Assembly (NCBI GenBank): GCA_020632535.1
Contig: JACKFJ010000002.1
Span: 120,245-184,244, forward strand
DNA from: Candidatus Omnitrophota bacterium
GTDB lineage: Bacteria > Omnitrophota > Gorgyraeia > Zapsychrales > JANLHA01
Length of the DNA stretch: 64,000 nt
Direction of reading: 5' to 3'
Both the position numbers and the translations under genes were made by a program. Under the pieces are notes generated by a model. It did not search any database, was not told where the DNA came from, and worked only from the letters and a program-made list of their open reading frames with translations. Below are positions 1-64,000 of the stretch, piece after piece (within the stretch, counting starts at the first letter, position 1; the number at the start of each line of letters is the position of its first letter).

Positions 1-1137
1 AATTTCATACTGCAAGAACTCATAAATTCCTAATTCGCGTTTCTTAATCGTAATATCATCGACATTATCGCCACTGCCTAAAATATCATTCGTATGATCA
101 TAATAGTCTATTCCCGTAACAAAATTCACCTCTTTATTAAAAATGACACGATCAAAAACATATTTTCCGTCGATTCCGTACGTGTCTATGGCGCGCTTGG
201 TATGAAAAGGGCCAAACCGATTAAAGGAATCAAAAGTATCGCGATTGCGATAAAGAAAGTCGACAAAAATACTACCAAAATACACATCTTTAATCCATGG
301 CTTAGCGTTTAAACCCAGCTTAACGTAACGATCCTTGGTTGAAGAAAAGTCCCCCGGAAATGTTGTCGCGCGTCTGCCAAGATTCGCTAATTCAGAACCC
401 GAGAGGCCTCCCGGAAGACCAGAATCATCTTTGTGCCAGCCTAATTCCAAATCTGCTAAAAAGCTTGGTGAAAATTCATATCCTATGCGGCCATTAAAAT
501 CTCTTGCCAACCCACCGCTATTATCGCGATATCCATTTTGATCTAAATATTTAGAATATACAAAATATGTCAAATCACGATGCGATCCCGAAAGTTCTAA
601 ATGCTCTCCAAGTGTGTCATAACTACTATAAACTACTCCAACTTTTCCCTGCAAATCACCTTCACCCTTTTTGGTAATGATATTAACCACACCTCCGACG
701 GCATTATCACCATAAAGCACTGAGCCTGCGCCACGAATAATTTCAATTCTTTCAACAGCACCAAGAGGAATTTGTTCCAAATCCGGCCCAGAAATATCAA
801 TCGAATTGACTTTACGGCCATTGATCAAAATCAAAACATTACGCGCCGCGGTATCACCAAAACCACGAATATCAACGATCGCGGTCTTATTCGTATTGTT
901 ATCATAAACATTAACACCTTGCGCTGTTCTTAAAATATCCGGAACACTATGCACATTGGATGCCGCAATTTGCTCCTGCGTAATAACGGTAACATTGCTG
1001 GCAATTTTATAATCTTTCTGCGCGAAGCGCGAATTGGTCACAACGATCGTGTCAAGATCATAAGAAAGATTTGCCCACGCACTTGATAAATTACCCCAAA
1101 TAATCCATGCTAAAAATAAAATTAATACTCTTTTCAT
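1..1137 (-). CDS. btuB: TonB-dependent outer-membrane receptor (vitamin B12 transporter BtuB-like), 5' portion; 3' end runs off the left window edge
   Basis: Manual translation of the minus strand from ATG at 1137-1135, with RBS GGAG (plus 1143-1146) 5 nt upstream. It begins MKRVLILFLAWIIWGNLSSAWA (signal peptide), then ANLSYDLDTIVVTNSRFAQKDYKIASNVTVITQEQIAASNVHSVPDILRTAQGVNV...IRGFGDTAARNVLILINGRKVNSIDISGPDLEQIPLGAVERIEIIRGAGSVLYGDNAVGGVVNIITK, a classic TonB-box/plug domain. The frame stays open to position 1, which is why it is absent from the complete-ORF track. The B12 riboswitch upstream supports the btuB-like call. Confidence 0.85.
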   Translation of the reverse strand, partial: MKRVLILFLAWIIWGNLSSAWANLSYDLDTIVVTNSRFAQKDYKIASNVTVITQEQIAASNVHSVPDILRTAQGVNVYDNNTNKTAIVDIRGFGDTAARNVLILINGRKVNSIDISGPDLEQIPLGAVERIEIIRGAGSVLYGDNAVGGVVNIITKKGEGDLQGKVGVVYSSYDTLGEHLELSGSHRDLTYFVYSKYLDQNGYRDNSGGLARDFNGRIGYEFSPSFLADLELGWHKDDSGLPGGLSGSELANLGRRATTFPGDFSSTKDRYVKLGLNAKPWIKDVYFGSIFVDFLYRNRDTFDSFNRFGPFHTKRAIDTYGIDGKYVFDRVIFNKEVNFVTGIDYYDHTNDILGSGDNVDDITIKKRELGIYEFLQYEI

Positions 1138-1186
1138 ACTTTCTCCTATTAATAATCCTATTCTTCAAACCATACTTCACTTGGGA

Positions 1187-1243
1187 TTAAAAAACAAAAT
1201 CCCAATCGAAAATGAATTCAATTGGGATTGCACCCTTTATGTC
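1187..1243 (-). terminator. Intrinsic terminator hairpin forming the riboswitch expression platform (attenuator) before btuB
   Basis: On the minus-strand RNA, AAUCCCAAU-(14 nt loop)-AUUGGGAUU (plus 1198-1206 and 1221-1229) is followed by UUGUUUUUUAA (plus 1186-1197). A third copy, AAUCCCAA (plus 1181-1188), downstream offers an alternative pairing partner. Confidence 0.6.
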
Positions 1244-1445
1244 TATGTTCCCAAGGTGTAAGCATCTCTCCTCTGTCTTCGCAGAGAAAACTGCTTTTGT
1301 ACCAGCGAGGCGACCTGACTTTCCTAAAAAACAGGATTCACAGTGGCGGGACCGCTCCCGATTTTCACGGGATTCTCCTTCCCACATTATTGCTGTGGGA
1401 TCATCCATAATGGATAAAACTGATACAACGATATCGTGAAGAGCA
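1244..1445 (-). promoter_or_regulatory. Cobalamin (AdoCbl) riboswitch in the 5' leader of the TonB-dependent receptor gene
   Basis: The reverse complement of 1325-1385 reads AAUGUGGGAAGGAGAAUCCCGUGAAAAUCGGGAGCGGUCCCGCCACUGUGAAUCCUG. This carries the conserved GGGAA...GUGAAAAUC...GCGGUCCCGCCACUGU core with the B12 box GCCACUG. Downstream lies AGUCAGGUCGCCUCGCUGG (compare the consensus CAGGA.ACCUGCC). It sits directly upstream of a BtuB-like receptor and ends in a terminator hairpin. Confidence 0.75.
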
Positions 1446-1458
1446 AAACAACTTTACT

Positions 1459-2022
1459 TTAAGCCGATAACAAAACTTTCGACCAACGGGTCTTTTGAAT
1501 CCATGAAGCCAAAAGCTCATACCCGCCAAACAAAACCGCGCTATAGACAAGAGTGCTAACCAATGTACTGCGGAAAAACGGCACAGCCGCCCAAAAACAC
1601 TCCTGTAATCCCAAAAATGATTTAGGGTACATCGCAATCCAAGCACCCAAATTTGTAATAACAAAAAACAAAACCGCTGAGGTCACCGCTCCCAATGCAA
1701 TATTTAACGATGTTTTATGAGAACGAAGATACATGCCCAAAACCGAAATAAGAATAATGCTGCTCCACGTAAAAAGAATCGTGTCATGCAAACCTATTAG
1801 CAAATCTGAGATAATCATTAAAAGAATAGGCATCACTAAAGCACGGCGAGTACTTAAATAAACACCGCCGAATAAAGCGAGAGCTAATACCGGAGTAAAA
1901 TTCGGCACATGGATAACTACACGCGACATAATTCCCAAAACCAATAACCCTATTACTAGCATTGACTTTCCTCCCAAATAAAATCTATGAAAGAATATAA
2001 TACGATACGAATTCTTTATCAA
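1459..2022 (-). CDS. Small polytopic membrane protein (187 aa, 5-6 TM helices; possibly ECF-type S-component/BioY/BtuM-like vitamin transporter)
   Basis: ORF-track ORF whose start codon lies 1 nt after the stop of the upstream gene. The sequence is hydrophobic throughout (LVIGLLVLGIMSRVVIHVPNFTPVLALALFGGVYL..., LGAVTSAVLFFVITNLGAWIAMY...). The family assignment is a guess. Confidence 0.7.
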   Translation of the reverse strand: MIKNSYRIIFFHRFYLGGKSMLVIGLLVLGIMSRVVIHVPNFTPVLALALFGGVYLSTRRALVMPILLMIISDLLIGLHDTILFTWSSIILISVLGMYLRSHKTSLNIALGAVTSAVLFFVITNLGAWIAMYPKSFLGLQECFWAAVPFFRSTLVSTLVYSAVLFGGYELLASWIQKTRWSKVLLSA

Positions 2023-2023
2023 C

Positions 2024-2812
2024 TTATTTTTTTATTTCTCTGACAGTTTGTGGAGCTTGACTAAACCAACGATTGAGCATTGTTAGAAACATAAGCGTTG
2101 GCGGTAGAGTAATAATAGGCAGAAGCGGAATCAATAAAATCAATGACCATCCATTTTTCAATATGAAATCTGTGGCGGAGTACCAATAAAAAAACATTCC
2201 CCATGTCGCAATAAAAAAAAGAAGATAAAAAACCACCCTCGGGACTGTTACAAGAATCGCGATCAACATGGCTGCACCATAAAACAAATGCGGCAAAGCC
2301 TCTCGCAACATTATTAAACGAGTCGGAACAATTTCATCAGCCGAAACAAGAAAGTCAGGTTTTAAAAGCCCGAAAATGTTTAGCAATATTGAACAAAACA
2401 AGAAAATCAATATATACATTTTATTTATCGCTGGAAGAATCCCTTGTAGAGCAGATGGCTTTTTTTCACTAACTGATTTTGTGTTTTGGCTTTCTGGGGA
2501 CGTCAATGTTGGTTTAGGTAGCTTGTCTTCCAGAAGGGAATTGAAATAAGCGGGATCAAATACTTTCTTGCCTTCAAGACATTCTAGAAAATATTGCAGA
2601 ATTATTTTAATGGAAGCGGAAGAATTGCGGGGTTTGTTAATTTCAATGAGAAATTGAAATATCTTTTCATTAAGCGGATTATTATTGATCAGCTCTTCGT
2701 AATCACGAGAAACCGCGACAAAGAGCGACCACTCATAAATTTCTGTTTTAGAAATCTCGCCGGTCAAAAATCCCACAAGTTTGGAAATGATTAATTCTCG
2801 TTCAACCGACAT
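2024..2812 (-). CDS. Hypothetical protein: N-terminal soluble domain plus C-terminal 3-4 TM helices (262 aa)
   Basis: ORF track. It is translationally coupled to its neighbours (27 nt after the upstream stop; 1 nt before the downstream start). The C-terminal half is hydrophobic (MYILIFLFCSILLNIFGLL..., LFYGAAMLIAILVTVPRVVFYLLFFIATWGMFFYWY). Confidence 0.7.
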   Translation of the reverse strand: MSVERELIISKLVGFLTGEISKTEIYEWSLFVAVSRDYEELINNNPLNEKIFQFLIEINKPRNSSASIKIILQYFLECLEGKKVFDPAYFNSLLEDKLPKPTLTSPESQNTKSVSEKKPSALQGILPAINKMYILIFLFCSILLNIFGLLKPDFLVSADEIVPTRLIMLREALPHLFYGAAMLIAILVTVPRVVFYLLFFIATWGMFFYWYSATDFILKNGWSLILLIPLLPIITLPPTLMFLTMLNRWFSQAPQTVREIKK

Positions 2813-2839
2813 AATTTTTAACGCAGATCAAAGATAATA

Positions 2840-5404
2840 TTAAAATGCTGACAATACACTGTTAAGTTGTTTCTCAAGTTCCTTAATCTGATCATCCTTT
2901 TCACGCAAAATCTTTTCTACCATTTCAAGGCGCTCTTGCGAATCTTTAAAACGCGCTTCCATCAACGCATAATCTTCAGGTTTTCCACCTGCAATGGCGT
3001 TCTTTTCACTCAATTGCTTTTTAACCATAGCCAATTGTTCCTTCAAAGCCGCCATTTTTTGATCACTAAGCTTGATATCATAACGACCCAAATATTCAAT
3101 TTGCTCACCAGCCCAAAGCAGTTTTTCCTTAAGACGAGTCACTAACTTATCATGACGCTGTATCCATTGTTGATACATCTCTTCATCTTTATTGCGGGGA
3201 GCTGGTAAATTTTGCGGGTCGATCTCAACCAAAAGCGCGGTATCAGTTTTATCACCACCGCTACTCTGCATGCCAGACAAACGACTTTCTAAATCAGCTA
3301 AAGTCTTTTTAACTTCTTCATATTGATTAATCTTGGCAGTGTAAAGCTCCTCGCTCTTATGCAATTTATTCTCAGTGAAAAGAAGCTGAGCCTGAGCATC
3401 ATTGAGCTCTTTAATTTTCTTCGCCAAAGCTTCTTTCAAAGTCCGCAATTGATCCTGAAGCTCTTCTTCATTTTGAGCTTTTTGAGATTTATAATTGCCG
3501 AACTCTTCTTCAATAGCTTGGATTTTCTTTTCATACTCAAGCTGTCTATCTTTAAAATTATATTGCTTAGAGTGAACATCCGTTTCCATCGCATCAATGC
3601 GAGCCTGTAAATTCATCAATTTTTGGCCTTGTTCCTTAAGTTTAGTACGACGCACTTCCAAATCAGTTTTGGCTTCAACTAAATCCGTTTCTAATACAGC
3701 AACCTTCTGATCCTTCTGCTTACTGCTCTTCTCTAAATCCTGAATCAGAACTTGATCTTTCTGCGACATATCAACAATCTCTGCTAACTTTTTCTTTAAA
3801 ACAATATTTTGTTTTTGAACTGCCTTAACCGCAGGAGAAACAGCTTCTTGCGCCACAAGCATATCCAATGATTCCTCGCTGCCGACATCATCATCTTCAA
3901 TAGCATCAAGCGGCATCTTTTCCACGCGCGAAGCATTTACTTTATAATTTTTACGCACCTGCTTTATTTTTTCTGCTTTTTTCTGCGCAAAACTTTGACG
4001 AAGTTCCTTTTCCTTTAACGCTTGATCTGCTTCAAGCTTTGCTAGCACATCCTCTTCGTCATCATCCGCGTCAATAACGACAGCACTATCTTGCGAATGC
4101 TCATCGACAATATCTTCATATTCCGAATCATCTAACTCAAAATCATCATCATGACTTGCAACTGGCATAACCTTATCCACCACAGATTTTTTAGCAGGAA
4201 TGTCTTTATCAATCTTTTGCATCTTTGGCGCTAATTTTTTATTCTTGGAGGATTCAATGGAAATTTTTCTTAAAGCAATTCTTTGCTTTTGCTCAGCTTT
4301 TTTCTCAATAACTTTTAAACCCGCCTGTTCCTGTTTATCAGCCTGTTTCTTGATATTTTCAATGGCTGCGTTTTCTTTAAGCGTTATAACTTCCTTAATT
4401 CCGTCTCCATCAATATCGACCGGAACCATCTTTTCATTTGGAGCTACTTTTCTTGCACTGAACTTTTTATGAGTGGCCGCAATCTTATCAGCAGTCTGAG
4501 CAGCAATCTCATCCTGTAATCGTGTTTTCGCACCGCGCGCTTCAGTTTGTATTTTAAAAATTGCGGCTTTTTCTTTATCTTGAGCGACTGTATTACTGAC
4601 TTGCGCAACATCTACGGCCGTCGCTGGAGATTGCGTCTTCTTTGATGTTTGTATCTTTTTACTCTTGTCTATTTTTTCTTCTATTTTGGTACTTTTGGGG
4701 GGAGTAACTGCGGATTGCTTTTCCTTATCATAAACTGCCGCGGCTGCTGTGATCTGATTTTCAAAATCATCCATCGATGAATCAAGGGACAAATGGACAT
4801 CGTTATCCTTGTCCATATTTTCGTCGGAAACAACGACTTTACGGTCAATAACTTTCTTAGAATCTTTTGCCTGAGAAGATTTTGCTTTCTTTATCGCAGG
4901 TTTATTTTTAACTGACTTTTCTTTCTTGCTTTGAGCACGAACTTCCTTTAAAGCCGCTTTTTTGTCTTCATCAGCCTGCAATCGCAAAGCTTTCAAAGCT
5001 GCCATTTCTTCCTTCGCAGTTTGCTCTTCTATCGCTTTAATCTTTTGCGCTTCTTCTTTTTTACTGCTTTTGCCAACATCATTTTTAGTTGTTTCAGAGA
5101 CCTCTTTAACTTTTTCTAACACAGGCGTAGGGGTAGCGGCCACCTTCTTATATTGCTCTGTCTTTTGTGTACCACCAAAACCAAGCATGCGTAAATACAT
5201 CAAGGCTTCCTCGTTATTGGGATCAGCTAAGAGTGCCTTGTTAAATTCTCGAATGGCAAGATCGTAATCTTTAACTTTAAAATGTTTTTTACCTGCTTCA
5301 ATATAAAAATTCGCGACGAGATTAGGCTCAGCGGCGTGGCTGCTAGAAGAAAATGTCAGCAGATAAACAATCGAAAGCAATAAAAAGAATGATTTTTTAT
5401 TCAT
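2840..5404 (-). CDS. Secreted/periplasmic TPR-containing, K/E-rich coiled-coil protein (~854 aa from the MNKK start; the ORF track gives an alternative start at 5458)
   Basis: The preferred start is ATG at 5404-5402 with RBS GGGGA 5 nt upstream, giving MNKKSFFLLLSIVYLLTFSSSSHAAEP (signal peptide). A TPR-like motif follows (NFYIEAGKKHFKVKDYDLAIREFNKALLADPNNEEALMYL). Then comes a long K/E/A-rich low-complexity tract and a C-terminal heptad-rich coiled coil (LEKSSKQKDQKVAVLETDLVEAKTDLEVRRTKLKEQGQKLMNLQARIDAMETD...). Confidence 0.8.
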   Translation of the reverse strand: MNKKSFFLLLSIVYLLTFSSSSHAAEPNLVANFYIEAGKKHFKVKDYDLAIREFNKALLADPNNEEALMYLRMLGFGGTQKTEQYKKVAATPTPVLEKVKEVSETTKNDVGKSSKKEEAQKIKAIEEQTAKEEMAALKALRLQADEDKKAALKEVRAQSKKEKSVKNKPAIKKAKSSQAKDSKKVIDRKVVVSDENMDKDNDVHLSLDSSMDDFENQITAAAAVYDKEKQSAVTPPKSTKIEEKIDKSKKIQTSKKTQSPATAVDVAQVSNTVAQDKEKAAIFKIQTEARGAKTRLQDEIAAQTADKIAATHKKFSARKVAPNEKMVPVDIDGDGIKEVITLKENAAIENIKKQADKQEQAGLKVIEKKAEQKQRIALRKISIESSKNKKLAPKMQKIDKDIPAKKSVVDKVMPVASHDDDFELDDSEYEDIVDEHSQDSAVVIDADDDEEDVLAKLEADQALKEKELRQSFAQKKAEKIKQVRKNYKVNASRVEKMPLDAIEDDDVGSEESLDMLVAQEAVSPAVKAVQKQNIVLKKKLAEIVDMSQKDQVLIQDLEKSSKQKDQKVAVLETDLVEAKTDLEVRRTKLKEQGQKLMNLQARIDAMETDVHSKQYNFKDRQLEYEKKIQAIEEEFGNYKSQKAQNEEELQDQLRTLKEALAKKIKELNDAQAQLLFTENKLHKSEELYTAKINQYEEVKKTLADLESRLSGMQSSGGDKTDTALLVEIDPQNLPAPRNKDEEMYQQWIQRHDKLVTRLKEKLLWAGEQIEYLGRYDIKLSDQKMAALKEQLAMVKKQLSEKNAIAGGKPEDYALMEARFKDSQERLEMVEKILREKDDQIKELEKQLNSVLSAF

Positions 5405-5570
5405 AATTTCCCCAATGATGTTTTGGATTATAACATTGTTAAAATGCCACTGCAACAAAGGTTAAAAGTATTTATTGATATAGGTAAAAACTTTTATCCA
5501 CCAAATTTAACTTTTATGTTATAAATATCCATAATTTAAAAACACCCTTATTTCTCTATATATAGCCCTG
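5405..5570. promoter_or_regulatory. Divergent intergenic region likely carrying promoters for mutS (+) and the coiled-coil operon (-)
   Basis: A 166-bp AT-rich spacer between divergent starts. Candidate sigma70-like hexamers on the plus strand: TTGATA at 5476-5481 and a TATAAAT-type -10 at ~5521-5527. Not verified. Confidence 0.3.
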
Positions 5571-8129
5571 ATGACTACTCAAGCATCCACCCCAATGCTC
5601 GCGCAGTACCAAAAAATCAAATCACAATATCAAGACTGCATTCTTTTTTTCCGCCTCGGTGATTTTTATGAAATGTTCTACGATGACGCCAAAAGTGCGG
5701 CCAAAACCCTTGATTTGGTTTTGACAGCCCGCGGTCGCGGGACAATCAACGAAGCACCCATGTGCGGCATACCCTATCATACGGCCAATAGCTATATCGA
5801 CCGTCTTATTAAAGCAGGGCACAAAGTCGCTGTCTGCGAACAGGTTGAGGATCCCGCGGTCGCGGTTGGCATTGTCCGGCGCGATGTCATTCGAGTCATT
5901 TCATCCGGCACTTATCTTGATGAAAATTCTCCTGACTCTCGCTATCTTTGCGCTTTAAGTCCAAATGGAAATACCATTGGCATAGCCTTTACCGATCCGG
6001 TCAGCGGCTCAATTCAGACCAATCAATTCGAAAACACTCATAAAATTATTGAGTTATTAGCACGTCTGCCTATCTACGAATGTGTTTTTCCTGCTAGCGA
6101 AGAAGATAAAATTAAAGAATTGCTCAAACATCCACTTCTCAAAACAAAAATTCTGACGTTAAGTCCGCAGGAAAACTGGTCTTTTAATAGTGATATCGCG
6201 TCCAAAAATCTATGTGAACATTTTGCTGTTTTGAATTTACATGGTTTCGGTCTGGATGGATTGTCAATGGCAGTATCAAGCAGTAATGCGCTCCTTGAGT
6301 ATCTCAAAATCATGAATCGCCAACCGCTTCGTCATATTAATCGTCTCAGTCTCTATACCGACGAGGATTACGTTTATCTTTCACCGGCCGCGCATTATGG
6401 CCTTGAAATCGAAACATTTTTTAAAACCATCAATTGCACATTGACATCCATGGGCAAGCGCCAATTGCGTTCATGGCTTAGCCATCCTTTACGAAAAGTA
6501 GACGCCATCCTTGAACGCCAAAATGCAGTCACGCTTTTACGCAATCATTCCGAAAACTTACGCACACTCAGAGAATGCTTAAGTCCATTGCCTGATTTAG
6601 AAAAGTCCATTTCCAAATTAAGTTCGGGATATACGCAACCCAAGGATTTGCTTTCAGCACGCAACAGCTTGGCTCTTTTGCCAAAAATTCTTGATGCCGT
6701 AGCTCCGCTTGTTACTCAAAATCGACTTTTTTCTGTTGATGACATTCCTTCATTACGAAAGCTTTTAGAAAACGCGATCAATCCCGACATGCCTCTTGCA
6801 AATAATGAAGGCAAGGTGATCAAGCGGGGATTTAATACAGACCTCGATGCTTTGCGAGATATTCAAGAAAATGGACAAGAATGGCTGCGCCGTTATCAAG
6901 CGCAAGAAATCACCCGCTCAAAAATCAATTCTCTTAAAGTCGGTTTTAATAAAGTCTTTGGATATTACATTGAAGTAACAAAGGCTAACGCCAATCTCGT
7001 GCCGGATCACTTTATTCGTAAGCAAACCTTGGTCAATGGCGAACGGTTTATCACGCCGGAATTAAAAGAATATGAAGAAAAGATTTTAACCGCCGAAGAC
7101 AAAATCCGCAAAATTGAAAATGATTTGATTGAGGAATTAAAAAAAACTATCCTTGATCACGCGCCTGCCTTACACAAATTTAGCCAAAGCGCGGCAACAT
7201 TGGATGCATTGTATTCTCTCGCTGTTCTTTCGCAAGAACCCGGTTATGTCGCACCGGAAATTAGTTCTGACAATGTCTTGGATATTCAAGAGGGTCGTCA
7301 TCCTGTCGTCGAAAAAACATCAAACCAGAATTTTATTCCTAACGACACGCACTTGAATTGCCAAGACCAACATTTAATTATCTTAACCGGACCGAACATG
7401 GCCGGAAAATCGACATATATCCGACAAATTGCTTTATTGGTAATGTTGAGTCAAATGGGCAGCTATGTTCCAGCCAAAAGCATGCACGTCGGCGTCGTGG
7501 ATAAAATTTTTACCCGCATAGGCGCGCACGATGACATCACCAAAGGCCAAAGTACGTTTATGGTTGAAATGAGCGAAACTGCGGATATTCTCAATAATTT
7601 AACCCCGCGCAGTTTGGTCATCTTAGATGAAATCGGCCGCGGAACCAGCACGTATGATGGTTTAAGTTTAGCGTGGGCATTGGCCGAGCATTTTCAAAAA
7701 GCAAAAAGCCGCACCCTTTTTGCTACGCATTTTCACGAACTCACAGCATTGGCGAATGAACACAGTGGAGTCAAGAATTACAATGTCGCGGTCAAGGAAT
7801 GGAAAGACGAAATTATCTTTTTACACAAAATTGTCGAAGGCAGTACCGATGACAGTTATGGTATTTATGTCGCAAAACTTGCGGGGGTGCCGCAAAAGGT
7901 TATCGGACGGGCGAAACAAATCCTAGTCGAACTCGAAACGCAAGGAACTTCACAAAAACATCTTATTTCCAAGTCAGCTAACAATGATCAGCTTTCATTA
8001 TTTACCACTAAAATTGATCCGACCTTAGAAGAACTTAAGAATTCGATTGAGAAAATTGATGTGAATCATTTGACTCCGCTCGAAGCTTTGAATAAGATTC
8101 AAGAATTAAAACAGTTGATCAAGGAGTGA
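5571..8129 (+). CDS. mutS: DNA mismatch repair protein MutS
   Basis: 852 aa. The N-terminal mismatch-binding motif matches MutS (TPMLAQYQKIKSQYQDCILFFRLGDFYEMFYDDAKSAAKTLDLVLTARG). Walker A GPNMAGKST at ~7390-7420, then DEIGRGTSTYDG and FATHFHEL. Confidence 0.95.
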   Translation: MTTQASTPMLAQYQKIKSQYQDCILFFRLGDFYEMFYDDAKSAAKTLDLVLTARGRGTINEAPMCGIPYHTANSYIDRLIKAGHKVAVCEQVEDPAVAVGIVRRDVIRVISSGTYLDENSPDSRYLCALSPNGNTIGIAFTDPVSGSIQTNQFENTHKIIELLARLPIYECVFPASEEDKIKELLKHPLLKTKILTLSPQENWSFNSDIASKNLCEHFAVLNLHGFGLDGLSMAVSSSNALLEYLKIMNRQPLRHINRLSLYTDEDYVYLSPAAHYGLEIETFFKTINCTLTSMGKRQLRSWLSHPLRKVDAILERQNAVTLLRNHSENLRTLRECLSPLPDLEKSISKLSSGYTQPKDLLSARNSLALLPKILDAVAPLVTQNRLFSVDDIPSLRKLLENAINPDMPLANNEGKVIKRGFNTDLDALRDIQENGQEWLRRYQAQEITRSKINSLKVGFNKVFGYYIEVTKANANLVPDHFIRKQTLVNGERFITPELKEYEEKILTAEDKIRKIENDLIEELKKTILDHAPALHKFSQSAATLDALYSLAVLSQEPGYVAPEISSDNVLDIQEGRHPVVEKTSNQNFIPNDTHLNCQDQHLIILTGPNMAGKSTYIRQIALLVMLSQMGSYVPAKSMHVGVVDKIFTRIGAHDDITKGQSTFMVEMSETADILNNLTPRSLVILDEIGRGTSTYDGLSLAWALAEHFQKAKSRTLFATHFHELTALANEHSGVKNYNVAVKEWKDEIIFLHKIVEGSTDDSYGIYVAKLAGVPQKVIGRAKQILVELETQGTSQKHLISKSANNDQLSLFTTKIDPTLEELKNSIEKIDVNHLTPLEALNKIQELKQLIKE

Positions 8130-8200
8130 TAATTAATTTTTACGGCTCAAAGTTCCTTCGGAACTGATTCGCCTTAAAAAATTAATTATCACTCCTTGAT
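8118..8200. terminator. Perfect 24-bp palindromic stem (8118-8141 / 8177-8200) with a 35-nt loop holding an inner hairpin; a putative bidirectional terminator or RNA processing site overlapping the mutS stop codon
   Basis: ATCAAGGAGTGATAATTAATTTTT pairs perfectly with AAAAATTAATTATCACTCCTTGAT. The inner hairpin is AGTTC-CTTCG-GAACT (8151-8165). The mutS stop TGA (8127-8129) lies inside the left arm. No U-tract follows, so the terminator call is tentative. Confidence 0.4.
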
Positions 8201-8216
8201 ATAACAATTTAAATTT

Positions 8217-8341
8217 AAGAAGTAAGAACAAGTCCGAAAGCGAATTGAACGCAGCCCCGATTCTGGCCTCCTTAGGCAAATGCCTAAGGAGACATCCACC
8301 GGGGATCGTTCATTGAGATTGAGGACTTGTTCTTACTTCTT
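8217..8341. repeat. Nested inverted-repeat element between mutS and mutL; a structured RNA, regulatory leader of mutL, or MITE-like insertion
   Basis: The outer arms are a perfect 19-bp inverted repeat: AAGAAGTAAGAACAAGTCC (8217-8235) and GGACTTGTTCTTACTTCTT (8323-8341), with an 87-nt spacer. Inside is CCCCG (8255-8259) paired with CGGGG (8300-8304). Inside that is a 10-bp stem CTCCTTAGGC/GCCTAAGGAG (8268-8277 / 8282-8291) with loop AAAT. It ends 14 nt before the mutL RBS. Confidence 0.6.
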
Positions 8342-8365
8342 AGCATAACTACTAAAAGGAAATTT

Positions 8366-10153
8366 ATGTCGCGCGTTCATATTCTTTCTTCTGATGTTAT
8401 CAGTAAAATCGCCGCCGGCGAAGTCATTGAACGTCCAGCTTCCGTCATCAAAGAACTCGTCGAAAACAGCCTCGACGCCGGCAGCAATCTTATCGAACTA
8501 CACCTCAAAGATGCCGGCAAAAGTCTCATTCATCTAAAAGACAGCGGATACGGCATCGACCACGATGATCTCGAAACAGTTTTTGAGCGCCATTCAACAA
8601 GCAAAATCAAAACTGCCGACGACCTCTTCGACATTCACTCGCTCGGATTTCGTGGCGAAGCACTTTACAGCATCGCAGCCGTTTCAGATATCACATTGCG
8701 CAGTAAGACCAAAAAGCAAGATTCCGGCTGGGAAATTCATATGCGCGGTGGTAAAAAAGTAAATCTCAAACCCGCGGCAACACACAATGGAACAGAGATC
8801 GAAATCAAAGAACTTTTCTTTAACACTCCCGCCCGCCGAAAATTCTTAAAAAGCAACACCACTGAACTTAATCAAATTCTAAGCACCCTGATTCCCTACT
8901 GTCTTTTTTATCCGCAATGCCGTTTTCTTGTCACACACGAAAAACGAACTCTTTTAGATTTGGCACCGACCGAGAATCACATTCAGCGTGTGGCTGAAAC
9001 TCTTAATCTGGAAAACACGCATTTACTTGAACTCTCTGAAAACTTTAGCGAACAACGATTTTCTGCGCGTATGATTATTGGCGATATCAATATCAGCCGC
9101 TCACGCCGCGACATGCAATTTATTTTTATCAATGGCCGACCCGTACAAAGCAAAGCAATAAGCTTTCATCTTAATGATATTTATCGACTGATTCTGCCAC
9201 CCAACTCTTATCCATTTTTTACACTCTTTTTAACGATTCCCGCCGGACACGTGGATGTTAATATTCATCCCACCAAACGCGAAGTCAAAATCCATGACGA
9301 GCATAATCTTATGCCGCTTTTACGGCATATGGTTGAACAAACATTAATGACCAAAGGAAAACCCAAAGAAATCAAAGAAAAAGTCTCTTTGGATGAAAAA
9401 GCCATAGCTTTAAGACGGGCTTTAGAAAAAAGCACACCTCATGATTCGACATTTCCACAATCTTCTGAACGTGAAGTCCCGATCACTGGTATTTCCGAAA
9501 ACACATCAGTAACAGAACAATATACTTTTCCAAAACAAGATAACTTTATTCCGGACGGGTCTTCAAGTATTCAAAATGCCGGACAAAACCTCATCAATAA
9601 ATTTTCGCGCAGCCGTTATTTGGGCGCGTTTATCAATAAATTCTTGCTTTTTGAGGCGGATCGTTCACTTTTGATCGTCGATCAACACGCGGCGCAGGAA
9701 AGAATTGTTTTTGAAGCTTTAATTAGACAAATGGAACGCGGAAAAGTAGAAGTACAAAATCTTTTAACACCTGATCTTTTGAAAGTTTCTATGACGGAAA
9801 TGCTCGCATGGGAAGAAAGCAAAGAGACTCTTGAAAAATTAGGTTTAACATCAACACAATTTGATAAAGACACCATCGCGATACACAGCTGTCCGGCACT
9901 TCTGAGTGATCCAATGCGAGCAGTACGGGAACTTTTAACAGGTGGGAATATTTCACGCGCAGACCACGCGACTTTAGCACGTCGGGCGTGTCGCGCGTCC
10001 ATCCGTGCCGGCGATCCACTTAAGGCAAGCCAAGCTGAATTTCAAAAAGATCAACTTCTTAAATGTCGTGACCCTTTCACATGCCCGCATGGCCGACCAA
10101 CAGTCATCGAAATCAAGGAAAACTTTCTCGACCGACAATTCTTCCGAACTTAA
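8366..10153 (+). CDS. mutL: DNA mismatch repair protein MutL (endonuclease-type; DQHA(X)2E(X)4E and CPHGRP motifs present)
   Basis: The ORF track gives 8327..10153. The preferred start is ATG 8366 (MSRVHIL...) with RBS AAAGGA at 8355-8360. GHKL ATPase N-terminus (ISKIAAGEVIERPASVIKELVENSLDAGSNLIELHLKDAG). C-terminal endonuclease motifs LIVDQHAAQERIVFEAL, ACRASIRAGD and CPHGRPT. Confidence 0.93.
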   Translation: MSRVHILSSDVISKIAAGEVIERPASVIKELVENSLDAGSNLIELHLKDAGKSLIHLKDSGYGIDHDDLETVFERHSTSKIKTADDLFDIHSLGFRGEALYSIAAVSDITLRSKTKKQDSGWEIHMRGGKKVNLKPAATHNGTEIEIKELFFNTPARRKFLKSNTTELNQILSTLIPYCLFYPQCRFLVTHEKRTLLDLAPTENHIQRVAETLNLENTHLLELSENFSEQRFSARMIIGDINISRSRRDMQFIFINGRPVQSKAISFHLNDIYRLILPPNSYPFFTLFLTIPAGHVDVNIHPTKREVKIHDEHNLMPLLRHMVEQTLMTKGKPKEIKEKVSLDEKAIALRRALEKSTPHDSTFPQSSEREVPITGISENTSVTEQYTFPKQDNFIPDGSSSIQNAGQNLINKFSRSRYLGAFINKFLLFEADRSLLIVDQHAAQERIVFEALIRQMERGKVEVQNLLTPDLLKVSMTEMLAWEESKETLEKLGLTSTQFDKDTIAIHSCPALLSDPMRAVRELLTGGNISRADHATLARRACRASIRAGDPLKASQAEFQKDQLLKCRDPFTCPHGRPTVIEIKENFLDRQFFRT

Positions 10154-10155
10154 TA

Positions 10156-13100
10156 TTATCCTTCCCGAACTGTTACCAAAAAAGCCACAATAATCAAAGC
10201 GACAAAATTATCAGTATAATCCCCTTCGGGACTCGAATGAATATTGGAAAACGAAGTTGATCCGACACGGCCAAGATTCTCTCGAAAACTTAATAACCAC
10301 GCTCGCAATTGTGCCCCCATCGCATTAAATGGTCTAATTTTCCAATACCGAATAATAATATAAACAATATATTGAATTTTAATATACGAAATAATCTTTA
10401 TTCGTCTTGGATCTTTAGCGCCTTGCATAGCACTGATTTGAGGAACATTGCTCAAACTCAAAACATACGTAATCAATGACCGCGCCGATAAAATCAAGCG
10501 TGAATAATATTCACGAATACGCGCGCTCAACAATAATAAAGAATTCCCTAACCACCCTCCAAAGTTTGATGTTGCGACACCTTGTATTTTTTCTGATCCT
10601 CCTGACGAAAAATGAGCAAAATCAAATGCTTGCTCACCAGCAACTTGCTGCGAAAGTTTCTGAACAGCCAATGTCAAAATAGAAAAACTTCTTAAACCAA
10701 CTCCATCAACAATCACATTCATTTTATAAACCAAATCACCGACCACGAAAAAGACATTGCCTTGACTCAAAACAAATCGAATTGGCACATAATATCGTCT
10801 CTCTTTATCCAGCTTGACTTCACGACCACGCGGCAGAACCGGCCAACGACTCCAATACAACCTTTCTGAAATTTGCTGACGTTTAACCCTAGTCATTACC
10901 ATTACTAAAGTACTTTGATCAAATGCTTTGTTTATATTATTTCTTGCTTGATCACCAATAACCGTCGAACTAGCCGAGTTATTATCTTGCCCATTCTTAC
11001 CATTGCCGTTCTTTCCATGCCCATTCTTACCATTACGGATCATATCCATCAAACCATTGCGCTTGCCGTTCTTAACGAATTCCATCGCATCATAAAAATC
11101 ATCCGTATGAACTTTGATCTCAAGATCATCAGTCATTCTGCGGCTTAACTTTAGATAAACAACCGCATAAAGAATCGCCAATTGACTGATGTCATCTAAT
11201 TTAGAAAAACTATCGTGCATTAAAATATCACCTGAGTCAGACAATACAATGACTTGTCCTCGAGTTGGATAAGGTGTTTGTGTTATTAAAATATTAAGAC
11301 GTTGCGGCAATGTCCCGTTGAATAAAAACGAATGATTAACAATTTTAGATACCTGATTAAGCTGTTTGGTGATGCCAAGCAAATCGAATTCTACGCTTAC
11401 CCACTGTCCATCGCGACGCTCGAGTGTCAGTTGCTCACTCGAATTCACAAAAACGCTACGCTGTGGCAATCGATTAGCCTTAAACTCCGTATTATTCGGC
11501 TCTCGATTTTCTTTATACCAACCATACAAAACATCCATGAAATCAATTTCGTCAATTGCTTCCATATTCTTACGACCATAAATGATATCGTGGTCTCCAT
11601 CAATTTCGACAAATAACGATCCAGTCAAATCCGCAAATCTTCTATTCGTCCGCGATGGTGTCGTTGGATCATCTTTGCCGACGACAACCCAAGAATTCAC
11701 TTTTCTTACATTCCCCACAATTTCGGCCAACTCCTCCTGCGAAAATCGAATTGAAGTAAAAAGCCAAGCTGTTTCAAGCTGTTGCGTAATATCATTTTCT
11801 TCGGTTGATGAAGCTTGAATCAATTTGTTGTAATAATTATTTGATAATCCGCTTGCCAACAATATTCTCTTCATCGAATGATTATGTGTAGCCATCTGAA
11901 AGATAAGCAAAGCGCCCCAACGTAAATTTGCTGAAAACACTGTTGCGACACGAAACAGCCAATTGATAAATGGTGGAACTGTTAGTAAATCCTCATAAGT
12001 CATCGACGTGAATAATATCGCTTGAACGTGTTCATCAACAGCTCCCCAAACCGCAGGATAACCATGAACTTGTAAAATACGATCCGTCTCTGTCCTTAAA
12101 AAGCTACGCAAAACAATCATTGTCGCAAGTGAATGCGGGACAAGATAAACTTTTTTTGCGGTCACGGTACTGTAAAACTGTATTAGCCACAACAAGAAGA
12201 ACTGCCGACGAAGAATTGGATCCGTTTGCCCAGCAAATTTTTTCAGAAATTCAATATCTTCCACGCTAAGTTTACGTTGACCGATTCTAGGCTCTTGCCC
12301 TTTCGTTAAGCTTAGAATTGTTTCTGCGGTAAACCATTGTTGCGGGATAACAATCGTATCGTTTGGATGCGCCTGTTTTAATTCGGCAAGACTAAAACTT
12401 TGATTTGCAGAAAGACCATGCAAGAAAATCAGAACATTGCCATTATGATCTCCTTCGCTAACTTCAACGACATGTTCAGGAACAATTTCCGCGTCTTGAT
12501 AATGCCGATGCAGTGATGCTCCAGCTTTTTCAACCATAAACTCCATTCGCTGCAAGAATAAATTAATCCATGTCAAGATCGCGATAAGGATGCTTCCCGC
12601 GATGACAAATGAAATAATACCATGCGTAAAATGAGCCAATAAAGGAAACATAACAACAATGGCAATTGTAATATTTACGGTTGTGATCAATGACAATAAC
12701 GATGCGGAATAAATACCACGCTCCTCATTAATGTCCAACGCAATCCATCCCAAAAGAACGGCCGTCAATACCGTCCCAACAAAGGATATGAGTCCACCGA
12801 ACAACGGCCATAACAAACCACCAACGAAAAATGGTATACCACGATAAAACAATTCCTGACGAAAAGCGGCTGGAGTTTGTGCCACAAACCACTCCACAGT
12901 ACGCGAAATCGCCTTATAAAGTTTCTTTTCTTTATTTAGTGATGATTCTCGAATTTCTTTCCAGAATGACAAACCCGAAATAATTTTACCGTAATTTTGC
13001 AAAATCATAACAGGAACAAACGTGATAAATAAAAACACAGAAACACCTGCCAAAATCAAAACAGACCGCCAGCGAGGAGTACGATTGGATACAGAATCTG

Positions 13101-16100
13101 TTGATAAATTAACAGCGGCTTCTTTTTTAGTTTGTGATTTTATTTTAGATAGCTTTCGAATCGCAGGAATATACTGCAAAGCATTGAAAATCGCGTGACT
13201 AAAAGCATTAGGGAGAATTAGTAAATAAACGGGAGAATAAATCACCTTTTGCAGCAGAGTAATGGGCTCTTGAGATATTTTGGACAATGAAATTTTCCAA
13301 CCCGACCAGAGCGCATAGGCACCAATCATATGCACTTCTAAAAGATAATTGCCATGCAGCCATATCCACGAAGAGATCAGCGGAGACAACATCATTCCCG
13401 CCCACACAAACCCAATACCAAATCCTTGACGGACTTTTTGACGCTTAAGTTCTGGAGTAAAATCCGTGACTCTTTCAAAATGACGATTCAAAAAGCGATT
13501 CGGACGAAACGTCTCAAAGAATTCAATAACCGGCGCGTAAAAAACTTCAATCATCCAATTTTGAGGTACGTAAATTAAAAACGTCTCGCGTAAATATTTG
13601 CGGCCAGCTTCATACGTCGCAGGCAAAATTAATGCCGACGAGGCGCGAAAATTATTCTTTTCTCTTAACCATTGCGAGTAAGCTGGCCAAACTCCTTTGA
13701 GCGATTCATCAGACGTGACCAAAGCAAAATGATTCGCTTTCGCCGCTAAGAAAACTTTGACTTCCTTTCCTGCGATACGCTCAAGACCCATGGTCGAAAC
13801 TGGCGGAACCACAACATCATCACCACCCATAAAAACGGCAAGACGAATATCTTTTAATTTTTCGGCAAGAACCTTTGCGCCATCTCTCATCAAATAATTT
13901 TGCTTAAAAATACGTCTGGCAAATTGTGCAATCGCATCCGTCGCCAAATTCGGCGTAATCCACACCCACTGTCTAAACTTGACTCCAATAATAAATTTCG
14001 TTAATTCATCTCTAAATTGCTTAACCCCTGCCCTCAATGCTTCATCTTTTAATCCTTTTGATAAATCCAAGTTCTTATAAACAAACAGTCTCACCTGCAA
14101 CGATTCCCTCGCAGATAAATATCGTTTTACCGTTTTTTTCCCATTAATAACATCGTTTAAAATCTTTATTTGCGCAGGCAAATCATTCATGCTTTGTCTG
14201 ATAAATTCATGAATTTCTGGATTTTGCATCATCGCGTCCATGATCTGCGCGAAGGGACCCGCCGTCATACTTTCAAAATCTTTAATGCCATTAGCAATTA
14301 ATAAAAACTCCTCAAATTCACGACCACCAATGAGTCCTCCCGGATTCGTGGAAGCAATTGCTTCCACCATACCAATCATCAATTCATTCATCGCTAAAGG
14401 TCGCGCGTCAGCATTTAAGAAATCTGCTAAATCTGAATGAACATTTTTATAAGCCACAAGCTTTGGCGCAATATTCTCAAGATGTGTATCCACCGGAGCC
14501 GCTAACATTGTGATTGACGCAATCACTTCCGGGTTTAAATCCGTCATAGCTAATGCCAATAAGAACAAAGCGCCACCCTGCGAATAACCAATAACATTGA
14601 CTGGTCCTAACTGCGCAGCAGCTTCAATTTCTTCTTTAATCCAACGTGAATAATCTACCAAAGAATAATTACGTCGAGCTTCTTGCCAATACATGACATC
14701 TAATGAATTACCTTCAGCAATTAAAACTTTTATAACACTCATGTCTAAATAAGGAATGAGATCAATGATATGCGGCGCCTTCCAGAAAAACGGAATAAAG
14801 AATACCCGAGACTGCGATACACCCTTTGCCTCATAATGACGCATTTCATAAGGCCGATCCTGTCTTTCTGATTTCTGACTCGGAGCCGTTTCCACTTGCG
14901 GAAAACTGTCTAATCCCTGACCAAAACTATAAGCCGCCGCCCATTGAATAATATTATCAATCGTGTTATCTAACGTCATTCCACGACGAAATGCTTCTCG
15001 CAAAATATTATCAATTGCCGATTTAAACTTATCTTCCACTTGCGCAATCGTCACTTGCAATTGCTCCGTTCCAGATTGATTCAAATTATCCATAATATCT
15101 CTCGCGTTCGAGAATGGATCACGAAACGCCATACCCAACAAAGCCTGCGATAAAATCTGAGCTTTTTTAAGAGCACTTTGCAATGTATTCTCTTTTCGCA
15201 TCAGAACAGGAATAATCTGTGTCATAAATGTAGCAACCAAGTCTTTGATTTTGTCTTCAGATTGCGCGACCAAGAATTCGGTTCTACGATTCTCATTCTT
15301 AGCCTGTGATCGTCCCGCCAATGCGCCAAGAATATAAACCAAATTGGCAGCTAAATCACTTTGATCTTCAGCATATTCTTCAGACAACACAATATATTCT
15401 GACTCCCCATCTTTAATTTGATAAATTGTTGGCACTATCAAAAAGTCATTGAAAGTTCCCATGCGAATATGATCGGAATATATAATTTTTCTAAAAACTT
15501 TGGCTAATTCAGAATCGTGATGCTCCAGCCAATACAACGCCACATCAATAGCCTTATGTGTTATCTGACTCTTAACGCGGCCAAGTCCCCCCTGACTCTC
15601 AATCACAAAACGCAAAGCATACATTGCGCGCGCGTACTGTTCGCTATGTTTTTGCGCAAACTTCAAAACACTTAGGACAATATCAATAACCAGTTGATTT
15701 GCCTCTCGACTTTGCGAATGTGTAAGAAAATAAACCAAATTTCCACCCGCTTCTTGTTCTTCTTCAATCATTTTCAAAACATCAAATGCAATAAATTCTG
15801 GATGTGACAAGATCCACGAAACACCTAAACTGTTATCTTTATTACCCAAAGACAAGATTTTTCTCAAAACCTGAACGACAACAGCGCGGTCATTAATTTT
15901 ATGCAATTTATAAAAATTACCAGCCCAATCAAGGCCATCATGGTCAATCATATTACGCGCGACACGGTAAAGTTCTTCAACCGCTTGTGAATCCGCAATC
16001 GACGATGAAGCAGATAAGCGACGTTCTTGCGGATACGGATGAATGTCCATAATCTTGCCTACTTTAATAGCATCAATGACCCTTTGCCAATATTGTGCAT

Positions 16101-19100
16101 GAAACAATTCACCATGTGCTCGCTTAAATTCAGAAACATGCTCCTGCGAAACATACCAAGAGGTCAAAATAATGTTTTCAAACTGCTCAGGAAAGAAATC
16201 GTACGGCCTAACCGTTACTCTCTCGCCAAGAGGTTTCATTTCATCATCATCATTACGCGCAGGTGGAATCTTTCGTGGATTCCAGAGAGCGATAGGGTCT
16301 AAATCATCGTAATCATATAAAACAACCCGACCAGTAGATGTAACACCATAATTTTTAGGAAAGAAATCACCTGCAAATAATCCAATACCAATAATTTCCT
16401 TAAGAGCTTGACCATAGTCATCAACTGTCCTGCGAAGTAATTCCGTGTCTATCGTTTCTTTTAAAAAAGTATCTAGCGGTGTAATCTTTAATTGAATAAA
16501 AAGATCTTTAATAATAATCGTCTCTCCATCGATAATTATAGAATCTGGAGCTCTTTGCTTTAATTCTTCAAGCACTTCTGGTGTAAAATCGGCCGTCGCA
16601 AATCGAACATTGGCATAAATCATCGCATCAAGAAGCCTTCCCGCACGATCCATTTCATGGACTAATTGATACTTTGTTTTAACCATTGCCTTCCCGCCTC
16701 GTATATCATAATCTTCTTTCTCAGAATGATCAGCGGCAACTTTTAGAACATATGGAAAATCATTGTTAAGAGTAAACGTGACCATCACCTTCCCCTTGGT
16801 TCCCTTTGCGAAGACAAATTTGCGCTCTGGATGAGTTAATTCCTCTGCCATAGATATTGTAATTTCAACCTTAGCCGGATAAACAAGCCCAATAGCGGCC
16901 AAGAGAAAAGCTCTATCCTTACCACCGGCGATCGTTTCAATAAACTGAATGATCTCTCGATAGTGCTGAATATCAACCATAAAATTCGCGCGTGTTGAAG
17001 CAAATAAAATACCACTGACATCATTATGGTTCATGAGTAAAGCATCAACGACAATACCAGTTTTGCCTTCTGGATGCGTTAGCGCAAAAACAAGTGGTAT
17101 CGTTTGTCCTTGAGAAATGATTCGACCCATCAGATAAGCTCTTTTGTTACGATAAAAAATTGGATTTAACATCTCAATCATATCGTATCGACGAATATTA
17201 TATTTAGCCATTTCTTGCTCAATGCGCTCTTGACTAAGTCGAATATCGCGATCTAAATCTTCAAACGGAACATTAAAATGAACCCTCATAAAGATTTGGC
17301 GAAGGACACTTTCTACCGAGATTTGATCATGATCACCCGAACTTAACAGGTACGATGTATATGGCTGATTTTGCAATGTGTATTGGATAGGAGTATCTTT
17401 ATGAAGACGTTCATCTTGATATTCGACGGGAATTCCCTTGTGAAGAAAAACACGACGAAAAGCCGAATCAAAGAATTGCATTCCAATATCATCGTCGTAA
17501 TCTTGCCGCAAGCGCTTTTCATAACGAATACGAAGATCTGCCCAAACTGCTGGGTCATCCATCTGTTTACCAAAAATCTTACCAATCTTCTGAACAACAA
17601 TCGTTACGGCTTGCGAACGAGATTTATTTCGATTTCTTTGTTCTCTCTGCATACGATTCCAATCACGAGTTTCAAAAGCCTTCTTGGCAACACGATGAGC
17701 ATTCTTGAAAGCACGAAATGAAGAACGAAATTCCTTATGAATGATACGGGCACTGCGATTCACCATTTCTTCATACATCCGTTCTTTAAAAACTGCCGAT
17801 GAGGAACTCAACACAGCTGTAATTAAGAATCCGCTCTTTCCTTCCAAAATTCTAATATCATCGAAAGCATACTCTCGTAACATATCATTAAAAGTCCAAC
17901 CCAAAAGATGAGCTCTTCCCGCATAAACAACCCCTGCCAATTTCGGCAAAACAATAATTATCCGACCAGAATTCTTTAAAATCCATGAAGCCTGCTTAAT
18001 AACTTGCGCTAAAATGTCAACATAGAAAATTATACCGTTATCGTCAGGCCCTGCTCCACGAGAGATTAAAGTCTTCCCAAAATCTGTCTGCATTGTGTTT
18101 TTATCAACAACTATATGATGCAATGACCTATTAAAAACAACTAAATCCATGGAGTGTTCCTCTAGCACTTTGCTTAAAGCGGTTGCATCGCCATACACAT
18201 GTGTTATTTTCTCTACGACTACTATCTGGTCACTTGCAAATAAATCCAACATTGTCATCCTATGCATGCCGCCAAGAAGTAAACCTTGTGCTGGAGCCGA
18301 ATTAGAAGCTGAACCCACATCAACCCCATTTCCTTGAAGCGAATAAAAAGCCGCTAATGTCTCAAACAACAATACGTCTTTATCATGATCCAAATAATCG
18401 ACAATTCTTTCCTCAATTGCTGACGAGGCCAAATTTCCTTTTCGTATTGCCTCGATACGTGCGTATAACTCAAATGCCGCCGCATTATCAGTAACTTCAT
18501 GAATCTTTACTTTGCCGTCGGGCATTATCACAACAATATACTCGTATGGCTCAACACTAATGCGGGGGAAAAGAAGATACGTAGTCTCTTTATTATCACG
18601 ATCCAGCCCCATACTTCTTCCCAGTTTCAAGAAAAAGAACCGTGGCAGAGAGGAGCCTTTAATCACAATCGTTAAAATATTTCTCTTAATCTGTGTTGTA
18701 AAGTTTTCAACGGCTTCCACAGCTTCATAATCAAAAATCTGAATCGGATTTGTTTCCTTAGGCTCAGCGAGATTGGTGTCGCGCAAATCGATATTACTTT
18801 CAAAACGCACTTTAATGCGCAATTCATTAGCCTTACGTCTGACAAAACGTTCAATCAATGTTGAACGCACTACAAAATCTTTAAGCCCGCCGGGTAAAAG
18901 CAATGGCGCGTTCTCAAGAATGACAATCTTCCCACCAATTTGTCGAGCAAATTTAATTAATAATGGGGCGTCATATGCTTGACGCAACTCTGCGGCTAAT
19001 CGCACAAAAAGGTCTTGGTTATTATCATTATAAAAAGCAATCCCCACGCCATCACCTTGGCGTGTCTCAACAATCTCGCCTGTTTTTTGATCAATAACCA

Positions 19101-22100
19101 AAAGATCAGTATTAATTCTGGGATCATCCAAAGTATTTTGCTCTTTCGAAGATCGATCAACACTGAGCGTCATTTGCTTTTCATTACCTGTCTGAGGATT
19201 AACAGTCGCGAGATATCCAAAATAATCATCATTAATAAATTCACGAACAATAATCGAAGGATAAAATCGACTGGCATCAAATTGATGCCGCTGAGCGCTA
19301 TGCGCCCAATCTTTAATTCTCACCATCAAGTCCACCCACTCATCGTCAAAGTGGCGTATCCATGCTTTTTGAACCATTTCAATAATATTATCGGCGGTAG
19401 CAATTTCCGGCAGCGTTCTTTCACCAAATAAGCGCTGATCCGCCATAGAAGATAATTTCACGATCGCTGTTTTATTACCTAAGGTTTCACGATAAGCCTG
19501 TTTGATCTTTGCTTTAAATTTATCAGACAGTGTAAGCCGTCGAACTTCATCCTGAACACGACTAAACTTATTAGGAAGCTTGTCATTAAGAATATCCCCG
19601 ATAGCTTGATCAAACTCAGCAAATCTTTCCCTCCTGAAAATATTTCTTAAGACAACAAAACCAGCAGGAATTGCAACATCATAACCTTGTTCACGAAGCC
19701 TGAGAGCAACTCGATGGATCATCGCTAACCCATAGGCATTTACACCCGCAATATGTGGATCTTTAATACTTAACTCATCGAGACGAACCACATCCGCGGA
19801 CGTATCCAAACTCCGTACAAGTTTTGAATAATATTCAATCAAAACACGATCATCATCTAATCGAAATCTGCGACTTGCCGAAATTATCGATTCAATAACA
19901 AATCCGATATTCTCCTCTTCAAATGTCGAAAGTTTTAATCGTTTACGGATGACTTCTAGTCGTTCAATAATTCTTTGTGTTGTTTGAAAACGTTTTTTAG
20001 ATTTAATGACTTCAGTAAATTGCAATTCTTTCAAATCAAGCGTCGTAAGATCATAAGCGAATCCCGTGAAGTATCTTCTCTCCGCAGGAGTCGCCCTTTC
20101 AATAATTCGACGTTGTGTTATTTGCAGCCAGACAATAAAGTCTTGATATGCTTTCTGTACCTCGTCCTTCTTTCGCGTCGCCCTAATAGCCCTAAGGGCA
20201 TTATGAAGACGAATAGTTGCTACCACTTCTAGACGCTTATGAACTGTCTGCTTGCGATGCGCAATAAGATCTTCGTCGCTCTCTTGATAAAAATGCCCTA
20301 ACTCCTCAATATAATCTTCCATAGACTTTTCATATTGCACAGCCATATGCTTAATCATGTCAAGCTCATGAGATAACCAATACCGGATAAAACGAATCTG
20401 CCACCATGAATCTTGCGCCTCTTCATCAAGTCTTTCGTAAGCTTCATCAAATCGCTCTGCGACAGCAGCATTAATATCAAAATTTTTCGGTGAATAAATA
20501 CCCTTTAAGCGAGTGTCGATAATTATCTCTTGTCCATCATTCAAAAGACCGTAACCTTCTTCCGTAACCGTCGCCCAAGCAAGTCCCAAAAACGCGCTGC
20601 GACTGACCGTATTACCAGTTTGCGTAATCAATCCGCGAATTCCTGTCTTAAACAAATTACGAAACTCATTGATCGAAAGCTCTTTAGCAACAACAACTTT
20701 ATCTTTGTATGCCGCCACATCACCATTACCATTTGTCCAAACCTTAATCGGACCATAAGCAAAACCATGCGATAAAGTTTCAACAGAAACAATAGCCGAC
20801 GAAGCAGACGTGCCGTTTTGTGTAATCTCATCGACAAGATGGGTGACAATCATATTGCTATCAGCCTTCTTAGAAAAATTCACAATACATTCATGAATCG
20901 CCGCTGCTTCTTGAGTCGTGAGTAAATTTTCTTCGCTAAAAAGATCCCAAATCTTACGAACTTCGTCCCATTTCCAATGACGTGACTGCGCTCTATTCCC
21001 GGTAGGTTGAAAAACAATCGCTTCCGCAATCGGTCGCGCGATAAAGTTGGACTTGCGTAATAAATCCCCTTCCATCCGTGTTTTAAAACCAAACATGAAT
21101 AAATACATCAAGCGGGATAAATCATCGCGACGCTTTAATAATTCATCAATCAATTTTTTATCCAAACTATTTTCCATACTCAAATCAACGATCGCCGCGT
21201 AAATAAGCTTACCAAACCATCCTTTGGACAATTGATCACGTAATTGCTGGCTAAGTTCCTTATTTTCGTCATGAAGTTGTTTTTGTGCTGCAACCATACG
21301 CTCTTGCATGACATGCAAATCAAACAATAGCGGCAACCCAACGACAAGAGCCTGTTCTTCGGTAAACCAATCTAAATAATCTTCTACTTTAGTAACAAGT
21401 GCTGCGATCAACTCTTGCTCGACTTTGATCGAAGCAAAATCACTCTTCTCTAAAGTAATACTTTCTAATTCGGCAATTTCTCTTTGCAAACCTGCCAAGA
21501 TTTCGGCCTGCAATTGATCAACACGCGCTTGAAGCATGACTTCTAAACGATCACCACGACTGTCTTGATTGCCATATTCCTCTAACTGAGCGAATTGGAC
21601 TTCCAACTGTTTAATCAATACATACAAAGCGTCCAAACTTGCAACAGCGGTTATTTGGCCGACGAGTTGATCAAATTCATTTTCTAAAGCGATGATGTGC
21701 GAACGATCTTGTACATTTGATAATTGTTCTAATAAAATCTTTCCTTGTGCTAAATCATCAGCGGTCAATCCTAATTGAGCGCGCTTCTTATCCGCCTTTT
21801 GTGCATCTTGAATTGACAAAATATCGTCTAAAAGCTCATGACCACGTTTAGCATCACTTTGTCCAGCCAACCACGCCTGAACACGACCACGATATTCTTC
21901 TTGAATCACCTTTCTTAAAGAAGCCTTTTTATAAATTCGCTCATCCTGCACTAACTTCACTAAAAATGCTGTTTCAACTTTTTCAAATCTTCCTGCTAAA
22001 GCCTCCGCAGCCGCAACAAACAAGTCATTATCCTGAGCGGCTAATAAAGATTCGAGTCTTTGCGTAATTTGAGCTGATTGACTATTAGCCACCATTAACT

Positions 22101-25100
22101 GAGTCAATATTTCAATTTCATTCTTAATTCCGCGTCGTGCTTGTTGCTGCTCTTCTAATTCCTTTTTACCTGCTTTTTTATTTGTACCATTCATAATGAC
22201 CTGTAAATCACTCCATCGCTGTTGCGCTTGATCAAGATCACTTTGAATTCCCATGAGAATATTTGCCGGAAGTTCTCGCTTAATAAAGAATGACATTTGT
22301 AGCGCGATTGATCGAAAAGCCGCGTGTTCTTTTTCCGTGATCAATGCCAATAGAGCATCCCATCTTTGATCTTCAGTCCCAGCAAGCATAAAAGCCACGG
22401 TCGCACGATCAAGTCGGTTAAGATCTTCATGATTTAATAAACGAACAAAACCTTGTTTTAATTGCCCGATTTGAGCCATTTTCTTTAACCAAATCACGCG
22501 AACATAATCTACCTTAGAATTCTTTTCTAACGTTTGTGCCAAAACAGCTTCCGCTTCGTCAAGTTTTTCTGTTTCCAACAACAATGAAAGCAAATTCTCA
22601 TAAAGCTCTTCCCACATTCCATTGAAAGTTGCGGCGGTTTGCAAGTATTGCATTCCCGCAGTATGCATATCTTCATCTTGTAAAGACCCTGCTTCGCTAA
22701 CCAAAATCAATCCGTATAAGCGGTGTGCTTGAGCGGCATCTTTCAAATTGTGTTTTAATACCGTTTCGGCGTATTGCTGACCTTGCTCAACTTGTCCTAA
22801 TTTCATCATGGCTCGCGCTTTATTTAAACCATATTTGAAATCTGAATTCCCACTCGTATTCTCTGCAAGTTCCAAATGTTTCAATGCTTCTGTATTTTGA
22901 TCAAGCGTTAAGTAACGAAGTCCCATTTGATAATAAGTATCGGCAATATATTTAGCATAACGTTGTTGTAGACCCGCAGACTCGATAAATGCCAGCCCCT
23001 TATTTACGACTTCAAAGAATAGATTTGTCGATTGAACGCCGGAAATCACAATGGCTAAATTGCTGTAAAGTTTAGCGATTAAATCATACGGCAAAAACTC
23101 ATTTCTAACTTTCTTCCCACGGCCTTGTTCAATAATCCAAAGAATGCCTTTTTCATATTGAGCTAAATGTTCCATAAAGCCATCAAAGCGGCCAAGTGTT
23201 GCTAAGAATTGGATTTGATTTCCGGTTAATACCGTAAATTCGATAGGCCATTGTTCATAGGATGTTTTCTTGAGTTGCTCTTCAATAACCCAAAGACCTA
23301 AATCCAAAGCTTCGACACCACCAACACCATTAAGTTCTTGAACAGTTTTCTCAAAAATTCCAAAATTAGAACTTTTTGTACCTAAAACGTCCATTGCGGC
23401 AACGCGTTTAGCACGCTCAAATAATTCAAGGGTTATTTTACTTTCGGCAATATTGATCGACTCAATACCTGATGAGGCAAGAATACTTTGTGATTTCTTT
23501 TGCCAAATATCCAAATAATAACCATACCGGCGAACATTCTCAGCCTCTAGTTTCTCATCCAAAAGTCTTAAGCTTGGGCTGTTAAGATTGTAGTAATCTT
23601 CTTGAAGATATTTTCCTAAATCAAAATATCCTCGATATTCACTATAAGGCGTCACGACAATCATTCCGTTGCGCTTTAACCATTCTCGTATCGAAGAAAG
23701 ATTAGTAACAAAATGCTCCATTAAATTCATCCCAGACTTTTGATACAAAACATCGAACCGACCGGCAAACTCCAAATCAAGACTTTGGTCATGACGAACT
23801 ATTGATTTATGAATAAAGATAATATTTCTTATCGTGGATTCTCCCGGCAAACGAAAAGCTAAATTAACTCTTCCCTGTTTTAACTGAGAAATCGCGATAT
23901 CTTCTAAACGCACGCCCATTTGCAACAATTCATGAATTAGGAAAATTTCAATGCCACCGTTCACAAAATAAGGAATAGCACCAAATCCGCTTTTTCTTTT
24001 GTCAGCAAAATATTCGCCCAGTCTTTGCTGCCGAACTTCACCTTCATCTAAATCATTAACCCGAGCACTCATTAAGGCGTCATATAGTTTTTCTCCCGAT
24101 ACAGGAACACGATCAACAACAACCATTGTTGAAAAATCTGTAACCAAAAGAGCCGTGATAATATCCGGGCCATTGCCTAATCCAACAACCCTAACAGGTC
24201 TTCTGTTTGGATTAACCAATTTGCGCACTTCTTGAAAATAAGCTGCTAAATTGGAAGATAAAAGTTGCCCTTGACCCAATAGAGCCGATGAGGCAGATTG
24301 CATGGCATCAAGTTTTCTTTGCCGAACTTGCGCAATGATTTCATACGCTTCTTCCTGCATATCGACAATGTGATAAAGATTTAGATCTTTAGCACTGATC
24401 ATTTTCTTTGCCAAAAGAACTGGGCGGAATAACTTTTCCTGCCACGGTAACCAAAAATCAGAACCCATGAGAATCAAAGGCATAACCTTATCCCCCTTGA
24501 GCTTCTGCGTCTGAATAAGCGTTATCGTTTGAAAGAAAACATCGAGAGCCGCATTGCCGCTTGGAAAGAAAACTATGCCTTGATCGCTAAAATTAATAAT
24601 GGCAGTCTTACGAATAAATTGATGCGTAACCTTAAGATAAATATCAGCTGATCCATTCTTAACACCGTTCTCATCACCAACATAAATGAGCTTTACATTA
24701 TTTTTCTTTGACGCGGCCCTAAATCCTTCTTCAACTGCTTTACCAATTCCCGTATGACTCATGTAAATAATCGAAACACCACGTGTTGCATAGTGTCGCG
24801 CCATTGCCTTAGCCTGTTGATAAGCATTTTGATACTCCGCGTTGAAATCAGCATCGTCGCCATGATAAGGAATATCCGTCCCCAGAATTGTTATTGCTGG
24901 ACCAATTCCACTCAATAATCCTTGCACAGAAAATAACTCACGAATAATATCATCAATCCTTAAAGCCTGCTTGAAGTGCGGATTCGCTTCAATTTGTTGA
25001 TCAATCAACCGAACGATACCATCAGCATCACGAATATCATTAAGCTGGATAAGGTCATCGACGCGATGCTTTAAATAACCTCTATTGTGCAAGTCACGCA

Positions 25101-28100
25101 TTAATTTCACAAAAGACGCGTAAAATGATTGATCAAAGATTAACGGTGTTTGAAGACTGATTACGCCTAAATCTTTAAGGACAAAAAACTCAAATGCTTC
25201 ATTAAGACTACCGAATCCACCCGGCATATAAATCGCGGCCTGACTTAACTCAGCAAAAGCTACCAAACGACTTAAGAAATATTTAAATTGAAGCAATGTT
25301 GAAATGTATGGATTTGCTTCTTTTTCATGCGCAAATTGTTCTAAAATAATTTTTAACCCAATTGAAATACCGTTTGCCTCCACAGCTCCTTTATTCGCAG
25401 ATAACATCGTCCCCGGTCCACCACCCGTGATAACAGCATATGAATGTTGTGCTAACAATGCGGCGATACGCTCAGCTGCCGGAGATTCAACACGCGCAGA
25501 ACCAAAAATATTGACACCACCCTTACCCGTAAAAACATAGTTCTCCAAATGTAAAAGCAGTTCTTTAACCGCCAAAGCAACAAAATCAGGACTCATACCG
25601 ATACGCGGCAAAGTAACTTGCTGTATGTCAGAACTTGCTCTTTTGATCGGTAATGTAAGAATTTTTGCGCTTTTGCCAGTAGAAACATCAGACAAAATCC
25701 GCAATTGAACATCAAAACGGTATTGATCATCGCGATTGGATAAAGAATTTACCTTCAAATGCGTCATATATCTTCGAAGCAAATCTTCGTTTCCAGCTAC
25801 GAATTTAGCATCAAATCCTAAAATCAAAATATATTGACTTGGCAATCCTTCACGAGCTTGTTCTTGAAACTCAATCATTTTTAATGCGTCACCATTTATT
25901 CCTATATGCACCGGATCGTGCTTATATTTCTCAATAGTCAACATGTTCCCTTCCCAGCCAAGAAAGAAACGATGCATCAAATCTCTTTCATACCTCACAA
26001 ACCAAAATGGGCGTTGTAATTCAGACGCTTCAATCGAGAATTCTTCATCTGTTGTTCTTGATGCAAATGTCGCAAAAACAAAACCTTTTCCTTGTTCAAT
26101 TTGCCAGCCTTCATATCTTTTTAAATTGATAATTTGCCGCATCAAAGGTGAATAATGATAGGCAACAGATTTGATATCATCGCCATGTAATAAAGCATTA
26201 CCCAACTCTTTATGTAACCAGCGATAAATCAAATATCCAATACTGCCGACGAAAAGCAATATCCCAATCGCCCAAAGACCCATTGTCGCGTTAATCAGCA
26301 GGGTTGTTCCAGCTATTGCATTCATCGAGAGAAGAAGAACACCCAAACCGATAAGCAGTTGCATAAAATATTTTGCTTTACTTAATCGTGGGAATCCAGA
26401 CATGTCAACACCGGCAGCCTCAAAAACTTGTGCAAAAACCCCAATAAACCGCGGCGTTCTCAAACCATCAGTTAAATTTTTTGATCCTCGATCTAGTACC
26501 AGCTTAAGTCCATTAATTTCATCAATATTCTGACCTCCTAGAATCATCAAAGATAAAACACTCTCCGGACTTAAAACTTGGAAATCTTTGAGAAACTTCC
26601 AGTCAATCAATTGAACATCGATGAGAAGCCCTTGCGATGAAAACCTCACAAGAATATTATGCAAATTAATATGACCGTGTAAAAACCAATCGCCATCCTG
26701 ATACCGCAAAACATGCTCAATCCGATGAAGAATCATATCTTTTTCGTTTTGTGTCAGCTTTTTCTTCTGATTCTCGACAATATCACCCAAAACTTGATAC
26801 CCATAAACACGCAAATCTAACTCATAATAATGAGTGGTATCATTAATTGCGAAGAATGTGGGAACAGCTCCGAAAAGATCTTGATCAATTAACTTTTGAA
26901 TTGTGGCGATTGTGGTGCGGGGTCCAATGAGTTTTTGAATAATGCGCCATTTTTGCTTAGGATGTTCAAAAACAGCCTGCTTCCGATCAAAAGATAAACT
27001 ATTCAAATCCATATTCTTATCGTGCCTTAATCCAGTAATACCTTTGACGGCTAAGTATTCACGAATCGCGGCCATTTGCTGATTCGTCCAAGGTGCTGTC
27101 ATAACCGGCGAGCTGACTTTTTGTCCTTCGACAATACTCAAAGACGTGCGATCTTTCTTGTGAACAAAAACTTTCGAAGGAACATTAAACAATTTTGCTA
27201 ACACACCCCGATACATAGCGGCGGGTCGATAAGCGCCATTTTCCCACTGTTCAATTATTCTGGCTAATGATTCACTTAAAATACGCTTTTGCTGCTCGCT
27301 TATTTGGTCGAACAGTGGACCTTGAATTATGTTAATCATCTGTCGTGCCATTTCATTCGGAGTCAAACCACGACCCATTCTTAACAATCGAATCTTATCT
27401 TTAATCGTGCCTTCCTTTATCAAGTGTTCTTTGGTCATGCCAGCTAAAAGCACATAAGCATCCACTCCGAGGGCAGCTGCTAAACGTGGCCAAATTGCAC
27501 CAGAATCATCAACAGGCTCACCTTTGCTCAATTTTAATATTCGCTTGAATGTTACTCCGGAAATTTCGGCCAACTGTAGAAGACTTAAGCCAGCAATATC
27601 GCGCAACTCTTGCAAACGAACTGGAAGCAATCGCTCTCTTTCTTGCAAACGTCGAATTACTGCTTGTTCTTTAATACTTTCAATAAATTCCCATTTTACT
27701 TGTTCTCGTTTTTTACCCTTACGCAAATACATTGGTTCGACACCCATCATTATGCTCCAGTCACGCAAAGACGATACATAACTTTCATCAATCGGCTGTG
27801 TGACAACCTTACTCCACTTAGCAAGTTGATTAACAAGAACTACGTCGGATCTACCCAGTGGCTGACCGATTTGATCCCATGTTAACGAACCATAAATGAT
27901 ATTATAAAGATCTTTCAAATATCGAATTCTTTGCGCGGCAGCAGCCATTGTTTCTATACCTTCGAGACCTGATAATCTGATAAGAACATGAACAATCTTT
28001 TTTTGTTTTTTAACTTCAAATTGTCCAATAAAATTTACAAGTGACTGCGGATGAATCATCTGAGTTCTTAATGGCATTGTTCCGCTGATTGCCCATTGAT

Positions 28101-31100
28101 ATTGTGTCGTCCAACGACCATCAACCTGAACAATTGCCGCGTGACTTATCAGTGGAAATCCTAACATTTCAAGCCATGCCAAAACTCGATTCACCTTTTG
28201 CGGTGAATTGATTGTGCCCTTTTCCTGCAGCCTTACCAAAATCTCTGTAGCAGTGATAGGTTTGTTTACAAAATATTCCATGCTTAATAGAAGTTTATAT
28301 ATTTTAAAGCCATCTTCTAAAATAAATTCTGAAAGAAATTCATCATCGACAATTGAGTTCCCTTCCATCACCGATTCATAACCAAATTTAACGAATTCCG
28401 CTAAATCAACATTTCCTGCTCTAGTCAAAGGAGTCAAATTTGGCAAATCGCGCAAATTGTGATCTCCGATACCATTCCAATTAAAAGTTTCAAACACTGA
28501 CGAAGAGGCTAAAGCAACGTGGAATATTTCGTCTTCGGTAGCTTCTAATAATTCTGCTAATCGTTGACGTCGTTTCATCGGAACATTTTGTGTTCCTCTG
28601 ATCCAATTTCCAAATTGTGTCGCAGTCACACCAAGATCGGTCGCCATAACATCTTTAATTCTCCCAATGTTTAATCGCAACAGGTCGATCCGCTCACCAT
28701 CCGTTGCTTGACGATCTAAAGCAGCTTTTCTGCTTAATCCGTCTGTGAGAAGACTTATAACAGCATCTTTCCCTTTGTGTCCGCGAGCTCTGGCAATTAA
28801 CGCTAACACTTTAGGATCTTTAATATTTCTAACATCGTCTTGTTTTGCATGAACAGTTGGAAATGGCTCAACAAATGCAACTTGATTAGAAATCGATGTT
28901 TCAGAAACTTTTTGTTTAGCAAGCCACTCAACAAGAATTCTTGCCTTTAATTCGTTATTCCCTCTTGCAAAAACATAAGCCATCGCATCGATATATTTTG
29001 CCGACGGGACCAGAAGATCTTCGCTCCATTTGATAACAATCTTTCTGGAAACTTTAAGCGCAGGATCTAATGCTATGTTGTTATAAGTTAAGCCTTCAAC
29101 CGTTCGATACAAATCTAAACGCTGACCGAATGTGCGCATAGCCAAAGCTTCTGTCCGCGATAATCCGGTCAACAGAACATAAACATCCTGCTCAAGAATT
29201 TTTGCAAGTTTTTGCCATAACATCGTGTCTTCGATAAAATAAATCTTGTCCGCGGTCTCTAATCGATAAATAATATCTTCATCCACATCCACCATCTTTG
29301 CCAAATCTTGACGAGTTAAATTACGGCTTCGTCGGAAGAACGCGAGACGCTGACCACGGCTCTCTTCTTGCTCTTGAACCGACACTATTTTAACTGGCAA
29401 CTTCGCGATCTCGTCACCAGCCCATAGCATAAATGACCCAACCCCTAAAAATGTTCCAATCTCTTTAATGGTACTTTCTTCGGGGAAGCTCACACCCCTT
29501 AACCATGTAGCAACACGCTGATTGATTGTTCTGCGAATTGCTGGACTCATAGCATCACCTTTATATAATTTCTTTACTCGCCATATAATCCTGATTCTCT
29601 GAGCAACAGCCTTGGCGACTTGCTGTAAAAACAATGAATTCGTACGCATCTTTTCCCAGTTATAAATAATCTCTTGATTGACAAAAATCCTCCTCCAGCT
29701 CTTCTGCATTTCTACTGGCCACGTTTCAAATCCATCAATATCCCATTGCGACTTCTCTAAACTTGGAACAAACCATTGCCCGTTCTCACTTACAAGAGTC
29801 AATCCAGCTATTTGCAACCATTCCAACCCTGCCTGAAGAGTGACTTTTGAATAAATAACGCTTGTGCGATATGGCAATTTAATCGCCTCATGTATTAACG
29901 CAATCATCCGCAATTTGATTTTGTCATTAAGCCAATTGGGCTGATAATCTTCAATCATTTTGTAAAACATAAGTAAAAAGTCATTGAGACTATTTGGTCG
30001 AATATATGTCATTTTCTTAATCTCGCTTAAAAGATGACGGAAAAGATCGTCCTGCTTTTGTTCGGCAAGAAAGATAAGAATTTTAGCTTCGGCTAATTTG
30101 ATCGATTGCCCACCGACCCCATTAGCGATCAAGCGAGGAATTTCAATCATAATCTGTTGCGATGTCCAGCGGCTCTTGCTAACAGCTAATTCACGATAAA
30201 CATAAAGTAATTCAGTAATAAACTTTAATAAGTACATTTCTTCATCAAACAACTGACCATTCAAAGTCGATTGATAAGCTCTCATCGTACTTCTATATTC
30301 TTTTCTCGCCTTCGCGTATAAATAATCCTTCAAAGCAATAGGGTCTCGAAGTTCTAATAAATCCTCAGCAATCTTTGTCAGCCGACCATTACCCTGTAGC
30401 ACAATTTCATCAATCGCTGAAGATGCGCTAACAACATCATCCGATGACTCCGCGCTAAGAACAAACCACTGTTCATTTTCTCTCACGAGAGCAAATCCAG
30501 TTCTTCCCAACCAACCTAAACCTACTTCAAGCATCCCTTTTGAAGAAATAACACTCGTACGATATGGCATTTTGATCGCTTCATGTATCAAGGCAATCAT
30601 CTGAGATTTGATTTTGCTATTGAGCCAATTTGGCTGATAGTCTTCAATCATTCCAAAAAACATAAGTAAAAAGTCATTAAGACTATTAGGCCGAGAATAT
30701 GTTATTTTTTTAATCTCGTTTAGAAGATGACGAAAAAGATCTCGCTGTTCTTGTTCCGCAAGAAAGATGAGGATTTTAGCTTCAGCTAATTGAATCGACT
30801 GCCCGCCGGTTCCGTTGATAATTAAGCGAGGAATCTCAATCATAATCTGTTGGGACGTCCAGCGACTCTTGTTCTCAGATAATTCACGATAAATATTAAG
30901 TAATTCCGTAACAAATTTTAATAAAAACGTCTCTTCGTCGATTGGTTGGCCATTTAAAGCAGACCGATAAGCTTTCTTTGCATTTTTATAAACTTTAGCG
31001 GCTTCTCTATTTAAATAATCCTTTAAAGCAACTAAATCCCTAACATCTTCTGGTTCCAACGCGTCAATGATAGCCTGTGGATATGGTTTACGCATTGGCG

Positions 31101-34100
31101 CGGCACTGATCACCCAATGTCTAATCTGTGCTTTGCTAACGTTTCCGATCGCAGCAAGCTCTTCAAATGTAAATCCTTTTTCTTTGCGCAAAAGATTAAA
31201 CCGTTCATTTTGTGAGCTTGCTTCTAATGCGACTACTCTCGGTTGATTCGTCAATAATGTAATGACATTGGTATCACGTCCCCGAGCAATAAACGCCAAA
31301 ACTTTTATATATTGTAATAAATTTAAGTCATAATTATGTTCGGCCAGTGATGGAAACGGCTCAATGCTGCTTAACTCCCCAGAAGGCAAAAGAACTTCTT
31401 GTTTACTAAATAGATCCTTGTCAGATGCGCCCAACTTTTTCTTTAAGCGTTGAATCATTTCCGGTGATGGGAGATTCTGATCCGAAATCCACATCCCAAC
31501 AATAGAAGGAGACACGTCAATGGCTTTGGCTAATTGACCTCTTGTTAATCCGCCAATTAACCGCAACAAATCAAGACGTTGGCCAAAAGTCCTCCGCACA
31601 AGAGCCTGCTCCAATGGCAATCCGGTAAGAATTTCACTAACCGAACGATGAAGAACTTTAGCTATTTTTCCCCACATCCATGGATTATCTAAAAAGTGCT
31701 GTGCTGATCTTTTTTCTAAACGATACAGCTGCATTTCGCCTAGTTCAGGAATAAGCGCTTCAACTTGTGGTCTTGTAAACCCAAGCAATTTACGATAATA
31801 TTCAACTCTCTGACCAATACTTGTTAAATTCTCATTCTCCTTCTCAATTGCCGAAGAACCAACTGAATGCTTTTGTGTGAAAGGAATAATTTTTCCGGAA
31901 TGATTATTCTTTTCCCATGCAAAGAATTCATCTTCACTCATAAATAATAATGCCAGCTTCTTTGTTGCTGTACGTTCAAAAACTCCTTTAATATTCTGCA
32001 TATAGGCATGCTGATCAGCTAATTTCAAATTACGATTAACAAAATCCGCAACTTCACTGCTCAATACAACAACCAATGTCATAAGATCAGCATTAAATTC
32101 TAAAGAAACAAGCGGATCTCTGCGATGATTGATGCGCATAATAAAATGAACTTTGTGCCCATATCTATGTCTCGGATATTCAACATATAAAGAAACTTCA
32201 CCTTCCGTATACCACTGCAACTCAATAATTCTCTTGACCGAATTAGTAAACTTACTAATACTCCAATCCCCAACATCAAAAGCCGTAACCCTAATACTAT
32301 TATTCGCGTATACTATTGTTCTTTGCCGAGCATTACGTGACTTACTTTCATTTTGCCATTTTTGCGATAAATTATGAAGCGCTAACCGCGCGTTGGATAT
32401 AGGTATCCCCGGAGTAAAATCTACGACTTCATCTACTTTCAAACTGCGAAGCTGCAAAACTGCGACATGACTGTTGATAGACATTTTATGTTGCATTTCA
32501 ATATAAACTTTTCGCAATAACCGCGCGTAATCAGAATAAAGAGCAATACCAAATCTTTCAAAAGCTACAAATAAATTCTCAATTTCCGCCAACTTATCTG
32601 TTAATCGTTTAGACGTGCGTAAACGATATGGCTGTGCTAAATTCTCAAACGCTTCCTCCGAAAGCACACCGGCGCCATAAGCAAAGAGAGCATATTCCAA
32701 AATATGTGTAAGAACTTTTAAATAAACAACCGCGGCTCTAACATTTTGGTCAAACAATGGCGCGCGCGATAATAACAATGTATTAATATACAATTGATCA
32801 TCTAATTCATCGTAAACAACAAGATTTCTTCCTAACTGCGCAAATTTAAAAAGTTTTAAGTCGCTAACAGAATTGCCTTGTTTAAGATGCAAAGCTCTCA
32901 TCGCTCGGGTGAGGAATTCCATCTGCCCTTGTTCATTGCTCTTCTGATATTTACGACCAAATGGCATTACCAATTCCCCGGGGAAAAGAACACGCGTATA
33001 AAGCGCGGATGAGGCGACTTGCGACACCTGTTTAAGAATTTTACGAACATCATTCTCTGAAATATCTGTAGAAAATTCCAACATTAACACAACTTTGACA
33101 AATTTCTTGTGCTGATTAATCGACACGACCTTAATTTCTTTAATATTAATCCGAGAATCAAGCTCCCACAGAGAACGTAAAAGCGCGTTCAAAGATCCAA
33201 CTCGATTTGATATCTTAACTTCAAAATCCATCAAAAGATTATTACTAGTGGATTCACCCACGCGAACATCGGGAATACGTCCGATTGCTTCTATCACCGT
33301 TGCTAAAACAGTATGATCCAGATCACCATCGAGAAAGAATCGCACTTTAAAACCGTCTTCGTAACTTGCTTCAAAAGCATGAATATCTAATTGATTGGCA
33401 GATAAAATAGACGTAATCGGCATCAAGATGCCCGGTCGGTCATAGGAACCACTTACCGTCAAAACCCATTCCTGAACATCTACAAACGGAGCTGTCGCAT
33501 TTGCTTGACGACGGGTCCATTGCCTAGAAAATTTACTCCGTAAACCTGAAACACTCAACTTTTCATGAATAACTTTCGCTTCAACAAGGCCTCTCCCAAC
33601 AGCTTCAAAGAAAAGTTTTAAATTTCTGTTATATTTAAACGGCAACTCCGGAAAGATTCCTAAAATGGATTCGAGGCGTAAATCTTTGCTTCGATCTCCA
33701 ACCCAACTAATAACTTTTTGTTCAACCAAAAGCATGCGTCCAGCAAACTCCAATATTTCACCTAAATCCTCAAGATTGATAAGGCCCAAAGCAAAAGCCA
33801 GATAAAGTTCTTCTAAAGTCTCATCTGTTTTAAGCATCAAGGTATCGCTCCACTCCTTGAGAACTCTAATTTTTTGTCCATTACGGAATCGATCAGCAGC
33901 TAGCTCTAAAGCAGCTTTACCGCTATCGCTTTGTCTTTTTCTTTTTTCATTATCCCAAAACACAATACGAGCCATGAGCTTCGCTCGAAGCGTTGTCGAA
34001 TTATGCATAATCTTTGACCAATTGATTACACCGAACTTGCGTGGGAAGTAAAGCGTATTTCCTGTTTTTAAAAATTTATTATCCCCAAAACGTTGCAAAG

Positions 34101-37100
34101 CCCCGGAAGCATGAACGCGACCTTCCTCAACAGACAATTCAACAAAATACGCACCGCTATATTCACCATTTAATCGATCAATACGCCAATATGCAGCCGC
34201 ATCCGCGGGAATCGCGCCATAATCAAGAATAAGAGGATAAATAAATTTTTCATTTTCACTAATCACGTTGCTTAAGCCAAATCCATAACGCGGCGAGTAT
34301 GAATGTACGGTTGGGTTGTAAATAAGTACCACAATTTTGCCATCAAAATACTGTCTCAAATGGACAAAATCATGCGCCAGATCATCAGTCGGAATAGAGT
34401 GCGGAAATTTATCAAATCTCTGATTTTTTAACGCGGGATCTTTATGTGCCGAAAATTCAAAATGCGCAATCCCCTGACCCATAATATAAATTTCATAGCT
34501 AAAACTGTTCATAACAATAATATCAAATGGCCGATTTTCATCATCACGCATGGGGAATTGCCAACCTTCATATCCAAACCGTCTTTGAAAATCAAGATCA
34601 TGATAGTACAAGCCCGGGGCGCTGCGCACTTGCTTGCGGCCAACATTATTCTTCGTCAAATTAGATAGTAAACTATTGATCTGTTCTAACACTTGCTCAT
34701 CTTCAACAACAATCATGATCCCAAATAAATCTTTAATTTCAGATAAAGTTAAATGACGGCGAGTTAATTTATTGGCTAAAGACGCATGAGTTTTTAAGCG
34801 GTTATGATAACTGACGCTCTCCTGAGAAACACCATTGTCTTTTAAATACTTGCGCATCTTACGCATAATATGCTCGATATATCTTTCCTGTTGCTTTTGC
34901 GTAAATCCATGTGTTAACTCACGAATAGCCGCGACAGTACGATGATATTCTTCGGGAGCAACTACTGCAAAAGCCGTATCTTGCAAAATACGCGCAATAC
35001 TGGGAATTCTAAAATAATTCGCTAAAGTTACATAAATATGAGTAGCTTTTCTGGCGTAATATTGCCTTTCTGTAATCGTCATAGCCACAGAACTTTCAAG
35101 TGTCGCCAACATTTCAGCGAAGCCAAATAATAATCCTTGCGAATCATTAATATTCATTACAAACCATGTCATCCATGTTGCCAAAGCCCGGCTATGCAAT
35201 AAGTTGCCATCCTTATCCATTCTCGGGAAATATATAAGTTTACGAATTTTATCAAAATGTTGGGCTTGCTCTGATAGATGATGTAACGAATAAGGGAATT
35301 TGATCACACTGTGAATATCAAATAACCACGCTGCGGCAAGAGTTTCTTCACGCACGGCAGTTGCTTTACTCGCACCCCATTCGTTTAATAAATCGACAAC
35401 CCTTTGCGTATATACAAACTTGCTCGCGGCAAGGTGCTGGCGCGCGAATTCTTTTGCTTCTTCGACAATAACGGAACTCGACGATTGATTTCGACGATCA
35501 ACTTCCTTATTAAGAATATTCTGTAAAGCAGTTAAATAATCTGCCCAATCTCTAGGATTTATCGTTCGTGAAAATTCTGGATATTCTTCATTATCACTTG
35601 CAACTTCATAAAGTGCGGCCGACATTCTAAAATCCGAAGAAACCCAATCTTGTCTTGTTGTAAATTCCGCCCAACGATTAAGAACAGGTTGATCCAAGTT
35701 TTGGAAAAATCCTGCCCAAAATAACTTAACCATATCAAACTGGCTTGGAAGTTTGATTTGCGGTGCATAATAACTCAACTTTTTGTTCGCTTGATTTATT
35801 GCTAAAAGCGCTAACTTAATCTGGGTTATTAGGCTTGAATTATTTGTTCTAAATCCACCTAATTCATTTTCAGCTTCCCGCGTTTCTTCCCGATCAGATA
35901 TCAATCCGCTGACCGTCAAATCCTGACCATGAAATGTCTCAAGATATAAGGCGTGATTATGCATAAGCGCGATTTGACGCGCCACCTGCGCCCCGAAGTA
36001 TAAAAATAATTCCTGCGTAGTACGAATAACAGGCTCGCCAATTGACTGCAGCGCGCGCGACAAATAATGAATCAATACTTCTAAATACGGATCGTTTTCT
36101 GCAATTTGTAAAATCTTGGATAAACGATACGGCGTGTGAGTTAAATTAAAAACTAATACAGGAGGATTATCACTATCCCATCCTTGCTCGCGAATCGAAT
36201 CAAAGCGACCATTAGCATGATTTGGCAAAGTTTTTAAATCCCGATAACCAAGATTACGCATAAACGCCCGACGTTCTTTTTGGGTAAGCATATTCCAAGA
36301 ACGCCCAGATAAACGTTCATTTCTTAAAACTAAACCTTCATAATCACGTCCCCCCAAGCTCTTTTTATATGACAAATCTTCCTCATATTCATTTTGACCA
36401 GAACCCTTGACGCCAACCCAGAATAATTTATTACCAATTAAATGCAAATAATATGCCTGACGACCATTAGCCACAAATCGATACATATTATTAATAAATT
36501 CTTGACGAGCCCGATAATCAACAAACATCACCTGAACAGGAATTCCAGCCTTCAATTTCTTTGCCGCCATCGCAACAGTTGCAATCTTAAAGGAAGTTAT
36601 ATTGTCTATAAATTGCGTTCCACCTATCAACTCTAATGCTTCACGATCAACACCAACAAGCGGACCAACCTGCTCATTTTTTTCTGTCAAAATTTGATGA
36701 AATACTGGCCGTAAGGAACGATCCCAATACAAAAGCATCTTTAATTCTTTATTAAACAATTTTTCTAAAACAATGTACTCTTTTACACCTATATAAGCTG
36801 CTAGATATGAATTAGCTTTATTTAACAAATTATTCCGGAAATGAATTTGCGGGGTAATATGATCCGTAACTTCATCTGGCACGAGTAAAGCAATAAGATT
36901 TTGCGCGAGATCTTCAAGGGCGATAAGGTAAGAATTAAAATTGGATTGTTTATTTGTTGCGAGGAGGATCCAAGGCTGACCATCAACTTCGGTCAAAACT
37001 GCAAAACCGCTTGTCAACGGACCCGCACGCAAATGTCCTGCGGCAATTGTTTCCTGTAACAATTGCAATCTTTGTCTTTGACCAATTCTCGTCAAAAATT

Positions 37101-40100
37101 CATAAACTTCTTTCATGGCAACACTATCCTCATATCTCATGACCCACGGCGAAGCATCCAATTTACCACCATGAATCAATTGCTTGGCTTCATTCACAAC
37201 GGCCGCGATAGCAAAACCTGCACGCGGCAAGGCATGTTCTTTAATCGGGCTAGAACTTTGATTCTGACTCATATCATCATCCTGACCCATTTGTTTTTGT
37301 ACCGCTTCAATTGTGTTATTTAACTGCCACTTTGTCTCAACTTGTTGCGGCGAAACTAATGAATAAAAACCACTCCCATTCCATCGTTTTTGCTTATATG
37401 TGCTTTGTAAAATATGATTCAATACCGGTCGCGCGTCGCGACCATTAGAACCCATAAGTCCAATCACCTTAACAAGCCGTTCTTGCGCCTGATAGGAATG
37501 TTCATTCTGTAATTCAGCAATAATAAGAGATAAAGCAATCGAGCCGTTGAGAGCAAGAGCACGGCTTAACCAAGCGCGTTCAATTTCGGAAGATTCCGCA
37601 CGAAGGAAGAATGCTAACACTGCTTTTTGTACATCCTCATTACCTGATGCTAAAACTTTAGAAACATTGCGCAAGAGATCTTCTTGCCACAAAATATCTT
37701 GTGTTTCTTTTAATGTGTTAACTGAATAATTAGTATCTTGAATCTCGCTCCTAATTGAATCTATTTCCTTCATGAATTGAATTTGTTCTCTGACTTCAAT
37801 AATTCTGCTGTAATGTTGTAAAGTTTTTAGCAAAAATTCTGTCTGGTTCTGTAGCGCAACACTCTCTAGAGATTTAGCCCCTAATATACTCGCGATAATT
37901 GCAAAAAGTTCTTGTCCCGGATGCAAGTAAGATTCACTAACACTTGTAGACGCGACAGTGTCAATACTCAGATTCTTATTTGCGGCAAAAATGCCAGTAG
38001 CGTTTGGTTTTATTTCTGGCGCAGGTTGTGGATGAGGCTGTTGATCAAACTGTGGCTTAGGCTGCTTTGGTTGTGGAACAGGTTGATTCTCCAGCTTTTC
38101 GAGTTCATTTTCAAAATGCTTAATCCAGAGAGGAAGATCTTTCTTAATTTGAGGATATTTCACGGCAAGTCCTACACTATTTAAAATAGTACCCAAAACA
38201 CGCAATGTTTCAATAACTATAATCTGGAGCCTTTGATTTTGTTCCTGAGTTTCAAATTGAAGCTGCGCGCTAAAATAATCATAAAAGAACTGCTCAAGCG
38301 CGAAAACTATGTCTGCCATCAAATGCGCGTCACTTCTCACGGCTTCACTATGAATGAAAATAACGCCACGCGGCTGACCAAGAAATCCATCTGAAACATA
38401 CAATGAATGATTCAACACCGAAGGATGCTCAAGCGGCAAATTAAATAATAGTCGCAAGTTATTGCGTATAGCAACTTGAAATCTTGAACTCAACACAATC
38501 TCACGTTCAACAGGGTTAAGATTTACAACGATAATTTGAAATAATTTGACAAGTCTTCTTGGATCAACAACAACTGTTTTATTTTCATCGATCGTGGAAT
38601 CTTTCGCGGCAAAACCAATAATAGCACCAAGAAAATCTCGTCGCGTAATCGCGCTGGAAGCGACAGGATATTGTGCAATAGCAGAATTCGCGTCAATTGT
38701 AATTTTGCTGACTTCAACCTGACCCGAGACAAATACCTGATAACGCAAAGGCTCTGTCTTTGTTGCATCGCGCCAAAAGACAAGAACCCGATCTCCGTCG
38801 ACTTGAATATTAATTTTATTGGACAAAGTAACAGCACTAGGTTCATCCCAACGATGATTTCTTAAAACCGCAGCCGGCCTAATAAGGCGCACCGTACTAT
38901 CCACTTTATTAATTTCAAATTCGGCGGACCACAATCCATCTTCTTCCCAAATACGAATATCAAACGCTCCATGCCGCAACCAATCAAATTGTGTAAACAA
39001 ACCACTTTGCTGGTCATTCTTGTATCTGGAATCGATGCTATATACTGCATTTGGAGCAATATATTTATAAACCATCCGCATCAAACCATAATTTCTTGTA
39101 TTGTGTATTTCAACCATCGAAAATGAATTTTGCCGTGCAAAATTAACTAAATATGCAAATATCGTACGACCCATGCCCTGTAAATTATAACTATAAGAAG
39201 TCGCACTAAAAGCAATATAAAGTACGTCAATTTGATCTTCTACAAGACTCAACACCAGATTGCTGTCTGTAATCACGTTCCCATTAAGCCAGAGGCCAAA
39301 ACTTACTTCCTGTGAATCATCCTTTTTATAAACAGCATCCAGATTCTGTTTAAGAGTAAATGGCTGGCCATTAACAATGTTAACCAATTTAATTTTTTGC
39401 GGTAGAATGTCTTCGTGCCAATTTCGCTGAATCGGAGATGAAGCACGAGTCTTACCTTGTTTGTCTTCAACCACCTTAATCATGATACGTTCAAAATTTG
39501 AACGAATTAATCCACGAGCCGCAATTTTATTAGCATTAATATCACCCTCGTAAGAAATATACGAAACACCGACTCTCTCAGCTAACCCCTTGAGTAACCA
39601 TTGCGCTACGACCAACCGACCCGTCGACTTCCAAGTTTCACCCCCCAATAGACGCTCAACCCGGCCTAAAATCATTTCATGAGATGGAAAAGCCGTAGCA
39701 TAATTTACTGCCTGCCCCCAGATTGAAATTCCACTGCCAAAAAGCATATAAAAATTTGTATTAGTTTCTCCCTCATGATTAAACCAGACGTCAAAGGTGC
39801 GAACGCCATAAACTCCAAATTCATTTAATTTTTCGCTTAAAAATTGACCCTCAGAAGTCTGTTCAAGATTAAGTTCAACTGAACTCATTAAAGGATTCTT
39901 TGTAATTACAAAAATATCGATATCTTCGCCATAAGGCATTTGCGTCTCAGCTGGATAACTTGACCAAAATTCAACTAAACTGCCACCAATCGTGATATTT
40001 TGAATTTCAATATCTTGGAAATGCCGCTGCAAAATAATTGGTAAATATTCTTGTAAAATGATAAGAACGTGTAGCAAATGATTTCTTTTAATCTCATGAA

Positions 40101-43100
40101 CTGACTGCCAAACATAATGACCAGTTTTTAAATGTCTTACCAAATCTTCAGAAGATAAAATTTTCTCATCTGATAATTGTGCTGTCATCAAATTTATGGC
40201 TTGATAAATATCTGGCACCATTATCATTTTTGCTTCTTCAAAAGTAATAGAAAAACCCTTACCCGCAGCCGCGCTGGAAGCGACAGGATATTGTGAAATC
40301 GCTGTCGGCACATAAATCACGATTTCCTGAACATTATCCTCCGAAAGATAAACCTGATAATTAAGGGGCTTTTTACCACGAGGATTACGCCAATCCACAA
40401 GAAGAACGTCACCCTTAATCTGAATAATAATGCGTTTTAAAAGACGATCCGCAATCGAATTTGTCTCCCAACGATTATTGGCGTAGATTGCACTCGGCCG
40501 AGCAAGCACCACCTGATTATCTTCTTTATTAATATAAAAATTACCAGACCATACTCCATGCACGTCGTCAATAATACGAACATCAAGAATTCCTTGTCGC
40601 AACCAATCCTTCTCGGCAAATAAATATTGACGAACTTGGGATTTACGCTGCCTTACATGATATTTAGCATCCGGAGCAATATGCTTATAAACCATATGCA
40701 TCAATCCATAATTTTTTGTATTGTATATCGAAAGGTGTAAAACTCCGTGCTGACGGGCAAAATCAACAAGATAGGCAAGTATGGTACGACCCATGCCTTG
40801 CAAGTTATGCTGATAGGATACTCTTCCAAGATAAATCTCCGTCACGGCAATGAGCTCTGGCTTAAGCTGTATGACCAAGAGGCTTCCCATAATCTCTTTC
40901 CCATTTACGACAATACGATAATGGACCTCCTGTAAATTTTCCCGACTAAATAAATCAAATTGCTTCAGTGTAAATAGCTTTTGATTTGCGACATTGGTCA
41001 GAACAATTTCGTGTGGCAAAATAGATTCATGCCAGCTTCTTGGAACTAGTGCGGAAGAGGCAGTTATGATTGAAGATGAGCTTCTCGCCAAGTTGGCAAT
41101 CGCAGGAAGAATAATATAATGCCCACCTTTGCCCATATCGCCTAATATCAAAGCCTTCTCTGTAAAATACCCGTCAGAATAACTTTTGACTCTGGTCGCG
41201 CCTGTAGCATTTTTTACAACACGATAAAGATGAATATCACTTTCTGATCCCACCGCATAATAAACACCCACTAATTTAAGATAGACATTTAATCCTTGTT
41301 GGCCAAATACCAAAAGATCTCTCTTTGCTACTTCCGCCTTAACCGCTTGATATCGCTGCGCATCCTGCCACTGGCCAATATTAAAGACCATCAAGTCATG
41401 CCACTTTAATTTCATGAGAAAAACGCGAGCCTGAGCGTGAGTAATATTAAATATCTCGGACAATTGTGTGATGCTATAAAATGGAATAACTTTTGCGGTT
41501 GTCTTGCCGGCTGTCTGCGCAACTTTTGAAATCCTGTTAAAATGTGCGAACGGTTCTTGAATATAAAAGCGCCCATCTCGTCTTAATTCTGTTATCTTTT
41601 TAACTAAGCGTTCACGAGAAGCAAGCGGAAGCTCAACCATCAGTTGACCCAAACGCAATTCAGTGGCAATAGCCGCTAAATATGGTTCGGCAACCTGTTC
41701 AACCATAACATGAAGATCATTGTCAAGAATTGTGCGCATCCATTCACGAAATTCATAAAATTCTTGAACTAAAACCGCAAATTCTTCAATTTGATTCGCC
41801 GCGAGCAATTCGAGCACCTGCTTGCCATAAATAATTCTTTGCTCAAGATCAATTAATTTGTCTTCAACATAAGCCAACAAATGCTGCACTTGTTGCTGCG
41901 TCATAGCATCGGTCAACGCGCTGGAAGCAGTCTTTCTTCCCATCAAACTATGTAATTCGCGAGGAAGCAATTTACCAAACGCGGCATCTCCGGGAAGAAC
42001 AATTTTCACACTCGGCAAGAAAGGTTGTTGTCTACCTTGAAAGATTGCGGTAATCTTTAAAATTTCTTCAACCGTTGGCGTTTGAATAACTTCAATCTTG
42101 TAACTTTCGCCTATATCATTACGAAACTCAAATGGCATGAAGCCTCTTCTAAACGGCATACGGCTTTCAACATACTTTTGCAATGGTAAATACTGAGGCG
42201 CTGTTACTTCACCGCGTCCGCCACTATTTTCCACATTGACAGCTTCGCGAATCGCCTGAACAAAAATCTGCAAAGCCTGTTGATCAGCATACAATTGACG
42301 CGTGACATTATCTTCTAATTCAATTTCAATCGAAGCAAATATGCCAACAATGTCCCTTTCACTAAGTCCGCTTATAACAGCGCCATATGTTAATGCATAA
42401 GCAATTTCCATTTGTGTTGCAACAAACAAATAATTTGATTGTTCCGATGCTTTAGGATCAAAATCAATCACATGCTTGCCATCAAACAAGCCAGCAAAGC
42501 GAGCATTAGTGTGCCCCATAAAATTATTCAAATCTCTAACCGGACTATAATCATCGGTCAAATCTGATAATTTTGCCTGAAAGACACGATTATCCCATCC
42601 GCTATTCGCATGCATCAAAAGCGTAATTGCAGAATGAATTTTATTTTGTGCCAAAAGGCCGTAGTACTGAGTCTGTATGAGAAGCAATGCCGACTTATAT
42701 TTGCGAACCATTTCATCTTGGCTCATCATTCCCTGCAAATTATCAGTCAGATAAGCGAAGACTTCGATATCTGTTTCATATCTGACCTCGCCGGTCTGTT
42801 CATTAGCCTGCACATTGGTTATGCGCCCAAAAGAATACTTTGCAATGGCTTTGATTCCTGAATATTCGGCATCAAATCCGTCACGGCCCGTAATTCCCCT
42901 GCTAGATCGATCAAAATATTTACTAATAACAAATCGTGGACGATACGTCGCATCCGCATTGGTTGGCTTAGGTAATAAATGAACAAACTTATACGTTCCA
43001 AATTGAAAATCCATAGATTGTAGGAACAAATCAATTCCATTTTGTAACGACGATTCAGTAAAGAATTGATTCACGAAAGCGTCAATCAATCTTTTCGCGT

Positions 43101-46100
43101 TTACTTCCGATTGATGCGCTCCAACATATGCCGCCAAACGTATCGCCATATTAAAGGCCATCCCTTGACCACGTAACCGTTGTCTCACATCAATAAGCCA
43201 TATATAAGGCATTGCTAAATTACGCGCTTTTTGAGCATATGCCGGATTTTCCATATTAGACAAAAGCAAATTTAAGGCCTTTTCCAAAACAACATGTGAA
43301 CCAAGTTCAACAGAATTCAAAGGCGATATTTGTGTTATCCTAAAATTGCTCAAATTAATATATTCTGGTCGTGTCTCGGCAATCATTCTCCGCACACCTA
43401 ATTCTGAATTGTCTAAAACCATAATCTTAGAAACTAAGTCAAGAATTTCATCAGAAACATCGTAATTATTGCGCTTCTTAATCCTTTGCAAAACAAGTTT
43501 AACAATAAAGCGTGGATCTTTTTTGTTTAAGATATATGTTAAAAGTCCTATGACTAAACTTTCGGCGTCTGCTTGATAATTCACAAGAGCACTTTCTAAA
43601 GAAAGGTATTCATAAGGGTTGCTTACGTTGTAGGGTATCCCGTGTATCTTGTCCGCCGGTTTATAATGTTGCTGTGTGTACATATATTCTTCCCACAAAT
43701 CTTTGATTTCAGAATCATTAGCTTTTAATCGCATTAAAGCAATCTTTGCGTGACCGACAACATAATTGTAACTAGCAAGAAGAATGCCTAATTTAGGACC
43801 AAATCTTCCTTCGTGAAGCATATAAATAATCGTCAGCGCGACATTGATGCCCACAAGCAAAGCCCCCAAAACAACCACATATGCTGCTCCATTACTAATA
43901 CTAATAAGCAAAATAGGTAGGACAATAAAAACAGATGCACTATATGCAACTCGCACCCAAGAAAACACCGATGTCAATGTTGCTGAAAAGACCGCTTTGC
44001 TTCTTAATGTGTTTTGAATCACTCCTTGACCAAATTGATCGCGGTAAATTCGCTTGATTGAATTAATATCAATTTTAATTATTTTTCCCTCATCTGTCTG
44101 AATCATAACCCCGCTGGAGGCGGATGAATTTTCTTTATTTTGTAAATCAAGCGCGTCTTGAACACGCCAAAGGGCTGCGCTCAACCGGAGATTAAACCAC
44201 TTTCTTTGTAATAAAGTTTGCTCTGGATTTTCTTGAGCATATTGCTTAATTAATTCTGCGGATTGATGCTTAATGGCAAAACCATTTTCTTCAATAACTT
44301 TTGCTATTAAAATCGCCGCGGCATAGCTAATCTTTGAATAATTACGATGCGCGACAAAACTATCATTACTAAGAACCAAGCCGCGAACGGCAACGTCAAT
44401 AATACTTTGATAATATTCCGGTGAACCGACTTTTATACCCAAGATTTGCCATGCACGCTCAATCGAATTCTCTTGCGTCGCGAATATTAATGCATTCTCA
44501 ACCGCGAGCATAATTAATGCTTGCTTTATACTTCTTGTCTGTTGCAACTGATCTCTAGAGATGCTGGTTTCTGGTCGATAATTTAGATTAATTATTTTAT
44601 AGTCAATTTCGCCTACAATATCTAAATTGACTGCAAAGCGAGTATCTTCCGAGTGAATAAAAACAATAACATCGATATCATGCGGTGTCGTTCCTGCCGC
44701 CACAGAACCCAAGGCACTGCCAAACAAATATGCCGATTCAATGCCTTTTAAGCGATACCCTTTTGCTTTTGAGGTGATATTTGTATTAATGATGCCTGCC
44801 AGATCAGCCAAAGATATGCGGCGACCAGAAGGTGTATTGATTTCCTCAATGTGTTTAAGCGCGCTAGAAGCAAATGACGAATCAAGAACTTTAAGTTGTT
44901 GATAGAGTGATTCTTCAGCTGCCTCAAAAACTTCCCTTGCCGAAAGATATCCATAAACTTCCACCACAAAAGTCGGATCGATACGCTTAACAGTTCTAAC
45001 AGCCTCGACAACCGACATGTTCTCAACCGCTGAAATTTTTTCCCATGTTCGGTTAACAGAGTAGAAAAGCGCCCAGAGAAAATATATTTTCACACCTTGG
45101 TTTTCTTTAGATAAAACATTAACAAAGCTTAAATCATACGGAATAATCTTTGTTTCGAGATAGTCATGGATCACTCCACCGACTTGACGTCCACCTTCGA
45201 TTTCTCTTCCAAAAATATGACGACTTACAAAAGCAGTATCTCTTGATAAAACATTGCTGATCATATTATGGATGACGTCGCTAACCTTAACCACGACTCC
45301 CGTTTGTCCAAGCTCAATTAAACCAGCTTTATACGCCAACAAATTGCTTTGGCGGCTTGCTTCAGCCAGTGTAGATAATCGCGTCTTGATAGCACGCGGG
45401 AATACTGGCAAATTAAAATCATTTTCAACACGAACCCAGAATAAATCACGATCTTTAATTCTTGTCAGAACTTGGACATACTGCATAACCAAATCGATAT
45501 CCAAAGGCATACCAATGCTACTTCTTAAATCCACCAATTGACGACGCAACTCTGCCGTAACAGCACGACGCATGCGTTTTGTAATGTGCAACTTAGAAGA
45601 ATAGTCAAGGCGCAGTTGATGCATATCTTGATAAGCCAAAAATCCAGATTTTAAATATAAAAAGTATAAAATCGAATCTTCTCGAACATCATGCAAGAAT
45701 GCAGCTGCAATAATTTCAGGATTCTTAATACCAAACCAATTACCAACAATCAAAACAACCCCAAGAATATGTACCAAATAATCGGACTTCACTTCATCCT
45801 TGCGAATTTGACCAATATGATGAATTCGAGCAATATTAAATAAACCCTGTATAAATTTAACTTGCTGATTTGAATCTAAGCCAATCAAAGAACCTTGTAA
45901 CCCAAATAAATCATACGGACCAACCGGGAATTCACCTTCCACATTGGCCATCAATTCTTGAATTTGTTCCTCAAATGTCATACCGGCAGATAATGCAAAT
46001 TCTTTATTTTGTCGTTCAGCGATATGGACAAATGAATCTAAAGCGGATCGTTTTTCTTGCATAATTGAGTAGATTTTATATAAAACCGCACCCGCAATTA

Positions 46101-49100
46101 CGAACAAGAAAATACCAATGTCAATCAGCCCAGCATATGTTAATAATCCAACAGCTACCAAACCCAAAAGCTGCGCAACACGAACAACTCGCGGCATAAG
46201 CACAAACACAAGCATTGAGCCGGCAACAAAACGCTTACCAAGTGATACCTTTTGATCACTAAAGACACTGTATAACGCTTTTACTTTCCACGAGCGACTG
46301 TCATCTTTGATGGACGAGGAAGCAGACAAAACCTGTGTTTGATTTACCAACATCGTTTCTTTAACAATTGCAGAAGAGCTTTCATCTTCACCTGCGTCAA
46401 CTACTGTTTCGATTGGTTGCATCGTTTTCTGAAGTACTTCCCAGAAATGTTGAATTTCTTTTATCATCGTGATACTGTTTCCCTCCATAGCACGTCTCAT
46501 CCCTATGGCGGCTAACATAAGCTCTGTTTGCTCTTCGGATGTAGCGGGAATCGTGTAATAAATCAAGCGCTTCATGTTGCCCTGATCATCCCATGTGAAT
46601 ATCCCCTCAAGATCTTGGAAAACATTTTGATGCCAAAGTTTCCATTTTGCAAAATGCTGATGAGCTAGAAGCTGTGAAAAAACATCTTTCCAACTCGGCC
46701 ATCGATAAGGGTCAAGCGGATTTTGATCAATACCTAATTTAACTGCAAAATCTTGAGTAGCTGCTAACTTCAAAATCTTTTCCAAATCACTTTCTTCTTC
46801 CTTCTTGTTTTTAATTTTATGAACATGGACCATCCCAATACGATTATCTTCAAAAGAAGTTCCATCTTTATTAACACCGCGAACAATATATTGGTTGCGC
46901 TGCAACACTTCGCGATACACATCAGCGGAAACTATGGTTTGCCCCGGCAAAAAGAGCGCGCTAATTTCAAGAGGTAAGGCTTTATAAGACATGTTTACTT
47001 CCACACCTTTTTCATCAACAATAAAATCGTCTCCTGTGCTAAAGAGACCGCCAACATCGCCAGAATTCTTTACCAAATCCCGGATAATTTCTTCCGTAAT
47101 CACTTCTTGTCCAGCGGTGAAATTTGCAACAATCTTTTGACGATCGCGCAAATAAGGAATAATGCCAAACAATCCCAGACCATGCCATGAGGAGATATCA
47201 TTAATCGGCACACTGTAAGTGCGATAAGAGATAATATTGTCCCCTTCAGGTAATTCGCGTAATTTGAATGTGATATAAATCGCCCCATTATCATAAAATC
47301 TTAAGGTTGCCTCAGCTAATCCACTGAAAACACCGGGGAAGCTTCTGCTGTCTGCCGCATTAAATCCTATCCAGTGCTTTGGAATTGCGATTCGATCAAA
47401 TGACGCGTTTTCCGACTGTGGTTGGCTGGCATACATTATTGCTAACGGTTCCAAGATCGTTCTTTCTTCCTGCTGCATCACTCCAGCATAAAGAACTGGA
47501 TTAATATCATCTTCATCCCACTGCGCGTTTTCTTTAAGAGCTTTGATTTCTAAATATCTCTTATGGATATCTTCAGCTTTTTTATAGTTCTCATTGGCAC
47601 TGCCACGACTGTCGAGTTTATTGTGACTTTCCCAAATAGCGGAAGCAATGCGCAATAGCAACATGTTGTGATTACTCCCATAGTATTCATCCCATTCTTC
47701 AACGTCGTGATATGTGATTTGTCCAAATCGATTCATATGTCTTAGAAGCCAAGTAAAAACATCACCGATTTGTTCTGTTTCATAAATTTCAACAAGATTT
47801 GTGCTTTCAATCGGCGTTGGCTTAACGGATTCTTCGAGGGAACTCGAGGCAGTAGAATTCTTCTTTGCCGCAGCTTGAGCGGCATTATAAACACGATCGT
47901 ACGCAGTAATCTTCTCATCACTCCAGCCGCCTGGAAATTCCATGGCTTTTCGAACTTCAGAAATCCACCATTCTGTGTCATTAAGATAACGGTCGAATGC
48001 TAAAGCAAAAGCTCCTGCTAATTCACGAGCGGTATTCTGCATACTTTCTTTAGAGTTATAATTAAATGGTGAAACTCCAAATTCTTCCGGTGTTCCCCCT
48101 AATTTCACAAAGTCATATAAGCCACCCGTCTTGGTTAAAATTGTGACCAATCCAATAAGTGCGGCTTGAATATTAGAAATTCCACCCGGCTCCCATGCTG
48201 ACGGCATAAAGAACACATCCATACCAGAGCGAATTTGATTAGCCAAAGCTTTGTCAAAAAGTTCAACAAGCATCACTTGGCCGAAGTATTTCTCACTTCT
48301 TGCCAATTGACGCAATTGTTTAGCAGTATTCTCGCCATCCGTGTCACCCGGAGACGCCATGAAAACCAAACGAATCTTTTCGCCATTTTCGCCACGCATA
48401 GCCAAAATACTTTCGATCAATGTCGTACCTTGTCCATCAACAGTTTCAAAAAGAATCGAGTATCCTTTTTGCATAACTAATCGAGAAACCGCGACAACGA
48501 ACATATCTTTTTCCATACCTTCTTGATTCAATGAACCAAAGATTTTTTCTTTATTCTTAGGATCATGACTTAAAGCTTCGAGCAACGCTAAAGTCGCGCG
48601 GAGATTTTGAAATCTCTTTTCAACCAAATCCGCATCTTGAGAGGTAAATCGCGTGAAGCTCAAATCCCCAACAGTCACATCTAAATCCTGCATATAGTCT
48701 GGTCTGTTCGTGTCTAAGTTAATACCATTTGGTACATACGTTAACGCGCCCTGTTTAAATCGATCAGCCATCAAGCCATGTAAACCAACACCTAAGTTTT
48801 CTGTCATAACTTCATGCATATAACCTTCGCTTACCGAAACAATCTGCTTCGCAAATCCTAAACCACCCTTAAGTAAATTATGACGTCCCCAGAATTCTAA
48901 ACCTTCATGACTCTTTAATAATGCAGAAGGAATATTGCTTAACGTCTGTCCACGTCTATTTTCAGTAACGAGATCGACATAAGCCAAATTGTTGCGATAA
49001 CGAATCTGATCAACCGTCAATATTCCAAAATTTAATAAACGAACCAACAACGGATCATTCGTTGTCACTGATTCTTGATTAGCAAATACACCTTGATACG

Positions 49101-52100
49101 ATAAATTGTGAGTAATGATAACGGTACCGGTCTCACCTAAGAACAAATTAAATTGTCCATCATGGCGATAAAGTTTTTCCATATAAACAGGTCCAAAACC
49201 GGTTTGCCAATCATTAAAGTGCAAGATGTCAACCTTAATCCCTAAAGCAACCGCAATATAAAATGGTGCCTTTGCTAATAAAATGGCTTCAATATATCCA
49301 TAAAGACTGTCGGTATATCGGCTACGAACAACTTGCGAGTACCGATTCGCATCAAGATCTTTTTCCGCCGGATACAATGATGGTTGAAGCAATGTCTGTA
49401 AAATCTTATCGGTCGGATAAAAGCGTAAATATCGAACACCGTTGACATCATTTTGTGTCACATTCATTGTCAACTGACCACTTCCCATCGGAACGGTAAT
49501 CGACGTTAGGACAATCCCTTGTGGCATCACAGGTTTTACGACCGGTGAATATTCAGCCTGATAACCCGGATTAATGACAAAGACCATATATCCAGCTTTT
49601 TCGAGAGCTTCAGCATATTCACGAATATAATCACCTTGACCACCCTTCATCGAAACACCCTCAGCAGCGACTAAAAACACAACTTTCTTACCGGCCGCCC
49701 GAACAGCGACAACCTGATTTTGTATATCCTCAATCAAAATCTTTGACTGTTCATCATGGCCTAATTGACGAACATAAACATGACCATTACCATATGGCAG
49801 TTCTGCCCAAACTTGACGATTTCCAAATCCTTCAAAAGCCACTGTAAATTCAAAATCATCACGAGCTTCAACACGAATCGCATAAACCGCGCGACCATTT
49901 TCAGTGTTTCTAACCCAGTTCATCGGTTCATCTCGCCATTGACCTGTACGATTCGAACGCAAAATCACATGACGTTGTTCACCCATACCACGCGCGGCTT
50001 TATCATCAGTCGCGTAAGCGACTCCCTCAATATTAACCTGTTGACCTGCAGCAACGTGATGAACGCGTTCGGCCAAAAACCCACCATTTTGAACCATTTT
50101 CTTGAAATTAAATTCCGAATAAGATTCTTCCTGAATGCGGATATTAGCCAAAGCCCAATCTTGAGCATGCTGACCCGTCGAACTCATACTTTCAACATGT
50201 CTAATATTTACAGTGCTATCAAAAATATTTTTGGATAAATTAAATCGATGATCCCATTCATCCACAGCGCACATACCGGCAACACTAACACTATTATTCA
50301 AAACAAATTGTTTAATCGCTTCTAAATCCCAATCTTGAACTTTCTGCGCGACTGGTTTATGCACAAATCGACTTTGATAATGAATTGTTTGAACGCGAAC
50401 ATTTAAGTCATTTAAAACATCCATCATTTCATTTAATATTTCAGCAAATGTCCGCACCTGCATCGCGTTGCGATAAACGTAGGCACCCACCAACGTACCG
50501 TCAGCCATAAACCCGCGCAACGCGAGAAATTCACTATCATTGTTATTTGCACTCATTCGTAACATATATACGTCCGCCTGAGTTTGTTCTACCATAACGA
50601 TCACCCATCCCGCTTTAATGACAAAACTATTAGCTGGATATTGAGCTTGCATGGAGTAGTTGTTATCCCAAACATATTGTTTTGTGAAAGCATCCTTGTA
50701 ATAATCCGGACGGGCAGATTGAACTGCAGGGATATACGTATACTTCTCTTCTGAATCAATTACACGATAAGAAGCGATTTGACCAATTTCGAGTTCATCT
50801 AAAGCCGTCATGGTTTCAAACCATTGATTGACCTGAAGAACATAGTTTAAGGATGCGTTCGGAAGACGGCTGACAAGACGGCTATGAACAGCGGCGCTTT
50901 GTCCAACATGAAGAAGATGATCGATTTCGTCGGTAATAATTAATTTGAGGGATTCATAAAGGTGCGGTAAATATGCTGCGCTTTCTTGTTCTTCAATGAA
51001 TTCTGGTGGCGCGCGTAAAGCACGATACGAAAGGTAAATCTCGCCATGACGAACATAAGCGATTTCGCCAGCGTCACCGTGTAAAATCAACTTGATAATT
51101 TTGTGAGTCGATTCGCCAAACCAGACCAATTTATCATTTTGTGTTTGCTGAACAAAAGCATAATTGATAGCATCCGCAAATTCTTTCGCAGGAAAATCTT
51201 TCAAATCAGCCGGCAACTTACCCAACTTACTCATGGTCACTTTACCAGTGCTCGGATAAATGCGAACCTTAACATTTAGTTCAACACGCGGCAATCCACG
51301 AAGCGCGGCAACATAAAGCGGGAAGCCATCTTGATTAATCGCGCTGGAGGCGGCATTGCTATGACCAGAACCAACAGACTTAATTTGTGTAGCGTAATTA
51401 TCTAATTGCTTACGGAAAGAATCCACATCCATCGCATTAACGCCGATCGCAGCAATGACATTTGCAGAATGTTGTAGAACTTCTTTAACCGTTCCTTCAA
51501 AAATACCGCCGGCAACAATAATCGGCAATTGGGCATTAGCTTGTCTGACCGCTGTGAGGAAGTTTTCTGCAGCATCCGCAGAACTTTTCTTTAATTGACC
51601 AAACGGCTTAAATAACACGACATCGACGTCTTTGGCCACAGTATTGGCAACTTCACTTTGAACCATTGTCATATCAAGCGGCAAGTTCAACGTCAATTCA
51701 GAGATAATCACGACATTCGCATTATTGCGGCGAATATTAGCAACGATTTCTTTAGTCCAGTTAGAACCGATAAGAATGTTAGCACCTTTGCGATTAGCTT
51801 CTAAGGCGCTGACTTCATCATTGACGAAGAACGCGACGATTGCCGTTGCATAATTTACATCTTGACGTAATGATTCCAAAACATCCATACGATCTAACGA
51901 AGGAATAATTTGACGATCAAGAAGTTCTTTTGCAAAATTCACAAGAAGCGTGGAATCAAGTGCCGCATAACCTTTACCGCCGGTAGTTGTGTGTAACCCA
52001 GCTTCAGCGCGGAAAGATTGTAATACTTCAATCACCTGTTGACGATTATAAACACTAGAAGATACACGATTCTTGACTTGCTCGACACGCTGATCATTTT

Positions 52101-55100
52101 CCAAAGCCCATTTGACAGTTTCAAGTTCATCACCATTGTTGACCGCAGAGCTGGCAGATGTCGAATTTTTGGTTTGAATATATAACGGTTCATAGCTGCC
52201 ACGTTTTAGAAGCACCGACGTTTCATGCACTTGTTCCACATCGCCCCACATATCATGATCTTGTGTGCTATAAACAACAACATTAACTGTCTCAACGATA
52301 CGATCAACTCTGATCATGTCCGGTGTATATGAACCTTGTTGCAAGTTTTGAACATAAGCAATCTCACGCTGCATAATCGCGCCAATTTCATACTTAGAAA
52401 CAGACTGTAAAGCTTTTTGAAGTTCTTCAGCGCGGATCAAATGAATACCTTTTTCCTCTAAGATTTTACGATATTCGACGGCGTATGGTCGAAAGACCGA
52501 TTCAGTCGTTTCGTAATATAATGGGTCTTTGCTCGCCATCTCACGTTCACGTGCTGCATCTCTCCTCGCACGGATGTACATGATAAATCCAGCAACCACA
52601 CCAATAGCAACAAGCACAATTAAAACCATTTGACCGATTGTTAAATAAGCCGCGATAGCGGTGATTGCAGAAGATGATTTGATATCGGTCAAATTCTTAA
52701 CTTTGCTATCCGTACTTGCGCTAGAAGAATTTTCTTCACCCTTCTTATTTAAGGCTTTGATCTTTTCTTCTTCCTTTTTGATCTTTTCTGCGGCAACCCA
52801 CTGATTAATTTGTTCCATTTCCTTTTCTGCAGATTTTGAATCTTTTCCAAATGCGGCAAAGAAGAGAAGGCCGGCAATAAGTACAGGAGATAAAATACTC
52901 AAAAAGATCAACACTGAAACATTTAAAATCGTCGCTAAAAATACTGCTGGCAAAATCCATGCGGCAATAATACCGCCTGTTACAGCCAAAGTGTATTTCG
53001 TATTCTTAACATAACCATTTTCATTTGGACGATTAACACGAGTCTTAGCACCCAAATAAGCGATCTTAATAAAGATGCGGCTGCCCCAAACGCGTTCTTC
53101 AACCAATGTGCTATACAAGAAATCACGGAACCCTGTCAATGTCCATTTATTCACAGTCAAAACATTAGTAGCCCCGCTAGTAACCAAGGCAAAAATTGCA
53201 ACGACCATCAAAACGAAATTGATCAACTGCACTAAAGGATTGTTCCAATTGACAATACCAGTCACCACCATAAAGATGATTGAAGCAAAGAAGACTAAAA
53301 GACCTTTCCACCAACCAAACATAGCAAACAAATCCATACCCTTTAAGTGACGACGGGATTCGCCATTTATCGTCCCTGCTTTAATGCCAAACAGACGAGC
53401 GAGACCATCAAGCTTAAAGAATGCTAACCAACCATTAAATTTCGAAACAAACGTATTATATGCAAATGTACCCGTCAAGAATGACGTTGACGCAAGCATA
53501 TAGACTAAGGTAATTGCTGGACCAAACGGTGTCGTACTTAATAAAGCAAAGAACCAGCCGAGTTGACCAAGCATACCGACAAAGCCGTCGAATGGAAATG
53601 CTTTCTTAAACTTTGACAACATGATAAAGCCGAAGAGCATCACAATCGGAGCAATAATTAATAATGCTGTCGAAATCCAAAGCGAAGCAAATATATGCAA
53701 AATAACAGCGAATATTTCTAAGCCCACCCCAATTCCAAAAACAACTTTACCTGCATTCTCAGTACGATTAACATTCAAACTCAACACCTTGGTATTTTCA
53801 TAACGGGTCTCAACACTCCATTTACTTAAGTTTGGCTCTTTGGCGGTACGAATAAAGCTAAAACTTTCATTCGATGCATAAAAGACACCCTTAACGAAAC
53901 TGGCAATAAGATTGACATAGAATGGGAAGCCGGCCATCGTTTCAATCAGAGCCATCCAAATCGCCTTCAAGAAGCTACCCGTCAATCGTAATTGACGTAA
54001 GAAGTTATGCAAATTGATCGCTTGCATCAAGAATGTACTGACGCCGGCGAATAAGAGAATCGGCGTTAAAAACGCGAAAGAACTAAATGTCGCGCCAACC
54101 GGCAAGAAGATCAAGAGTAAGACAGCATTAATCGCAGTAAAGTAATGAGCAAAGAACCCTAAGTGAGCAAGCTTCACATCGTAACCAATATCTTTATTAG
54201 TGAAGACTTCAAATTGCCCACGATCCATCATAAAGCGAGTAACGTTAAAAGCGTAACGGGTTTCAGTAGCGTACAAGGATTCAGCCAAGAGTGAAGGACG
54301 GCCCCATTCAAACGTAAGCCAATCTACCTGTGTCGAAAGAACATTCGGATAAGAACGCTGCATAACTAAGAACGCGCCAGAGTCTTCACCCGGAGGTGTT
54401 AATAATGTATCGCCAGCCGCCGGTGTGATCAAAGCCTTACCGTAGAACGTTGTCATACCACGACGTGCTCTTTGAACATCAGACGTAAACGTTTCTTGAG
54501 AAACTTTGTATAAACGGGTAACAGGGAAAGCCCAATTGCTAGATGCCCAAATGCGCATGTTCGGGTTAACAACAACAATTTCCGGATTGCGGCCAACTAA
54601 AGAAGCCCATGATGTTGTATAAATGTTTTGCCCCGGATACACACGCACATGTGCGTCTAAGTTCATGCTACGTCCGTATGTTGCCCAGAGATTGATAACA
54701 ATATTACTGTTCTTCACACCCAAAACTGGATTATCTTTCGAGCGATCGTAGAACGGTAAGTAGATATCGTTCTTGATCGTTTCACGAATAACATATGTCA
54801 CGTGCATGGCTTGTTGCCAAGCGGCGATCCAAGCCGTCGGAAGCGTGCCAGTATTACGAGTACGAATGAAATCAACAATATTTTCACGACGGAACTGATC
54901 AAAAGTATCCGCAAGCGTAACCAAATCTTTAGCGCTAATCGTTTTTCCTTCACCACTCCAGAGTCCTTGTTCTTTTAAGAACGCAAGAAGGTTGGCAACT
55001 AAAGGAACTTGTGATTCGGCAAAGAAACCGGCAAATGGTCCTTCTTCTAATTTATATTGTCCATCATTTGTTTTACCCATCAATTGACCCCAGAGTAAAC

Positions 55101-58100
55101 CTTCACTGAATATGCCACGAACTTTTTCATTGGCTAATGCGCGATACATTTCATATCCTTGCATAAAGACTTCGCGAACGGCGACATCACGAACTTGTAC
55201 GGCACCTTCCGCATAAGCAGCGGTCAATGTCCGATACTTAGCTAAAACGTCATTTAATGCTCTAGCGTATTCGAAATCCGCATTTTCGTTAGCAAGATAA
55301 ATATGCATTTCATTGATGTTCTTAGCTTGACTACGGGCAACAGAAATGTTAGCCGGACGAACTTCATTCATCAATTCTTCAAGAGCCGTGATGACCATCA
55401 TAATTTCTTCCTGTGACAACCCTTGCTCAAATAAACGAATCAATTTTTGATTCATATTAGAAAATTCATCAGAGCCCTTGAATTCCTTGATAATCAATTG
55501 CAATTTGTCAGCGGATATTCTGCCGGCCAAAAGATTGATTTGATTATTGAATTCTTCCTTAAAACTACGAATCAAATAACCCAAGAGCGTGGTGTTGCTG
55601 ATATGACGCAAATCTTCACGATTCTTAATCAAATAATCTCTATCGCTTTTATTTAAATCCTTTATACCTGCGACAATTTCAACAACATCCAAATCTGTTT
55701 GTTTAGTTCCTTCGATAGATTGATAAGCAGCGGCAACGCGAGCAGCAGCAATAATGAATGCTTTTTCTTCAAGGCTTAAATTGACAGCCTTATTTACTAA
55801 AGCATTAAGATCTTCAACGCGGACTATCGATTCCACAATGGTAGTAATATCAGCTTGCTTCTTCTTATACTCAGCCAAAGTAATTCTCATGTTTTTCTTA
55901 TTACGAGCCAAAATCATACCCATCACAAGATTGATGAGTTTAAACTTATCTGGAATATCAAATGAACCGGATTGCATATCATTTTCAAAAATATGCGCGA
56001 AAAGTTCACCGTATGCGGCAACGTGACTGGATGTCGGCTGTAAATGTTCCACAACATCGGTGGCCGGTTTCATCTGGCTTAATGAGAAGAATTGCTGATA
56101 AAAGACTTCATAACCTTTTTCGGTATCAGGAAGCATAAACGTAAAGGCATTCGGATTAAGAATGACTTTGACATTCGCATCATAAACTTGCTTGCTGATA
56201 CGGCCTTCTTCTTTTTCGATTAAAAGCATGCGTAAGAAATAGTTCTCGATGGTTTCACCATTAGGCGTGATCGCGCCATAGCGGGCTTCGATTTCGAGAA
56301 ATTCTTGATACCATTTCGTATAGAATGCGCCATTCTTAATACCATTCATATCTCTATTTAATGCCTTCAATAACCAGATCGAACGGGCCGTTTTGCTCCA
56401 TGTCGTAGTATTCAAAAGCAAGTAACTCTTCACAACAGTAAATATATGCATAAAAGTAATTAAGGTCGGAACAAACATAAGCACGAATAATCCAGCTGTG
56501 ATCGCAAACCCTAATGTGCCAAAATGGATAACAGCAAATTTCCAGAAGACAAAATGGGTAATCCAACCTAAGTACAATGTTGTTGCAGTAAATGTTGCAA
56601 CCCATAACCATTTTTCAGATGAGAAACGAACCTTACCAGCCAAAAGCGTAGGTAATCCAGCCAAGAACATCATAAAGATATACCCTAAAGCCGCATAACG
56701 GGTAGCAACAATAATATATCCGCCGCCCAAAATACCAACCAAAGCTAAAGCGATCACTAACATACGCAAAGCTTTTGAATGAATGGCCCAGAAGTTTTCC
56801 AAGCTTCTAAATTTGCCCGGAATCTTCATGACAAAGCGAGCAATCAAAGCACCGAAGAACATCGGACCCAAGATACGGATACCAAACAGATGAATAATGC
56901 CGCGCTTATTATTTGTCATTTCATCTGCTTTAGCTGCATATGGAGACTTTTCTGCGCTTAACTTCATCGTTTCTTGTTTAAGCAAGCTTGTAAACGGGAT
57001 CACTGTTTTTCTAGCGTGATCCAAAATGTCAGAATATCCCAACTTTGTTTTTAAGAAAGCACCGTACAGCTCTTTATGCTTGGCAAGAATTTCTTCTAAA
57101 CGAACTGTAATCGCTTCGAATTTCTTTTCATTGGAAGCTTTATTGTCGGCACCAAATTCATGATCAAACATCGCAGTAATGACACCATTAAATTGAACCA
57201 AACCTTGCTCACCCTTGTTTGCCAAACGGTCAAAAAGATCATGCACGTCAGTATCAACAAGGATCTCATACAAATGAAATTCAGCTTGGGCTTGTTCGAG
57301 CGGCGGCTGTGTAACTAATTTCCATAAACCAGCACCAAAATGAAGCGGCGCATACCAATTATTCAAATGGAATAAAGCCTTCCAAAAACGAGCATAAGTG
57401 TGAATATGCTCCATAACAAAAGCGGCGTCCTTACCTATAGAAAGATTTTTAGCCGCTTCGCGAACAATAAACAGCGTTAATGGATAGTTGAATGTTGTCC
57501 CACCCAATGAATATTCATTGGTTTCGCTCGGAGGAGATTGTAACAATTTCACAAAGATATGTTCAAAAACCGTTGTTGCTTCAACATTCGGAGTTGTCGG
57601 ATACGGATTATACTTTGCGGTTAAAACTTCGCCAGCTTTAGCGATGCGAGACGGATACAAGGTGAAGAATCTCTTTAATTCGCCAACAACGCTAACAAAG
57701 AGCTCATTGATAAATGCAGCATTTTTAATTGTGCTCTTTGAATAAGCATTAAATGTCTTATTAAGAACCTCATCAAAAAGTGTTCTGGCGATGCGAGTCT
57801 TAACACTTTCGACAAAGAGTCTCATGCTCGCTCTTTGGCCGTGACGTGCAACATACGCCTGAGCTTGACCAGCAAACACAGCATCGGTTTCATCACCAAA
57901 GTATTGTGTATCAATTAAATGCGCCAAAACACGGACAGCTGGTGTTGGCAAGAGCGTGTTTAAATCTTCGCGGATATCTTGACCTGCCGCCAATGCCTGA
58001 AGCGTACGATTTTCGACTTCGATAACAAGTGCTTTCAATAACTGTGCCCAACGCAAACTGTCATTATTAATATTGATCTGCAAACGACCATTAATACTTT

Positions 58101-61100
58101 GCAATTCTTTTTCACTGATTAAATTACGAGTAATAAGTTCCTTTAAGACAATCGCCGGAGAATAACCCTTAGCGGCCGCAACAAAAATTTGAGCTTTCAA
58201 GGATTTCTTAAGATTAAACTTCACAGCAACCTCACGTAAGCGCGGATCAATTTCTTTAATATCTTTGAAACTTAAGCGGCCACTAATAACCATTCTAATG
58301 ACAGCTTTTAATTCTGTGACTGTTAAAATACGCGCCGATCCTAAATATCTAATCAATTCCTTCCGAACTTTATATTTGCTGTCGATATTGATCGTCAAAT
58401 TAAAGACTGAATTCATCTGACGAATGATGATCAATGCCGTCGCGATGCTGTGTGTCATACCCTTGATCTTCATCAACTGAGCATACGTAGCAAAGTTCGC
58501 ATTCTTGCGGAAACTAGACTGACGAACGAATTTCATCACCCAAACAACAGCGTACGGCGCGGTAAAGAAGATCGCGATAAGTGCTAAAATTCCAAAGCCC
58601 CAAACTGTGCCAGTATTGTATTGACGAGCGCCTTCGTTAAAGATTTCTTTCGGAATCGGTAACCCTTGGCTAACGTAAAGTGTTAAGATTTCGCTACCTT
58701 TAGCTTCAAATGCTAAACGAATATCCTTAACGTTGTCGCCGTCTTTCATAAAGCTAAACGGATTATGGATTCCGCCGATCGTGATGGCTCCGATACCGGC
58801 ACGTTCCAATAACCACGTTGTCGGAGCATTACGAATTTTATCTCCCAGCGTATTGTCATAAACATCCAAATTCGTCGAAGTTCCATCAATACGGGCAAAT
58901 AAACGACCATTTTTCAAAATACGGATATCCGGAGAAGCCACCGGAGTTGGCGATTGGATATTCTCCTGCAACATCACAAAAATATTCCCGCGAATCTTAT
59001 CTGGCCAAGCACGAATCGTATACAAGCTATACAATTCTTCTTTAAGCGGGTCACCTTGATTAATACCGAAGAAGTTCTCAAATCCTCGGACCACTTTGTC
59101 TTCCAAAGTTAACGGTGTGTTTTCATTAAATAAAGCACGATAAATATCCTTAGCATTGCGCGGTAAGCGAGTTGTCCACATCGGCAAACCGTCACGAGAA
59201 GAAATCTTATATTCTTCATCAACACGGAACTCATCAACAACGCCAGTCTTGTAGTTAAAGAGAATCAAGATGTTTTCATTCTTATATTCAAGACCGTCAC
59301 GATAATCTTCCGTAACATCATAGATATATTGATAAATATTTTTGTCCTGAACAATGCGATGCGTGCGATATACGGTCGCACGAACGATGCGCCCTAACTC
59401 TTCGTTGTACGAAGTTTCACCCGAAGCAATACCCGGCGGGACATCAAGAGACTTGCCGTTACGATCAATCGTCGGTTCATATTTCATGAAGCGCCAATCG
59501 CCGCTATCAAACTTGACAAAGTCGCGTGATAAAGGATCGCGAGCACCTAAGTAACGGGTAAGAACCGGTGCTAGAATCTGTTCAGTCGCTGGATCAATAA
59601 TCAAATTACGCTTGATCTTAATTAATTTTTCTTGAGTAAAGACACCCGCATTCTCGCTGCGCAATCTATTCATAGTTGCAGAGGAAAGGTTAATTTCATT
59701 CTTGAAGAAATCTTGGACAGTCATTTCGCCATCTTGGTCTGTTTCTTGTTTGAAGATCTGACCAAGATAAGAATACTCATAAGCAACCGTTGAGTTTTGA
59801 CCAGCCCACACTGTGTTAATGATCGTATTCGGATTCTGATCGCTCGTGATAAAGACGAGAACACGAGCCAAAGGATCTTCTTTAATGCGGAAGAAGAAGC
59901 GAGTTCCATCTTCATTGAAAGTAACGCGACCCTTCACGAAGCTGAATTTATCAGCATTAGCTTTATCTCCGGTCAATTCAAGAGCAACCAATTCAAGAGC
60001 ACCGCGCAATTTTGCGCGAGCATTGGCTTTAAGATTGTCCGCAAAAACCAAATCTTGCATAAGCGCGTCTAAGGCAACGTCTAAATTGCCTGTGGCTTTA
60101 AATTCCTTAACGCTATAACCGCGAATGACTTCTTTATCAAGTTTAAAGCTATCGCCTTCTTTAAACGCTAAGTACGTTTGGCGGGTCGTCTTTTTATCAT
60201 CGATCGTATTTTCATGTTCGATACGGAATTCGATCAGATACCCTTCGCGCTTGACATATTCCGGTAAACGGTCAATTTGAGCGACAACAGTATCTTTGCT
60301 TTCATTAACAAGGAAGGAGCGAACAAACTTGTTTTCATGATCACGTTCTTCGGAAATAACGAACTGATCATTATTCATAAATTGCAATTCTTGTGACAAT
60401 TGATTCAACGTCTGCTTCGTGCGAGATGTTTTTCCAACCACATCATTCGCGTTAACCACGGCTAAAACTTCTCCATTGCGAGTGATGATTTCATAATCGC
60501 CTAAAACATTCGTTTGATAATAATAAATCGGACGAACTTCATCTTTGTTGTAACCGATTACGATTTTACCGTAAATCTTCTGATCGCCGGCGTTGACCTT
60601 AATCGTCTCATTGGTGTAATACGATTCAAGATATGTTTCACCCTTGGTATCGACACCAAACACACGCTGAATAATACCAATATGATCTTTACGTTCTGTC
60701 ATCGTGATTTCTTTATTATCAATCGTCACAGCGCCCTGTTGAGTCGTGTAAGCAATCGGCTTAATTACAGCCTGGCTGCCTAATAATTTCTTATTGAATT
60801 CTGCTAAGCGATAAATTTCACCACGTTTTTCGTTAAGGACAACTTCGGCTTCCGCGTTTTGTGTTTCATATGGAAGGTAAACACGAACCATCTTGCGATC
60901 ACCACCATTACCTAAGAGCGTGATCGATTTAGCGGTTTGGCGAATCGCAGCGAAGTTTTCTGTCTTTTCAAATTCTGCGATTGGAACATAGTAAGATGTC
61001 TTTTTCTCATCTTTTCCGATGACCAAATAATGTGTCGCTTGTAAAAGATCTAATGTCGCATCTCCAACCGTGTTGTAATCCAAAAGGCCAAGCAATGTTG

Positions 61101-63954: not shown

Positions 63955-64000
63955 AACAGCCGCATTGATTCCTTCAACAGAACCCGCGTTTAAGAAATTA

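Follow-up and report, generated by a model that had tools for sequence, protein, structure and literature searches.

Judged by its sequence, the region at positions 13,700–14,800 of the window (the whole 64,000-nt stretch of Omnitrophota DNA analysed here) encodes a very divergent α/β-hydrolase catalytic domain of the PhaC branch, forming one module of an Omnitrophota giant protein. Read on the minus strand, the region corresponds to residues 16385–16752 of the giant open reading frame (ORF). In the explanation that we favour, with a probability of roughly 0.55, this is a PhaC-derived module with a Ser-His-Asp triad, in which serine replaced the catalytic cysteine through exclusion of cysteine from the giant protein and covalent catalysis was likely retained. 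The features on which this explanation is based are listed in Table 1.

Table 1. Location of the giant ORF and of the features of its PhaC-like module (nucleotide positions in the window; residue numbers of the giant ORF).
Feature	Nucleotides	Strand	Residues	Remarks
Giant ORF containing the PhaC-like domain	10156..63954	(-)		17,932 aa; multi-module; 2 Cys
Modules of the giant ORF (Pfam)				GT5+GT1, RelA_SpoT+ACT, HTH, LOG, AceK, Abhydrolase_1
Upstream border motif ASSSI	15997..16011	(-)	15982-15986	Immediately past the end of the AceK module
PhaC-like module	13645..15996	(-)	15987-16770	Between two A-S-S-[AS]-[ILV] motifs
N-terminal helical region of the module	14878..15996	(-)	15987-16359	
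PhaC-like α/β-hydrolase catalytic domain (predicted)	13645..14877	(-)	16360-16770	
PhaC-specific block FFIPFFWKAPHIIDLIPYLDMSVIKVLIAEGNSLDVMYWQEARRNYSLVDY	14650..14802	(-)	16385-16435	Upstream of the nucleophile
Nucleophile elbow GYSQGG	14572..14589	(-)		G16456, S16458, G16460, G16461
Enlarged helical CAP insertion	13963..14490	(-)	~16489-16664	From AF2 secondary structure, pLDDT 50-77
W...N block RQWVWITPNLATDAIAQFARRIFKQNYLMR	13885..13974	(-)	16661-16690	PhaC-type, past the cap
Catalytic Asp16713 in GGDDVVVPP (predicted)	13816..13818	(-)		D in 93/94 homologs
Catalytic His16742 in ANHFAL (predicted)	13729..13731	(-)		H in 92/94 homologs
Downstream border motif ASSAL	13630..13644	(-)	16771-16775	

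Family assignment and fold of the PhaC-like domain

An exhaustive phmmer search of 1.84 billion proteins yielded 98 relatives, 95 of which were aligned, and a GxCxG box predominated among them. Identity of the query to any relative was only 21–32%, and just three matches in the whole search set had E-values of 1e-10 or lower. The best-scoring family was the NCBIfam model of class III PhaC, TIGR01836 (E = 4.9e-17 for the module and 1.1e-17 for the domain), which was also matched by all 95 aligned sequences. The only other NCBIfam matches were the class I model TIGR01838 and PRK07868, and the class II model was unmatched. The scores remained far below the curated cut-offs, with 64 vs. 365 bits for TIGR01836 and 28 vs. 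623 bits for TIGR01838. In Pfam, Abhydrolase_1 was the sole match of the module above threshold (34.4 bits vs. a gathering threshold of 25.8, with GYSQG as the elbow), and PhaC_N (PF07167) was not detected in the query. With the catalytic domain as query, no relative was found by a word-indexed homolog search or by scans of genome-contig and metagenome-contig collections, and phmmer against PDB sequences gave no significant match. A chance resemblance to PhaC was ruled out by the E-values together with the conservation of the sequence blocks described below.

The motifs that the earlier note had read in this region were all present and fell on near-invariant columns of the 95-sequence alignment. 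The block upstream of the nucleophile retained D16398 of IIDLIP (D in 91/91 homologs), L16399, P16401, S16406 (conserved in 92/92), G16415, W16423 of 'YW' and Y16435 of the DY pair. The family 'DW' motif reads 'YW' here, with Y at position 16422, a change shared with the relatives P0001 and P0002. Past the cap, the W...N block kept W16663 (W in 92/93 homologs) and N16686 (N in 87/93), while a family D and G were replaced by I16666 and T16672. The residue preceding His16742 is N, compared with G in 89/94 homologs, and W16762 is conserved near the C-terminal end of the domain. Altogether, 15 near-invariant family residues were retained, including D16398, S16406, W16423, the G-x-S-x-G-G elbow, W16663, N16686, D16713, H16742 and W16762. 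Conservation on both sides of the nucleophile thus agreed with the proposed placement in the PhaC family. The suggested link to PHA depolymerases fared differently: compared with Pfam and NCBIfam, the module matched none of the depolymerase families (TIGR01849, NF050089, PF10503, PF06850) at E ≤ 1, nor any esterase_PHB or lipase family. A depolymerase ancestry was ruled out, with zero PhaZ families matched. TIGR01849 was also touched by 32 of the 95 aligned homologs.

A model of the domain was obtained with AF2 (pLDDT 78, above 90 in the core and below 50 in the last residues; pTM 0.80). An alignment of PhaC homologs underlies both this model and the profile results; the single-sequence AF2 model had a pLDDT of 39.8 and was unusable. 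The order of strands and helices fitted an α/β core with a helical insertion at domain residues ~190–400, corresponding to an α/β-hydrolase core with a CAP inserted after β7 (CAP limits of PhaC taken from PMC5509742). The cap exceeded that of known PhaCs by approximately 100 residues and was modelled with low confidence; the spacing between nucleophile and Asp is 255 residues, compared to 156 in the Chromobacterium PhaC. In a Foldseek comparison of the model with the PDB, the 13 best matches were all PhaC structures (E 4e-9 to 1e-7), followed by monoacylglycerol lipases as the next structural neighbours. The alignment profile likewise matched PhaC structures at 4e-60 to 5e-46, compared with 8e-13 for the next α/β hydrolase.

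The giant host protein and its module borders

The host ORF spans 53.8 kb and contained approximately 28 TM-like peaks in a hydropathy scan. With a length above 20 kb, multiple TM helices and GT5/GT1-type modules, it falls among the giant proteins of Omnitrophota, named 'Archaeovorins' (West-Roberts et al. 2023; Seymour et al. 2023). By reading alone, the flanking ORFs in the window comprise mutS, mutL and unassigned ORFs, among which no PhaE, PhaR or phasin was recognisable, and none of these three was matched by Pfam in the giant ORF at E ≤ 0.001. The encoded MutS shares 83% identity with its counterpart in Candidatus Omnitrophota bacterium SJ432 (a MAG). In six related Omnitrophota MAGs, mutS-mutL is likewise succeeded by a very long ORF in convergent orientation, and the PhaC-like module was absent from the C-terminal parts of these syntenic giant ORFs. 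A search with the GT5 module returned only free-standing starch synthases and zero giant proteins.

The PhaC-like module consists of an N-terminal helical region followed by the catalytic domain. No family was matched by the helical region, and P0028 was the sole sequence resembling its first ~130 residues. The module directly downstream is rich in TM segments and lacks an AMP-binding domain. Both ends of the PhaC-like module are marked by a five-residue motif, A-S-S-A-[ILV], that occurs approximately 30 times at module borders of the giant ORF and is about 57-fold over-represented there. These motifs lie at the exact start and end points of full-length, enzyme-sized modules; the downstream one is placed nine residues past the conserved C-terminal Trp of the PhaC-like domain.

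Origin and likely function of the serine nucleophile

The nucleophile of the elbow, Ser16458, is encoded by TCG at 14581–14583. Among 93 homologs the same column held C in 84, S in 8 and Y in 1. Because GYCQGG stands at this site in the nearest relatives, P0001 and P0002, and 84/93 homologs have Cys, we favour Ser16458 as a derived replacement of the Cys of a synthase-type ancestor. In a neighbour-joining tree (no support values), the query grouped with these two Cys sequences; the other Ser variants were scattered over at least four further places, and the query was neither sister to P0088 nor within the PRK07868-type Ser clade. Next to P0001 lie a small ORF resembling a membrane protein and another resembling a Tag glycosylase, both judged from their translations only; they gave no functional clue.

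The replacement coincided with a near-total lack of cysteine in the host protein: only two Cys occur in its 17,932 residues, compared with contents of 1.06% in MutS, 0.99% in MutL and an average of 1.1% in the PhaC homologs. TGY codons occur only twice in frame in the giant ORF, vs. 495 and 1099 times in its other frames. The ~1% Cys of the neighbouring genes ruled out a scarcity of Cys codons throughout the genome. Conserved Cys positions have been overwritten in at least two modules of the giant protein. In the GT5 (starch-synthase) module, four columns with Cys in 8–12 of 14 free-standing homologs read F, I, V and T. P0002 comes from a different multi-module protein, of which it is a fragment and whose borders are of the ASSP type; it is unpurged (5 Cys in 936 aa) and has kept its catalytic Cys. 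The connection between purge and swap is correlative and rests on this one contrasting relative. With two Cys in the whole ORF, the Cys-to-Ser change is therefore most simply seen as part of a protein-wide purge, and near-total exclusion of cysteine would explain it better than a recruitment to the depolymerase or lipase families. In this context the change alone is no evidence of a switch to hydrolysis. Of the two evolutionary directions left open in the earlier note, descent from a Cys synthase-type ancestor is the favoured one; its link to PHA depolymerases was not supported.

We consider it most likely, from the conserved residues, that the domain is active by covalent catalysis. Amara and Rehm (in 2003) are said to have found that a C296S variant of the P. 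aeruginosa class II PhaC still polymerised, and Li, Chakraborty and Stubbe (in 2009) reportedly found the same for C149S of the A. vinosum class III enzyme; an O-acyl-serine PhaC would therefore be chemically viable. In the proposed mechanism, His16742, oriented by Asp16713, would deprotonate Ser16458, which would attack an acyl or hydroxyacyl (thio)ester at its carbonyl. An O-acyl-serine intermediate would form in place of the S-acyl-cysteine of PhaC, and the acyl group would then be handed on, either to a hydroxyl acceptor, as in PhaC-type transfer or polymerisation, or to water, giving hydrolysis. Substrate and fate of the acyl-enzyme are presented here as a proposal: we slightly prefer a module that has kept the acyl-transfer chemistry of the Cys-bearing sisters, and pure hydrolysis is less favoured.

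The strongest alternative, which we regard as possible but rather doubtful, is a functional conversion of the synthase-type ancestor into a serine hydrolase (esterase, lipase, thioesterase or polyester depolymerase), as the earlier note had suggested. Water would then accept the acyl group from the acyl-enzyme, and the enzyme might, for instance, help to draw on storage lipids or polyesters, whether the cell's own or those of prey. A Ser-His-Asp triad with G-x-S-x-G is the standard hydrolase arrangement, monoacylglycerol lipases came next behind the PhaC structures in the structural search, and a predation role of the Omnitrophota giant proteins has been discussed in the literature. Moreover, a natural PhaC-like Ser domain, BCG1721/Rv1683, has been reported to have Ser150-dependent TAG lipolysis, and P0088 has the identical GYSQG. 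However, all PhaZ, esterase_PHB and lipase families were unmatched, the closest relatives have Cys, and the query stands apart from the PRK07868-type Ser clade. W16663, N16686 and the upstream block were retained though needless for a simple hydrolase, and the Cys purge already accounts for the swap.

A further-reaching proposal, which is improbable on present grounds, concerns the whole ORF. The giant ORF would be a Cys-free bacterial polyprotein in which the ~30 A-S-S-A-[ILV] motifs serve as processing sites releasing approximately 25 protein-sized enzymes (AceK, starch synthase, RelA/SpoT-like, LOG and others), one of them a naturally evolved Ser-nucleophile polyester synthase operating via an oxyester intermediate. 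Cysteine would then be banned because the protein is exported unfolded or works outside the reducing cytoplasm. If true, A-S-S-A-[ILV] would be the first candidate for the cleavage points of the Omnitrophota giant proteins, which one published account states to be unknown.

Less probable again is a dead scaffold or binding module, with loss of the Cys nucleophile marking the decay of an enzyme inside the giant protein. Such decay would agree with the strong divergence (21–32% identity and only three matches at E ≤ 1e-10) and with two departures from the family consensus, an N for G ahead of the catalytic His and a Y for D in the 'DW' motif. The D-to-Y change is nevertheless common to the Cys-bearing sisters, the elbow, Asp and His are intact, 15 near-invariant residues were kept, and Ser is the sole substitution that preserves nucleophilic catalysis. 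A generic α/β-hydrolase esterase or lipase with a superficial likeness to PhaC is highly improbable: although only Abhydrolase_1 exceeded its Pfam threshold and PhaC_N was unmatched, the better fit to a generic family that was looked for did not emerge (64 bits for TIGR01836 vs. 34 for Abhydrolase_1), all 95 aligned sequences matched the NCBIfam PhaC model, and PhaC-specific blocks are conserved on both sides of the nucleophile.

For PHA enzymology, the PhaC-derived module would be an experiment of nature on the ability of the PhaC scaffold to use serine as its nucleophile, the ancestral Cys having probably been replaced under an external constraint while the remaining active site was conserved. 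Cysteine exclusion and the A-S-S-A-[ILV] motif offer two testable handles on the function and processing of giant genes in Omnitrophota.

Comparison with known systems

The Omnitrophota giant proteins resemble the host ORF in exceeding 17,000 aa, in their many TM helices and in having GT5 and GT1, methyltransferase-like, TPR and HD-type modules. The published accounts checked mention no PhaC-like module and likewise neither cysteine depletion nor the A-S-S-A-[ILV] border motif.

Among PhaCs, the class III/IV enzymes (TIGR01836, e.g. Allochromatium vinosum PhaC) form the best-scoring family. They show the same order of motifs, ..IDL..P..S....G..V...W....DY....G-Y-x-Q-G-G...P-x-D....W.......N.L....D..VPP.S....H....W, and their catalytic Asp and His are likewise in place in the query, whereas their catalytic Cys, in G-x-C-x-G, is Ser here. 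Class III/IV PhaC has ~355 aa and is partnered by PhaE or PhaR; the query is embedded in a giant ORF, with a cap ~100 residues longer and an extra N-terminal helical region of ~370 aa. The best PDB matches were crystal structures of class I PhaC (C. necator 5T6O/5HZ2, Chromobacterium 5XAV/6K3C, Aeromonas caviae 9KNJ-L), which share the layout with a CAP between β7 and β8 and the nucleophile on the elbow. Their Cys291/Asp447/His477 correspond to Ser16458/Asp16713/His16742. Identity was 13–16% and TM-scores were 0.46–0.59, the latter being low because the cap differs.

PHA depolymerases (PhaZ) have the α/β-hydrolase fold and polyester chemistry in common with the PhaC branch, but the query matches none of their families. 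A natural Ser nucleophile in the PhaC superfamily, as in the query, is found in the PRK07868 type (BCG1721/Rv1683-type; P0088), which the query matches weakly (1.4e-6; 26 bits vs. a cut-off of 925). Proteins of that type have a fused acyl-CoA synthetase, and none adjoins the domain described here; BCG1721/Rv1683 is an actinobacterial cytoplasmic lipid-droplet protein, while the query lies in an Omnitrophota giant ORF. The engineered C296S and C149S PhaCs share with the query the Cys-to-Ser change of the nucleophile, but these are point mutants made in the laboratory from canonical synthases, whereas the query is natural and highly diverged.

A PhaC-family domain with a serine nucleophile

Analysis of the PhaC-like domain showed a real, statistically solid member of the PhaC family with a natural Cys-to-Ser nucleophile. 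In Pfam only the generic Abhydrolase_1 was matched (2.4e-8, 34 bits), and exactly three NCBIfam families were matched: TIGR01836 (class III PhaC; E = 4.9e-17 with the whole module, 1.1e-17 with the domain alone), TIGR01838 (class I PhaC) and PRK07868, in which an actinobacterial acyl-CoA synthetase carries a hydrolase domain resembling PhaC. At E ≤ 1, the module matched no family of depolymerases in Pfam or NCBIfam. When 1.84 billion representative proteins were searched exhaustively with phmmer, 98 homologs came up at E ≤ 1e-3, only three of them at E ≤ 1e-10 and nearly all with G-x-C-x-G. When 95 homologs were aligned, 95/95 matched TIGR01836 and 93/95 TIGR01838. The query kept near-invariant positions before the nucleophile (D16398, S16406, G16415, W16423, Y16435), at the elbow or after it (G16456, G16460, G16461, P16487, D16489) and after the cap (W16663, N16686, D16713, H16742, W16762), including PhaC-specific blocks on both nucleophile flanks. 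With the alignment profile, crystal structures of PhaC scored 4e-60 to 5e-46 and the best non-PhaC alpha/beta hydrolase structure only 8e-13. A PhaC-type fold was predicted by an AF2 model with the alignment of PhaC homologs as input (pLDDT 78, pTM 0.80, core >90); PhaC structures took up the best 13 Foldseek PDB matches of this model, with monoacylglycerol lipases next.

The family matches, the conserved blocks upstream and downstream and the structural matches bear out the PhaC-like block proposed in the earlier note, and no generic esterase family lacking the PhaC N-terminal block fitted better. Its reading of GYSQGG as Ser in the place of the catalytic Cys also held, with C in 84, S in 8 and Y in 1 of the homologs at this column. 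The domain belongs to no curated PhaC class and is not a depolymerase. It scored far below the curated PhaC cut-off (64 vs. 365 bits) and departed from the family by D-to-Y at 16422 and G-to-N at 16741. Unlike canonical PhaC, it is preceded by a ~370-residue helical region, which had no family match in Pfam. Ser16458 and Asp16713 are 255 residues apart, compared to 156 between the nucleophile Cys291 and Asp447 of Chromobacterium PhaC (PMC5509742); the long helical insertion between the two core halves is the part modelled with low confidence.

Origin of the serine and putative activity

The nearest sequences by phmmer, P0001 and P0002, both carry GYCQGG and have the clade-specific features LYWK, WPLA.GMN and RRW.W..P.(L/M)A in common with the query. 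P0001 (674 aa, 32% identity) is encoded by a stand-alone gene on a metagenome contig of 3.3 kb (ERZ23486757 scaffold_11339, locus L002); its cap insertion is still longer, and an SSPF motif lies near its N-terminus. P0002 is a 936-aa fragment filling a 2.8-kb contig of MAG GCA_028712745.1 (JAQTQW010000078.1, locus L001), its PhaC-like module sitting between glycogen-debranching-like and HAD-like modules of another multi-module protein. In a neighbour-joining tree (no support values), the query was the sister of these two Cys sequences and the eight other Ser-bearing homologs were dispersed over four or more further places, indicating that Ser is the derived state in the query and that the Cys-to-Ser change occurred repeatedly within the PhaC-like superfamily.

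The Ser/Asp/His triad lies at family-conserved sequence positions. His16742, with Asp16713, would activate Ser16458, which would attack an acyl or hydroxyacyl (thio)ester to give an O-acyl intermediate, and the acyl group would then pass to a hydroxyl group or water. Retention of the clade's acyl-transfer function has a probability of roughly 0.5; polymerisation with Ser is reportedly possible in engineered C296S and C149S synthases. Hydrolysis is a somewhat less probable activity, for which BCG1721/Rv1683 offers a natural PhaC-like Ser domain able to act as a lipase and against which stands the lack of any depolymerase match. Loss of activity, with the triad in place, is improbable.

Modules and borders of the giant ORF

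More surprising than the domain is its host, a motif-delimited, essentially cysteine-free multi-enzyme ORF of 17,932 aa. The earlier note was right about the domain and its motifs and lacked this context: the domain is one module in a chain of protein-sized Pfam-detected modules, with ~28 clustered hydrophobic TM-like peaks. The AceK module directly adjoins the PhaC-like module upstream, and the starch synthase module is nearest to free-standing ~612-aa enzymes (38–42% identity).

Features of the giant ORF and its surroundings
Feature	Window	Strand	Giant ORF (aa)	Remarks
Giant ORF	10156..63954	-		one uninterrupted frame, 17,932 codons
Interval of earlier note	13700-14800	-	16385-16752	
GYSQGG	14572-14589	-	16456-16461	contains Ser16458
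Ser16458 codon	14581-14583	-	16458	TCG
GGDDVVVPP		-	begins 16710	contains Asp16713
His of ANHFAL		-	16742	
AceK (isocitrate dehydrogenase kinase/phosphatase), complete	16012-17790	-	15389-15981	regulatory 2e-60, kinase 1.4e-70
Example border motifs	13630-13644, 15997-16011, 17791-17805	-		
Starch synthase GT5 + GT1	~48085-49677	-		Pfam
RelA/SpoT + ACT	~33300-35000	-		Pfam
Several HTH_3 (XRE-type HTH)	~28500-31600	-		Pfam
LOG/SLOG	~24900-25600	-		Pfam
TPR		-		Pfam
Tandem duplication	30412-31167 / 29635-30411	-		72% over 202 aa
Second duplicated pair	40252-41064 / 38632-39450	-		47% over 275 aa; each copy ends in ...QYPVASSA
Third pair, HTH-containing	31087-31992 / 28570-29502	-		30% identical
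Second alpha/beta-hydrolase-like stretch	~10900-12300	-	~17220-17680	last module, after TM-helix cluster; HGLSANQ..., VYLVPHSLAT, GKDDPTTPS, GDHDII; no Pfam match at E ≤ 1
872-aa ORF	2840-5458	-		upstream of mutS

The motif [AS]-S-S-[ASP]-[ILV] occurred 23 times, compared to 0.40 expected by shuffling (maximum 3 in 500 shuffles), and a looser pattern gave 30 sites (aa 3760 to 16771); the core is A-S-S-A-[ILV], with variants SSSA, ASSS and ASSP. The sites have protein-sized spacing (200–1200 aa) and coincide with borders of protein-sized modules: two motifs exactly bound AceK, ASSSI (aa 15982) and ASSAL (aa 16771) bound the PhaC-like module, and an ASSPV-type motif lies at either end of that of P0002. 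SSSPV occurred six times in the giant ORF of the related locus L006. The motif Ser codons are a mix of TCN and AGY and the flanking sequence is not conserved, indicating selection at the peptide level. The motifs are candidate linkers or processing/cleavage sites.

The giant ORF is flanked by mutS and mutL, with MutS sharing 83% identity with 'Candidatus Omnitrophota bacterium SJ432' and 55–67% with many other Omnitrophota MAGs. In six related Omnitrophota MAGs (loci L005, L006, L007, L008, L013 and L020), too, mutS-mutL precedes a very long convergent ORF that extends beyond the fetched locus. The 872-aa ORF is Lys/Glu-rich and coiled-coil-like, with a signal-peptide-like N-terminus and zero Cys, and has a homolog at the equivalent position in locus L003.

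Cysteine depletion and comparison with known giant ORFs

The giant protein contains two Cys (aa 4562 and 14356; 0.011%). It has 2 TGY codons in frame, compared to 495 and 1099 such triplets in the two alternative frames. Cys amounts to 1.06% of MutS, 0.99% of MutL and on average 1.1% of the 98 PhaC-like homologs. The free-standing GT5 relatives hold 3–9 Cys apiece, and at four columns with Cys in 8–12 of 14 homologs the giant protein has F5021, I5138, V5154 and T5271. Among partial giant ORFs of related MAGs, three were depleted (3/2679, 2/2331 and 0/1628 Cys/aa) and three were not (22/2698, 14/2735 and 9/2136); the syntenic ORFs fall into two groups, 0–0.11% vs. 0.4–0.8%. The multi-module P0002, with 5 Cys in its 936 aa, shows no such depletion and retains its catalytic Cys.

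Ser is the sole replacement of Cys that keeps nucleophilic catalysis, and the simplest reading of Ser16458 is as the catalytic-site case of a protein-wide Cys ban. Cys is typically scarce in exported proteins whose chains have to remain unfolded (autotransporter passengers, RTX toxins), which may bear on the ban here; alternatively, the ban could guard against mis-paired disulfides in the 2-MDa chain. Published Omnitrophota giant ORFs, whose functions and processing were called unknown, include GT5, GT1, methyltransferase, TPR and many TM helices, and the giant ORF described here fits these descriptions.

Follow-up and report, generated by a model that had tools for sequence, protein, structure and literature searches.

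A recurring A-S-S-A-type motif at the module borders of a giant Omnitrophota protein: candidate recognition sites for an endopeptidase

Background

What does a short peptide mark when it recurs along a giant bacterial gene, and is it kept as peptide or as DNA? The window, a stretch of 64,000 nucleotides from an Omnitrophota bacterium, contains a giant ORF listed at 17,932 aa (10156..63954, minus strand, as for all features given below). Its reading frame is unclosed at window position 64000, so that the protein has at least 17,932 aa and its true N-terminus may lie beyond the window. The protein contains only two Cys residues (0.011%). Its N-terminal region is TM-rich and free of the motif; about 28 protein-equivalent modules follow, joined head to tail. 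Among them are a GlgA-like glycogen synthase, a PHA synthase, AceK, a RelA/SpoT homologue and LOG, as well as GNATs, nucleotidyltransferases and XRE-type HTH proteins; these units are complete, unrelated enzymes separated by A-S-S-A-[I/L/V] as a kind of punctuation mark. For the N-terminal region (aa 1-3759; 52678..63954), neither Pfam or PDB matches nor detectable homologues were found, and a search for an orthologue of the giant gene found none. Approximately 12-13 TM-like segments lie between aa 1781 and 3794.

Cleavage of such giant proteins has been suspected in the literature, where the missing cleavage points were named as an open problem. The initial annotation of this DNA described the motif as bracketing whole domains and as conserved at the DNA level also, and offered three options for it: protease or autoprocessing sites of a polyprotein, standardised linkers, or nucleotide-level recombination scars.

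Results

The recurrence is real. The giant ORF encodes 13 exact ASSA sites, as against 0.41 expected by composition (Poisson P=1e-15), and 2,000 shuffles of the protein gave a mean of 0.35 and a maximum of 4. Among the protein's 4-mers ASSA stands out by far the most, and I, L or V follows directly in 12 of the 13 cases. When one-residue variants (ASSS, SSSA, ASSG, ASSP, ASSD, ASST and GSSA) and three PWM-supported sites (SSSV-I at aa 9492, SSSP-I at aa 8900 and VSSP-V at aa 12280) are counted together with the exact sites, about 29 match [A/S/G]-S-S-[A/S/G/P]-[I/L/V]; an earlier figure of at least 20 sites thus holds with variants included, but not for exact ASSA. All lie between aa 3760 and 17661. 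A broad version of the motif has no match in the N-terminal 3,759 aa, as against 30 in the remainder, and a single one in 2,786 aa of neighbouring genes. The pattern [AGST]SS[AP][ILV] reaches 1.0-1.27 per 1000 aa in the giant protein versus 0.04-0.06 in ordinary ORFs (approximately 490,000 aa from 80 loci), and the motif is accordingly 20-60 times commoner in the former. The coordinates of the initial annotation were correct overall, with small slips: 44110 is ASSG and 39434 ASSP (the latter one base off) rather than exact ASSA, a site near 52716 is better placed at 52663-52677, and the supposed variants at 30415, 24285 and 20800 are all exact.

Every recognisable module border carries the motif, and the motif is placed at the points where free-standing homologues start or end. 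The series begins at aa 3760 (SSSA-I; 52663..52677), directly ahead of the final TM segment in the N-terminal cluster, and continues with exact sites at aa 3934 (ASSA-V; 52141..52155) and 4202 (ASSA-I; 51337..51351). A domain starting at aa 4208-4215, just after the latter, is homologous to segments of the proteins P0006, P0016 and P0026. A domain with no assignment, a CBM-like region recognised by eye and a GlgA-like unit (aa ~4739-5368; 47851..49740) make up the module of aa 4206-5368. GlgA models stop at aa 5358-5363, and the next site, aa 5369 (ASSS-L; 47836..47850), lies 4-10 aa past the C-terminus of the unit. The GlgA-like unit is homologous end to end to stand-alone proteins of 607 and 623 aa, and also to internal modules of other Omnitrophota proteins. 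No motif was found at the internal domain border of the module between sites 4202 and 5369. The bracketing described earlier is borne out for modules, but the units between sites are protein-equivalents, possibly multi-domain, rather than single domains.

Further along the chain, a doublet 19 aa apart (aa 5859, SSSA-I, 46366..46380; aa 5878, ASSS-I, 46309..46323) precedes a TM hairpin, and is followed by aa 6362 (ASSA-L; 44857..44871), 6612 (ASSG-V; 44107..44121) and 7343 (ASSA-L; 41914..41928; DNA GCTTCCAGCGCG). A duplicated GNAT module (46% identity) starts and stops at sites: the first copy lies between aa 7632 (ASSA-L; 41047..41061) and 7892 (ASSA-A; 40267..40281; DNA again GCTTCCAGCGCG), the second between aa 8171 (ASSP-I, a P-type variant with the Pro codon CCG; 39430..39444) and 8432 (ASSA-I; 38647..38661; also GCTTCCAGCGCG). 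Beyond the P-type candidate at aa 8900 (37243..37257), the RelA/SpoT-like module (synthetase region plus ACT domain, aa 9496-10313; 33016..35469) is bordered by aa 9492 (35467..35481; PWM score 14.2, with 0.03 expected per shuffle) and aa 10314 (ASSA-L; 33001..33015). The RSH model start extrapolates to aa ~9501, close to site 9492-96, while 79 aa separate the end of the ACT domain from site 10314, so some borders have a gap. After aa 10699 (GSSA-I; 31846..31860), the exact site at aa 11177 (ASSA-I; 30412..30426) lies between two tandem copies (10970-11171 and 11201-11402) that are 72% identical.

Sites at aa 11816 (ASSS-V; 28495..28509) and 12280 (P-type candidate; 27103..27117) precede the LOG/SLOG module (aa 12777-13220; 24295..25626), which is flanked by aa 12773 (ASSD-I; 25624..25638), 7-30 aa ahead of the extrapolated LOG N-terminus, and aa 13221 (ASSA-L; 24280..24294). 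Then come aa 13493 (ASSG-I; 23464..23478), 14384 (ASSA-I; 20791..20805) and 15176 (ASSA-I; 18415..18429). The isocitrate dehydrogenase kinase/phosphatase AceK (aa 15388-15981; 16012..17793) fills the space between aa 15384 (SSSA-V; 17791..17805), 2 aa ahead of AceK model position 1, and aa 15982 (ASSS-I; 15997..16011), at its C-terminus. Positions 5-577 of the 582 in the full-length equivalog model NF002804 align to aa 15394-15983 (470 bits), the alignment staying between sites 15384-88 and 15982-86 despite 100-aa flanks offered; likewise, residues 12-571 of the 578 in E. coli AceK align to the module. In the adjoining PhaC-like module (PHA synthase, alpha/beta-hydrolase; aa 15986-16770; 13645..15999), the PhaC model reaches position 349 of 350 at aa 16765, 5 aa before aa 16771 (ASSA-L; 13630..13644). 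The last site is aa 17661 (ASST-V; 10960..10974).

Thus, a terminus lies 0-10 aa from a site for the full-length AceK, GlgA-like, PhaC-like and RelA/SpoT homologues, and 7-30 aa for LOG. Summed over five termini, the distance to the nearest site comes to 49 aa, compared with ~1,150 by chance (P<5e-5), and none of the 29 sites falls inside an aligned domain, where 5.8 would be expected (P=0.002). Defined inter-module junctions, as proposed earlier, are strongly supported, and they prove to be general.

The main new finding, which comes from sequence comparison, is that at the homologous boundaries other Omnitrophota multi-enzyme proteins have recurring marks of their own. Instead of ASSA, these Omnitrophota lineages have SSSP[V/L], RTSP, GARL[A/S] or R[A/S]E[V/L]R: RTSP occurs 9 times in P0001 (P=1e-19), GARL 7 times in P0038 (2e-10), ASSP 4 times in P0008 (3e-8), R[AS]E[VLM]R 11 times in P0014, and SSPV 8 times in L004 (5e-16). 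These marks are absent from neighbouring genes, and no such motif was found in the Omnitrophota giants L003, L005 and L011. At the C-border of the GlgA-like unit, embedded copies have RTSP-A, SSSP-V, SSSP-V, RSELR or ASSS-L, and stand-alone proteins terminate there; P0003 is a true stand-alone gene. In P0001, RTSP (1654-1657) is followed by L1658, which corresponds to CsrA profile position 2.

Between consecutive sites there are 2, 2, 2 and 4 TM segments, which places nearly all sites on one membrane side. A Tat-like TRRDFLGAIIGFAA (38605..38646), containing TRRDFLG, starts one residue past the ASSA-I of site 8432 and is the sole [STDN]RR.[FL][LIV] match in the whole giant protein; given its short hydrophobic region, it may be a relic. 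In L004, a Sec-type signal peptide comes directly after ASSP-L and leads into LpxR; NRRVFLK, with a hydrophobic region behind it, lies 13 aa past SSSP-V; and SSSA-A comes after a signal-peptide-like hydrophobic segment. P0014 has two signal-peptide-like starts after junctions. The enrichment of such starts is borderline (P=0.06-0.14).

At the DNA level, mean pairwise identity among window sites is 8.0 of 12 nucleotides versus 7.26+-0.27 expected (P~0.015). The earlier claim of DNA conservation captured this modest, real excess but was overstated, the exact 12-mer occurring only 3 times. Every one of the six Ser codons is used at the sites, as are three of the four for Ala. The motif codons are GC-rich (third-position GC 0.55 vs 0.35 gene-wide), with GCC preferred at motif position 0 (Fisher P=4e-5) and TCC enriched at position 1; the gene uses these less often than any other codon for Ala and Ser, respectively. 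An excess of nucleotide identity was seen in all five lineages tested (z=7.8 in P0001, 4.1 in L004, 3.3 in P0038, 2.8 in the window and 2.0 in P0014). Selection acts mainly on the peptide, and the nucleotide-level similarity is weaker. Both Ser families (TCN and AGY) occur at the same motif positions in the window, as do both Arg families (CGN and AGR) in P0014 and P0038, which requires continued amino-acid selection or independent origins.

Discussion

We favor the view, with a probability of roughly 0.55, that the motifs are lineage-specific recognition sites for a trans-acting endopeptidase and that the giant protein is a bacterial polyprotein. This view, which takes up the protease-site option of the initial annotation, is favored by the lineage-specific motifs at homologous boundaries, by stand-alone homologues that end there, and by export signals directly after junctions. 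The motif would be read by a trans-acting factor, different from lineage to lineage and most likely a site-specific endopeptidase, which would cut the polyprotein into individual enzymes during or after translation, at the cytoplasmic face of the membrane. After release, some modules would remain anchored to the membrane by TM hairpins of their own and, in relatives, some would be exported by means of the Sec or Tat signals that they carry. The putative scissile bond probably lies at the end of the four-residue core, ahead of the aliphatic residue, as suggested by the CsrA residue that follows RTSP in P0001 and by the AceK model, which begins 2 aa after SSSA-V. Interchange of A and P at the fourth position is tolerated by post-proline/alanine or elastase/subtilisin-type specificities.

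An uncleaved, standardised connector in a tethered multi-enzyme membrane assembly, read by a non-protease such as a kinase or glycosyltransferase that modifies Ser-Ser (in relatives, S/T-P), a chaperone or a docking factor, is possible although unlikely. Junction placement, lineage-specific conservation and peptide-level selection suit any trans-acting reader; 28 of the 29 window sites keep Ser-Ser unchanged, S/T-P is present in RTSP, SSSP and ASSP, the searches detected no protease, and TM hairpins located within modules point to an assembly organised at the membrane. However, hydroxyl residues are absent from the GARL[A/S] core and often missing from that of R[A/S]E[V/L]R, which means that phosphorylation or glycosylation cannot be a general reading, and plain flexible linkers normally have no fixed sequence of 4-5 residues. 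Modules that need free termini or another compartment also argue for release: LpxR is an outer-membrane barrel preceded by a Sec signal peptide, L004 has a Tat signal after a junction, CsrA starts at its residue 2, and the RelA/SpoT homologue would presumably have to reach ribosomes.

It is improbable that the motif is mainly a nucleotide footprint of module addition or exchange, by short-homology recombination or gene conversion, with the peptide merely tolerated. The identity excess in all five lineages, the GC-rich motif codons and the duplicated units bounded by sites fit such an origin, as do CGC ACC TCG CCN at 7 of the 9 P0001 sites, where AGR makes up 65% of Arg codons, and a possible codon memory in CCG at L004 and window P-type sites versus GCG/GCA for Ala in the window. 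Yet conservation is confined to the 4-5 motif codons and ends within 1-2 nt of them, with no repeats or att-like structure in the flanks; information in the window is three-periodic, lying mostly at the first and second codon positions and dropping to near background at the third; all DNA matches are in frame within the giant gene; and variants are conservative as peptides (A/S/G/P at position 4, I/L/V at position 5). A pure recombination scar is disfavored on these grounds, as the motif also survives TCN/AGY switches. Less probable still is a pause signal, by which rare GC-ending codons or a slow peptide would halt the ribosome for module folding without cleavage: GCC and TCC at positions 0 and 1 and the location of sites exactly at folding-unit borders agree with it, but a pause needs no fixed amino-acid sequence, whereas the peptide is conserved with many different codons, and the P0001 codons CGC, ACC and TCG are not rare in that gene. 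We know of no stalling motif that resembles ASSA, RTSP or GARLA. Finally, A-S-S-A fits the -3/-1 small-residue rule of type I signal peptidase (A-X-A), and the L004 SSSA-A follows a suitable hydrophobic segment; but 28 of the 29 window sites have polar flanks and no preceding hydrophobic segment, Pro, which signal peptidase I does not accept at -1, occupies that place in relatives and in three window sites, and the modules are enzymes using cytoplasmic substrates. Chance or composition is excluded by the k-mer enrichment and the ordinary-ORF background, and non-homologous flanks at most sites show that the motif does not belong to a repeated domain. Signal peptidase sites and such artefacts are effectively refuted.

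For the endopeptidase reading, the peptide at junctions would be maintained by selection, and the weaker nucleotide similarity is best attributed to junctions that share ancestry or have undergone gene conversion. Several observations count against it. Pfam, NCBIfam and PDB sequence searches of the giant protein detected neither a peptidase nor an autoprocessing domain, and none was detected among the other genes of the window or next to P0001 and P0038. The nucleotide excess in every lineage tested, the borderline enrichment of signal-like starts, the 79-aa gap before site 10314 and the motif-free L003, L005 and L011 also count against it, and the nearly identical DNA of the P0001 sites is not predicted by a peptide-only signal. 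The motif sites represent the first concrete candidate positions for cutting these giant proteins into working pieces.

Results

A recurrent peptide in a giant ORF

A single enormous open reading frame (ORF) occupies 10156..63954 of the window on the minus strand and encodes a protein of 17,932 aa, referred to herein as the giant. No stop codon lies between its listed ATG and the window edge (63955-64000, minus strand; NFLNAGSVEGINAAV-M...); since the frame is open there, the gene may begin outside the window and its product may be longer than 17,932 aa. The genes beside it encode MutS, MutL, a TPR protein, and a DUF6580 protein. This MutS shares 83% identity with that of the Omnitrophota MAG SJ432, and the ~15 next best loci are nearly all from Omnitrophota, which places the giant in an Omnitrophota genome.

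The tetrapeptide ASSA occurs 13 times in the giant, where 0.41 copies are expected (P~1e-15; maximum of 4 in 2,000 shuffles), and is by far its most enriched 4-mer; I, L, or V follows in 12 of the 13 copies. When one-residue variants followed by an aliphatic residue and three PWM-supported sites (SSSV-I at aa 9492, SSSP-I at aa 8900, and VSSP-V at aa 12280) are included, ~29 sites are obtained, with the consensus [A/S/G]-S-S-[A/S/G/P]-[I/L/V] and all within aa 3760-17661. ASGA-L at aa 9949 was rejected as a site, as it lies inside the RelA/SpoT module and has a low PWM score. A broad regular expression matches nowhere in the first 3,759 aa and 30 times in the rest of the giant; in 2,786 aa of neighbouring genes of the window, it matches once. 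Motif density is 1.0-1.27 per 1000 aa in the giant versus 0.04-0.06 in ordinary ORFs (~490,000 aa from 80 fetched loci), and this background, together with the shuffles, rules out chance or composition as the source of the motif. The initial annotation had claimed an excess over ~0.4 expected copies and named an equal frequency in other proteins as a refutation; the excess is confirmed, and the frequency elsewhere is far lower. Its figure of at least 20 sites holds when variants are counted, but not for exact ASSA. The motif is real, very strong statistically, and broader than could be seen at first.

Polar residues are mildly enriched around the sites (z=3.6 upstream and 2.5 downstream); because the flanks are only mildly polar, the sites represent short junctions rather than long linkers of low complexity. 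Pairs of sites lie close together in four lineages, i.e., at aa 5859/5878 in the window giant, 1285/1289 and 1732/1739 in L004, 260/274 in L006, and 7498/7510 in P0014 (L numbers denote fetched relative loci; P numbers denote other Omnitrophota proteins with a GlgA-like unit), and appear to resemble spacer peptides.

The giant contains two Cys residues in 17,932 aa (0.011%), at aa 4562 (codon ending at window position 50271) and aa 14356 (20889), both on the minus strand. This is a ~100-fold depletion relative to MutS and MutL (~1%). Other large Omnitrophota proteins are also Cys-poor (L004, 0.11%; L006, 0.09%; P0014, 0.03%; P0028, 0.06%; P0022 and P0023, 0%), and giants without the motif (L003, L005, and L011) contain 0.4-0.8% Cys. 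The 872-aa TPR protein beside the giant (window 2840-5458, minus strand) has no Cys, and MutS and MutL are normal in this respect.

Sites and module borders

Full-length family models were aligned with 100 aa extra per side and were free to cross the junctions. Positions 5-577 of the AceK equivalog (582 positions, 470 bits) align to aa 15394-15983, and the ends of the alignment fall 2 aa from SSSA-V (aa 15384-88) and on ASSS-I (aa 15982-86); residues 12-571 of the 578 in Escherichia coli AceK match the same stretch. GlgA models stop at aa 5358-5363, where the nearest site is at aa 5369, and the PhaC model reaches position 349 of 350 at aa 16765, close to a site at 16771. The start of the RelA/SpoT model extrapolates to ~aa 9501 (site at 9492-96), and that of LOG lies 7-30 aa past the site at 12773. 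None of the 29 sites falls inside an independently aligned domain interval (5.8 expected; P=0.002), and the five extrapolated termini lie a summed 49 aa from the nearest site versus ~1,150 aa by chance (P<5e-5). The earlier proposal that the sites bracket whole modules is borne out, and the relation to mapped domain boundaries on which it was staked is present.

The giant carries a recurring short consensus at the borders of independently functional units, and the units between sites, termed modules herein, are protein-equivalents, not domains. There are ~28 of them, with a median length of 473 aa and a range of 170-1,160 residues. The module at aa 4202-5369 comprises an unknown domain, a carbohydrate-binding-like region, and a GlgA-like unit, and its internal border near aa 4739 lacks the motif; by eye, the middle region resembles the carbohydrate-binding region that stands before the GlgA unit in P0016 and P0022. 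Self-BLAST of the giant yielded only three paralogous module pairs, the clearest being the GNAT modules at aa 7631-7901 and 8169-8441 (46% identity). Since both copies start and end exactly at sites, the duplicated GNAT unit runs from motif to motif. Given the few paralogous pairs and the unrelated flanks of most sites, the motif was rejected as part of a repeated domain. An AlphaFold2 model of the GNAT module with both junctions, built from a two-sequence alignment, had a mean pLDDT of 44, too low to be informative.

Content of the giant

The Pfam families of the giant (Glyco_transf_5, Glycos_transf_1, Polbeta, GNAT, RelA_SpoT, ACT, HTH_3, Lysine_decarbox/SLOG, TPR, AceK, and Abhydrolase/PhaC) occur in one to three copies each. 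With at least 10,000 aa, many Pfam families of which none is dominant by copy number, and 24 transmembrane (TM)-like segments in a Kyte-Doolittle scan (crude, and not DeepTMHMM), the giant belongs to the Omnitrophota "multi-enzyme metabolic cluster" class (class 1, bioRxiv 10.64898/2026.06.07.730766). About 13 of the TM-like segments lie in aa 1781-3794, and some later modules contain paired TM hairpins.

The identifiable modules lean to carbon storage and global metabolic control. Those in window 10156-52677 (minus strand) include a glycogen-synthase-like unit, PHA synthase, AceK, RelA/SpoT, LOG, a weak PEP-synthase-like region, GNATs, nucleotidyltransferases, and three XRE-type HTH proteins. 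This bias suggests a regulatory toolkit expressed in coordination, and a role of the modules in manipulating a host is conceivable for a possibly host-dependent bacterium.

The N-terminal fifth (aa 1-3759; window 52678-63954, minus strand) has no Pfam, NCBIfam, or PDB match, and neither 5.8 billion proteins nor the other Omnitrophota giants include a homologue; a phmmer comparison of the N-terminal 3,800 aa with other large Omnitrophota proteins likewise showed no similarity. This region contains most of the TM segments, lacks the junction motif, and could serve as an anchor or as a device for translocation or processing. P0014 is organized alike, in that the first ~3,800 aa are motif-free and, by eye, hydrophobic or TM-like, with punctuated modules after them.

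Other Omnitrophota giants

Protein, genome-collection, and metagenome searches returned no orthologue of the giant. The N-terminal 1,200 aa, the GlgA-like module, and an L006 fragment had no match in word-indexed protein searches, the cut-off of 1e-10 being probably too strict for the GlgA-like module and the index handling such proteins poorly. A genome-collection scan with the AceK module found no close relatives, and two metagenome scans, with a four-module region and with the GNAT paralogue alignment, found no relatives. Exact look-ups of the MutL and MutS sequences returned no record.

In L003, L004, L005, L006, L011, and L018, a very large minus-strand ORF lies downstream of mutS and runs past the fetched flank. 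Apart from one weak match in L005, these six giants have no detectable similarity to the window giant, and the spot beside mutS (in the window, also mutL) may be a conserved location for giants with a fast turnover of content. Two of them are strongly enriched for a sister motif: the L004 giant contains eight copies of SSPV (P=5e-16) and the L006 giant three of SSPL, neither protein being homologous to the window giant; NUDIX, LpxR, and Fic Pfam domains of L004 each lie between consecutive sites. The giant fragment of L018 (17657-22540, minus strand; 1,628 aa, no Cys) contains a tandem repeat with EQYLPPEP (7-8 copies) and no punctuation motif, and appears to represent a different architectural class, a repeat scaffold.

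An exhaustive HMMER search with the GlgA-like module retrieved 3,040 relatives, both stand-alone and embedded in large proteins, and all of the large proteins with a source name are from Candidatus Omnitrophota. Different motifs recur in these proteins: RTSP in P0001 (9 copies, P=1e-19), GARL in P0038 (7 copies, 2e-10), ASSP in P0008 (4 copies, 3e-8), R[AS]E[VLM]R in P0014 (11 copies), and ARLA in P0028 (4 copies). RTSP and GARL are absent from neighbouring genes on their own contigs. The stand-alone relatives P0003 (607 aa) and P0004 (623 aa) align end to end, and P0003, which has in-frame stops upstream, is a gene in its own right. Past the conserved C-terminal "W..R..Y...Y..A" of the unit, stand-alone proteins stop 4-19 aa later, and at that border embedded copies carry RTSP-A (P0001), SSSP-V (P0008 and P0012), RSELR (P0014), or ASSS-L (window). 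The N-terminal border follows the same pattern. The new element is a lineage-specific punctuation code at homologous borders.

In P0001, RTSP (aa 1654-1657) is followed by L1658, which corresponds to position 2 of the CsrA profile; hence the last residue of RTSP occupies the place of Met1 in free CsrA. The module between two RTSP sites (aa 1654-1783; gene at L081:3137-15046, plus strand) contains a tandem pair of CsrA domains and may represent the CsrA dimer in covalently fused form. P0001 also has transaldolase and GlgA-like modules, so carbon-storage regulators are strung together there too. At L081:20028-20038 (plus strand), AGCACCTCGCC differs from the P0001 DNA motif by one mismatch and encodes S-T-S-P in frame; the gene that contains it, the last on the contig and truncated, is downstream of ABC-transporter permeases, and the copy may represent a second punctuated protein of this genome or chance. 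By eye, "ARTR[PE]G..TP" and "[ST]FPVEA.AVPG" precede repeated homologous domains in P0006 (7,679 aa) and P0011 (2,326 aa); TFPV (3 copies, P=1e-5) provides the sole statistical test on these candidate types.

Nucleotide sequence of the sites

The conservation of the motif at the DNA level put forward by the initial annotation was overstated: the exact 12-mer quoted there occurs only three times in the window. The sites of the giant use all six Ser codons, from both the TCN and AGY families, and three of the four Ala codons, and those of P0014 and P0038 encode Arg by both CGN and AGR. In the window, the first two codon positions carry 1.0-1.75 bits of information and the third is close to background; every copy lies within the giant gene and in its reading frame. 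The mixed Ser and Arg codon families, the information at positions 1 and 2, and the in-frame copies together indicate that selection acts primarily on the peptide. Since, in all lineages, the information content is down to background no more than 1-2 nt outside the motif, there is no extended recombination element, and with three-periodic conservation and in-frame copies in the window, an extended DNA recombination site or attC-like cassette border was rejected.

A second-order nucleotide signal is also present in every lineage tested. Pairwise nucleotide identity among sites exceeds the synonymous expectation in P0001 (z=7.8), L004 (4.1), P0038 (3.3), the window (2.8), and P0014 (2.0). Motif codons in the window have a GC3 of 0.55 versus 0.35 in the gene, with GCC favoured at position 0 (Fisher P=4e-5), and Arg of the P0001 motif is CGC, although AGR makes up 65% of Arg codons in that gene. 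Pro is encoded by CCG in L004 and at each of the three P-type sites (Pro at the fourth position) of the window, where Ala at this position is mostly GCG or GCA, a pattern that would fit a one-step CCG-to-GCG history. In our reading, this signal reflects common descent or gene conversion of the junctions, added to selection at the peptide level.

Discussion

Because a fixed peptide marks ~29 borders in the giant and another fixed peptide marks homologous borders elsewhere, a trans-acting reader that differs among lineages is implied. The most economical choice of reader would be a site-specific endopeptidase, as in viral polyproteins. We favour, with a probability of about 0.55, the reading that the sites are recognition sites of a trans-acting endopeptidase and that the giant is a polyprotein. 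Modules would be released at the sites, given that the natural ends of free-standing homologues fall at the motif, and the cut would fall before the aliphatic residue, as favoured by the registers of CsrA and AceK. Interchange of A and P before an aliphatic residue suits post-proline/alanine cleavage or the P2-P1 preferences of elastase- and subtilisin-type enzymes. Where TM segments separate consecutive sites, there are 2, 2, 2, and 4 of them, so nearly all sites would face one, presumably cytoplasmic, side of the membrane.

Release of the modules is also favoured by the paired sites and by export signals after some junctions. The L004 giant (14517-22553, minus strand) contains, at aa 696-1172 of the fragment, a homologue of the outer-membrane lipid A deacylase LpxR (220 bits); there, the junction motif is followed by a complete Sec-type signal peptide (KR, AFVIFLVAVLPAFFFA, QSSSA|AQ) and then by LpxR. 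At another L004 junction, NRRVFLK together with a hydrophobic region forms a canonical Tat signal 13 aa after the site. TRRDFL, the only Tat-like motif of the window giant, begins one residue past ASSA-I at aa 8432; the segment with this motif, TRRDFLGAIIGFAA (aa 8437-8450; window 38605-38646, minus strand), has a short hydrophobic stretch and may be the decayed remnant of a Tat signal inherited from an exported protein that once stood alone. Signal-like hydrophobic starts after junctions are borderline as a class (P=0.06-0.14), so these cases are used as single observations only.

The motif might instead be recognized or modified without being cut, an alternative to which we assign a rather low probability. 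Against cleavage, no peptidase was detected in the giant by Pfam searches of overlapping chunks and single modules at E<=1 or by NCBIfam and PDB sequence searches of the whole protein, nor was one found among the other genes of the window or those adjacent to P0001 and P0038; a trans-acting enzyme might be encoded elsewhere in the genome. The alpha/beta-hydrolase module, considered as a peptidase, is PhaC-like instead. That the sites are footprints of recombination would accord with their excess nucleotide identity, and is unlikely given that selection acts primarily on the peptide. Translational pausing at the motif is more improbable still. Least probable of all are signal peptidase sites or an artefact. 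Type I signal peptidase sites were rejected: these need a hydrophobic h-region directly upstream and a small residue, never Pro, at -1, but the upstream flanks are polar, and Pro would occupy -1 in three window sites and in most sites of L004, L006, P0001, and P0008. Proteolysis is a plausible reading of the junction motif.

Known systems share parts of this organization. Viral polyproteins likewise join many unrelated proteins in one chain with a consensus at every border (picornavirus 3C sites and potyvirus NIa heptapeptides), and, as in Omnitrophota giants, the consensus varies by lineage and the architecture is kept. Unlike them, the giant is encoded on a bacterial chromosome beside mutS and mutL, consists of metabolic and regulatory enzyme modules, is membrane-embedded with a long motif-free N-terminal region, has no protease module that could be found, and has putative cleavage sites. 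MARTX and large clostridial toxins are also very large and Cys-depleted, with several independent enzyme modules and short processing sites; in these toxins, a cysteine protease domain (CPD) frees effector modules at inter-domain Leu sites. No Peptidase_C80/CPD or RTX repeat was found in any Pfam chunk of the giant, its motif is A-S-S-A-[ILV] and not X-Leu|small, and it has ~28 modules, not 3-5, which look like housekeeping metabolic regulators, not toxins. The giant would work like a viral polyprotein or MARTX toxin but, with no CPD, RTX, or internal protease and so many metabolic modules, belongs to neither. In multi-core RiPP precursors (cyanobactin PatE-type) and Kex2-processed repeat precursors, the same short sequence also flanks each unit and is read by a dedicated protease, but their units are one-family peptides of 6-20 residues, in contrast to whole unrelated enzymes of 170-1,160 residues. 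Polymorphic toxins have a short peptide at an exchange border as well (VENN in CdiA and PxxxxDPxGL in Rhs), with a nucleotide-level component that can support recombination; there, one junction precedes a variable C-terminal toxin with a downstream immunity gene, whereas the giant has ~29 junctions between enzymes and no immunity gene.

The closest likeness in the same phylum is to the Omnitrophota multi-enzyme giants (bioRxiv 10.64898/2026.06.07.730766; West-Roberts et al., bioRxiv 10.1101/2023.11.21.568195), which exceed 10,000 aa and have many TM helices and many Pfam families, including starch synthase and GNAT. Those two papers describe domain content and topology and speculate that C39 or S8 domains cleave; neither describes a junction motif, and the window giant has no C39 or S8 domain. 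Giant genes of up to 147,000 codons are a recognized puzzle in Omnitrophota, and three papers on them state that whether and where the products are cut is not known; West-Roberts et al. (bioRxiv 10.1101/2023.11.21.568195) say so of the cleavage points, and a 2024 survey of huge proteins named unknown protease motifs as the obstacle. Our literature search found no paper joining "Omnitrophota" with "polyprotein".

A lineage punctuation motif at the termini of free-standing homologues provides explicit candidate cleavage sites. It lets giants be segmented for structure prediction and annotation, and allows neo-termini to be sought in existing metaproteomes, such as that of a cultured relative, Ca. 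Velamenicoccus archaeovorus (closed genome CP019384; PRIDE PXD025008, cited in PMC12583861), so that the proteolytic reading is directly testable. The reader enzyme can be sought by co-variation of motif class with protease families, for which the 2026 preprint lists ~5,761 Omnitrophota proteins of at least 10,000 aa, and the question arises of how unrelated genes fuse into a single ORF. More broadly, and at somewhat less than even odds, many Omnitrophota might make dozens of ordinary proteins, whether cytoplasmic, membrane-bound, or even exported, in the form of true polyproteins, and in each lineage a dedicated protease would read, and co-evolve with, a cleavage code of 4-5 residues (ASSA-[ILV], SSSP-[VL], RTSP, GARLA, RSEVR, and others). 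If such a code is true, any giant could be split computationally into its mature products; if cleavage is refuted, the motif still needs a reader. If cleavage is confirmed, it would amount to a mode of gene expression new to cellular organisms, and the broader code would be the bacterial equivalent of viral polyprotein expression, partly taking the place of operons.

Follow-up and report, generated by a model that had tools for sequence, protein, structure and literature searches.

Ten XRE-type helix-turn-helix modules and a recurrent junction peptide in a giant open reading frame of an Omnitrophota bacterium

Giant multi-enzyme proteins rich in transmembrane (TM) helices have already been described in Omnitrophota (10.1101/2023.11.21.568195; 10.64898/2026.06.07.730766). 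They are a recognised puzzle, both as to whether each functions in one piece or is cut into several and as to the role of their many unannotated stretches. SecA_DEAD and C39/S8 peptidase domains are common, not universal, among them, and a cleavage-site map for these proteins is lacking (West-Roberts et al., 10.1101/2023.11.21.568195). The terms 'helix-turn-helix' and 'HTH' are absent from the main texts of both papers, and neither describes the junction motif reported below.

The XRE family of HTH domains (lambda-repressor-like; Pfam HTH_3 PF01381, HTH_31 PF13560, and HTH_19 PF12844) is defined by a sequence signature and a five-helix fold, both of which are matched by the array analysed here. 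Cytoplasmic HTH domains tethered to the membrane occur in RodZ, whose XRE-type HTH binds MreB, in ToxR and CadC, and in factors released by regulated intramembrane proteolysis (RIP). In these proteins, a single HTH lies directly beside a single TM helix.

The window, that is, the whole stretch of 64,000 nucleotides analysed, contains on its minus strand a single giant open reading frame (ORF) of 17,932 aa. Its frame is unbroken to the window end, so this length is a minimum, and the true N-terminus possibly lies beyond the window. The region of interest, positions 26950-32300, sits within it and corresponds to aa 10552-12335. The giant ORF is built of protein-sized units arranged head-to-tail (glycogen-synthase-like, RelA/SpoT-like, LOG, AceK, methyltransferase-like, and GNAT-like). 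MutS encoded in the window was 83% identical to that of the Omnitrophota MAG SJ432, its next-best matches were mostly from Omnitrophota too, and the gene order mutS-mutL-giant ORF was found in seven Omnitrophota loci. The window genes flanking the giant ORF appear to encode MutS and MutL, along with a coiled-coil protein and small membrane proteins.

With an Omnitrophota genome as its source, a length of >10,000 aa, and many TM helices in the hydropathy scan, the giant ORF resembles the Omnitrophota 'multi-enzyme metabolic cluster' giants (10.64898/2026.06.07.730766); starch-synthase and GT1 domains, repeated domains, and a highly divergent sequence are further features in common with the published giants. 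Unlike many of those, it has no Pfam match to SecA_DEAD or C39/S8 peptidase domains at E<=0.01 in the 17,932 aa that the window covers, beyond which the N-terminus may lie. It is confirmed as a new member of the described class, with a domain cassette not described before and a possible cleavage motif. The main landmarks are as follows.

10156..63954, minus strand: giant ORF, 17,932 aa, frame open to 64000
43822..43950, minus strand: TM hairpin, aa 6669-6711, upstream limit of the soluble stretch (Kyte-Doolittle scan)
33016..35472, minus strand: RelA/SpoT-like plus ACT unit, aa 9495-10313 (Pfam RelA_SpoT 26.8 bits and ACT_4 24.9 bits, each slightly under cut-off)
27145..31839, minus strand: entire HTH/winged-helix (wHTH) block, aa 10706-12270 (Pfam, internal homology, hhalign)
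26455..27087, minus strand: kinase-like stretch (HGHINLHNILV...IDW) between module B3 and the TM hairpin (sequence reading; Pfam EcKL weak, E=0.12)
26227..26367, minus strand: TM hairpin, aa 12530-12576, downstream limit of the soluble stretch (Kyte-Doolittle scan)

Ten XRE (Cro/C1)-type HTH modules were recognised in the block, seven firm and three divergent (X2, X3, and B3); the count of about eight given in the earlier note was a fair one. The ten fall into three paralogous units, with the order A-B-spacer-C, X-A-B-spacer-C, and X-A-B, and three winged-helix-like modules are interleaved.

31597..31839, minus strand: HTH A1, aa 10706-10786 (phmmer to A2 6e-11; no Pfam match singly)
31375..31596, minus strand: HTH B1, aa 10787-10860 (Pfam HTH_3 35.4 bits, HTH_31 29.8 bits)
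31000..31230, minus strand: HTH C1, aa 10909-10985 (Pfam HTH_3 E=0.0044, HTH_19 E=0.0065; colinear with C2)
30415..30999, minus strand: repeat D1, aa 10986-11180, a helical portion, then a winged-helix-like end at aa 11119-11166 (73% identity to D2; WH profile E=1.9e-15)
29746..30339, minus strand: repeat D2, aa 11206-11403, with a winged-helix-like end at aa 11349-11401 (homology to D1; WH profile), conserved in homologues P0004, P0010, and P0017
29380..29634, minus strand: divergent HTH X2, aa 11441-11525 (hhalign 88%, E=3e-6; low-confidence model)
29137..29379, minus strand: HTH A2, aa 11526-11606 (Pfam HTH_19 4.8e-5; five helices, block pLDDT mostly 60-87)
28900..29136, minus strand: HTH B2, aa 11607-11685 (phmmer to B1 7e-9; five helices in the model)
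28489..28719, minus strand: HTH C2, aa 11746-11822 (Pfam HTH_31 0.0045; phmmer to B1 7e-6; pLDDT 77-86)
28072..28260, minus strand: winged-helix-like WH3, aa 11899-11961 (helix-helix-beta-hairpin in AlphaFold model 2; WH profile 1e-19; weak PadR and Fur fold matches in Foldseek)
27700..27963, minus strand: divergent HTH X3, aa 11998-12085 (X-profile hhalign; low-confidence AlphaFold model)
27415..27645, minus strand: HTH A3, aa 12104-12180 (Pfam HTH_31 8e-4; five helices, pLDDT 81-87)
27145..27414, minus strand: HTH B3, aa 12181-12270, with a helical insertion of ~20 residues (Pfam HTH_19 0.049, profile positions 3-63; pLDDT mostly 81-93)

Profile searches on aa 10001-15000 matched HTH_31 (E=5.6e-19, 68.6 bits), HTH_3 (7.3e-16), and HTH_19 (4.5e-15). 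Scanned singly, B1 exceeded the Pfam gathering scores (23 bits for HTH_3 and 27 for HTH_31); C1, A2, C2, and A3 stayed below threshold (E 5e-5 to 5e-3), B3 was marginal, and A1, B2, X2, and X3 gave zero matches. Modules without a Pfam match of their own were assigned because of internal homology, which in phmmer also linked A2 with A3 (9e-4), and the classic XRE pattern was visible in the alignment of seven modules. A profile of eight X-module sequences aligned with the HTH profile over 62 columns, whereas the assignment of C1 and B3 was based on weak Pfam matches together with colinear alignment (C1) or the AlphaFold model (B3). In two AlphaFold models (pLDDT 60-93), A2, B2, C2, A3, and B3 were five-helix bundles; X2 and X3 were modelled at low confidence only. 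Compact Foldseek matches of both models in the PDB were all XRE HTH proteins (SinR, 434 Cro, P22 c2, C.AhdI, HipB, and CapH), superposing over 60-69 residues at TM 0.8-0.89 and rmsd 1.3-2.3 A. At the level of sequence profiles and predicted folds, the modules are thus confirmed as XRE/Cro-C1-type HTH domains. The array differs from usual XRE proteins in its ten serial copies within a giant ORF, the lack of the usual dimerisation or sensor domain, the divergence of most copies beyond single recognition by Pfam, and the insertions in X and B3.

The Kyte-Doolittle scan gave ~26 plausible TM helices in seven clusters across the giant ORF, in agreement with the polytopic membrane protein proposed in the earlier note. 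No TM helix was found within the array. Between the HTH modules stand winged-helix-like and helical modules, not the TM clusters with which the earlier note had them alternate. The array and the RelA/SpoT-like unit share a soluble stretch of ~5,800 aa between the two tight TM hairpins listed above, and the LOG and AceK units come after the second hairpin. The TM helix nearest to the HTH modules lies ~260 residues past B3 and is part of a two-helix hairpin. In both hairpins, K/R occur on the flanks but are missing from the loops of 5-9 residues. Judging from hydropathy, the positive-inside rule, the NTP-dependent RelA/SpoT-like unit on the same stretch, and the LOG and AceK units past a two-helix hairpin, the array is most likely on the cytoplasmic side. 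In being a probably cytoplasmic HTH region tethered to the membrane, it is like RodZ and ToxR/CadC; unlike them, it has ten HTH modules, and hundreds to thousands of residues separate these from the hairpin anchors.

Similar arrays of 4-11 modules are carried by other Omnitrophota giants, among them P0008 (MFH1359812.1; 7,503 aa, 11 HTH modules between TM helices), P0014 (MGB2705810.1; five HTH modules), and P0017 (PIQ84199.1); P0008 and P0014 are labelled 'helix-turn-helix domain-containing protein' at NCBI. These three have the HTH subfamily, the '...LLTG..E.AL...G.R' linker, and the tandem arrangement in TM-bearing giants in common with the giant ORF, but identity is just 27-30%, and the number and order of modules and the recurring junction strings differ. 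Stand-alone wHTH-X-A-B cassette proteins of ~520-580 aa (P0004, P0023, and P0037; loci L083 and L084 are similar) are colinear with the winged-helix, X, A, and B modules of the giant ORF, with 15-17 invariant columns; they are separate genes, unlike the cassettes embedded in the giant. The giant ORF matched the P0004 locus in tblastn at 1e-21, and P0004 (528 aa) is translationally coupled to its neighbour genes through ATGA and GTGA overlaps. The presence of the same cassette as a free-standing gene elsewhere supports seeing the giant as proteins, once separate, that have been joined into one chain. The tandem multi-XRE proteins P0001 (1,002 aa) and P0005 (703 aa) also have HTH modules head-to-tail, with eight matched stretches each, but their repeats are canonical and near-identical, and the proteins are soluble, of ordinary size, and without wHTH or X modules. 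Regulatory-looking content of this kind (the wHTH-X-A-B cassette and the XRE arrays) thus recurs in Omnitrophota giants and is absent from the literature searched.

ASSA was the most over-represented 4-mer in the giant ORF (13 observed vs. 0.41 expected, Poisson 1e-15), and the pattern [ASG]SS[AS][ILVA] occurred at 24 sites, compared to 0.6 on average, and at most 4, in 1000 shuffles. Codons differ among the sites, which points to selection on the peptide. The recurrent peptide stands at unit borders, as in a polyprotein: AceK is bracketed exactly (aa 15383 and 15982; Pfam match 15402-15976), and the RelA/SpoT-like plus ACT unit is flanked at aa 9491 and 10314. In the HTH block, three sites in soluble linkers bracket two units.

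31846..31860, minus strand: junction peptide GSSAI, aa 10699-10703, directly ahead of unit 1 (motif scan)
30412..30426, minus strand: junction peptide ASSAI, aa 11177-11181, at the D1/D2 border (motif scan)
28495..28509, minus strand: junction peptide ASSSV, aa 11816-11820, past unit 2 (motif scan; pLDDT<50 tail of model 1)

Units 1 and 2 (aa 10703-11177 and 11181-11816) contain HTH and wHTH domains only and are >700 residues from any TM helix. As read from the sequence, the bracketing of protein-sized units by ASSA[ILV], the HTH units included, suggests polyprotein-type processing. Other Omnitrophota giants showed no such enrichment of the motif, which could accordingly be a linker peculiar to one lineage. 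That the giant ORF encodes a genuine bacterial polyprotein, cut at ASSA[ILV] by a putative protease into ~20 products including both HTH units as free multi-HTH regulators, is a tentative proposal; if true, it would provide the first cleavage-site map of an Omnitrophota giant protein. Since ASSA[ILV] marks unit borders, the question of cleavage is directly testable by proteomics.

We estimate at roughly 50% the probability that the HTH block is the cytoplasmic DNA-binding regulatory part of the giant and that its units are freed at ASSA junctions as multi-HTH regulators. TM-helix clusters would staple the giant chain to the membrane, with the HTH block on the cytoplasmic side as the putative DNA-binding, regulatory portion of the assembly. 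The two ASSA-bounded units may correspond to the stand-alone wHTH-X-A-B proteins and would most likely act as multi-HTH transcription-factor-like proteins on extended or repeated DNA sites. Counted against DNA binding are that B1 alone clears the Pfam cut-offs when scanned singly and that the residues of the recognition helix are not conserved among homologues.

The giant could instead stay uncleaved, and the HTH block could bind DNA while stapled to the membrane, either holding the chromosome at the enzyme assembly or controlling transcription like ToxR and CadC. The array is covalently continuous with the TM hairpins, no protease domain of any kind was detected by Pfam in the giant ORF, and Nielsen and Lui view TM-only giants as membrane-anchored with their bulk in the cytoplasm (10.64898/2026.06.07.730766). 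We nevertheless consider this unlikely: a strict ASSA[ILV] at unit borders, selected as a peptide, fits a passive linker poorly, and the modules are 260 to >4,000 residues away from the nearest TM helices. Similarly improbable is that the HTH folds are protein-protein adaptors, scaffolds, or degenerate relics without DNA binding, for which RodZ is a precedent. Nine of the ten modules fall under Pfam thresholds singly, the columns invariant among homologues are core and turn residues that exclude the recognition helix, domain repetition is the rule in Omnitrophota giants, and A2 weakly matches the RodZ-type Pfam family HTH_25 (E=0.019), the one sequence link of the array to RodZ. On the other hand, the canonical XRE signature and five-helix fold are kept, eight of the ten modules have a net positive charge, and winged-helix-like modules, a second type of DNA-binding fold, stand alongside.

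Export of the HTH block to a host or prey cell within an effector polyprotein, to act on foreign DNA there, seems very improbable. A predatory or episymbiotic way of life is attributed to Omnitrophota, signal-peptide-like segments precede the HTH arrays of P0006, P0009, P0010, P0014, P0029, and P0035, and most giant-protein domains were predicted to be extracellular by West-Roberts et al., who rate some of their own localisation predictions as highly unlikely (10.1101/2023.11.21.568195); the positive-inside pattern and NTP-dependent enzymes of the giant ORF favour the cytoplasm, and a secretion signal is not visible in the window. The RIP-like release of HTH fragments suggested in the earlier note fits a membrane protein but is hardly credible here, where none of the HTH modules borders on a TM helix, as it would on the cut helix of a RIP factor, the anchors are two-helix hairpins, the candidate cut sites fall in soluble linkers, and neither the Pfam matches of the giant ORF nor the flanking window genes include an S2P (site-2), rhomboid, or site-1 protease domain. 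Cutting at the ASSA junctions is the preferred route by which units would be released.

D1 and D2 are a tandem duplicate of ~200 aa, with 73% identity at the protein and 79% at the DNA level, and the array may have grown by segmental duplication of this kind. A point against the cytoplasmic reading is that several homologues with 2-9 HTH modules start with a signal-peptide-like segment, and the arrays of those homologues would therefore be extracytoplasmic.

The segment 26950-32300, in which the earlier note had placed about eight XRE-type HTH modules, corresponds to residues 10552-12335 of a giant ORF (residue = (63954-x)/3+1 for window position x) and lies wholly within it; no other ORF of at least 100 aa was found there on either strand. 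The 45 in-frame bases from the first ATG of the giant ORF to the window edge contain no stop, and this ATG lacks a convincing ribosome-binding site at the usual distance (window 63955-64000). Because the frame stays open up to the edge, the true start may lie upstream of the window and the protein may be longer than 17,932 aa. The ORF and the domains detected in it by a Pfam search are as follows.

Giant ORF and its Pfam domains
10156..63954, minus strand: giant ORF, 17,932 codons without a stop
aa ~4760-5290: starch-synthase and GT1 domains
aa 9719-10230: RelA/SpoT-like and ACT domains, just under cut-off
aa 12815-12973: LOG/SLOG
aa 15402-15976: complete AceK (E = 6e-70 and 3e-59)
aa 16428-16517: alpha/beta hydrolase
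within the ORF: TPR
within the ORF, weak matches: TIM-barrel-like, GNAT and methyltransferase

Profile scanning of residues 10001-15000 recognized the region as HTH (HTH_31, E = 5.6e-19; HTH_3, 7.3e-16; HTH_19, 4.5e-15). Ten candidate modules were delimited by eye and each was scanned singly with Pfam. They form three colinear units, A1-B1-spacer-C1, X2-A2-B2-spacer-C2, and X3-A3-B3, with 34% and 26% identity and a conserved B-C spacer (EPFP...KVLA.IAR). Scanned on its own, B1 exceeded the curated cut-offs; C1, A2, C2, and A3 were sub-threshold (5e-5 to 5e-3), B3 was marginal (0.049) yet spanned profile positions 3-63, and A1, B2, X2, and X3 gave no match. Pairwise phmmer comparisons (A1 with A2, 6e-11; B1 with B2, 7e-9; B1 with C2, 7e-6; A2 with A3, 9e-4) tied modules lacking a Pfam match of their own to detected ones, and the alignment of seven modules displayed the textbook XRE pattern G.R[LI]..LR...GLT..[QE]LA...V......W......P.....LA..L. 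The X modules were compared by hhalign as an eight-sequence profile against the seven-module profile (88% probability, E = 3e-6, 62 colinear columns).

Two AlphaFold models, one of aa 11441-11822 (mean pLDDT 64) and one of aa 11850-12275 built with six homologues (mean pLDDT 69.6, pTM 0.67), contained five-helix bundles for A2, B2, C2, A3, and B3, the last with a helical insertion. In Foldseek searches of the PDB with both models, all compact matches were XRE-type (TM 0.8-0.89, rmsd 1.3-2.3 A) and included SinR, 434 Cro, P22 c2, C.AhdI, C.BclI, HipB, CapH, and DdrO. A sequence search of the PDB with the HTH block gave marginal matches only (8tac DBP48, E = 0.12). Outside 10706-12270, no further HTH copies were detected when the complete giant was searched with a profile. 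Sequence profiles and modelled structures thus confirm the XRE-type array, and both the array and its host giant are identified with good support.

The earlier note had correctly assigned the HTH modules to a membrane protein, but its picture of modules alternating with TM clusters needs correction. A lenient hydropathy scan gave 34 segments, of which approximately 26, grouped in seven clusters, are plausible as TM helices, and none lies within the HTH array. A candidate helix at aa 11924-11942 was rejected, as it is the amphipathic helix of a winged-helix-like module in the model. The array is part of a ~5,800-residue stretch bounded by tight hairpins at 6669-6711 and 12530-12576, both with K/R in the flanking sequence but not in the loops of 5-9 residues. 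The RelA/SpoT-like unit shares this stretch with the array, and the LOG and ATP-dependent AceK units follow the second hairpin. From the hairpin K/R pattern and the nature of these units we infer, by a crude hydropathy and positive-inside method, that the flanks of both hairpins, and hence the array, are cytoplasmic.

Other modules are interspersed with the HTH units.

Further modules of the HTH block
window 29766-30065 and 30459-30758: tandem DNA duplication D1/D2, with an ASSAI site between the copies
window 26455-27087, aa 12290-12500: kinase-like stretch HGHINLHNILV...IDW, between B3 and a TM hairpin

The D1/D2 repeat of ~200 residues recurs at a period of 693 nt and shows 73% protein identity and, over 300 nt, 79% DNA identity, and therefore the array grows by segmental duplication. 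The ends of D1 and D2 and aa 11899-11961 match one profile (1.9e-15, 1.3e-22, and 1e-19, respectively). AlphaFold modelled aa 11899-11961 as helix-helix-beta-hairpin with moderate confidence; this part is probably winged-helix-like, a reading with which weak PadR and Fur fold matches agree. The kinase-like stretch, possibly a pseudokinase, has a weak Pfam match to EcKL (E = 0.12) and carries His where the catalytic Asp of an HGD motif would normally stand.

An exhaustive HMMER search with aa 10700-11830 against 1.84 billion representatives yielded 76 proteins at E<=1e-3, of which 10 reached E<=1e-10, whereas homologue searches with aa 10700-12300, aa 11372-11690, or an eight-sequence cassette alignment returned nothing. 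Two of the matched proteins, P0003 and P0061, were spurious (insect proteins with LEIRASSPQAN repeats). Scans of genome contigs and metagenome contigs revealed no close relatives of the HTH block. Three relatives are Omnitrophota giants themselves.

Omnitrophota giants related to the HTH block
P0008, MFH1359812.1: 7,503 aa, 11 modules between TM helices
P0014, MGB2705810.1: 3,130 aa, 5 modules
P0017, PIQ84199.1: 6,229 aa

P0002, P0006, P0007, P0009, and P0029 are smaller and have between four and nine HTH modules of this subtype. A colinear cassette of winged helix, X, A, and B is common to P0004, P0010, P0017, P0019, P0023, P0024, and P0037, with 15-17 invariant columns in the alignment. P0004 is encoded by a 528-aa gene on a 152-kb contig, overlapping its neighbours by ATGA and GTGA, and a metagenome scan with the cassette found two more stand-alone ORFs (~540-580 aa) as well as a copy embedded in an ORF that stays open over at least 4,604 aa. 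The cassette therefore exists both free and fused. The P0004 locus (L081, 1-21587) consists of ~30 tightly packed co-directional small genes, mostly without Pfam match, with 52.6% GC; this gene run may be an unfused counterpart of a giant gene. P0006, P0009, P0010, P0014, P0029, and P0035 (2-9 HTH modules) open with a signal-peptide-like hydrophobic segment; if these segments are functional, the HTH arrays of those homologues would lie outside the cytoplasm.

The most interesting by-product of the analysis is a junction peptide, ASSA[ILV], with which the long-standing question of cleavage becomes testable. ASSA is the top over-represented 4-mer of the giant ORF (13 copies where 0.41 would be expected, Poisson 1e-15), and the less strict [ASG]SS[AS][ILVA] has 24 occurrences, compared with 0.6 on average and never more than 4 in 1000 shuffles.

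residues 3760 to 16771, window 13639-52677, minus strand: all ASSA sites, at unit borders

Neighbouring sites are separated by protein-sized segments of 175-1,400 aa. The AceK match (15402-15976) is bracketed by sites at 15383 and 15982 and the RelA/SpoT-ACT unit by sites at 9491 and 10314, and those at 10699, 11177, and 11816 delimit two units composed of HTH and winged-helix modules only; the 11816 site lies within the disordered tail of the first AlphaFold model. Because the A and S codons differ from site to site, the constraint acts on the peptide, and a DNA-level element was rejected. The peptide is a candidate cleavage site or junction of a polyprotein, and Pfam detected no protease domain in the giant ORF. 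It is not general to Omnitrophota giants, as it was not enriched in loci L003-L018 or in P0008, P0014, and P0017. Other giants of the phylum appear to have recurring junction strings of their own. In P0008, 'D.ASL' and 'LSANIFTP' precede a TM helix and a basic cluster, an arrangement resembling a sorting signal; in P0017, a TM helix comes after 'S..LFA..P...WWLLPL', and P0002 has 'DAAM'. In the giant ORF, SSSAI at aa 3760 likewise precedes a TM helix (3776-3794) and RARRDAAR.

We favour a predicted function of the HTH modules as DNA-binding regulators: they retain the canonical fold and signature and are mostly basic, a second DNA-binding fold type accompanies them, and they have free-standing equivalents. 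The HTH units would be released from the chain by cutting at the ASSA junctions. Alternatively, the chain would stay uncut and DNA would be tethered at the membrane. The modules could also be RodZ-like protein adaptors, consistent with most of them falling under Pfam thresholds and with recognition helices that are not conserved among homologues; the retained signature and basic character argue for DNA binding. Export of the HTH block would fit the signal-peptide-like openings of several homologues and the mostly extracellular location predicted for giant domains by West-Roberts et al. (10.1101/2023.11.21.568195), although these authors call some of their predicted localisations highly unlikely. 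The interpretation in the earlier note is supported in part: the RIP-like release suggested there is not favoured. No module has a TM helix next to it and the peptide is located in soluble linkers, so cutting at ASSA junctions is preferred to intramembrane proteolysis.

TM-rich multi-domain giant ORFs are known in Omnitrophota (West-Roberts et al., 2023, 10.1101/2023.11.21.568195; Seymour et al., 2023, PMC10066038; Nielsen and Lui, 2026, 10.64898/2026.06.07.730766), and the Pfam domain set of this ORF matches the 'multi-enzyme metabolic cluster' class of Nielsen and Lui. The giant is a new, very divergent member of this known class. 'Helix-turn-helix' and 'HTH' do not occur in the main texts of these three papers, and P0008 and P0014 are named 'helix-turn-helix domain-containing protein, partial' at NCBI; the HTH content of the giant thus has parallels that are labelled in databases and absent from the papers searched. 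The neighbouring MutS is 83% identical to a homologue from a Candidatus Omnitrophota MAG, SJ432 (JADLGJ01), and the next-best matches (53-67%) are mostly Omnitrophota too. In seven loci from Omnitrophota MAGs (L003, L004, L005, L006, L010, L011, and L018), a long convergent ORF that runs off the locus comes after mutS, as in window 5571-10153, so the position of a giant gene is conserved; mutL after mutS was confirmed in the two loci with ORFs inspected. Comparison of the giant with 80 mutS loci by tblastn gave one weak match (L005, 28% identity), and the syntenic giants, including their C-terminal parts, are almost unalignable and too divergent to compare.

Residues 1-1788 (window 58590-63954) are beta-rich, with a Gly-rich, porin-like stretch at approximately aa 330-480 and without TM helix, ASSA site, or Pfam match. 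The first TM helix (1789-1807) follows directly, with K/R on its C-terminal side, and these ~1,800 N-terminal residues may form an extracytoplasmic head. At aa 7343-8432 (window 38659-41928), two GNAT-like units both open with ...WHE[SD]ILP... and close with YPVASSA, the second coming after a nucleotidyltransferase-like part; they look like another internal duplication.

Follow-up and report, generated by a model that had tools for sequence, protein, structure and literature searches.

The segment at positions 29656-31041 of the window (the whole stretch of 64,000 nucleotides that was analysed) corresponded exactly to aa 10972-11433 (2 x 231 aa) in an ORF on the minus strand. In all likelihood it carries two copies of an orphan domain, named U and some 200 aa long, that was duplicated in frame long ago inside a genuine giant gene of 17,932 aa from an Omnitrophota bacterium. 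The duplication itself is ordinary. It fits the repeats of other Omnitrophota giant genes, which are reported to be ancient and diverged at the DNA level (Nielsen & Lui 2026, bioRxiv 10.64898/2026.06.07.730766), and it poses no assembly problem. Its value was that of a pointer, in that it straddles one of about 28 motif-marked joints in what appears to be a chain of complete, unrelated enzymes. We consider the serine motif at these module joints more interesting than the duplication.

Copy 1 of the domain (U1, 30442-31041, minus strand, aa 10972-11171) formed the C-terminal end of module 17, and copy 2 (U2, 29749-30348, minus strand, aa 11203-11402) formed the N-terminal end of module 18. The two copies aligned without gaps at an offset of 231 aa (693 nt), in the same frame and head-to-tail, with no indels across 200 codons. 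The original prediction of an in-frame internal duplication within one gene was therefore correct, and the four long peptides that it quoted as common to both copies were each found twice at the 231-aa offset (aa 11030/11261, 11088/11319, 11102/11333, and 11119/11350). Self-BLASTP, run with overlapping pieces of the giant protein, returned 72% identity over 202 aa with E = 1e-92, far beyond chance, and a nucleotide repeat search returned a 300-nt direct repeat with a spacing of 693 and 79% identity. Tandem Repeats Finder reported none, as its period limit of 500 nt placed the 693-nt period outside its range. The description of two adjacent 231-aa copies held for the adjacency and the period, but the homologous part covered only about 200 of the 231 residues in each period. 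The remainders were a 31-aa spacer between the copies (30349-30441, minus strand, aa 11172-11202), which carried SASSAID, and the 31 aa after U2 (29656-29748, minus strand, aa 11403-11433), which had been counted as part of copy 2. The two remainders showed no detectable similarity to each other, nor to the 31-residue stretch that lies upstream of U1, and a search for residual homology in both rotations found none.

U1 and U2 shared 73% aa identity. At the DNA level they differed at 151 of 612 nt (75.3% identity). Synonymous divergence was near saturation (pS 0.60-0.61, dS ~1.2), and 11 of 25 four-fold sites were identical against 0.29 expected at random. Among identical residues with degenerate codons, 51 of 138 codons (37%) differed, inside the identical peptides as well. 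Since the differences were distributed 34/36/81 over the three codon positions and dN/dS was 0.15 (dN 0.16-0.18), both copies are functional and have long been maintained under purifying selection. As a yardstick for age, mutS compared with the nearest public MAG gave pS 0.79 and dN 0.13, from which the duplication would be somewhat younger than the split from that MAG, yet far from recent. By these measures the duplication is old and conserved, and the previous description of it as recent finds no support. The exact 693-nt period, the adjacency of the copies, and the long peptides in common would suit a tandem duplication of recent date or an error of assembly, with a repeat that was duplicated falsely or is liable to collapse, whereas the 151 differences with their third-position excess, the dS of ~1.2, and the writing of the same peptides in different codons would not. 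The longest exact DNA run common to both copies was 22 nt, below the usual assembly k-mers and far below read length. Because of this, short reads could not collapse the repeat through k-mer or read overlap, mis-assembly could not have created it, and the assembly hazard that had been suspected falls away. An assembly error would yield identical copies, not an excess of third-position differences. A recent or artefactual origin is thus already refuted by the sequence itself, and we give it practically no chance.

The duplicated domain was flanked on either side by XRE-type HTH domains. A triple array lay upstream of U1 (31072-31821, minus strand, HTH at aa 10712, 10788, and 10914, identified with an iterated HMM and Pfam HTH_3), and a paralogous triple array lay downstream of U2 (28549-29361, minus strand, HTH at aa 11532, 11607, and 11750). 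In Pfam, module 17 scored 47.1 bits with HTH_3 (cut-off 23) and 35.4 bits with HTH_31 (cut-off 27), and module 18 scored 32.9 bits with HTH_31; these scores belong to the flanking arrays, not to U. Module 17 therefore reads HTH-HTH-HTH-U1 and module 18 reads U2-spacer-HTH-HTH-HTH, a circularly permuted order with A-S-S-A-I in between. The two arrays shared only 35% aa identity with pS 0.75, and the duplication of the HTH array is older than that of U. It could be argued that U was duplicated as long ago as the arrays and that the similarity of its copies was kept by intermittent gene conversion, given that the flanking arrays are far more diverged and that nucleotide identity between U1 and U2 peaked mid-unit (80-88%) and dropped toward the edges. 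However, no conversion tract was seen, the longest identical run being the 22 nt given above, and synonymous differences were spread over every conserved peptide. Moreover, the central peak coincided with residues that were also conserved in P0001 and P0002, the two relatives of U described below, so that it reflects protein constraint. We regard gene conversion as highly improbable, and a later duplication of U is the preferred reading.

The host ORF (10156-63954, minus strand, ATG start) was complete within the window. Its reading frame stays open for 53.8 kb and contains Pfam domains at full length, and we take it to be a genuine giant gene of the "multi-enzyme" kind. Pfam identified starch synthase GT5 and GT1, Polbeta NTase, RelA_SpoT, ACT, XRE HTH, two LOG domains, TPR, AceK, and alpha/beta hydrolase. 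Eight to ten distinct families scored above the Pfam cut-off, with further weak ones below it, among them GNAT and methyltransferase matches. About 29 hydrophobic 19-mers, found in clusters, were counted by a Kyte-Doolittle scan. The giant gene was convergent with mutS-mutL. The adjacent MutS was 83% identical to that of the Omnitrophota MAG SJ432, and its best 12 matches consisted of 10 Omnitrophota/Omnitrophica MAGs and two entries labelled "uncultured Planctomycetales"; MutL gave the same result. The placement in Omnitrophota is based on these flanking genes, not on a phylogeny. A large ORF convergent with mutS-mutL (>2,000 aa, cut off where the locus ends) was also present in L003, L004, L006, and L082, a conserved synteny.

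We further compared the modules all against all. Paralogy was confined to modules 10 and 12, modules 17 and 18, and part of modules 18 and 19, about 10% of the protein. Module 10 (40282-41061, minus strand, aa 7632-7891) had a weak GNAT-like match and a junction motif at both ends, and module 12 (38662-39444, minus strand, aa 8171-8431) was its full-length paralog with 47% aa identity. The remaining ~90% is a chain of unrelated modules, with a complete AceK (isocitrate dehydrogenase kinase/phosphatase) among them. This was module 24 (16012-17805, minus strand, aa 15384-15981), located between the motifs SSSAV and ASSSI, in which AceK_regulatory (1-300/302) occupied residues 19-325 and AceK_kinase (2-256/256) occupied residues 329-593 of 598 aa. 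Most of its 116 database relatives were AceK proteins at full length (~550-620 aa) that carried no other domain, and the rest were shorter partials. The view that the duplication is a snapshot of how the gene grows is weakly supported by these paralogs, which make up only ~10% of the protein. Together with the likeness of the AceK module to stand-alone proteins, this low share argues that the gene grew mainly by the addition of whole foreign modules.

The pentapeptide A-S-S-A-[ILV] (core S-S-[A/S/P]-[I/L/V]) occurred 28 times in the giant protein, compared to 1.55 +/- 1.2 times in shuffled sequences, an 18-fold enrichment. It was absent from the N-terminal 3,742 aa and occurred once in 3,174 aa of neighbouring proteins; its density was 1.8 to 4.1 per 1000 aa in giant ORFs versus a background of 0.17. 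The sites were located at the joints between enzyme-sized modules. ASSAI (30412-30426, minus strand, aa 11177-11181) separated module 17 with U1 from module 18 with U2, GSSAI (31846-31860, minus strand, aa 10699) marked the start of module 17, and ASSSV (28495-28509, minus strand, aa 11816) marked the end of module 18. The complete AceK had a site at each end, modules 10 and 12 began and ended on sites, and closely spaced double sites also occurred. Module 22 (18430-20805, minus strand, aa 14384-15175) and its homolog, the PPDK_N-annotated module of P0002, had junction motifs at the same relative positions. The motif was found in other Omnitrophota giant ORFs, with a consensus that was uniform within a genome and shifted between lineages: ASSA[ILV] here, [AV]SSS[VI] in L082, SSSPV in L004, and [TS]SSPL in L006. 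In the window, the codons at the motif were biased, the first Ala being GCY at 20 of 21 sites (p = 6e-6) and the first Ser being TCN at 26 of 28. This bias was not reproduced in L082, and the Ser codons mixed TCN and AGY. For these two reasons a nucleotide-level signal was rejected and the motif was treated as a peptide-level feature. Internal translation starts were likewise rejected as an explanation, since a Shine-Dalgarno sequence with ATG followed downstream at 0 of 28 sites, compared to 1.2 expected.

U, some 200 aa long, is an orphan domain for which an all-helical fold is predicted with low confidence. Pfam gave no match for U1 or U2 at E <= 10, and the best E-value in the PDB was 0.08, to an unrelated entry. 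Two AlphaFold runs reached pLDDT of 49 and 46, too poor for a fold search. An exhaustive HMMER search of 1.84 billion representatives returned two true relatives, both weak, and a third match, P0003, that was rejected as spurious, being a Cys-rich repeat protein. The word-indexed search of 5.8 billion proteins found no homologs with the U pair as the query and only P0001 with a 4-sequence profile. Two metagenome-contig scans and one genome-contig scan returned no U homologs and no ortholog from a close relative. Each of the two relatives found, P0002 (L082, U at 449-669) and P0001 (L081), had a single U, and the duplication is lineage-specific. P0002 had a motif directly after its U, and then a PPDK-like module. 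In L081, a motif preceded U in the order motif - U - spacer - HTH, as around U2.

The extra copy of U would have arisen by unequal recombination or slippage. Since U2 keeps the context motif-U-spacer-HTH that is seen in L081 and is presumably ancestral, U1 is probably the additional one. Two observations sit uneasily with such a local duplication. The original borders of the duplicated segment are unrecoverable, as neither rotation left residual homology, and if "linker+U" or "U+linker" had simply been copied in tandem, another linker with the motif would be expected, which is not present. One must therefore assume either that it was lost afterwards or that the arrangement came about differently, by recombination of modules. 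The latter would mean that there was no local tandem duplication at all and that paralogous HTH3-U and U-HTH3 modules were brought together by shuffling or recombination, with the 231-aa period being incidental. Such an origin would accord with the location of the copies in two different modules, each delimited by motifs, whose domain order is circularly permuted, with the lack of residual homology in the 31-aa remainder, with the other contexts of U (motif and PPDK-like module after it in P0002, motif before it in L081), and with the different neighbours that homologous modules have in the window and in P0002. However, U1 and U2 were 73% identical to each other versus 24-27% to any other known U, and their alignment had no indels over 200 codons. 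Moreover, the scarcity of U in public data makes a second donor difficult to find, and local duplication is the simplest way to account for copies that lie directly side by side. Assembly by shuffling is thus rather unlikely, and we retain the local duplication. As for function, XRE proteins commonly pair their HTH with a dimerisation or sensor domain. U might be such a partner domain (for oligomerisation, ligand binding, or nucleic-acid binding) for the XRE-type HTH arrays, and the mirrored HTH3-U1 and U2-HTH3' might form a pseudo-dimeric regulatory unit, either in the intact polypeptide or as two processed products. This putative role is offered tentatively.

We also considered what the motif might do. 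One possibility, which we hold with some reserve, is that x-S-S-[A/S/P]-[I/L/V] serves as a putative recognition site and that some of the giant proteins of Omnitrophota are processed there into enzyme-sized modules. Processing would be proteolytic or would use another site-specific reaction, the genes concerned would be cellular polyproteins, and the duplication of U with a site between its copies would lead to two separately released regulators, HTH3-U1 and U2-HTH3'. In favour of processing are the 18-fold enrichment, the sites at the ends of the complete AceK and of full-length paralogous modules, the positions of the sites, which a distant relative shares in a homologous module, and a consensus that changes across lineages yet is uniform in each genome. 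Several points speak against processing. No protease was found, the core spans just a few residues, and linkers rich in Ser, Ala, and Pro or sites of O-modification could have a similar look. The motif might just as well mark a site of modification or be a favoured type of linker. At E <= 0.05, Pfam detected no peptidase family in any of the 27 modules. The protease might act in trans or have a fold that escaped detection. Should the motif prove to be a site of processing or recognition, the question of a single chain versus many products would become directly testable. The sites would give predicted product boundaries for proteomics and allow rational cutting of the protein into units for structure prediction, and module duplication combined with a joint motif would be one way in which new units are made.

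The arrangement resembles several known systems. As in viral polyproteins with picornavirus or coronavirus 3C-like sites, a short motif recurs at the borders of unrelated protein-sized units, is homogeneous in each genome and shifts between lineages, and also occurs as closely spaced double sites. Unlike them, the giant protein contains no protease domain found by Pfam, and the host is a cellular genome. XRE-family (Cro/C1-type) regulators with a C-terminal partner domain are similar in that HTH_3 and HTH_31 adjoin U on either side, but here triple HTH arrays lie inside a giant polypeptide and U matches no known partner domain. Intragenic domain duplication is matched by the head-to-tail, in-frame copying of a whole domain followed by divergence under purifying selection, although the duplicated domain here straddles a module joint. 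Circular permutation through duplication is matched by the permuted order of HTH3-U versus U-HTH3 in the two modules. Since U (73% aa) and the HTH arrays (35% aa) diverged unequally, one duplication-permutation event does not account for the arrangement. The closest likeness is to the giant genes of Omnitrophota, which include a "multi-enzyme metabolic cluster" class (Nielsen & Lui 2026; West-Roberts et al. 2023, bioRxiv 10.1101/2023.11.21.568195). Nielsen & Lui count 5,761 Omnitrophota proteins with a length of at least 10,000 aa. We found no report of a polyprotein or a junction motif in the literature on Omnitrophota, and these two papers are silent on the S-S-x-[ILV] motif at the joints. 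This gene and U also differ from the described giant genes in being absent from the searched collections. The features shared with the multi-enzyme class are an ORF of >10,000 aa in an Omnitrophota genome (here 17,932 aa), many unrelated Pfam families tiled on one predicted polypeptide with no single dominant repeat, the lack of an obvious signal peptide, and repeats diverged at the nucleotide level in a sequence with practically no counterpart in databases. The hydrophobic segments from the Kyte-Doolittle scan may be transmembrane helices, which would be a further likeness. The confident matches in the giant ORF included starch synthase, GT1, and HD/RelA-type regulators. According to West-Roberts et al. 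(2023), the cleavage points of giant proteins are unknown; the junction motif, if it does mark sites of processing, would supply them.

The repeat was located within one giant ORF (10156..63954, - strand; 17,932 aa, ATG start, complete within the window). Interval 29656-31041 corresponded to aa 10972-11433 of this ORF, exactly 2 x 231 aa, and all four peptides quoted in the original prediction occurred twice, 231 residues apart. A nucleotide repeat search of the window returned a direct repeat of 300 nt (79% identity, spacing 693), and piecewise BLASTP of the giant protein against itself gave 72% identity over 202 aa (E = 1e-92). Peptide recurrence, the direct-repeat match, and the self-BLASTP E-value therefore established that the repeat is real, far beyond chance. 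The predicted two copies and their in-frame, internal duplication were thus borne out, with both copies inside one ORF at a 231-aa offset. Ungapped alignment at this offset limited the homology to about 200 residues per 231-aa period, a domain we call U. The copies were U1 (aa 10972-11171, nt 30442-31041, - strand) and U2 (aa 11203-11402, nt 29749-30348, - strand). Sliding nucleotide identity was 0.73-0.88 in this core and 0.27-0.35, i.e. background, in the remaining 31 codons, where no detectable similarity was left when both rotations were compared.

The duplication had been described as recent and as an assembly hazard for short reads. U1 and U2 were 75.3% identical over 612 aligned nucleotides, with 34/36/81 differences at codon positions 1/2/3. 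Nei-Gojobori estimates were pS 0.60-0.61 (dS ~1.2) and dN 0.16-0.18, giving dN/dS of ~0.15. Even the strictly identical peptides carried 3-6 synonymous codon differences each; different codons were used at 51 of 138 identical degenerate codons, and four-fold sites were identical at 11 of 25 (random expectation 0.29). These values contradict a recent origin. The duplication is old, though somewhat younger than the species split from the closest public mutS relative (83% aa identity), since pS for mutS was 0.79. Repeats in Omnitrophota giant genes have been reported as ancient, not recent (Nielsen & Lui, bioRxiv 10.64898/2026.06.07.730766). The alternative that the second copy is an assembly error also fails. 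The longest identical nucleotide run between the copies was 22 nt, and an assembler would be unable to collapse or falsely duplicate copies so diverged, so they pose no hazard to short reads; an excess of third-position differences marks sequences that purifying selection has long maintained, and errors do not leave it.

Domain U is extremely rare. No Pfam family matched it, PDB gave no meaningful hit, and its AlphaFold model was all-helical with a possible C-terminal beta-hairpin, at a pLDDT of only 46-49. A word-indexed search of 5.8 billion proteins returned no relatives, and no U-related locus was found in the genome or metagenome contigs searched. Only two true matches, P0002 and P0001, emerged when 1.84 billion representatives were scanned exhaustively with HMMER. 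P0002, encoded on a JGI contig (locus L082), is the C-terminal part (at least 4,134 aa) of a giant ORF that is convergent with mutL in the same synteny as the window (MutL 49% identical), and carries a single U at residues 449-669. P0001 (locus L081) also has a single U, in the order motif, U, spacer, HTH, and aligned best with window aa 11173-11538. Conserved positions of U include W-[TS]-x3-[IL]-x2-E-[IL]-P-R-L-x2-N-G-x-G.

The motif in question is a pentapeptide, A-S-S-A-[I/L/V] with the core S-S-[A/S/P]-[I/L/V], found where the enzyme-sized modules of the giant protein join. With S/G also allowed at the first position and S/P/G at the fourth, it occurred 28 times versus 1.55 +/- 1.2 expected from composition-preserving shuffles. 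The sites spanned 10960-52677 of the window (for example 51337-51351, 38647-38661, 30412-30426, 18415-18429, and 15997-16011), all beyond aa 3743, with none in the N-terminal 3,742 aa; neighbouring proteins held only one in 3,174 aa. In places the sites were doubled, 7-19 aa apart. They delimited 27 modules (M1-M27), most of 170-1,400 aa, and no Pfam match in the giant protein spanned a site. AceK started 18 residues after one site and ended 5 residues before the next, and modules M10 and M12 started and ended on sites. A module common to the window (aa 14394-15161) and P0002 (741-1417) was 27% identical and flanked by sites in both (14384 and 15176; 721 and 1427), and the modules adjoining it differed. 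The motif Ser codons were a mixture of TCN and AGY, so it is the peptide that is constrained. Some codon preferences were also seen: the first Ala was GCY at 20/21 sites versus 24/60 other Ala-Ser dipeptides (p = 6e-6), the first Ser was TCN at 26/28, the last Ala was GCR at 15/17, and there was a mild rare-codon excess (p = 0.002). This bias was not reproduced in L082.

We mapped the order of elements around the U copies by iterated HMM. Three XRE HTH domains (aa 10712, 10788, and 10914) preceded U1, and three more (aa 11532, 11607, and 11750) followed U2, with the motif ASSSV at aa 11816 after the second array. The 31-residue spacer between U1 and U2 contained SASSAID, with ASSAI at aa 11177 (nt 30412-30426, - strand); the 31-residue stretch after U2, unlike this spacer, lacked the motif. 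Modules 17 and 18 are thus a permuted pair, HTH3-U followed by U-spacer-HTH3. Since the U1-U2 spacer carries the motif, and motifs also adjoin U in P0002 (directly after) and L081 (before), the duplication sits exactly across a module joint. The two HTH arrays shared 35% aa identity (pS 0.75), and because they were far more diverged than the U copies, duplication must have happened at least twice, at different times. U1 was probably the added copy, because the context of U2 on both sides is common to L081, whose best alignment falls in module 18.

The original prediction also held that the gene grows by internal duplication. All-against-all phmmer among the 27 modules detected paralogy only for M10 and M12, M17 and M18, and part of M18 and M19, covering roughly 10% of residues. 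M10 (40282-41061, - strand) and M12 (38662-39444, - strand), each ~260 aa, bounded by junction motifs, and with a weak GNAT-like match, were 47% identical over full length (pS 0.60, dN 0.48); they represent a second internal duplication, and the module after each one is different. Module 24 (16012-17805, - strand; 598 aa) was a complete AceK, the isocitrate dehydrogenase kinase/phosphatase, in which the two Pfam domains were covered end to end (1-300/302 and 2-256/256 of the profiles aligned to residues 19-593). Its 116 database relatives were AceK-only proteins without further domains, mostly full length (~550-620 aa, with 26-35% identity across 93-100% of the query), with about seven shorter partial sequences (329-476 aa), and none was embedded in a giant protein. 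Because paralogy was confined to ~10% of residues and AceK relatives stand alone, the gene has grown chiefly because entire genes or modules, unrelated to one another, were added in frame. In-frame internal duplication did occur, but as a minor route.

The motif was enriched in other Omnitrophota giant ORFs with a lineage-specific consensus; the background, measured over 687 ordinary open segments of 82 loci, was 0.17 per 1000 aa. Motif density was 4.1 per 1000 aa in P0002 (L082, 98-12502, + strand; [AV]SSS[VI]), 3.2 in the second giant ORF of L082 (15007-22500, - strand), and 3.7 ([GS]SSPV) and 2.6 ([TS]SSPL) in ORFs running off the ends of L004 and L006 (both - strand). It was absent from the large ORFs of L003, L005, L011, and L018. 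We regard the motif as a real joint marker, apparently undescribed: neither giant-gene paper mentions it (Nielsen & Lui; West-Roberts et al., bioRxiv 10.1101/2023.11.21.568195), the latter states that cleavage-point information is lacking, and a literature search for Omnitrophota and polyprotein found nothing. It may be a site of processing or of modification, or a linker that these proteins favour. Independent translation of the modules does not account for it, as SD+ATG followed 0/28 sites. The S-S-x-[ILV] joints may be points at which a cellular polyprotein is processed, a reading that is less likely than not; no peptidase family was detected by Pfam in any of the 27 modules. If the joints were processed, the duplication would have yielded two separate HTH-array proteins with one U each.

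The giant ORF neighbours mutS (5571-8129, + strand) and mutL (8327-10153, + strand), its stop (10156) being 3 nt from the mutL end. MutS was 83% identical to that of Omnitrophota MAG SJ432, and the next eleven matches comprised nine Omnitrophota/Omnitrophica MAGs and two labelled 'uncultured Planctomycetales'; by their sequences, mutS and mutL place the window in Omnitrophota. The same mutS-mutL-convergent very large ORF arrangement was conserved among several Omnitrophota MAGs (L003, L004, L006, and L082), and the large ORFs at this position shared little or no sequence similarity. In L082, only the C-terminal part of MutS (14385-15284, - strand; ~260-300 aa, domain V) was found, overlapping the end of the second giant ORF (3,792 aa in the record); this could reflect a truncated or pseudogenised gene, a frameshift, or capture by the giant ORF. 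Adjoining mutS in the window, 2840-5458 (- strand) encodes an 872-aa protein that has a signal peptide and a TPR-like N-terminus and includes a long coiled-coil region rich in Lys and Glu. Further left, a TonB-dependent-receptor-like gene (1-1164, - strand), whose product has a signal peptide, is cut off by the left window edge. Upstream of this gene is an AdoCbl (cobalamin) riboswitch (1259-1398, - strand; Rfam RF01482, 51.5 bits against a gathering score of 50), the usual B12-uptake arrangement.

Within the giant protein, aa 1-3742 (52729-63954, - strand) had almost no Pfam matches besides lacking junction motifs, and a Gly/Thr-rich, beta-rich-looking stretch was seen at ~aa 330-480. In a hydropathy scan, hydrophobic segments clustered chiefly at aa 1789-3776, the main cluster, and at aa 16966-17117, and the N-terminal fifth may be a membrane anchor carrying the motif-delimited modules. 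Besides full-length AceK, Pfam matches comprised starch synthase GT5+GT1, Pol-beta nucleotidyltransferase, RelA_SpoT plus ACT, several XRE HTH domains, two LOG/Lysine_decarbox domains, TPR, alpha/beta hydrolase, and, both weakly, GNAT and methyltransferase. Giant ORFs were reported earlier in this phylum (Seymour et al., PMC10066038; West-Roberts et al.), and the host gene matches the class of giant proteins that Nielsen & Lui described in Omnitrophota as the 'multi-enzyme metabolic cluster'. As an event the duplication is ordinary, and the gene in which it occurred belongs to a known, if remarkable, kind.

Follow-up and report, generated by a model that had tools for sequence, protein, structure and literature searches.

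Giant proteins of the 'multi-enzyme metabolic cluster' type are a described class in Omnitrophota (bioRxiv 10.64898/2026.06.07.730766). Giant genes have also been reported by West-Roberts et al., who state that the cleavage points of the giants are unknown (bioRxiv 10.1101/2023.11.21.568195). The protein analysed here resembles those of both papers in its Omnitrophota origin, its length of more than 10,000 aa, its unrelated enzyme-type Pfams carried on one polypeptide and its transmembrane (TM) segments. RelA/SpoT, ppGpp or AceK modules and a recurrent junction motif go unmentioned in the two papers.

The module under study is related to the long RSH enzymes, and its best PDB match, obtained both with the single sequence and with a profile, is the monofunctional long RSH Escherichia coli RelA (PDB 5iqr, 5kpv). 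The two have in common the domain order over their whole length, a dead HD hydrolase domain and a C-terminal ACT/RRM. RelA is free-standing, whereas the RSH module is embedded in a protein of 17,932 aa. A separate HD domain of the same protein has its relatives in Mesh1/HDDC3, the bacterial SAH and the HD domain of SpoT (PDB 3nqw, 3nr1, 5vxa, 7qps).

RSH-fold synthetase domains also serve non-(p)ppGpp chemistry in toxSAS (CapRel, FaRel2) and in Tas1, which retain the canonical catalytic residues. Those proteins are short and single-domain, in contrast to the RSH module, which is long, carries TGS and ACT domains and has a degenerate pocket.

A giant modular protein with recurrent junction motifs

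The window, that is the whole stretch of 64,000 nucleotides analysed, contains a single minus-strand ORF that houses both the RSH module and the separate HD module (Table 1). The taxon, Candidatus Omnitrophota, follows from the adjoining mutS, which is 83% identical to that of an Omnitrophota MAG. By its size, origin, TM segments and many distinct tiled Pfams, the protein falls among the Omnitrophota multi-enzyme giants. Pfam tiling returned GT5/GT1, NTase, RSH, several HTH, LOG, TPR, AceK and alpha/beta-hydrolase domains; SecA, dockerin and C39 peptidase domains were not among the matches.

Modules are delimited by the peptide motif A-S-S-A-[ILV], which occurs at 24 sites where 1.3 are expected and is encoded by mixed synonymous codons. 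Ends of homology blocks lie no more than 30 aa from a junction site in 62% of cases, compared to 12% at random. In a distant lineage the motif is replaced by GAR[ALT]. For the RSH module, flanking junction motifs are found in the window, in its relatives P0001 and P0002/P0142 and in the metagenomic relative L083, and flanking GAR[ALT] in P0006 and P0008.

We regard the junction motifs as candidate polyprotein processing sites; to our knowledge, A-S-S-A-[ILV] is not among the known ones. Protein-sized modules strung between short recurrent motifs are familiar from MARTX toxins and viral polyproteins; unlike in these, no protease domain was identified in the window protein, where a search for peptidase Pfams returned only alpha/beta-hydrolase folds. 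The protein is strongly Cys-depleted, with two Cys in total (aa 4562 and aa 14356), and many secreted bacterial proteins are Cys-poor.

Table 1. Positions in the window of the giant ORF, its RSH and HD modules and the junction motifs that bound the RSH module.
Feature	Position	Strand	Residues and remarks
Giant ORF	10156..63954	-	17,932 aa; modular 'multi-enzyme' Omnitrophota giant protein
Junction motif ASSA(L), C-terminal edge of RSH module	33004..33015	-	aa 10314-10317
RelA-like long-RSH module	33016..35472	-	aa 9495-10313, 819 aa; from colinearity, family profile, AF2 and Foldseek
Tandem ACT	33016..33486	-	ACT1 aa 10157-10232, ACT2 aa 10240-10313
Helical and ZFD-equivalent region	33505..34029	-	aa 9976-10150
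TGS-like beta-grasp domain with insertions	34030..34344	-	aa 9871-9975
SYNTH-like (RelA_SpoT) domain, remodelled active site	34345..34884	-	aa 9691-9870
Degenerate (pseudo) HD hydrolase domain	34885..35472	-	aa 9495-9690
Junction motif SSSS(V), N-terminal edge of RSH module	35473..35484	-	aa 9491-9494
Separate HD module M7	44872..46311	-	aa 5882-6361; three TM-like segments (aa ~5909-5960), then Mesh1/SpoT-type HD
HD hydrolase core	45235..45873	-	aa 6028-6240; catalytic set intact

A complete long-RSH module

The original prediction placed a RelA/SpoT-like synthetase, an ACT domain and an RSH-type HD domain in one polypeptide, and all three are indeed encoded by the giant ORF. Each of the five peptides that it quoted is found a single time, in this ORF on the minus strand: NRLKTHASLANKL at aa 9718 (window positions 34765-34803), DLFGIMIVVED at aa 9742, DRPGILMPITSIL at aa 10172 in the ACT region of the RSH module, HILGVV at aa 6062 and AAAFLHDVRED at aa 6083. 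The span given for the synthetase and ACT domains (33025-35280) picked out the right module but was slightly truncated.

Homology of this region to RelA/SpoT synthetases was borne out by the NCBIfam model TIGR00691 spoT_relA (E 1.6e-13, 49.9 bits) and by the match to E. coli RelA (PDB 5iqr), with E 3e-7 for the single sequence and E 8.8e-24 for a 7-member family profile. The ACT domain is genuine, with 29.2 bits for Pfam ACT_4 compared to a gathering cut-off of 27. The RelA_SpoT family PF04607 reached 26.8 bits, just under its cut-off of 27, and was aligned over profile positions 2-58 of 113 only; the curated thresholds for long RSH, 27 bits for PF04607 and 499 bits for TIGR00691, are thus not reached by the RSH module.

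The region is a complete, colinear long-RSH paralogue that forms one bead of the giant protein. It aligns colinearly and over its full length with E. coli RelA and SpoT, its family profile covers residues 106-552 of B. subtilis Rel, and full-length copies of it turn up in other long proteins from Omnitrophota. An AF2 model (pLDDT 84.8, pTM 0.83) has its best Foldseek matches in full-length SpoT (7qpr), ribosome-bound RelA (5kpv/5iqr) and Rel, at E ~1e-14, and is biased towards the RSH fold because canonical RSHs were included in its alignment.

The C-terminal order of TGS, helical, ZFD and ACT domains matches that of long RSH, the exceptions being the absence of the ZFD Cys and an extra ACT. 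More specifically, the TGS-like domain aligns to the TGS of RelA/SpoT, with Rel profile coverage running to residue 552, and forms beta-strands in the AF2 model, where module residues 388-406 are an insert of low pLDDT; such insertions set it apart from RelA. The ZFD-equivalent region has none of the canonical zinc-finger Cys, and the 'CCxPIPGD' segment of RelA/SpoT is gapped in the alignment. RelA ACT residues 655-735 align to the module in the family profile. Tandem-ACT aspartokinases match family-profile positions 632-760, the tandem arrangement in the RSH module agreeing with their ACT pairs, and the AF2 model has two beta-alpha-beta-beta-alpha-beta units in this region.

A pseudo-HD domain and a separate HD module

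The HD domain inside the RSH module is degenerate. Its HDxxED motif reads FDxxSV, with SpoT H72, D73, E76 and D77 corresponding to F9545, D9546, S9549 and V9550, and SpoT D139 and N143 correspond to E9614 and T9618. Both hydrolase motifs, HDxxED and the D...N of the KLADRLHN helix, are lost in all embedded family members. The domain is nevertheless recognisable: a custom canonical-HD HMM finds aa 9581-9679, its C-terminal half, with 30.7 bits, its 'AAAWLFDI' aligns to 'AALLHDV' and is kept as 'AAWL' across the family, and in the AF2 model it folds as an entire helical HD domain at pLDDT >88. Judged by its residues, the RSH module would be a protein that, like RelA, cannot hydrolyse alarmones.

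The separate RSH-type HD domain was recovered as a module of its own, M7, flanked by junction motifs at aa 5878 and aa 6362. Mesh1 (3nqw) matches its core with E 0.006 for the single sequence and E 1.5e-5 for a 2-sequence profile, although the Pfam check for an HD gave no match. RSH-type HD proteins are the only ones among the PDB matches of the 2-sequence profile, and this profile reciprocally matches the N-terminal HD of canonical RSHs. TIGR00691 finds the core with E 0.0017, and the custom canonical-RSH HD HMM scores 20 bits, compared to -0.3 bits for the reversed sequence.

The core shares with Mesh1, SAH and the SpoT HD the motifs H-x-GQ-x-RK, Y-x-x-H, HD and ED and a downstream D...N. 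What separates it from Mesh1/SAH is a stretch of ~70 aa inserted between ED and the D...N helix, TM-like segments ahead of the domain in the window protein, its place in a giant protein and a similarity below Pfam detection. Its catalytic set comprises H6046, R6051, K6052, H6062, H6088-D6089, E6092-D6093, D6226 and N6230, where the last two are assigned from a weak local alignment and the pairing of 'VVVKVSDVIHNM' with 'KLADRLHNM' is weakly supported. These residues are identical in the 37%-identical L083 homologue, except K6052, which is Arg there. Further downstream, the comparison with L083 brings out an S-D...N helix belonging to the module itself and ~130 more conserved residues. Because all metal-binding and catalytic residues are intact, this HD, an independent small hydrolase module of Mesh1/SpoT type, would plausibly be an active pyrophosphohydrolase.

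A remodelled synthetase active site

The SYNTH-like domain keeps R9719, K9721, S9725, K9729, D9742, Y9795 and H9831, in common with R252, K254, S258, K262, D275, Y319 and H354 of RelA; the first five are the ATP/Mg residues. Found in place of canonical residues are N9718 (G251 in RelA), M9747 (R280), R9791 (K315), F9793 (N317), Q9799 (H323), D9811 (E335), I9813 (Q337) and M9815 (R339). Among 52 canonical RSHs, G251 is conserved in 43 and each of the other seven residues in 47 or more. In addition, the G-loop/EXDD-RXKD region gives way to a low-confidence insertion in the AF2 model (module residues 277-297).

Over 7 embedded and 52 canonical RSHs, R9719, K9721 and D9742 are the sole invariant columns (59/59). 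The positions of R252, K254, S258, K262, D275 and H354 are strictly conserved in ~24 very divergent embedded modules; L083 has Tyr at the H354 position. A per-column table has R280M in all embedded modules of the window's clade, lists H323Q, N317F, K315R and G251N as well, and gives D, E, S or Q at the E335 position and hydrophobic residues at those of Q337 and R339. In RelA, G251E abolishes synthesis and H354Y reduces it (PMC4154780).

A degenerate synthetase active site, the finding named in advance as counting against the original prediction, is therefore largely what the module presents, with eight near-invariant residues replaced, including the catalytic Glu by Asp. Since most near-invariant residues beyond the ATP/Mg set are lost, canonical (p)ppGpp synthetase activity of the RSH module is unlikely.

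Discussion

We favour, with moderate confidence, the reading that the giant protein carries a whole long-RSH module, hydrolase-dead and synthetase-remodelled, and an independent intact HD, and that the former is probably a non-(p)ppGpp sensor or regulatory pseudoenzyme. Of the SYNTH-like pocket, only the half-site for the ATP triphosphate and Mg2+ is kept, made up of R-x-K...S...K plus the counterpart of D275. Its adenine-stacking Arg has become an invariant Met and its catalytic Glu an Asp, and the residues for the acceptor (GDP/GTP) are lost.

Some observations run against a pseudoenzyme. The ATP/Mg residues and H354 are strictly conserved in the ~24 divergent embedded modules, and the window's clade still has an acidic residue, Asp, in place of the catalytic Glu; either would be expected had phosphotransfer chemistry of some kind survived. 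A nucleotide product is also hinted at by the linkage to an intact hydrolase module of alarmone type.

It is conceivable, if rather unlikely, that the module is an active, neofunctionalised pyrophosphokinase, which would transfer pyrophosphate from ATP to another acceptor, for example adenine nucleotides as Tas1 does or the tRNA 3' end as CapRel/FaRel2 do, with the Mesh1-like HD degrading the product. The position of the catalytic Glu speaks both ways: Asp or Glu in the window, L083 and P0001-P0004 fits such an enzyme, whereas Ser or Gln in P0006-P0009, P0018 and P0022 does not. Similarly, the ligands of the ATP phosphates and of Mg do not vary among the embedded modules, but the adenine-stacking Arg is Met clade-wide, Q337 and R339 are hydrophobic and the G-loop/EXDD-RXKD region is displaced by the insertion. 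The family shares a conserved set of new motifs (DxxGxM, YEGYQ, NYxxY and AHW), which points to purifying selection on the pocket, and L083 has the intact HD module right next to the RSH module. Known toxSAS, however, keep the canonical residues, and matches to toxSAS/Tas1-type structures (7ztb, CapRel, E 2e-3; 6ox6, E 0.08) and to the PADLOC candidate PDC-S33 (E 8e-6 over 76 residues) are weak. A defence protein of toxSAS/CapRel type was considered as well and rejected on the different architecture of the module and the weakness of the Foldseek and PADLOC matches.

The synthetase and the separate HD had originally been taken as the halves of one RSH protein, split and rearranged, with the hydrolase half ~10 kb away within the same polypeptide. 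The canonical-HD HMM does pick up no more than the N-terminal, catalytic half of an HD at aa 6028-6096 and the C-terminal half at aa 9581-9679, a superficial resemblance to a split, and the two modules adjoin directly in L083. Yet in the window they are set apart by nine junction motifs and eight intervening modules, the RSH module is complete with its own N-terminal HD-equivalent region, conserved across the family, and the other HD belongs to a different, Mesh1-like module with a D...N helix of its own. Contradicted by the HD fold that AF2 gives inside the RSH module and by the separate junction-motif bounds of each module, a split is very improbable. That the resemblance arose by chance, or the giant ORF as an assembly or annotation artefact, is scarcely credible and in effect refuted: the RelA_SpoT score is marginally under the gathering threshold and the HD is without any Pfam match, but a 53.8-kb ORF in DNA of 39% GC cannot stay open by chance, profile E-values go down to 1e-23, the reversed-sequence control scores below zero, and homologous modules exist in independent assemblies (NCBI, JGI, Logan, ENA).

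The RSH module may bind ATP/Mg, or else a related nucleotide, and its TGS and ACT domains may take up small ligands; it would then serve as a sensor or regulatory pseudoenzyme of a non-canonical kind, either within the giant protein or after release. (p)ppGpp is probably not its product. The HD and RSH modules, direct neighbours in L083, are evolutionarily associated, in a manner comparable to the division of labour between RelA and SpoT/SAH.

Composition of the giant ORF and its neighbourhood

Giant genes are a known trait of the phylum Omnitrophota (bioRxiv 10.1101/2023.11.21.568195; bioRxiv 10.64898/2026.06.07.730766). The one studied here dominates a window of even base composition and negative GC skew throughout. 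Pfam tiling placed enzyme-like units along it, with much Pfam-dark sequence in between, and this content fits the Omnitrophota giants classed as 'multi-enzyme metabolic clusters' (bioRxiv 10.64898/2026.06.07.730766). The units include a full-length isocitrate dehydrogenase kinase/phosphatase, AceK; according to a 2026 preprint, none of the 176 complete Omnitrophota genomes that it examined has the glyoxylate shunt.

Repetition within the giant comprises an internal duplication, a GNAT-like pair (Table) and two XRE-HTH regions (aa 10708–11017 and aa 11528–11880) that are 30–34% identical. Module M3, for which Pfam gives only weak hints of a TIM-barrel type (TMP-TENI, Pantoate_transf), is the unit best conserved in the related long protein P0142; the other shared units are 25–30% identical. 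The conserved C-terminal domain is shared with the termini of related long proteins, has no Pfam match and may be a family-defining terminal element.

Cysteine is nearly absent: 2 of 17,932 residues, at aa 4562 and aa 14356, and 0 of 6,489 aa in the ORF of L083 (L083 1–19470), a related metagenomic sequence (contig Ga0163144_10000536). Such scarcity would fit export of the unfolded protein or residence in an oxidising location.

The neighbouring mutL ends 2 bases before the giant's stop codon, and mutS shares 83% identity with its counterpart in a Candidatus Omnitrophota MAG; an exact-match search with the MutS protein returned nothing. Among 80 related mutS loci, 14 of them titled Omnitrophota or Omnitrophica, none had a related giant gene beside mutS, the single weak match being to the alpha/beta-hydrolase region of the giant.

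Features of the giant ORF, its neighbours and a related metagenomic ORF
Feature	Position (nt)	Position (aa)	Strand	Evidence or remark
Giant ORF	10156–63954	1–17932	−	17,932 aa
mutS (852 aa) + mutL (608 aa)	5571–10153		+	directly downstream of, and convergent with, the giant gene
GT5/GT1 (glycogen-synthase-like), Pol-beta-type NTase, GNAT-like, RSH units			−	Pfam
XRE-type HTH arrays, LOG, TPR, AceK, alpha/beta-hydrolases			−	Pfam
Module M3	51352–52143	3938–4201	−	60% identity to P0142
HD module	44872–46311	5882–6361	−	HD core aa 6028–6240
GNAT-like pair	38632–41064	7631–7901; 8169–8441	−	46% identity
RSH module	33016–35472	9495–10313	−	
HD-equivalent domain		9495–9690	−	RelA/SpoT alignment
SYNTH-like domain		9691–9870	−	RelA/SpoT alignment
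TGS with insertions		9871–9975	−	RelA/SpoT alignment
Helical/ZFD-like region without canonical cysteines		after TGS, before ACT	−	RelA/SpoT alignment
ACT, then second ACT		end at 10313	−	RelA/SpoT alignment; second ACT additional
Internal duplication	29749–31044	10970–11171; 11201–11402	−	65–77% identity; spans junction at aa 11177
AceK, full-length	16012–17793	15388–15981	−	Pfam E 7e-70 and 3e-59
C-terminal domain	10159–10980	17660–17932	−	30–39% identity to termini of P0001, P0002, P0142
A-S-S-A-[ILV] between modules	13640–52680	3743–16771	−	motif count and logo
Example junction sites	33004–33015; 35473–35484; 44860–44871; 46312–46323		−	motif
L083: HD module directly upstream of RSH module	L083 5799–9500	1939–3180 of L083 ORF	+	homology

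A full-length RSH module is embedded in the giant ORF

The five peptides on which the original prediction was based each occur once in the giant ORF, on the minus strand: synthetase-like motifs at aa 9718–9752, an ACT motif at aa 10172 and HD motifs at aa 6062–6093. The RelA/SpoT resemblance of the synthetase and ACT region is real, with NCBIfam, PDB, profile and structure matches in agreement. More specifically, the NCBIfam long-RSH model (TIGR00691) matched the RSH module with an E-value of 1.6e-13, and E. coli RelA structures in the PDB matched it with 3e-7; the SYNTH and TGS segment alone found no PDB match with phmmer. Pfam by itself was borderline: with gathering scores of 27 for both profiles, ACT_4 passed at 29.2 bits and RelA_SpoT fell just under at 26.8 bits, aligning over the first half of its model alone (positions 2–58 of 113), and the HD segment had no match.

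HMMER, run exhaustively over 1.8 billion representatives, returned 141 matches, the top ones being other very long proteins (1,400–5,800 aa) that contain a full-length RSH module and the remainder ordinary RSHs about 700 aa long. A profile built from seven embedded modules matched RelA with an E-value of 8.8e-24 and also spanned B. subtilis Rel 106–552 and the RelA ACT domain. Word-indexed homologue searches returned nothing for the RSH or the HD module, and a scan of GTDB species genomes gave no match to the RSH module; the metagenome scan for relatives was seeded with a two-member alignment.

Aligned with E. coli RelA and SpoT, the module is colinear throughout. AlphaFold2 modelled it from a 59-sequence alignment with a pLDDT of 84.8 and a pTM of 0.83 (the single sequence reached a pLDDT of only 35 and was unusable). 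Foldseek matched this model best to full-length SpoT (7qpr), ribosome-bound RelA (5kpv, 5iqr) and Rel (6yxa), although the model is tilted towards the RSH fold because canonical RSHs were part of the input alignment. The C-terminal region of the RSH has lost its cysteine-type zinc-finger motif, in line with the cysteine depletion of the giant protein.

Both catalytic sites of the RSH module are remodelled

In the internal HD domain, SpoT residues H72, D73, E76 and D77 correspond to F9545, D9546, S9549 and V9550, and D139 and N143 to E9614 and T9618. Loss of these catalytic residues is common to all embedded relatives examined and, on this sequence evidence, the module's own hydrolase domain is dead.

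The synthetase pocket was compared column by column between 52 canonical RSHs and the embedded modules, using RelA numbering. The module retains R252, K254, S258, K262, D275, Y319 and H354, and no column other than R252, K254 and D275 is invariant across the full set of 59 sequences. Where 47 or more of the 52 canonical RSHs agree, the module carries R280M (a change to Met found in 9/9 modules of the clade), K315R, N317F, H323Q, Q337I, R339M and, at the catalytic glutamate, E335D (D/D/D/D/E/E/S/Q/S across the clade). The G251 position, Gly in 43/52 canonical sequences, is Asn here, and in the AlphaFold2 model the EXDD/RXKD loop is swapped for a low-confidence insertion (module residues 277–297). 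RelA synthesis is abolished by G251E and lowered by H354Y (PMC4154780); L083, the closest relative, has Tyr at the H354 position.

The synthetase site is largely degenerate: the ATP/Mg half-site is evidently under strong selection, whereas the acceptor and catalytic half is non-canonical. Homology to the RelA/SpoT synthetase holds; the name 'alarmone synthetase' is doubtful. ATP binding by the module is plausible and (p)ppGpp synthesis unlikely. Remodelled catalytic sites combined with a strictly kept ATP/Mg half-site suggest a pseudoenzyme sensor or a new RSH chemistry; the SYNTH-like domain may, on the latter reading, be an enzyme of altered chemistry.

A separate Mesh1-like module accompanies the RSH module

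As originally predicted, an RSH-type HD domain lies in a different unit about 10 kb away. It was matched by TIGR00691 (E 0.0017), by Mesh1 as a single sequence (E 0.006) and by a custom canonical-HD HMM (20 bits; the reversed giant scored −0.3 bits). These matches converge on aa 6028–6096, where the H-x-GQ-x-RK, YLVH, HD and ED motifs are intact. L083 has a homologue of the whole module (37% identity) in which the catalytic motifs and a downstream S-D...N are conserved. With a profile of these two sequences, the Mesh1 match improved to 1.5e-5, all PDB matches were RSH-type HD proteins, and the N-terminal HD of canonical RSHs was matched reciprocally. TM-like segments precede the HD in the window's module. 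The HD module is a SAH/Mesh1-like unit in its own right and is plausibly active. No further copy of an RSH or HD was found in the giant by the custom HMM or by self-BLAST.

The further proposal that the two regions are halves of one RSH, split and rearranged within a polypeptide, does not hold. The RSH module includes a diverged N-terminal HD half, with 'AAWL' conserved family-wide and a helical fold modelled confidently by AlphaFold2; a C-terminal half is likewise present within the HD module; and junction motifs bound each unit separately, with eight other modules in between. The appearance of a split arises because the custom HMM sees one HD half per module, the N-terminal half alone at aa 6028 and the C-terminal half alone at aa 9581.

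The modules are nevertheless linked: in L083 the HD module immediately precedes the RSH module, compared with eight intervening modules (about 3,100 aa) in the window, and the GT5 module and M5 are also swapped between the two proteins. The adjacent pair in L083 recalls how labour is divided between RelA and SpoT or between SAS and SAH. Membership in a defence system was rejected, the PADLOC match being weak. The RSH module is best described as a long RSH of RelA type in which hydrolysis and most of the canonical synthetase determinants have been lost; it has become fixed as a unit of Omnitrophota giants and is accompanied by a separate Mesh1-like hydrolase module.

Short peptide motifs mark the module junctions

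Strict [AS]SS[AS] occurs at 24 sites in the giant against 1.3 expected. Its codons include all six for Ser and all four for Ala, so the motif is selected at the peptide level; the same codon mixture rules out a DNA-level repeat as its source. A-S-S-A-[ILV] also flanks the RSH module in P0001, P0002/P0142 and L083, with 22 sites in P0142 (1.1 expected) and 19 in L083. In the more distant lineage of P0006, P0007 and P0008, ASSA is absent and GAR[ALT] takes its place (7, 3 and 7 sites against 0.4, 0.14 and 0.4 expected), on both sides of the RSH-like module, so the motifs are lineage-specific.

Of the homology-block ends, 62% lie no more than 30 aa from a junction, against 12% for random placement, and these points are where the order of modules is permuted. 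Inter-motif spans are about the size of free-standing proteins: 819 aa for the RSH module against 744 for RelA, and 594 aa for AceK, whose E. coli counterpart has about 578 aa. The motifs are accordingly candidate processing sites of a polyprotein. Pfam tiling of the giant gave alpha/beta-hydrolase folds and no peptidase.

What the polyprotein would supply is a more speculative matter. We consider it improbable, though worth stating, that the giant ORF is a junction-processed bacterial polyprotein delivering anti-prey effectors, among them a RelA-like non-synthetase and an active Mesh1-like hydrolase. Cuts at A-S-S-A-[ILV] here, or GAR[ALT] in the sister lineage, would release about 27 protein-sized products, exported unfolded in keeping with the near-zero cysteine content. 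The RelA-like product would keep its ribosome-, tRNA- and ligand-sensing domains without (p)ppGpp synthesis, and the Mesh1-like product would be an active alarmone hydrolase. As the effector set of a predatory Omnitrophota cell, they would silence the stringent response of the prey, while the AceK, LOG and GlgA-like modules would silence its central metabolism.

RSH enzymes have already been catalogued in detail. A giant-embedded long RSH with both catalytic sites remodelled and a strictly conserved ATP/Mg half-site is mentioned in neither bioRxiv 10.64898/2026.06.07.730766 nor bioRxiv 10.1101/2023.11.21.568195, and in the latter West-Roberts et al. explicitly lacked cleavage points. The short lineage-specific peptide motifs provide concrete candidates for the points at which giant proteins of Omnitrophota are cleaved. 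Once boundaries are known, a giant ORF can be divided computationally into pieces the size of ordinary proteins, suited to structure prediction and expression.

Follow-up and report, generated by a model that had tools for sequence, protein, structure and literature searches.

An anciently duplicated GNAT-like cassette and a recurrent ASSA delimiter in a giant modular protein of Omnitrophota

Two GNAT-like modules encoded in a 64,000-nucleotide stretch of Candidatus Omnitrophota DNA (the window, here meaning the whole stretch that was analysed) end in the same 24-nt junction, which raises the question of what was duplicated at this locus and whether the junction is a site in the DNA or a boundary in the protein. 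The original prediction read the region as duplicated NTase-like and GNAT-like pairs moved by cassette-like, recombination-mediated shuffling, and likened them to toxin/antitoxin or nucleotide-modifying systems.

The entire repeat region is enclosed by a single minus-strand open reading frame (ORF) of 17,932 aa (window positions 10156–63954 in the ORF listing), whose frame has 0 internal stops compared with more than 1,000 in each of the two other frames. The gene is chromosomal and adjoins mutS/mutL; the adjoining MutS is identical to MCB9771488.1 (Candidatus Omnitrophota). At least ten distinct Pfam families are represented in the product, with starch synthase/GT1, RelA_SpoT, ACT, HTH, LOG, TPR, AceK and alpha/beta hydrolase among the assignments, and KD hydrophobicity analysis gave 28 hydrophobic peaks, which the sequence suggests may be anchoring helices. 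With its length (at least 10,000 aa), its Omnitrophota genome, its many enzyme domains and its transmembrane segments, the protein belongs to the giant multi-enzyme proteins of this phylum, and we are confident in describing it as a membrane-anchored chain of ~29 protein-sized modules. Cysteine is nearly absent from it. Word-indexed homologue searches with the GNAT-NTase-GNAT region and with the glycogen-synthase region gave no match, and a search with the AceK module matched free-standing AceK proteins only, with no giant orthologue among them. Internal transcription units within the ORF were rejected because promoter-like and terminator-like sites occur only at chance level in the region.

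Read in the direction of translation, all on the minus strand, the repeat region opens with an ASSA delimiter (aa 7343–7346; 41917–41928), the upper edge of the originally predicted interval, followed by a function-unassigned module (aa 7347–7631; 41062–41916) that has no Pfam or NCBIfam match and is unrelated to the NTase-like module. A second ASSA (aa 7632–7635; 41050–41061) directly precedes GNAT-like copy A (aa 7636–7891; 40282–41049), in which AlphaFold2 and Foldseek point to a GNAT-fold core and then a β-rich C-terminal half. Next come an ASSA (aa 7892–7895; 40270–40281) that forms the final 12 nt of the first junction copy (40270–40293), and the middle module (aa 7896–8170; 39445–40269), which is weakly NTase-like (IGGS...DIDIF). 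The delimiter variant ASSP (aa 8171–8174; 39433–39444) directly precedes GNAT-like copy B (aa 8175–8431; 38662–39432), and the series closes with an ASSA (aa 8432–8435; 38650–38661) that forms the final 12 nt of the second junction copy (38650–38673). Counted with their end delimiters, copy A spans aa 7636–7895 (40270–41049) and copy B aa 8175–8435 (38650–39432).

The duplication of the GNAT-like module withstands proper alignment: copies A and B (~260 aa) align end to end at the protein level with 48% identity (E 7e-77), and both carry the predicted QGMGRTI.AYLV.FAR motif. The nucleotide identity of ~75% first attributed to them does not hold, the two copies being 59% identical overall (489/834) and reaching 77–83% only in their best 30–69-nt stretches. 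The period of ~1,620 bp is real in that five families of direct repeats are spaced by 1620–1623 nt; all of them lie within the GNAT-like modules, however, and only this half of the supposed pair repeats. An assembly artefact was rejected as the source of the repeat, since the copies are only 59% identical. Substitution rates (dN 0.47, dS 1.14, dN/dS 0.41) indicate, at a confidence we regard as high, that both copies have been retained under purifying selection, and a dS of ~1.1 rules out recent exchange between them. In a tree of the GNAT-like family, A and B are sisters in 100/100 bootstraps, and neither exceeds 28% identity to any other family member. Their similarity begins directly after the ASSA/ASSP delimiter and ends exactly at the next ASSA. 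The GNAT-like unit was thus duplicated long ago inside the giant gene, and the duplication took in exactly one cassette, from one delimiter to the next, two statements of which there can be little doubt; as surely, the copies today flank one unrelated module.

That intervening module speaks against duplication of a pair. The middle module has no second copy in a self-BLAST of the giant protein, the module preceding copy A (aa 7347–7635) gives no BLASTP alignment with it even at E<=100, and the other NTase-like module of the protein (aa 6366–6615) aligns with it only at E=4.1. Because the NTase-like middle module is single, there is no pair-level repeat, and the proposed duplication of NTase+GNAT pairs is not borne out. 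The nucleotidyltransferase assignment itself scores under threshold: the module has IGGS...EDIDIF with a GS-to-DxD spacing of 19 residues, the Pfam Polbeta match is weak (12.5 bits, short of the 26.9 cut-off; E 0.17), and neither a PDB sequence search nor NCBIfam gave a match. A toxin/antitoxin-like or nucleotide-modifying pair would accord with one point, that something weakly NTase-like lies beside GNAT-like modules. The modules are, however, in-frame parts of one ORF and not separate genes, the region's four modules match no PADLOC defence model, and promoter-like and terminator-like sites are no more frequent than by chance. The GNAT toxins that are known have RHH antitoxins as partners, and MNT is partnered by HEPN; the scans made here gave no match to an RHH or HEPN partner. 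With the structure of a single ORF, no PADLOC match and a Polbeta E value of 0.17, we consider such a pair very improbable, and the likeness drawn in the original prediction is not supported.

The duplicated module itself is best described from its predicted structure. AlphaFold2 returned an unusable model (pLDDT 45) when supplied with just the two paralogues; a 29-sequence alignment yielded a model with pLDDT 91.9 and pTM 0.89. Foldseek against the PDB matched this model to GCN5/PCAF and bacterial GNATs with probability 1.0 over 89–121 residues at an rmsd of ~3–6 Å, and the GNAT core fold (β4-α3-β5-α4) is present in the predicted model, with strands in place of the usual N-terminal helices. 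Tandem-GNAT proteins head the Foldseek list: PDB 2wpx/2wpw of the clavulanic acid pathway and the Legionella effector VipF (6wqb/7wx5) were returned as best or listed matches for the full 260-aa module. With these the predicted fold shares the GNAT core, including the β4-α3 loop, although identity is 8–12%, overall rmsd is ~17 Å and the fit is good over ~90–120 residues only. The loop that would bind the acetyl-CoA pyrophosphate reads NLQGMGRT in A and B and T-x-QGIG in the family; relative to the consensus Q/R-x-x-G-x-G/A, G85 and G87 are near-invariant in the family, with N or T in place of Q/R at the first position. Profile scores are lower: Pfam Acetyltransf_1 matches copy A weakly (15.4 bits, below the 20.7 cut-off; E 0.023) and copy B not at all, the family profile finds GNATs in the PDB at E 0.06–0.6 only, and neither copy has a profile match above a curated GNAT threshold. 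On the predicted model, then, the module is very likely a divergent GNAT-fold unit whose HMM scores lie below threshold.

Twenty-six remote relatives of the module were collected, and all those with a named source are Omnitrophota. Neither Pfam nor NCBIfam contains a model for this GNAT-fold module family, which is defined here. A profile search of genome contigs with the two-copy A/B alignment found no match, the source genome included; with the family alignment, the same type of search found two Omnitrophota loci and a metagenome search one locus, numbers too small to support statistics. Free-standing relatives of the module carry signal peptides.

The junction that ends both copies was predicted correctly: CAATATCCTGTCGCTTCCAGCGCG occurs exactly twice in the 64-kb window, on the minus strand at 38650–38673 and 40270–40293, with 0 occurrences expected in shuffles. 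It encodes QYPVASSA, that is, the C-terminal tail QYPV of the module plus ASSA. Some features would suit a DNA-level recombination or cassette-insertion site, through whose repeats the modules would have been shuffled. Identity between the copies is exact over the 24 nt (26 nt) against 59% elsewhere; the 12 nt GCT TCC AGC GCG are shared by a third delimiter, the one at aa 7343; and the serine codon classes of the delimiters cluster by region, the second Ser being an AGY codon in 9/16 delimiters before aa 10000 and in 0/13 after (Fisher P=0.0012). Against this, codons differ widely over the 29 delimiters and form no conserved DNA motif, the 24-nt pattern occurs just twice in 64 kb, and the dS value argues against recent exchange. 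The run of eight identical codons shared by A and B is only mildly unusual given the conserved peptide (permutation P=0.03) and the 57% codon identity at residues conserved between the copies. A recombination site in the DNA therefore appears improbable. We likewise rejected the idea that the junction holds a motif of the RNA or the DNA, because the delimiter codons vary and an Rfam scan of the giant ORF gave no match. Of the proposed shuffling, the part that survives is the cassette at the level of the protein, bounded by delimiters.

It is as a peptide that the delimiter recurs. ASS[A/S/G/P] followed by I, L or V occurs at 29 sites in the giant protein, none of them within the first 3,759 aa; the sites are confined to the modular part, the last ~14,000 residues. 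ASSA is the most over-represented tetrapeptide of the protein, with 13 occurrences against 0.41 expected (32-fold enrichment; maximum of 3 in 500 shuffles). It is encoded by many codon combinations along the gene and, as the codons vary, the constraint acts on the peptide. None of the 29 sites falls inside a Pfam-matched stretch. Complete enzymes are enclosed by delimiters, AceK for example: its module (aa 15402–15976) lies between SSSSA at 15383 and ASSS at 15982, and it aligns with free-standing AceK proteins (570–620 aa) over 90% of the query. We hold with little reservation that ASS[A/S/G/P] plus I/L/V is a peptide-level delimiter between ~29 modules. Related modules are bounded elsewhere by other peptides: in the Omnitrophota fragment P0007, CSSPA and VSSPF stand on either side of the GNAT-like module, and all 17 xSP+hydrophobic sites lie between Pfam domains, while in the P0012 family DGG flanks the GNAT-like module on both sides and does the same for four further domains. 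In this one sense, the idea that GNAT-like modules act as protein-level cassettes is supported.

What a fixed peptide between modules does is a separate matter. The giant gene may grow through duplication and insertion of delimiter-bounded cassettes, with the junction codons moving along with each cassette, a reading that the regional clustering of Ser codon classes at the delimiters also favours. The delimiter would be read by some protein, the likeliest candidate being a protease that divides the precursor into separate enzymes in the manner of a polyprotein. Recurrent defined sites between modules, as expected of a polyprotein, are present: all 29 delimiters lie between domains. Cleavage of Omnitrophota giant proteins has been proposed, with the cleavage points stated as not known (West-Roberts et al. 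2023, 10.1101/2023.11.21.568195). A protease was sought at three places: no peptidase family was found in the giant ORF at Pfam E<=0.01, none among the remaining ORFs of the window, and none beside the gene of P0020, a related protein; a protease that is divergent or encoded farther away may exist.

The missing protease domain fits a passive role, in which ASSA+[I/L/V] is only a preferred flexible hinge and the multi-enzyme scaffold stays intact throughout, tethered to the membrane. The duplication would then be a common domain duplication, and the identical junctions would stem from conservation of the linker peptide. The ASSA tail residues of copy A have pLDDT <50 in the AlphaFold2 model, as a linker should, short Ser/Ala motifs may be favoured as hinges, and the KD peaks point to anchoring helices. 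A recent preprint reads this protein class as a membrane-anchored cytoplasmic scaffold, an inner-membrane assembly with repeated domains as a rule, and does not invoke cleavage (10.64898/2026.06.07.730766). Passive linkers usually vary in length and composition, however, whereas here a fixed motif of 4–5 residues with a hydrophobic +1 position is 32-fold enriched and has been maintained despite synonymous turnover. Moreover, the same module has different fixed delimiters in different proteins, and recognition by a partner therefore fits better than mere flexibility. We regard the hinge as a serious possibility, if not a probable one. That the delimiter is a candidate processing site rather than merely a passive hinge is our tentative preference, stated at less than even confidence, and the full explanation, which joins duplication of delimiter-bounded cassettes to such a candidate site, comes close to an even chance of being right. 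The broader proposal that ASSA+[I/L/V], xSP+hydrophobic and DGG are all processing sites, and the giant ORFs bacterial polyproteins releasing dozens of complete enzymes, is rather unlikely at present.

Several known systems come close to this arrangement. MARTX toxins of Vibrio and relatives are huge proteins in which unrelated enzyme modules lie between short defined sites and are released by proteolysis; they contain glycine-rich repeats, and the cysteine protease domain embedded in them cleaves after Leu. The giant ORF similarly strings enzyme modules between short sites, but the glycine-rich repeats and cysteine protease domain of MARTX toxins were not found in it, and its delimiter is ASSA+[I/L/V]. 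The polyvalent proteins found in phages and in conjugative elements also combine many unrelated catalytic domains for which proteolytic release has been proposed (Iyer et al. 2017, PMC5512222). They comprise 2–15 domains, are carried by mobile elements and in most cases contain a peptidase domain that can be recognised (PMC5512222), whereas the giant ORF is chromosomal, with ~29 modules, a repeated delimiter and no detected peptidase. The ORF's own class is that of the multi-enzyme metabolic cluster proteins described from the same phylum (10.64898/2026.06.07.730766; 10.1101/2023.11.21.568195), which exceed 10,000 aa, have many transmembrane segments, likewise mix starch synthase/GT1, GNAT, methyltransferase-type and regulatory domains, and likewise contain in-chain repeated domains from old duplication and divergence, not recent tandem expansion. 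The present ORF differs from them in its near cysteine-free composition and in lacking the SecA, C39 and dockerin domains on which both papers lay stress. Its fixed inter-module peptide is mentioned in neither the preprint (10.64898/2026.06.07.730766), whose text lacks the words ‘linker’, ‘motif’ and ‘cleav’, nor West-Roberts et al. 2023 (10.1101/2023.11.21.568195).

Taken alone, the duplication is an ordinary case of a pattern known for Omnitrophota giant proteins. The delimiters bear on a wider question, whether these proteins act as one chain or as cut pieces. West-Roberts et al. 2023 (10.1101/2023.11.21.568195) were unable to divide the giant proteins into parts for analysis, for want of known cleavage points; the junction supplies concrete candidate boundaries, 29 in this gene and equivalents in other proteins, which can be used to cut modules for structure prediction, to search metaproteomes for delimiter-end peptides and to look for a matching protease. 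If the polyprotein reading is true, the giant ORF would in effect be an operon within one protein, the scarcity of cysteine, together with the signal peptides that free-standing relatives carry, would suggest that the products are exported or delivered to another cell, and the duplicated GNAT cassette would illustrate how polyproteins grow.

The repeat lies within a single giant open reading frame (ORF; window 10156-63954, minus strand, 17,932 aa), which encloses all of 38662-41928 and has no internal stop, versus more than 1,000 stops in each of the remaining two minus-strand frames. The adjoining MutS (window 5571-8129) has the same sequence as MCB9771488.1, a protein of a Candidatus Omnitrophota metagenome-assembled genome, which places the ORF among the known giant genes of that phylum. 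Its Pfam domains comprise starch synthase and GT1, RelA_SpoT, ACT, several HTH_3/HTH_31, LOG, TPR, a complete AceK and alpha/beta hydrolase. Segments containing an XRE-type HTH are repeated, with three or more copies at 26-34% identity (aa 10655-11017, 11485-11880 and 12005-12203; window 27346-31992, minus strand). Outside the giant gene, an AdoCbl (cobalamin) riboswitch (window 1259-1398, minus strand; 51.5 bits, gathering score 50) is the sole Rfam match across the window.

The 24-nt junction occurs exactly twice, on the minus strand at 38650-38673 and 40270-40293 (0 expected by chance), and five repeat families spaced 1620-1623 nt all fall within two segments, 38650-39188 and 40270-40808. 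The two GNAT-like modules, copy A (aa 7636-7895) and copy B (aa 8175-8435), are truly duplicated: over their full length the proteins are 48% identical (E 7e-77). In the codon alignment the nucleotides agree at 59%, below the ~75% first estimated. The original prediction of a duplicated NTase-GNAT pair did not hold. Chunked self-BLAST of the giant protein recovered A and B plus a few further internal duplications, and found no partner for the 279-aa middle module, which resembles neither the module preceding copy A nor the NTase-like module at aa 6366-6615 (E=4.1). The arrangement is thus a duplicated module type whose two copies sit on either side of a single unrelated module. The NTase label of the middle module is itself weak, resting on an E of 0.17 to Pfam Polbeta and a visible hG[GS]...DxD-like pattern whose halves are unusually far apart; PDB sequence and NCBIfam searches gave no match. 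That the NTase-like and GNAT-like modules form a toxin/antitoxin pair is poorly supported and highly improbable. The module after copy B begins with ITRRDFLGAIIGFAAKD (aa 8436-8452; window 38599-38649, minus strand), which by eye looks like a twin-arginine (Tat) signal: T-R-R-x-F-L and then a hydrophobic stretch. Such a signal would be able to act at a free N-terminus only; the Tat models of Pfam and NCBIfam gave no match to this module at E<=1.

Searched exhaustively with a profile, 1.84 billion representative proteins yielded only 26 relatives of the GNAT-like module (E 5e-23 to 5e-4). Every relative or locus with a named source (MEW6101856.1, loci L001 and L002) is Candidatus Omnitrophota; for a further entry, MFH1846301.1, the name is legible as 'Candidatus ...' only. 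Several free-standing or shorter relatives have, by eye, a signal-peptide-like N-terminal segment. One multi-module relative, P0020, is encoded on a 1.87 Mb contig, the MutS of which shares 58% identity with that of the window; the P0020 gene also adjoins mutS/mutL (L004 5410-21463), as the giant gene does (window 5571-63954), in divergent rather than convergent orientation. The family has no Pfam or NCBIfam model, and HMM scores against GNAT families are below threshold. Foldseek paired the first half of an AlphaFold2 model built with a 29-sequence alignment (pLDDT 91.9, pTM 0.89) with the GNAT core found in GCN5/PCAF and in bacterial GNATs, at probability 1.0; tandem-GNAT proteins rank highest, and the matches include the effector VipF of Legionella. 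Copies A and B share 47.5% identity, versus at most 28% with any other family member, and are sisters in 100/100 NJ bootstraps. Both retain the nearly invariant residues G85, G87, Y114 and Y130, and their divergence amounts to dN 0.47, dS 1.14 and dN/dS 0.41. The pair dates from an old duplication inside this gene or its lineage, and selection still acts on both copies.

The junction translates to QYPVASSA. The copies resemble each other from two residues past ASSA in copy A, or ASSP in copy B, up to precisely the following ASSA; the flanking sequences are unrelated. ASSA is the most over-represented tetrapeptide of the giant protein (13 versus 0.41 expected; maximum of 3 in 500 shuffles), and the broader motif [AGS]SS[AGSPDT][ILVMA] has 29 sites at aa 3760-17661 (window 10974-52677, minus strand) and none in the first 3,759 aa. 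None of the 29 lies within a Pfam-matched stretch, the intervening segments are mostly protein-sized (~170-1,170 aa), and the ASSA tail has pLDDT <50 in the AlphaFold2 model. The delimiter is thereby shown to be a peptide feature under selection, which marks where modules meet. A complete isocitrate dehydrogenase kinase/phosphatase (AceK) forms a single delimiter-bounded module (aa 15388-15981; window 16012-17793, minus strand): the enzyme, at aa 15402-15976, lies between SSSSA (15383) and ASSS (15982), and matches the Pfam regulatory and kinase domains at E 1e-59 and 6e-70. Closest to it are free-standing AceK proteins (32-34% identity) of 570-620 aa, aligned at 90% coverage of a 651-aa query.

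That the exact 24-mer is a DNA recombination site is a poorly supported and unlikely reading. Conditioned on 57% codon identity at conserved residues, permutation gives P=0.03 for eight identical codons in a row anywhere in the A/B alignment, so the exact match is mostly explained by the conserved peptide. Moreover, delimiter codons differ widely among sites, which places the constraint on the peptide, not on DNA or RNA. What survives of the shuffling proposal is the cassette: a delimiter-to-delimiter cassette was duplicated in place, and the gene would have grown as units of this kind were copied and inserted. The tandem pair aa 10970-11176/11201-11407 (window 29734-31047, minus strand; 58-84% identity, dN/dS 0.15-0.22), with ASSA at the joint (aa 11177) and the terminal ASSA of the latter copy lost, is a further case, younger than A/B. 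At the DNA level one trace persists: the second delimiter serine is encoded by AGY at 9/16 sites before aa 10000 and 0/13 after (Fisher P=0.0012), against background AGY use of 0.40 and 0.35, and the delimiters at aa 7343, 7892 and 8432 share an identical 12 nt, GCT TCC AGC GCG. Since AGY and TCN are not interchangeable by a single synonymous change, the regional pattern suggests that delimiters of one region have a common ancestry and were duplicated together with their modules.

Relatives of the GNAT-like module are framed by other peptides. In P0007, a 6,043-aa Omnitrophota fragment, the module (aa 2246-2473) sits between CSSPA (2237) and VSSPF (2474); 17 [AGSTC]SP[ILVFA] sites occur, in the second half between Glucosamine_iso, HD, methyltransferase and alpha/beta hydrolase domains. 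P0012, P0015, P0018, P0020, P0026 and P0030 form one family (1,100-3,800 aa; L002 7391-13042 and L004 10001-21463, both plus strand), also of Omnitrophota origin via L002, with N-terminal and C-terminal domains in common and, by eye, signal-peptide-like starts. Their modules are parted by DGG, usually [QK]-x-DGG, lying between Pfam domains; four members, P0012, P0015, P0026 and P0030, show 7-13-fold enrichment of the trimer. In P0012, GNAT, Methyltransf_28 and UPF0489 are each individually bracketed by DGG, and the GNAT-like module lies together with DUF7790 between the last two sites. DGG is reminiscent of the double-glycine motifs at which C39 peptidases cleave. A single module family thus occurs with three different fixed delimiters, which vary with the host protein.

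The first fifth of the giant protein (aa 1-3759; window 52678-63954, minus strand), free of Pfam matches and delimiters, carries 11 of 28 hydrophobic, transmembrane-like peaks and may be an anchoring or translocating part. Cysteine accounts for 2 of 17,932 residues (0.011%; codons at 50269-50271 and 20887-20889, minus strand), versus ~1% in the adjacent MutS and MutL; it is normal (0.93%) in P0007. This scarcity, which West-Roberts et al. 2023 do not mention, may reflect export or exposure outside the cytoplasm.

A protein partner would recognise the delimiter. The favoured, still tentative reading is that the partner is a protease and the giant ORF a polyprotein, because the motif is fixed with a hydrophobic residue at +1, the delimiter varies from one host protein to another around the same module, entire enzymes are enclosed by it, and cleavage of giant proteins has been argued, with no candidate sites (West-Roberts et al. 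2023, bioRxiv 10.1101/2023.11.21.568195). Against it, no protease was detected in the giant ORF at Pfam E<=0.01, in the other ORFs of the window or beside P0020, and a delimiter acting as a passive hinge is a serious rival with a considerable chance of being correct. The closest functional analogues of a polyprotein of this kind would be MARTX toxins and polyvalent proteins of mobile elements. MARTX toxins embed a peptidase. Polyvalent proteins usually do so as well (Iyer et al. 2017, PMC5512222), whereas none was found in the giant ORF.

Giant multi-enzyme ORFs are already known in Omnitrophota (bioRxiv 10.64898/2026.06.07.730766; West-Roberts et al. 2023), and in ~65% of them a Pfam domain recurs as a result of old duplication (bioRxiv 10.64898/2026.06.07.730766), so the A/B duplication is in itself ordinary. 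New here are the delimiter, as no fixed inter-module peptide is described in the giant-protein literature searched, and a GNAT-fold module family outside the models of Pfam and NCBIfam. The main interest of the finding is that the junctions turn the question of whether giant proteins are cleaved into a testable one.
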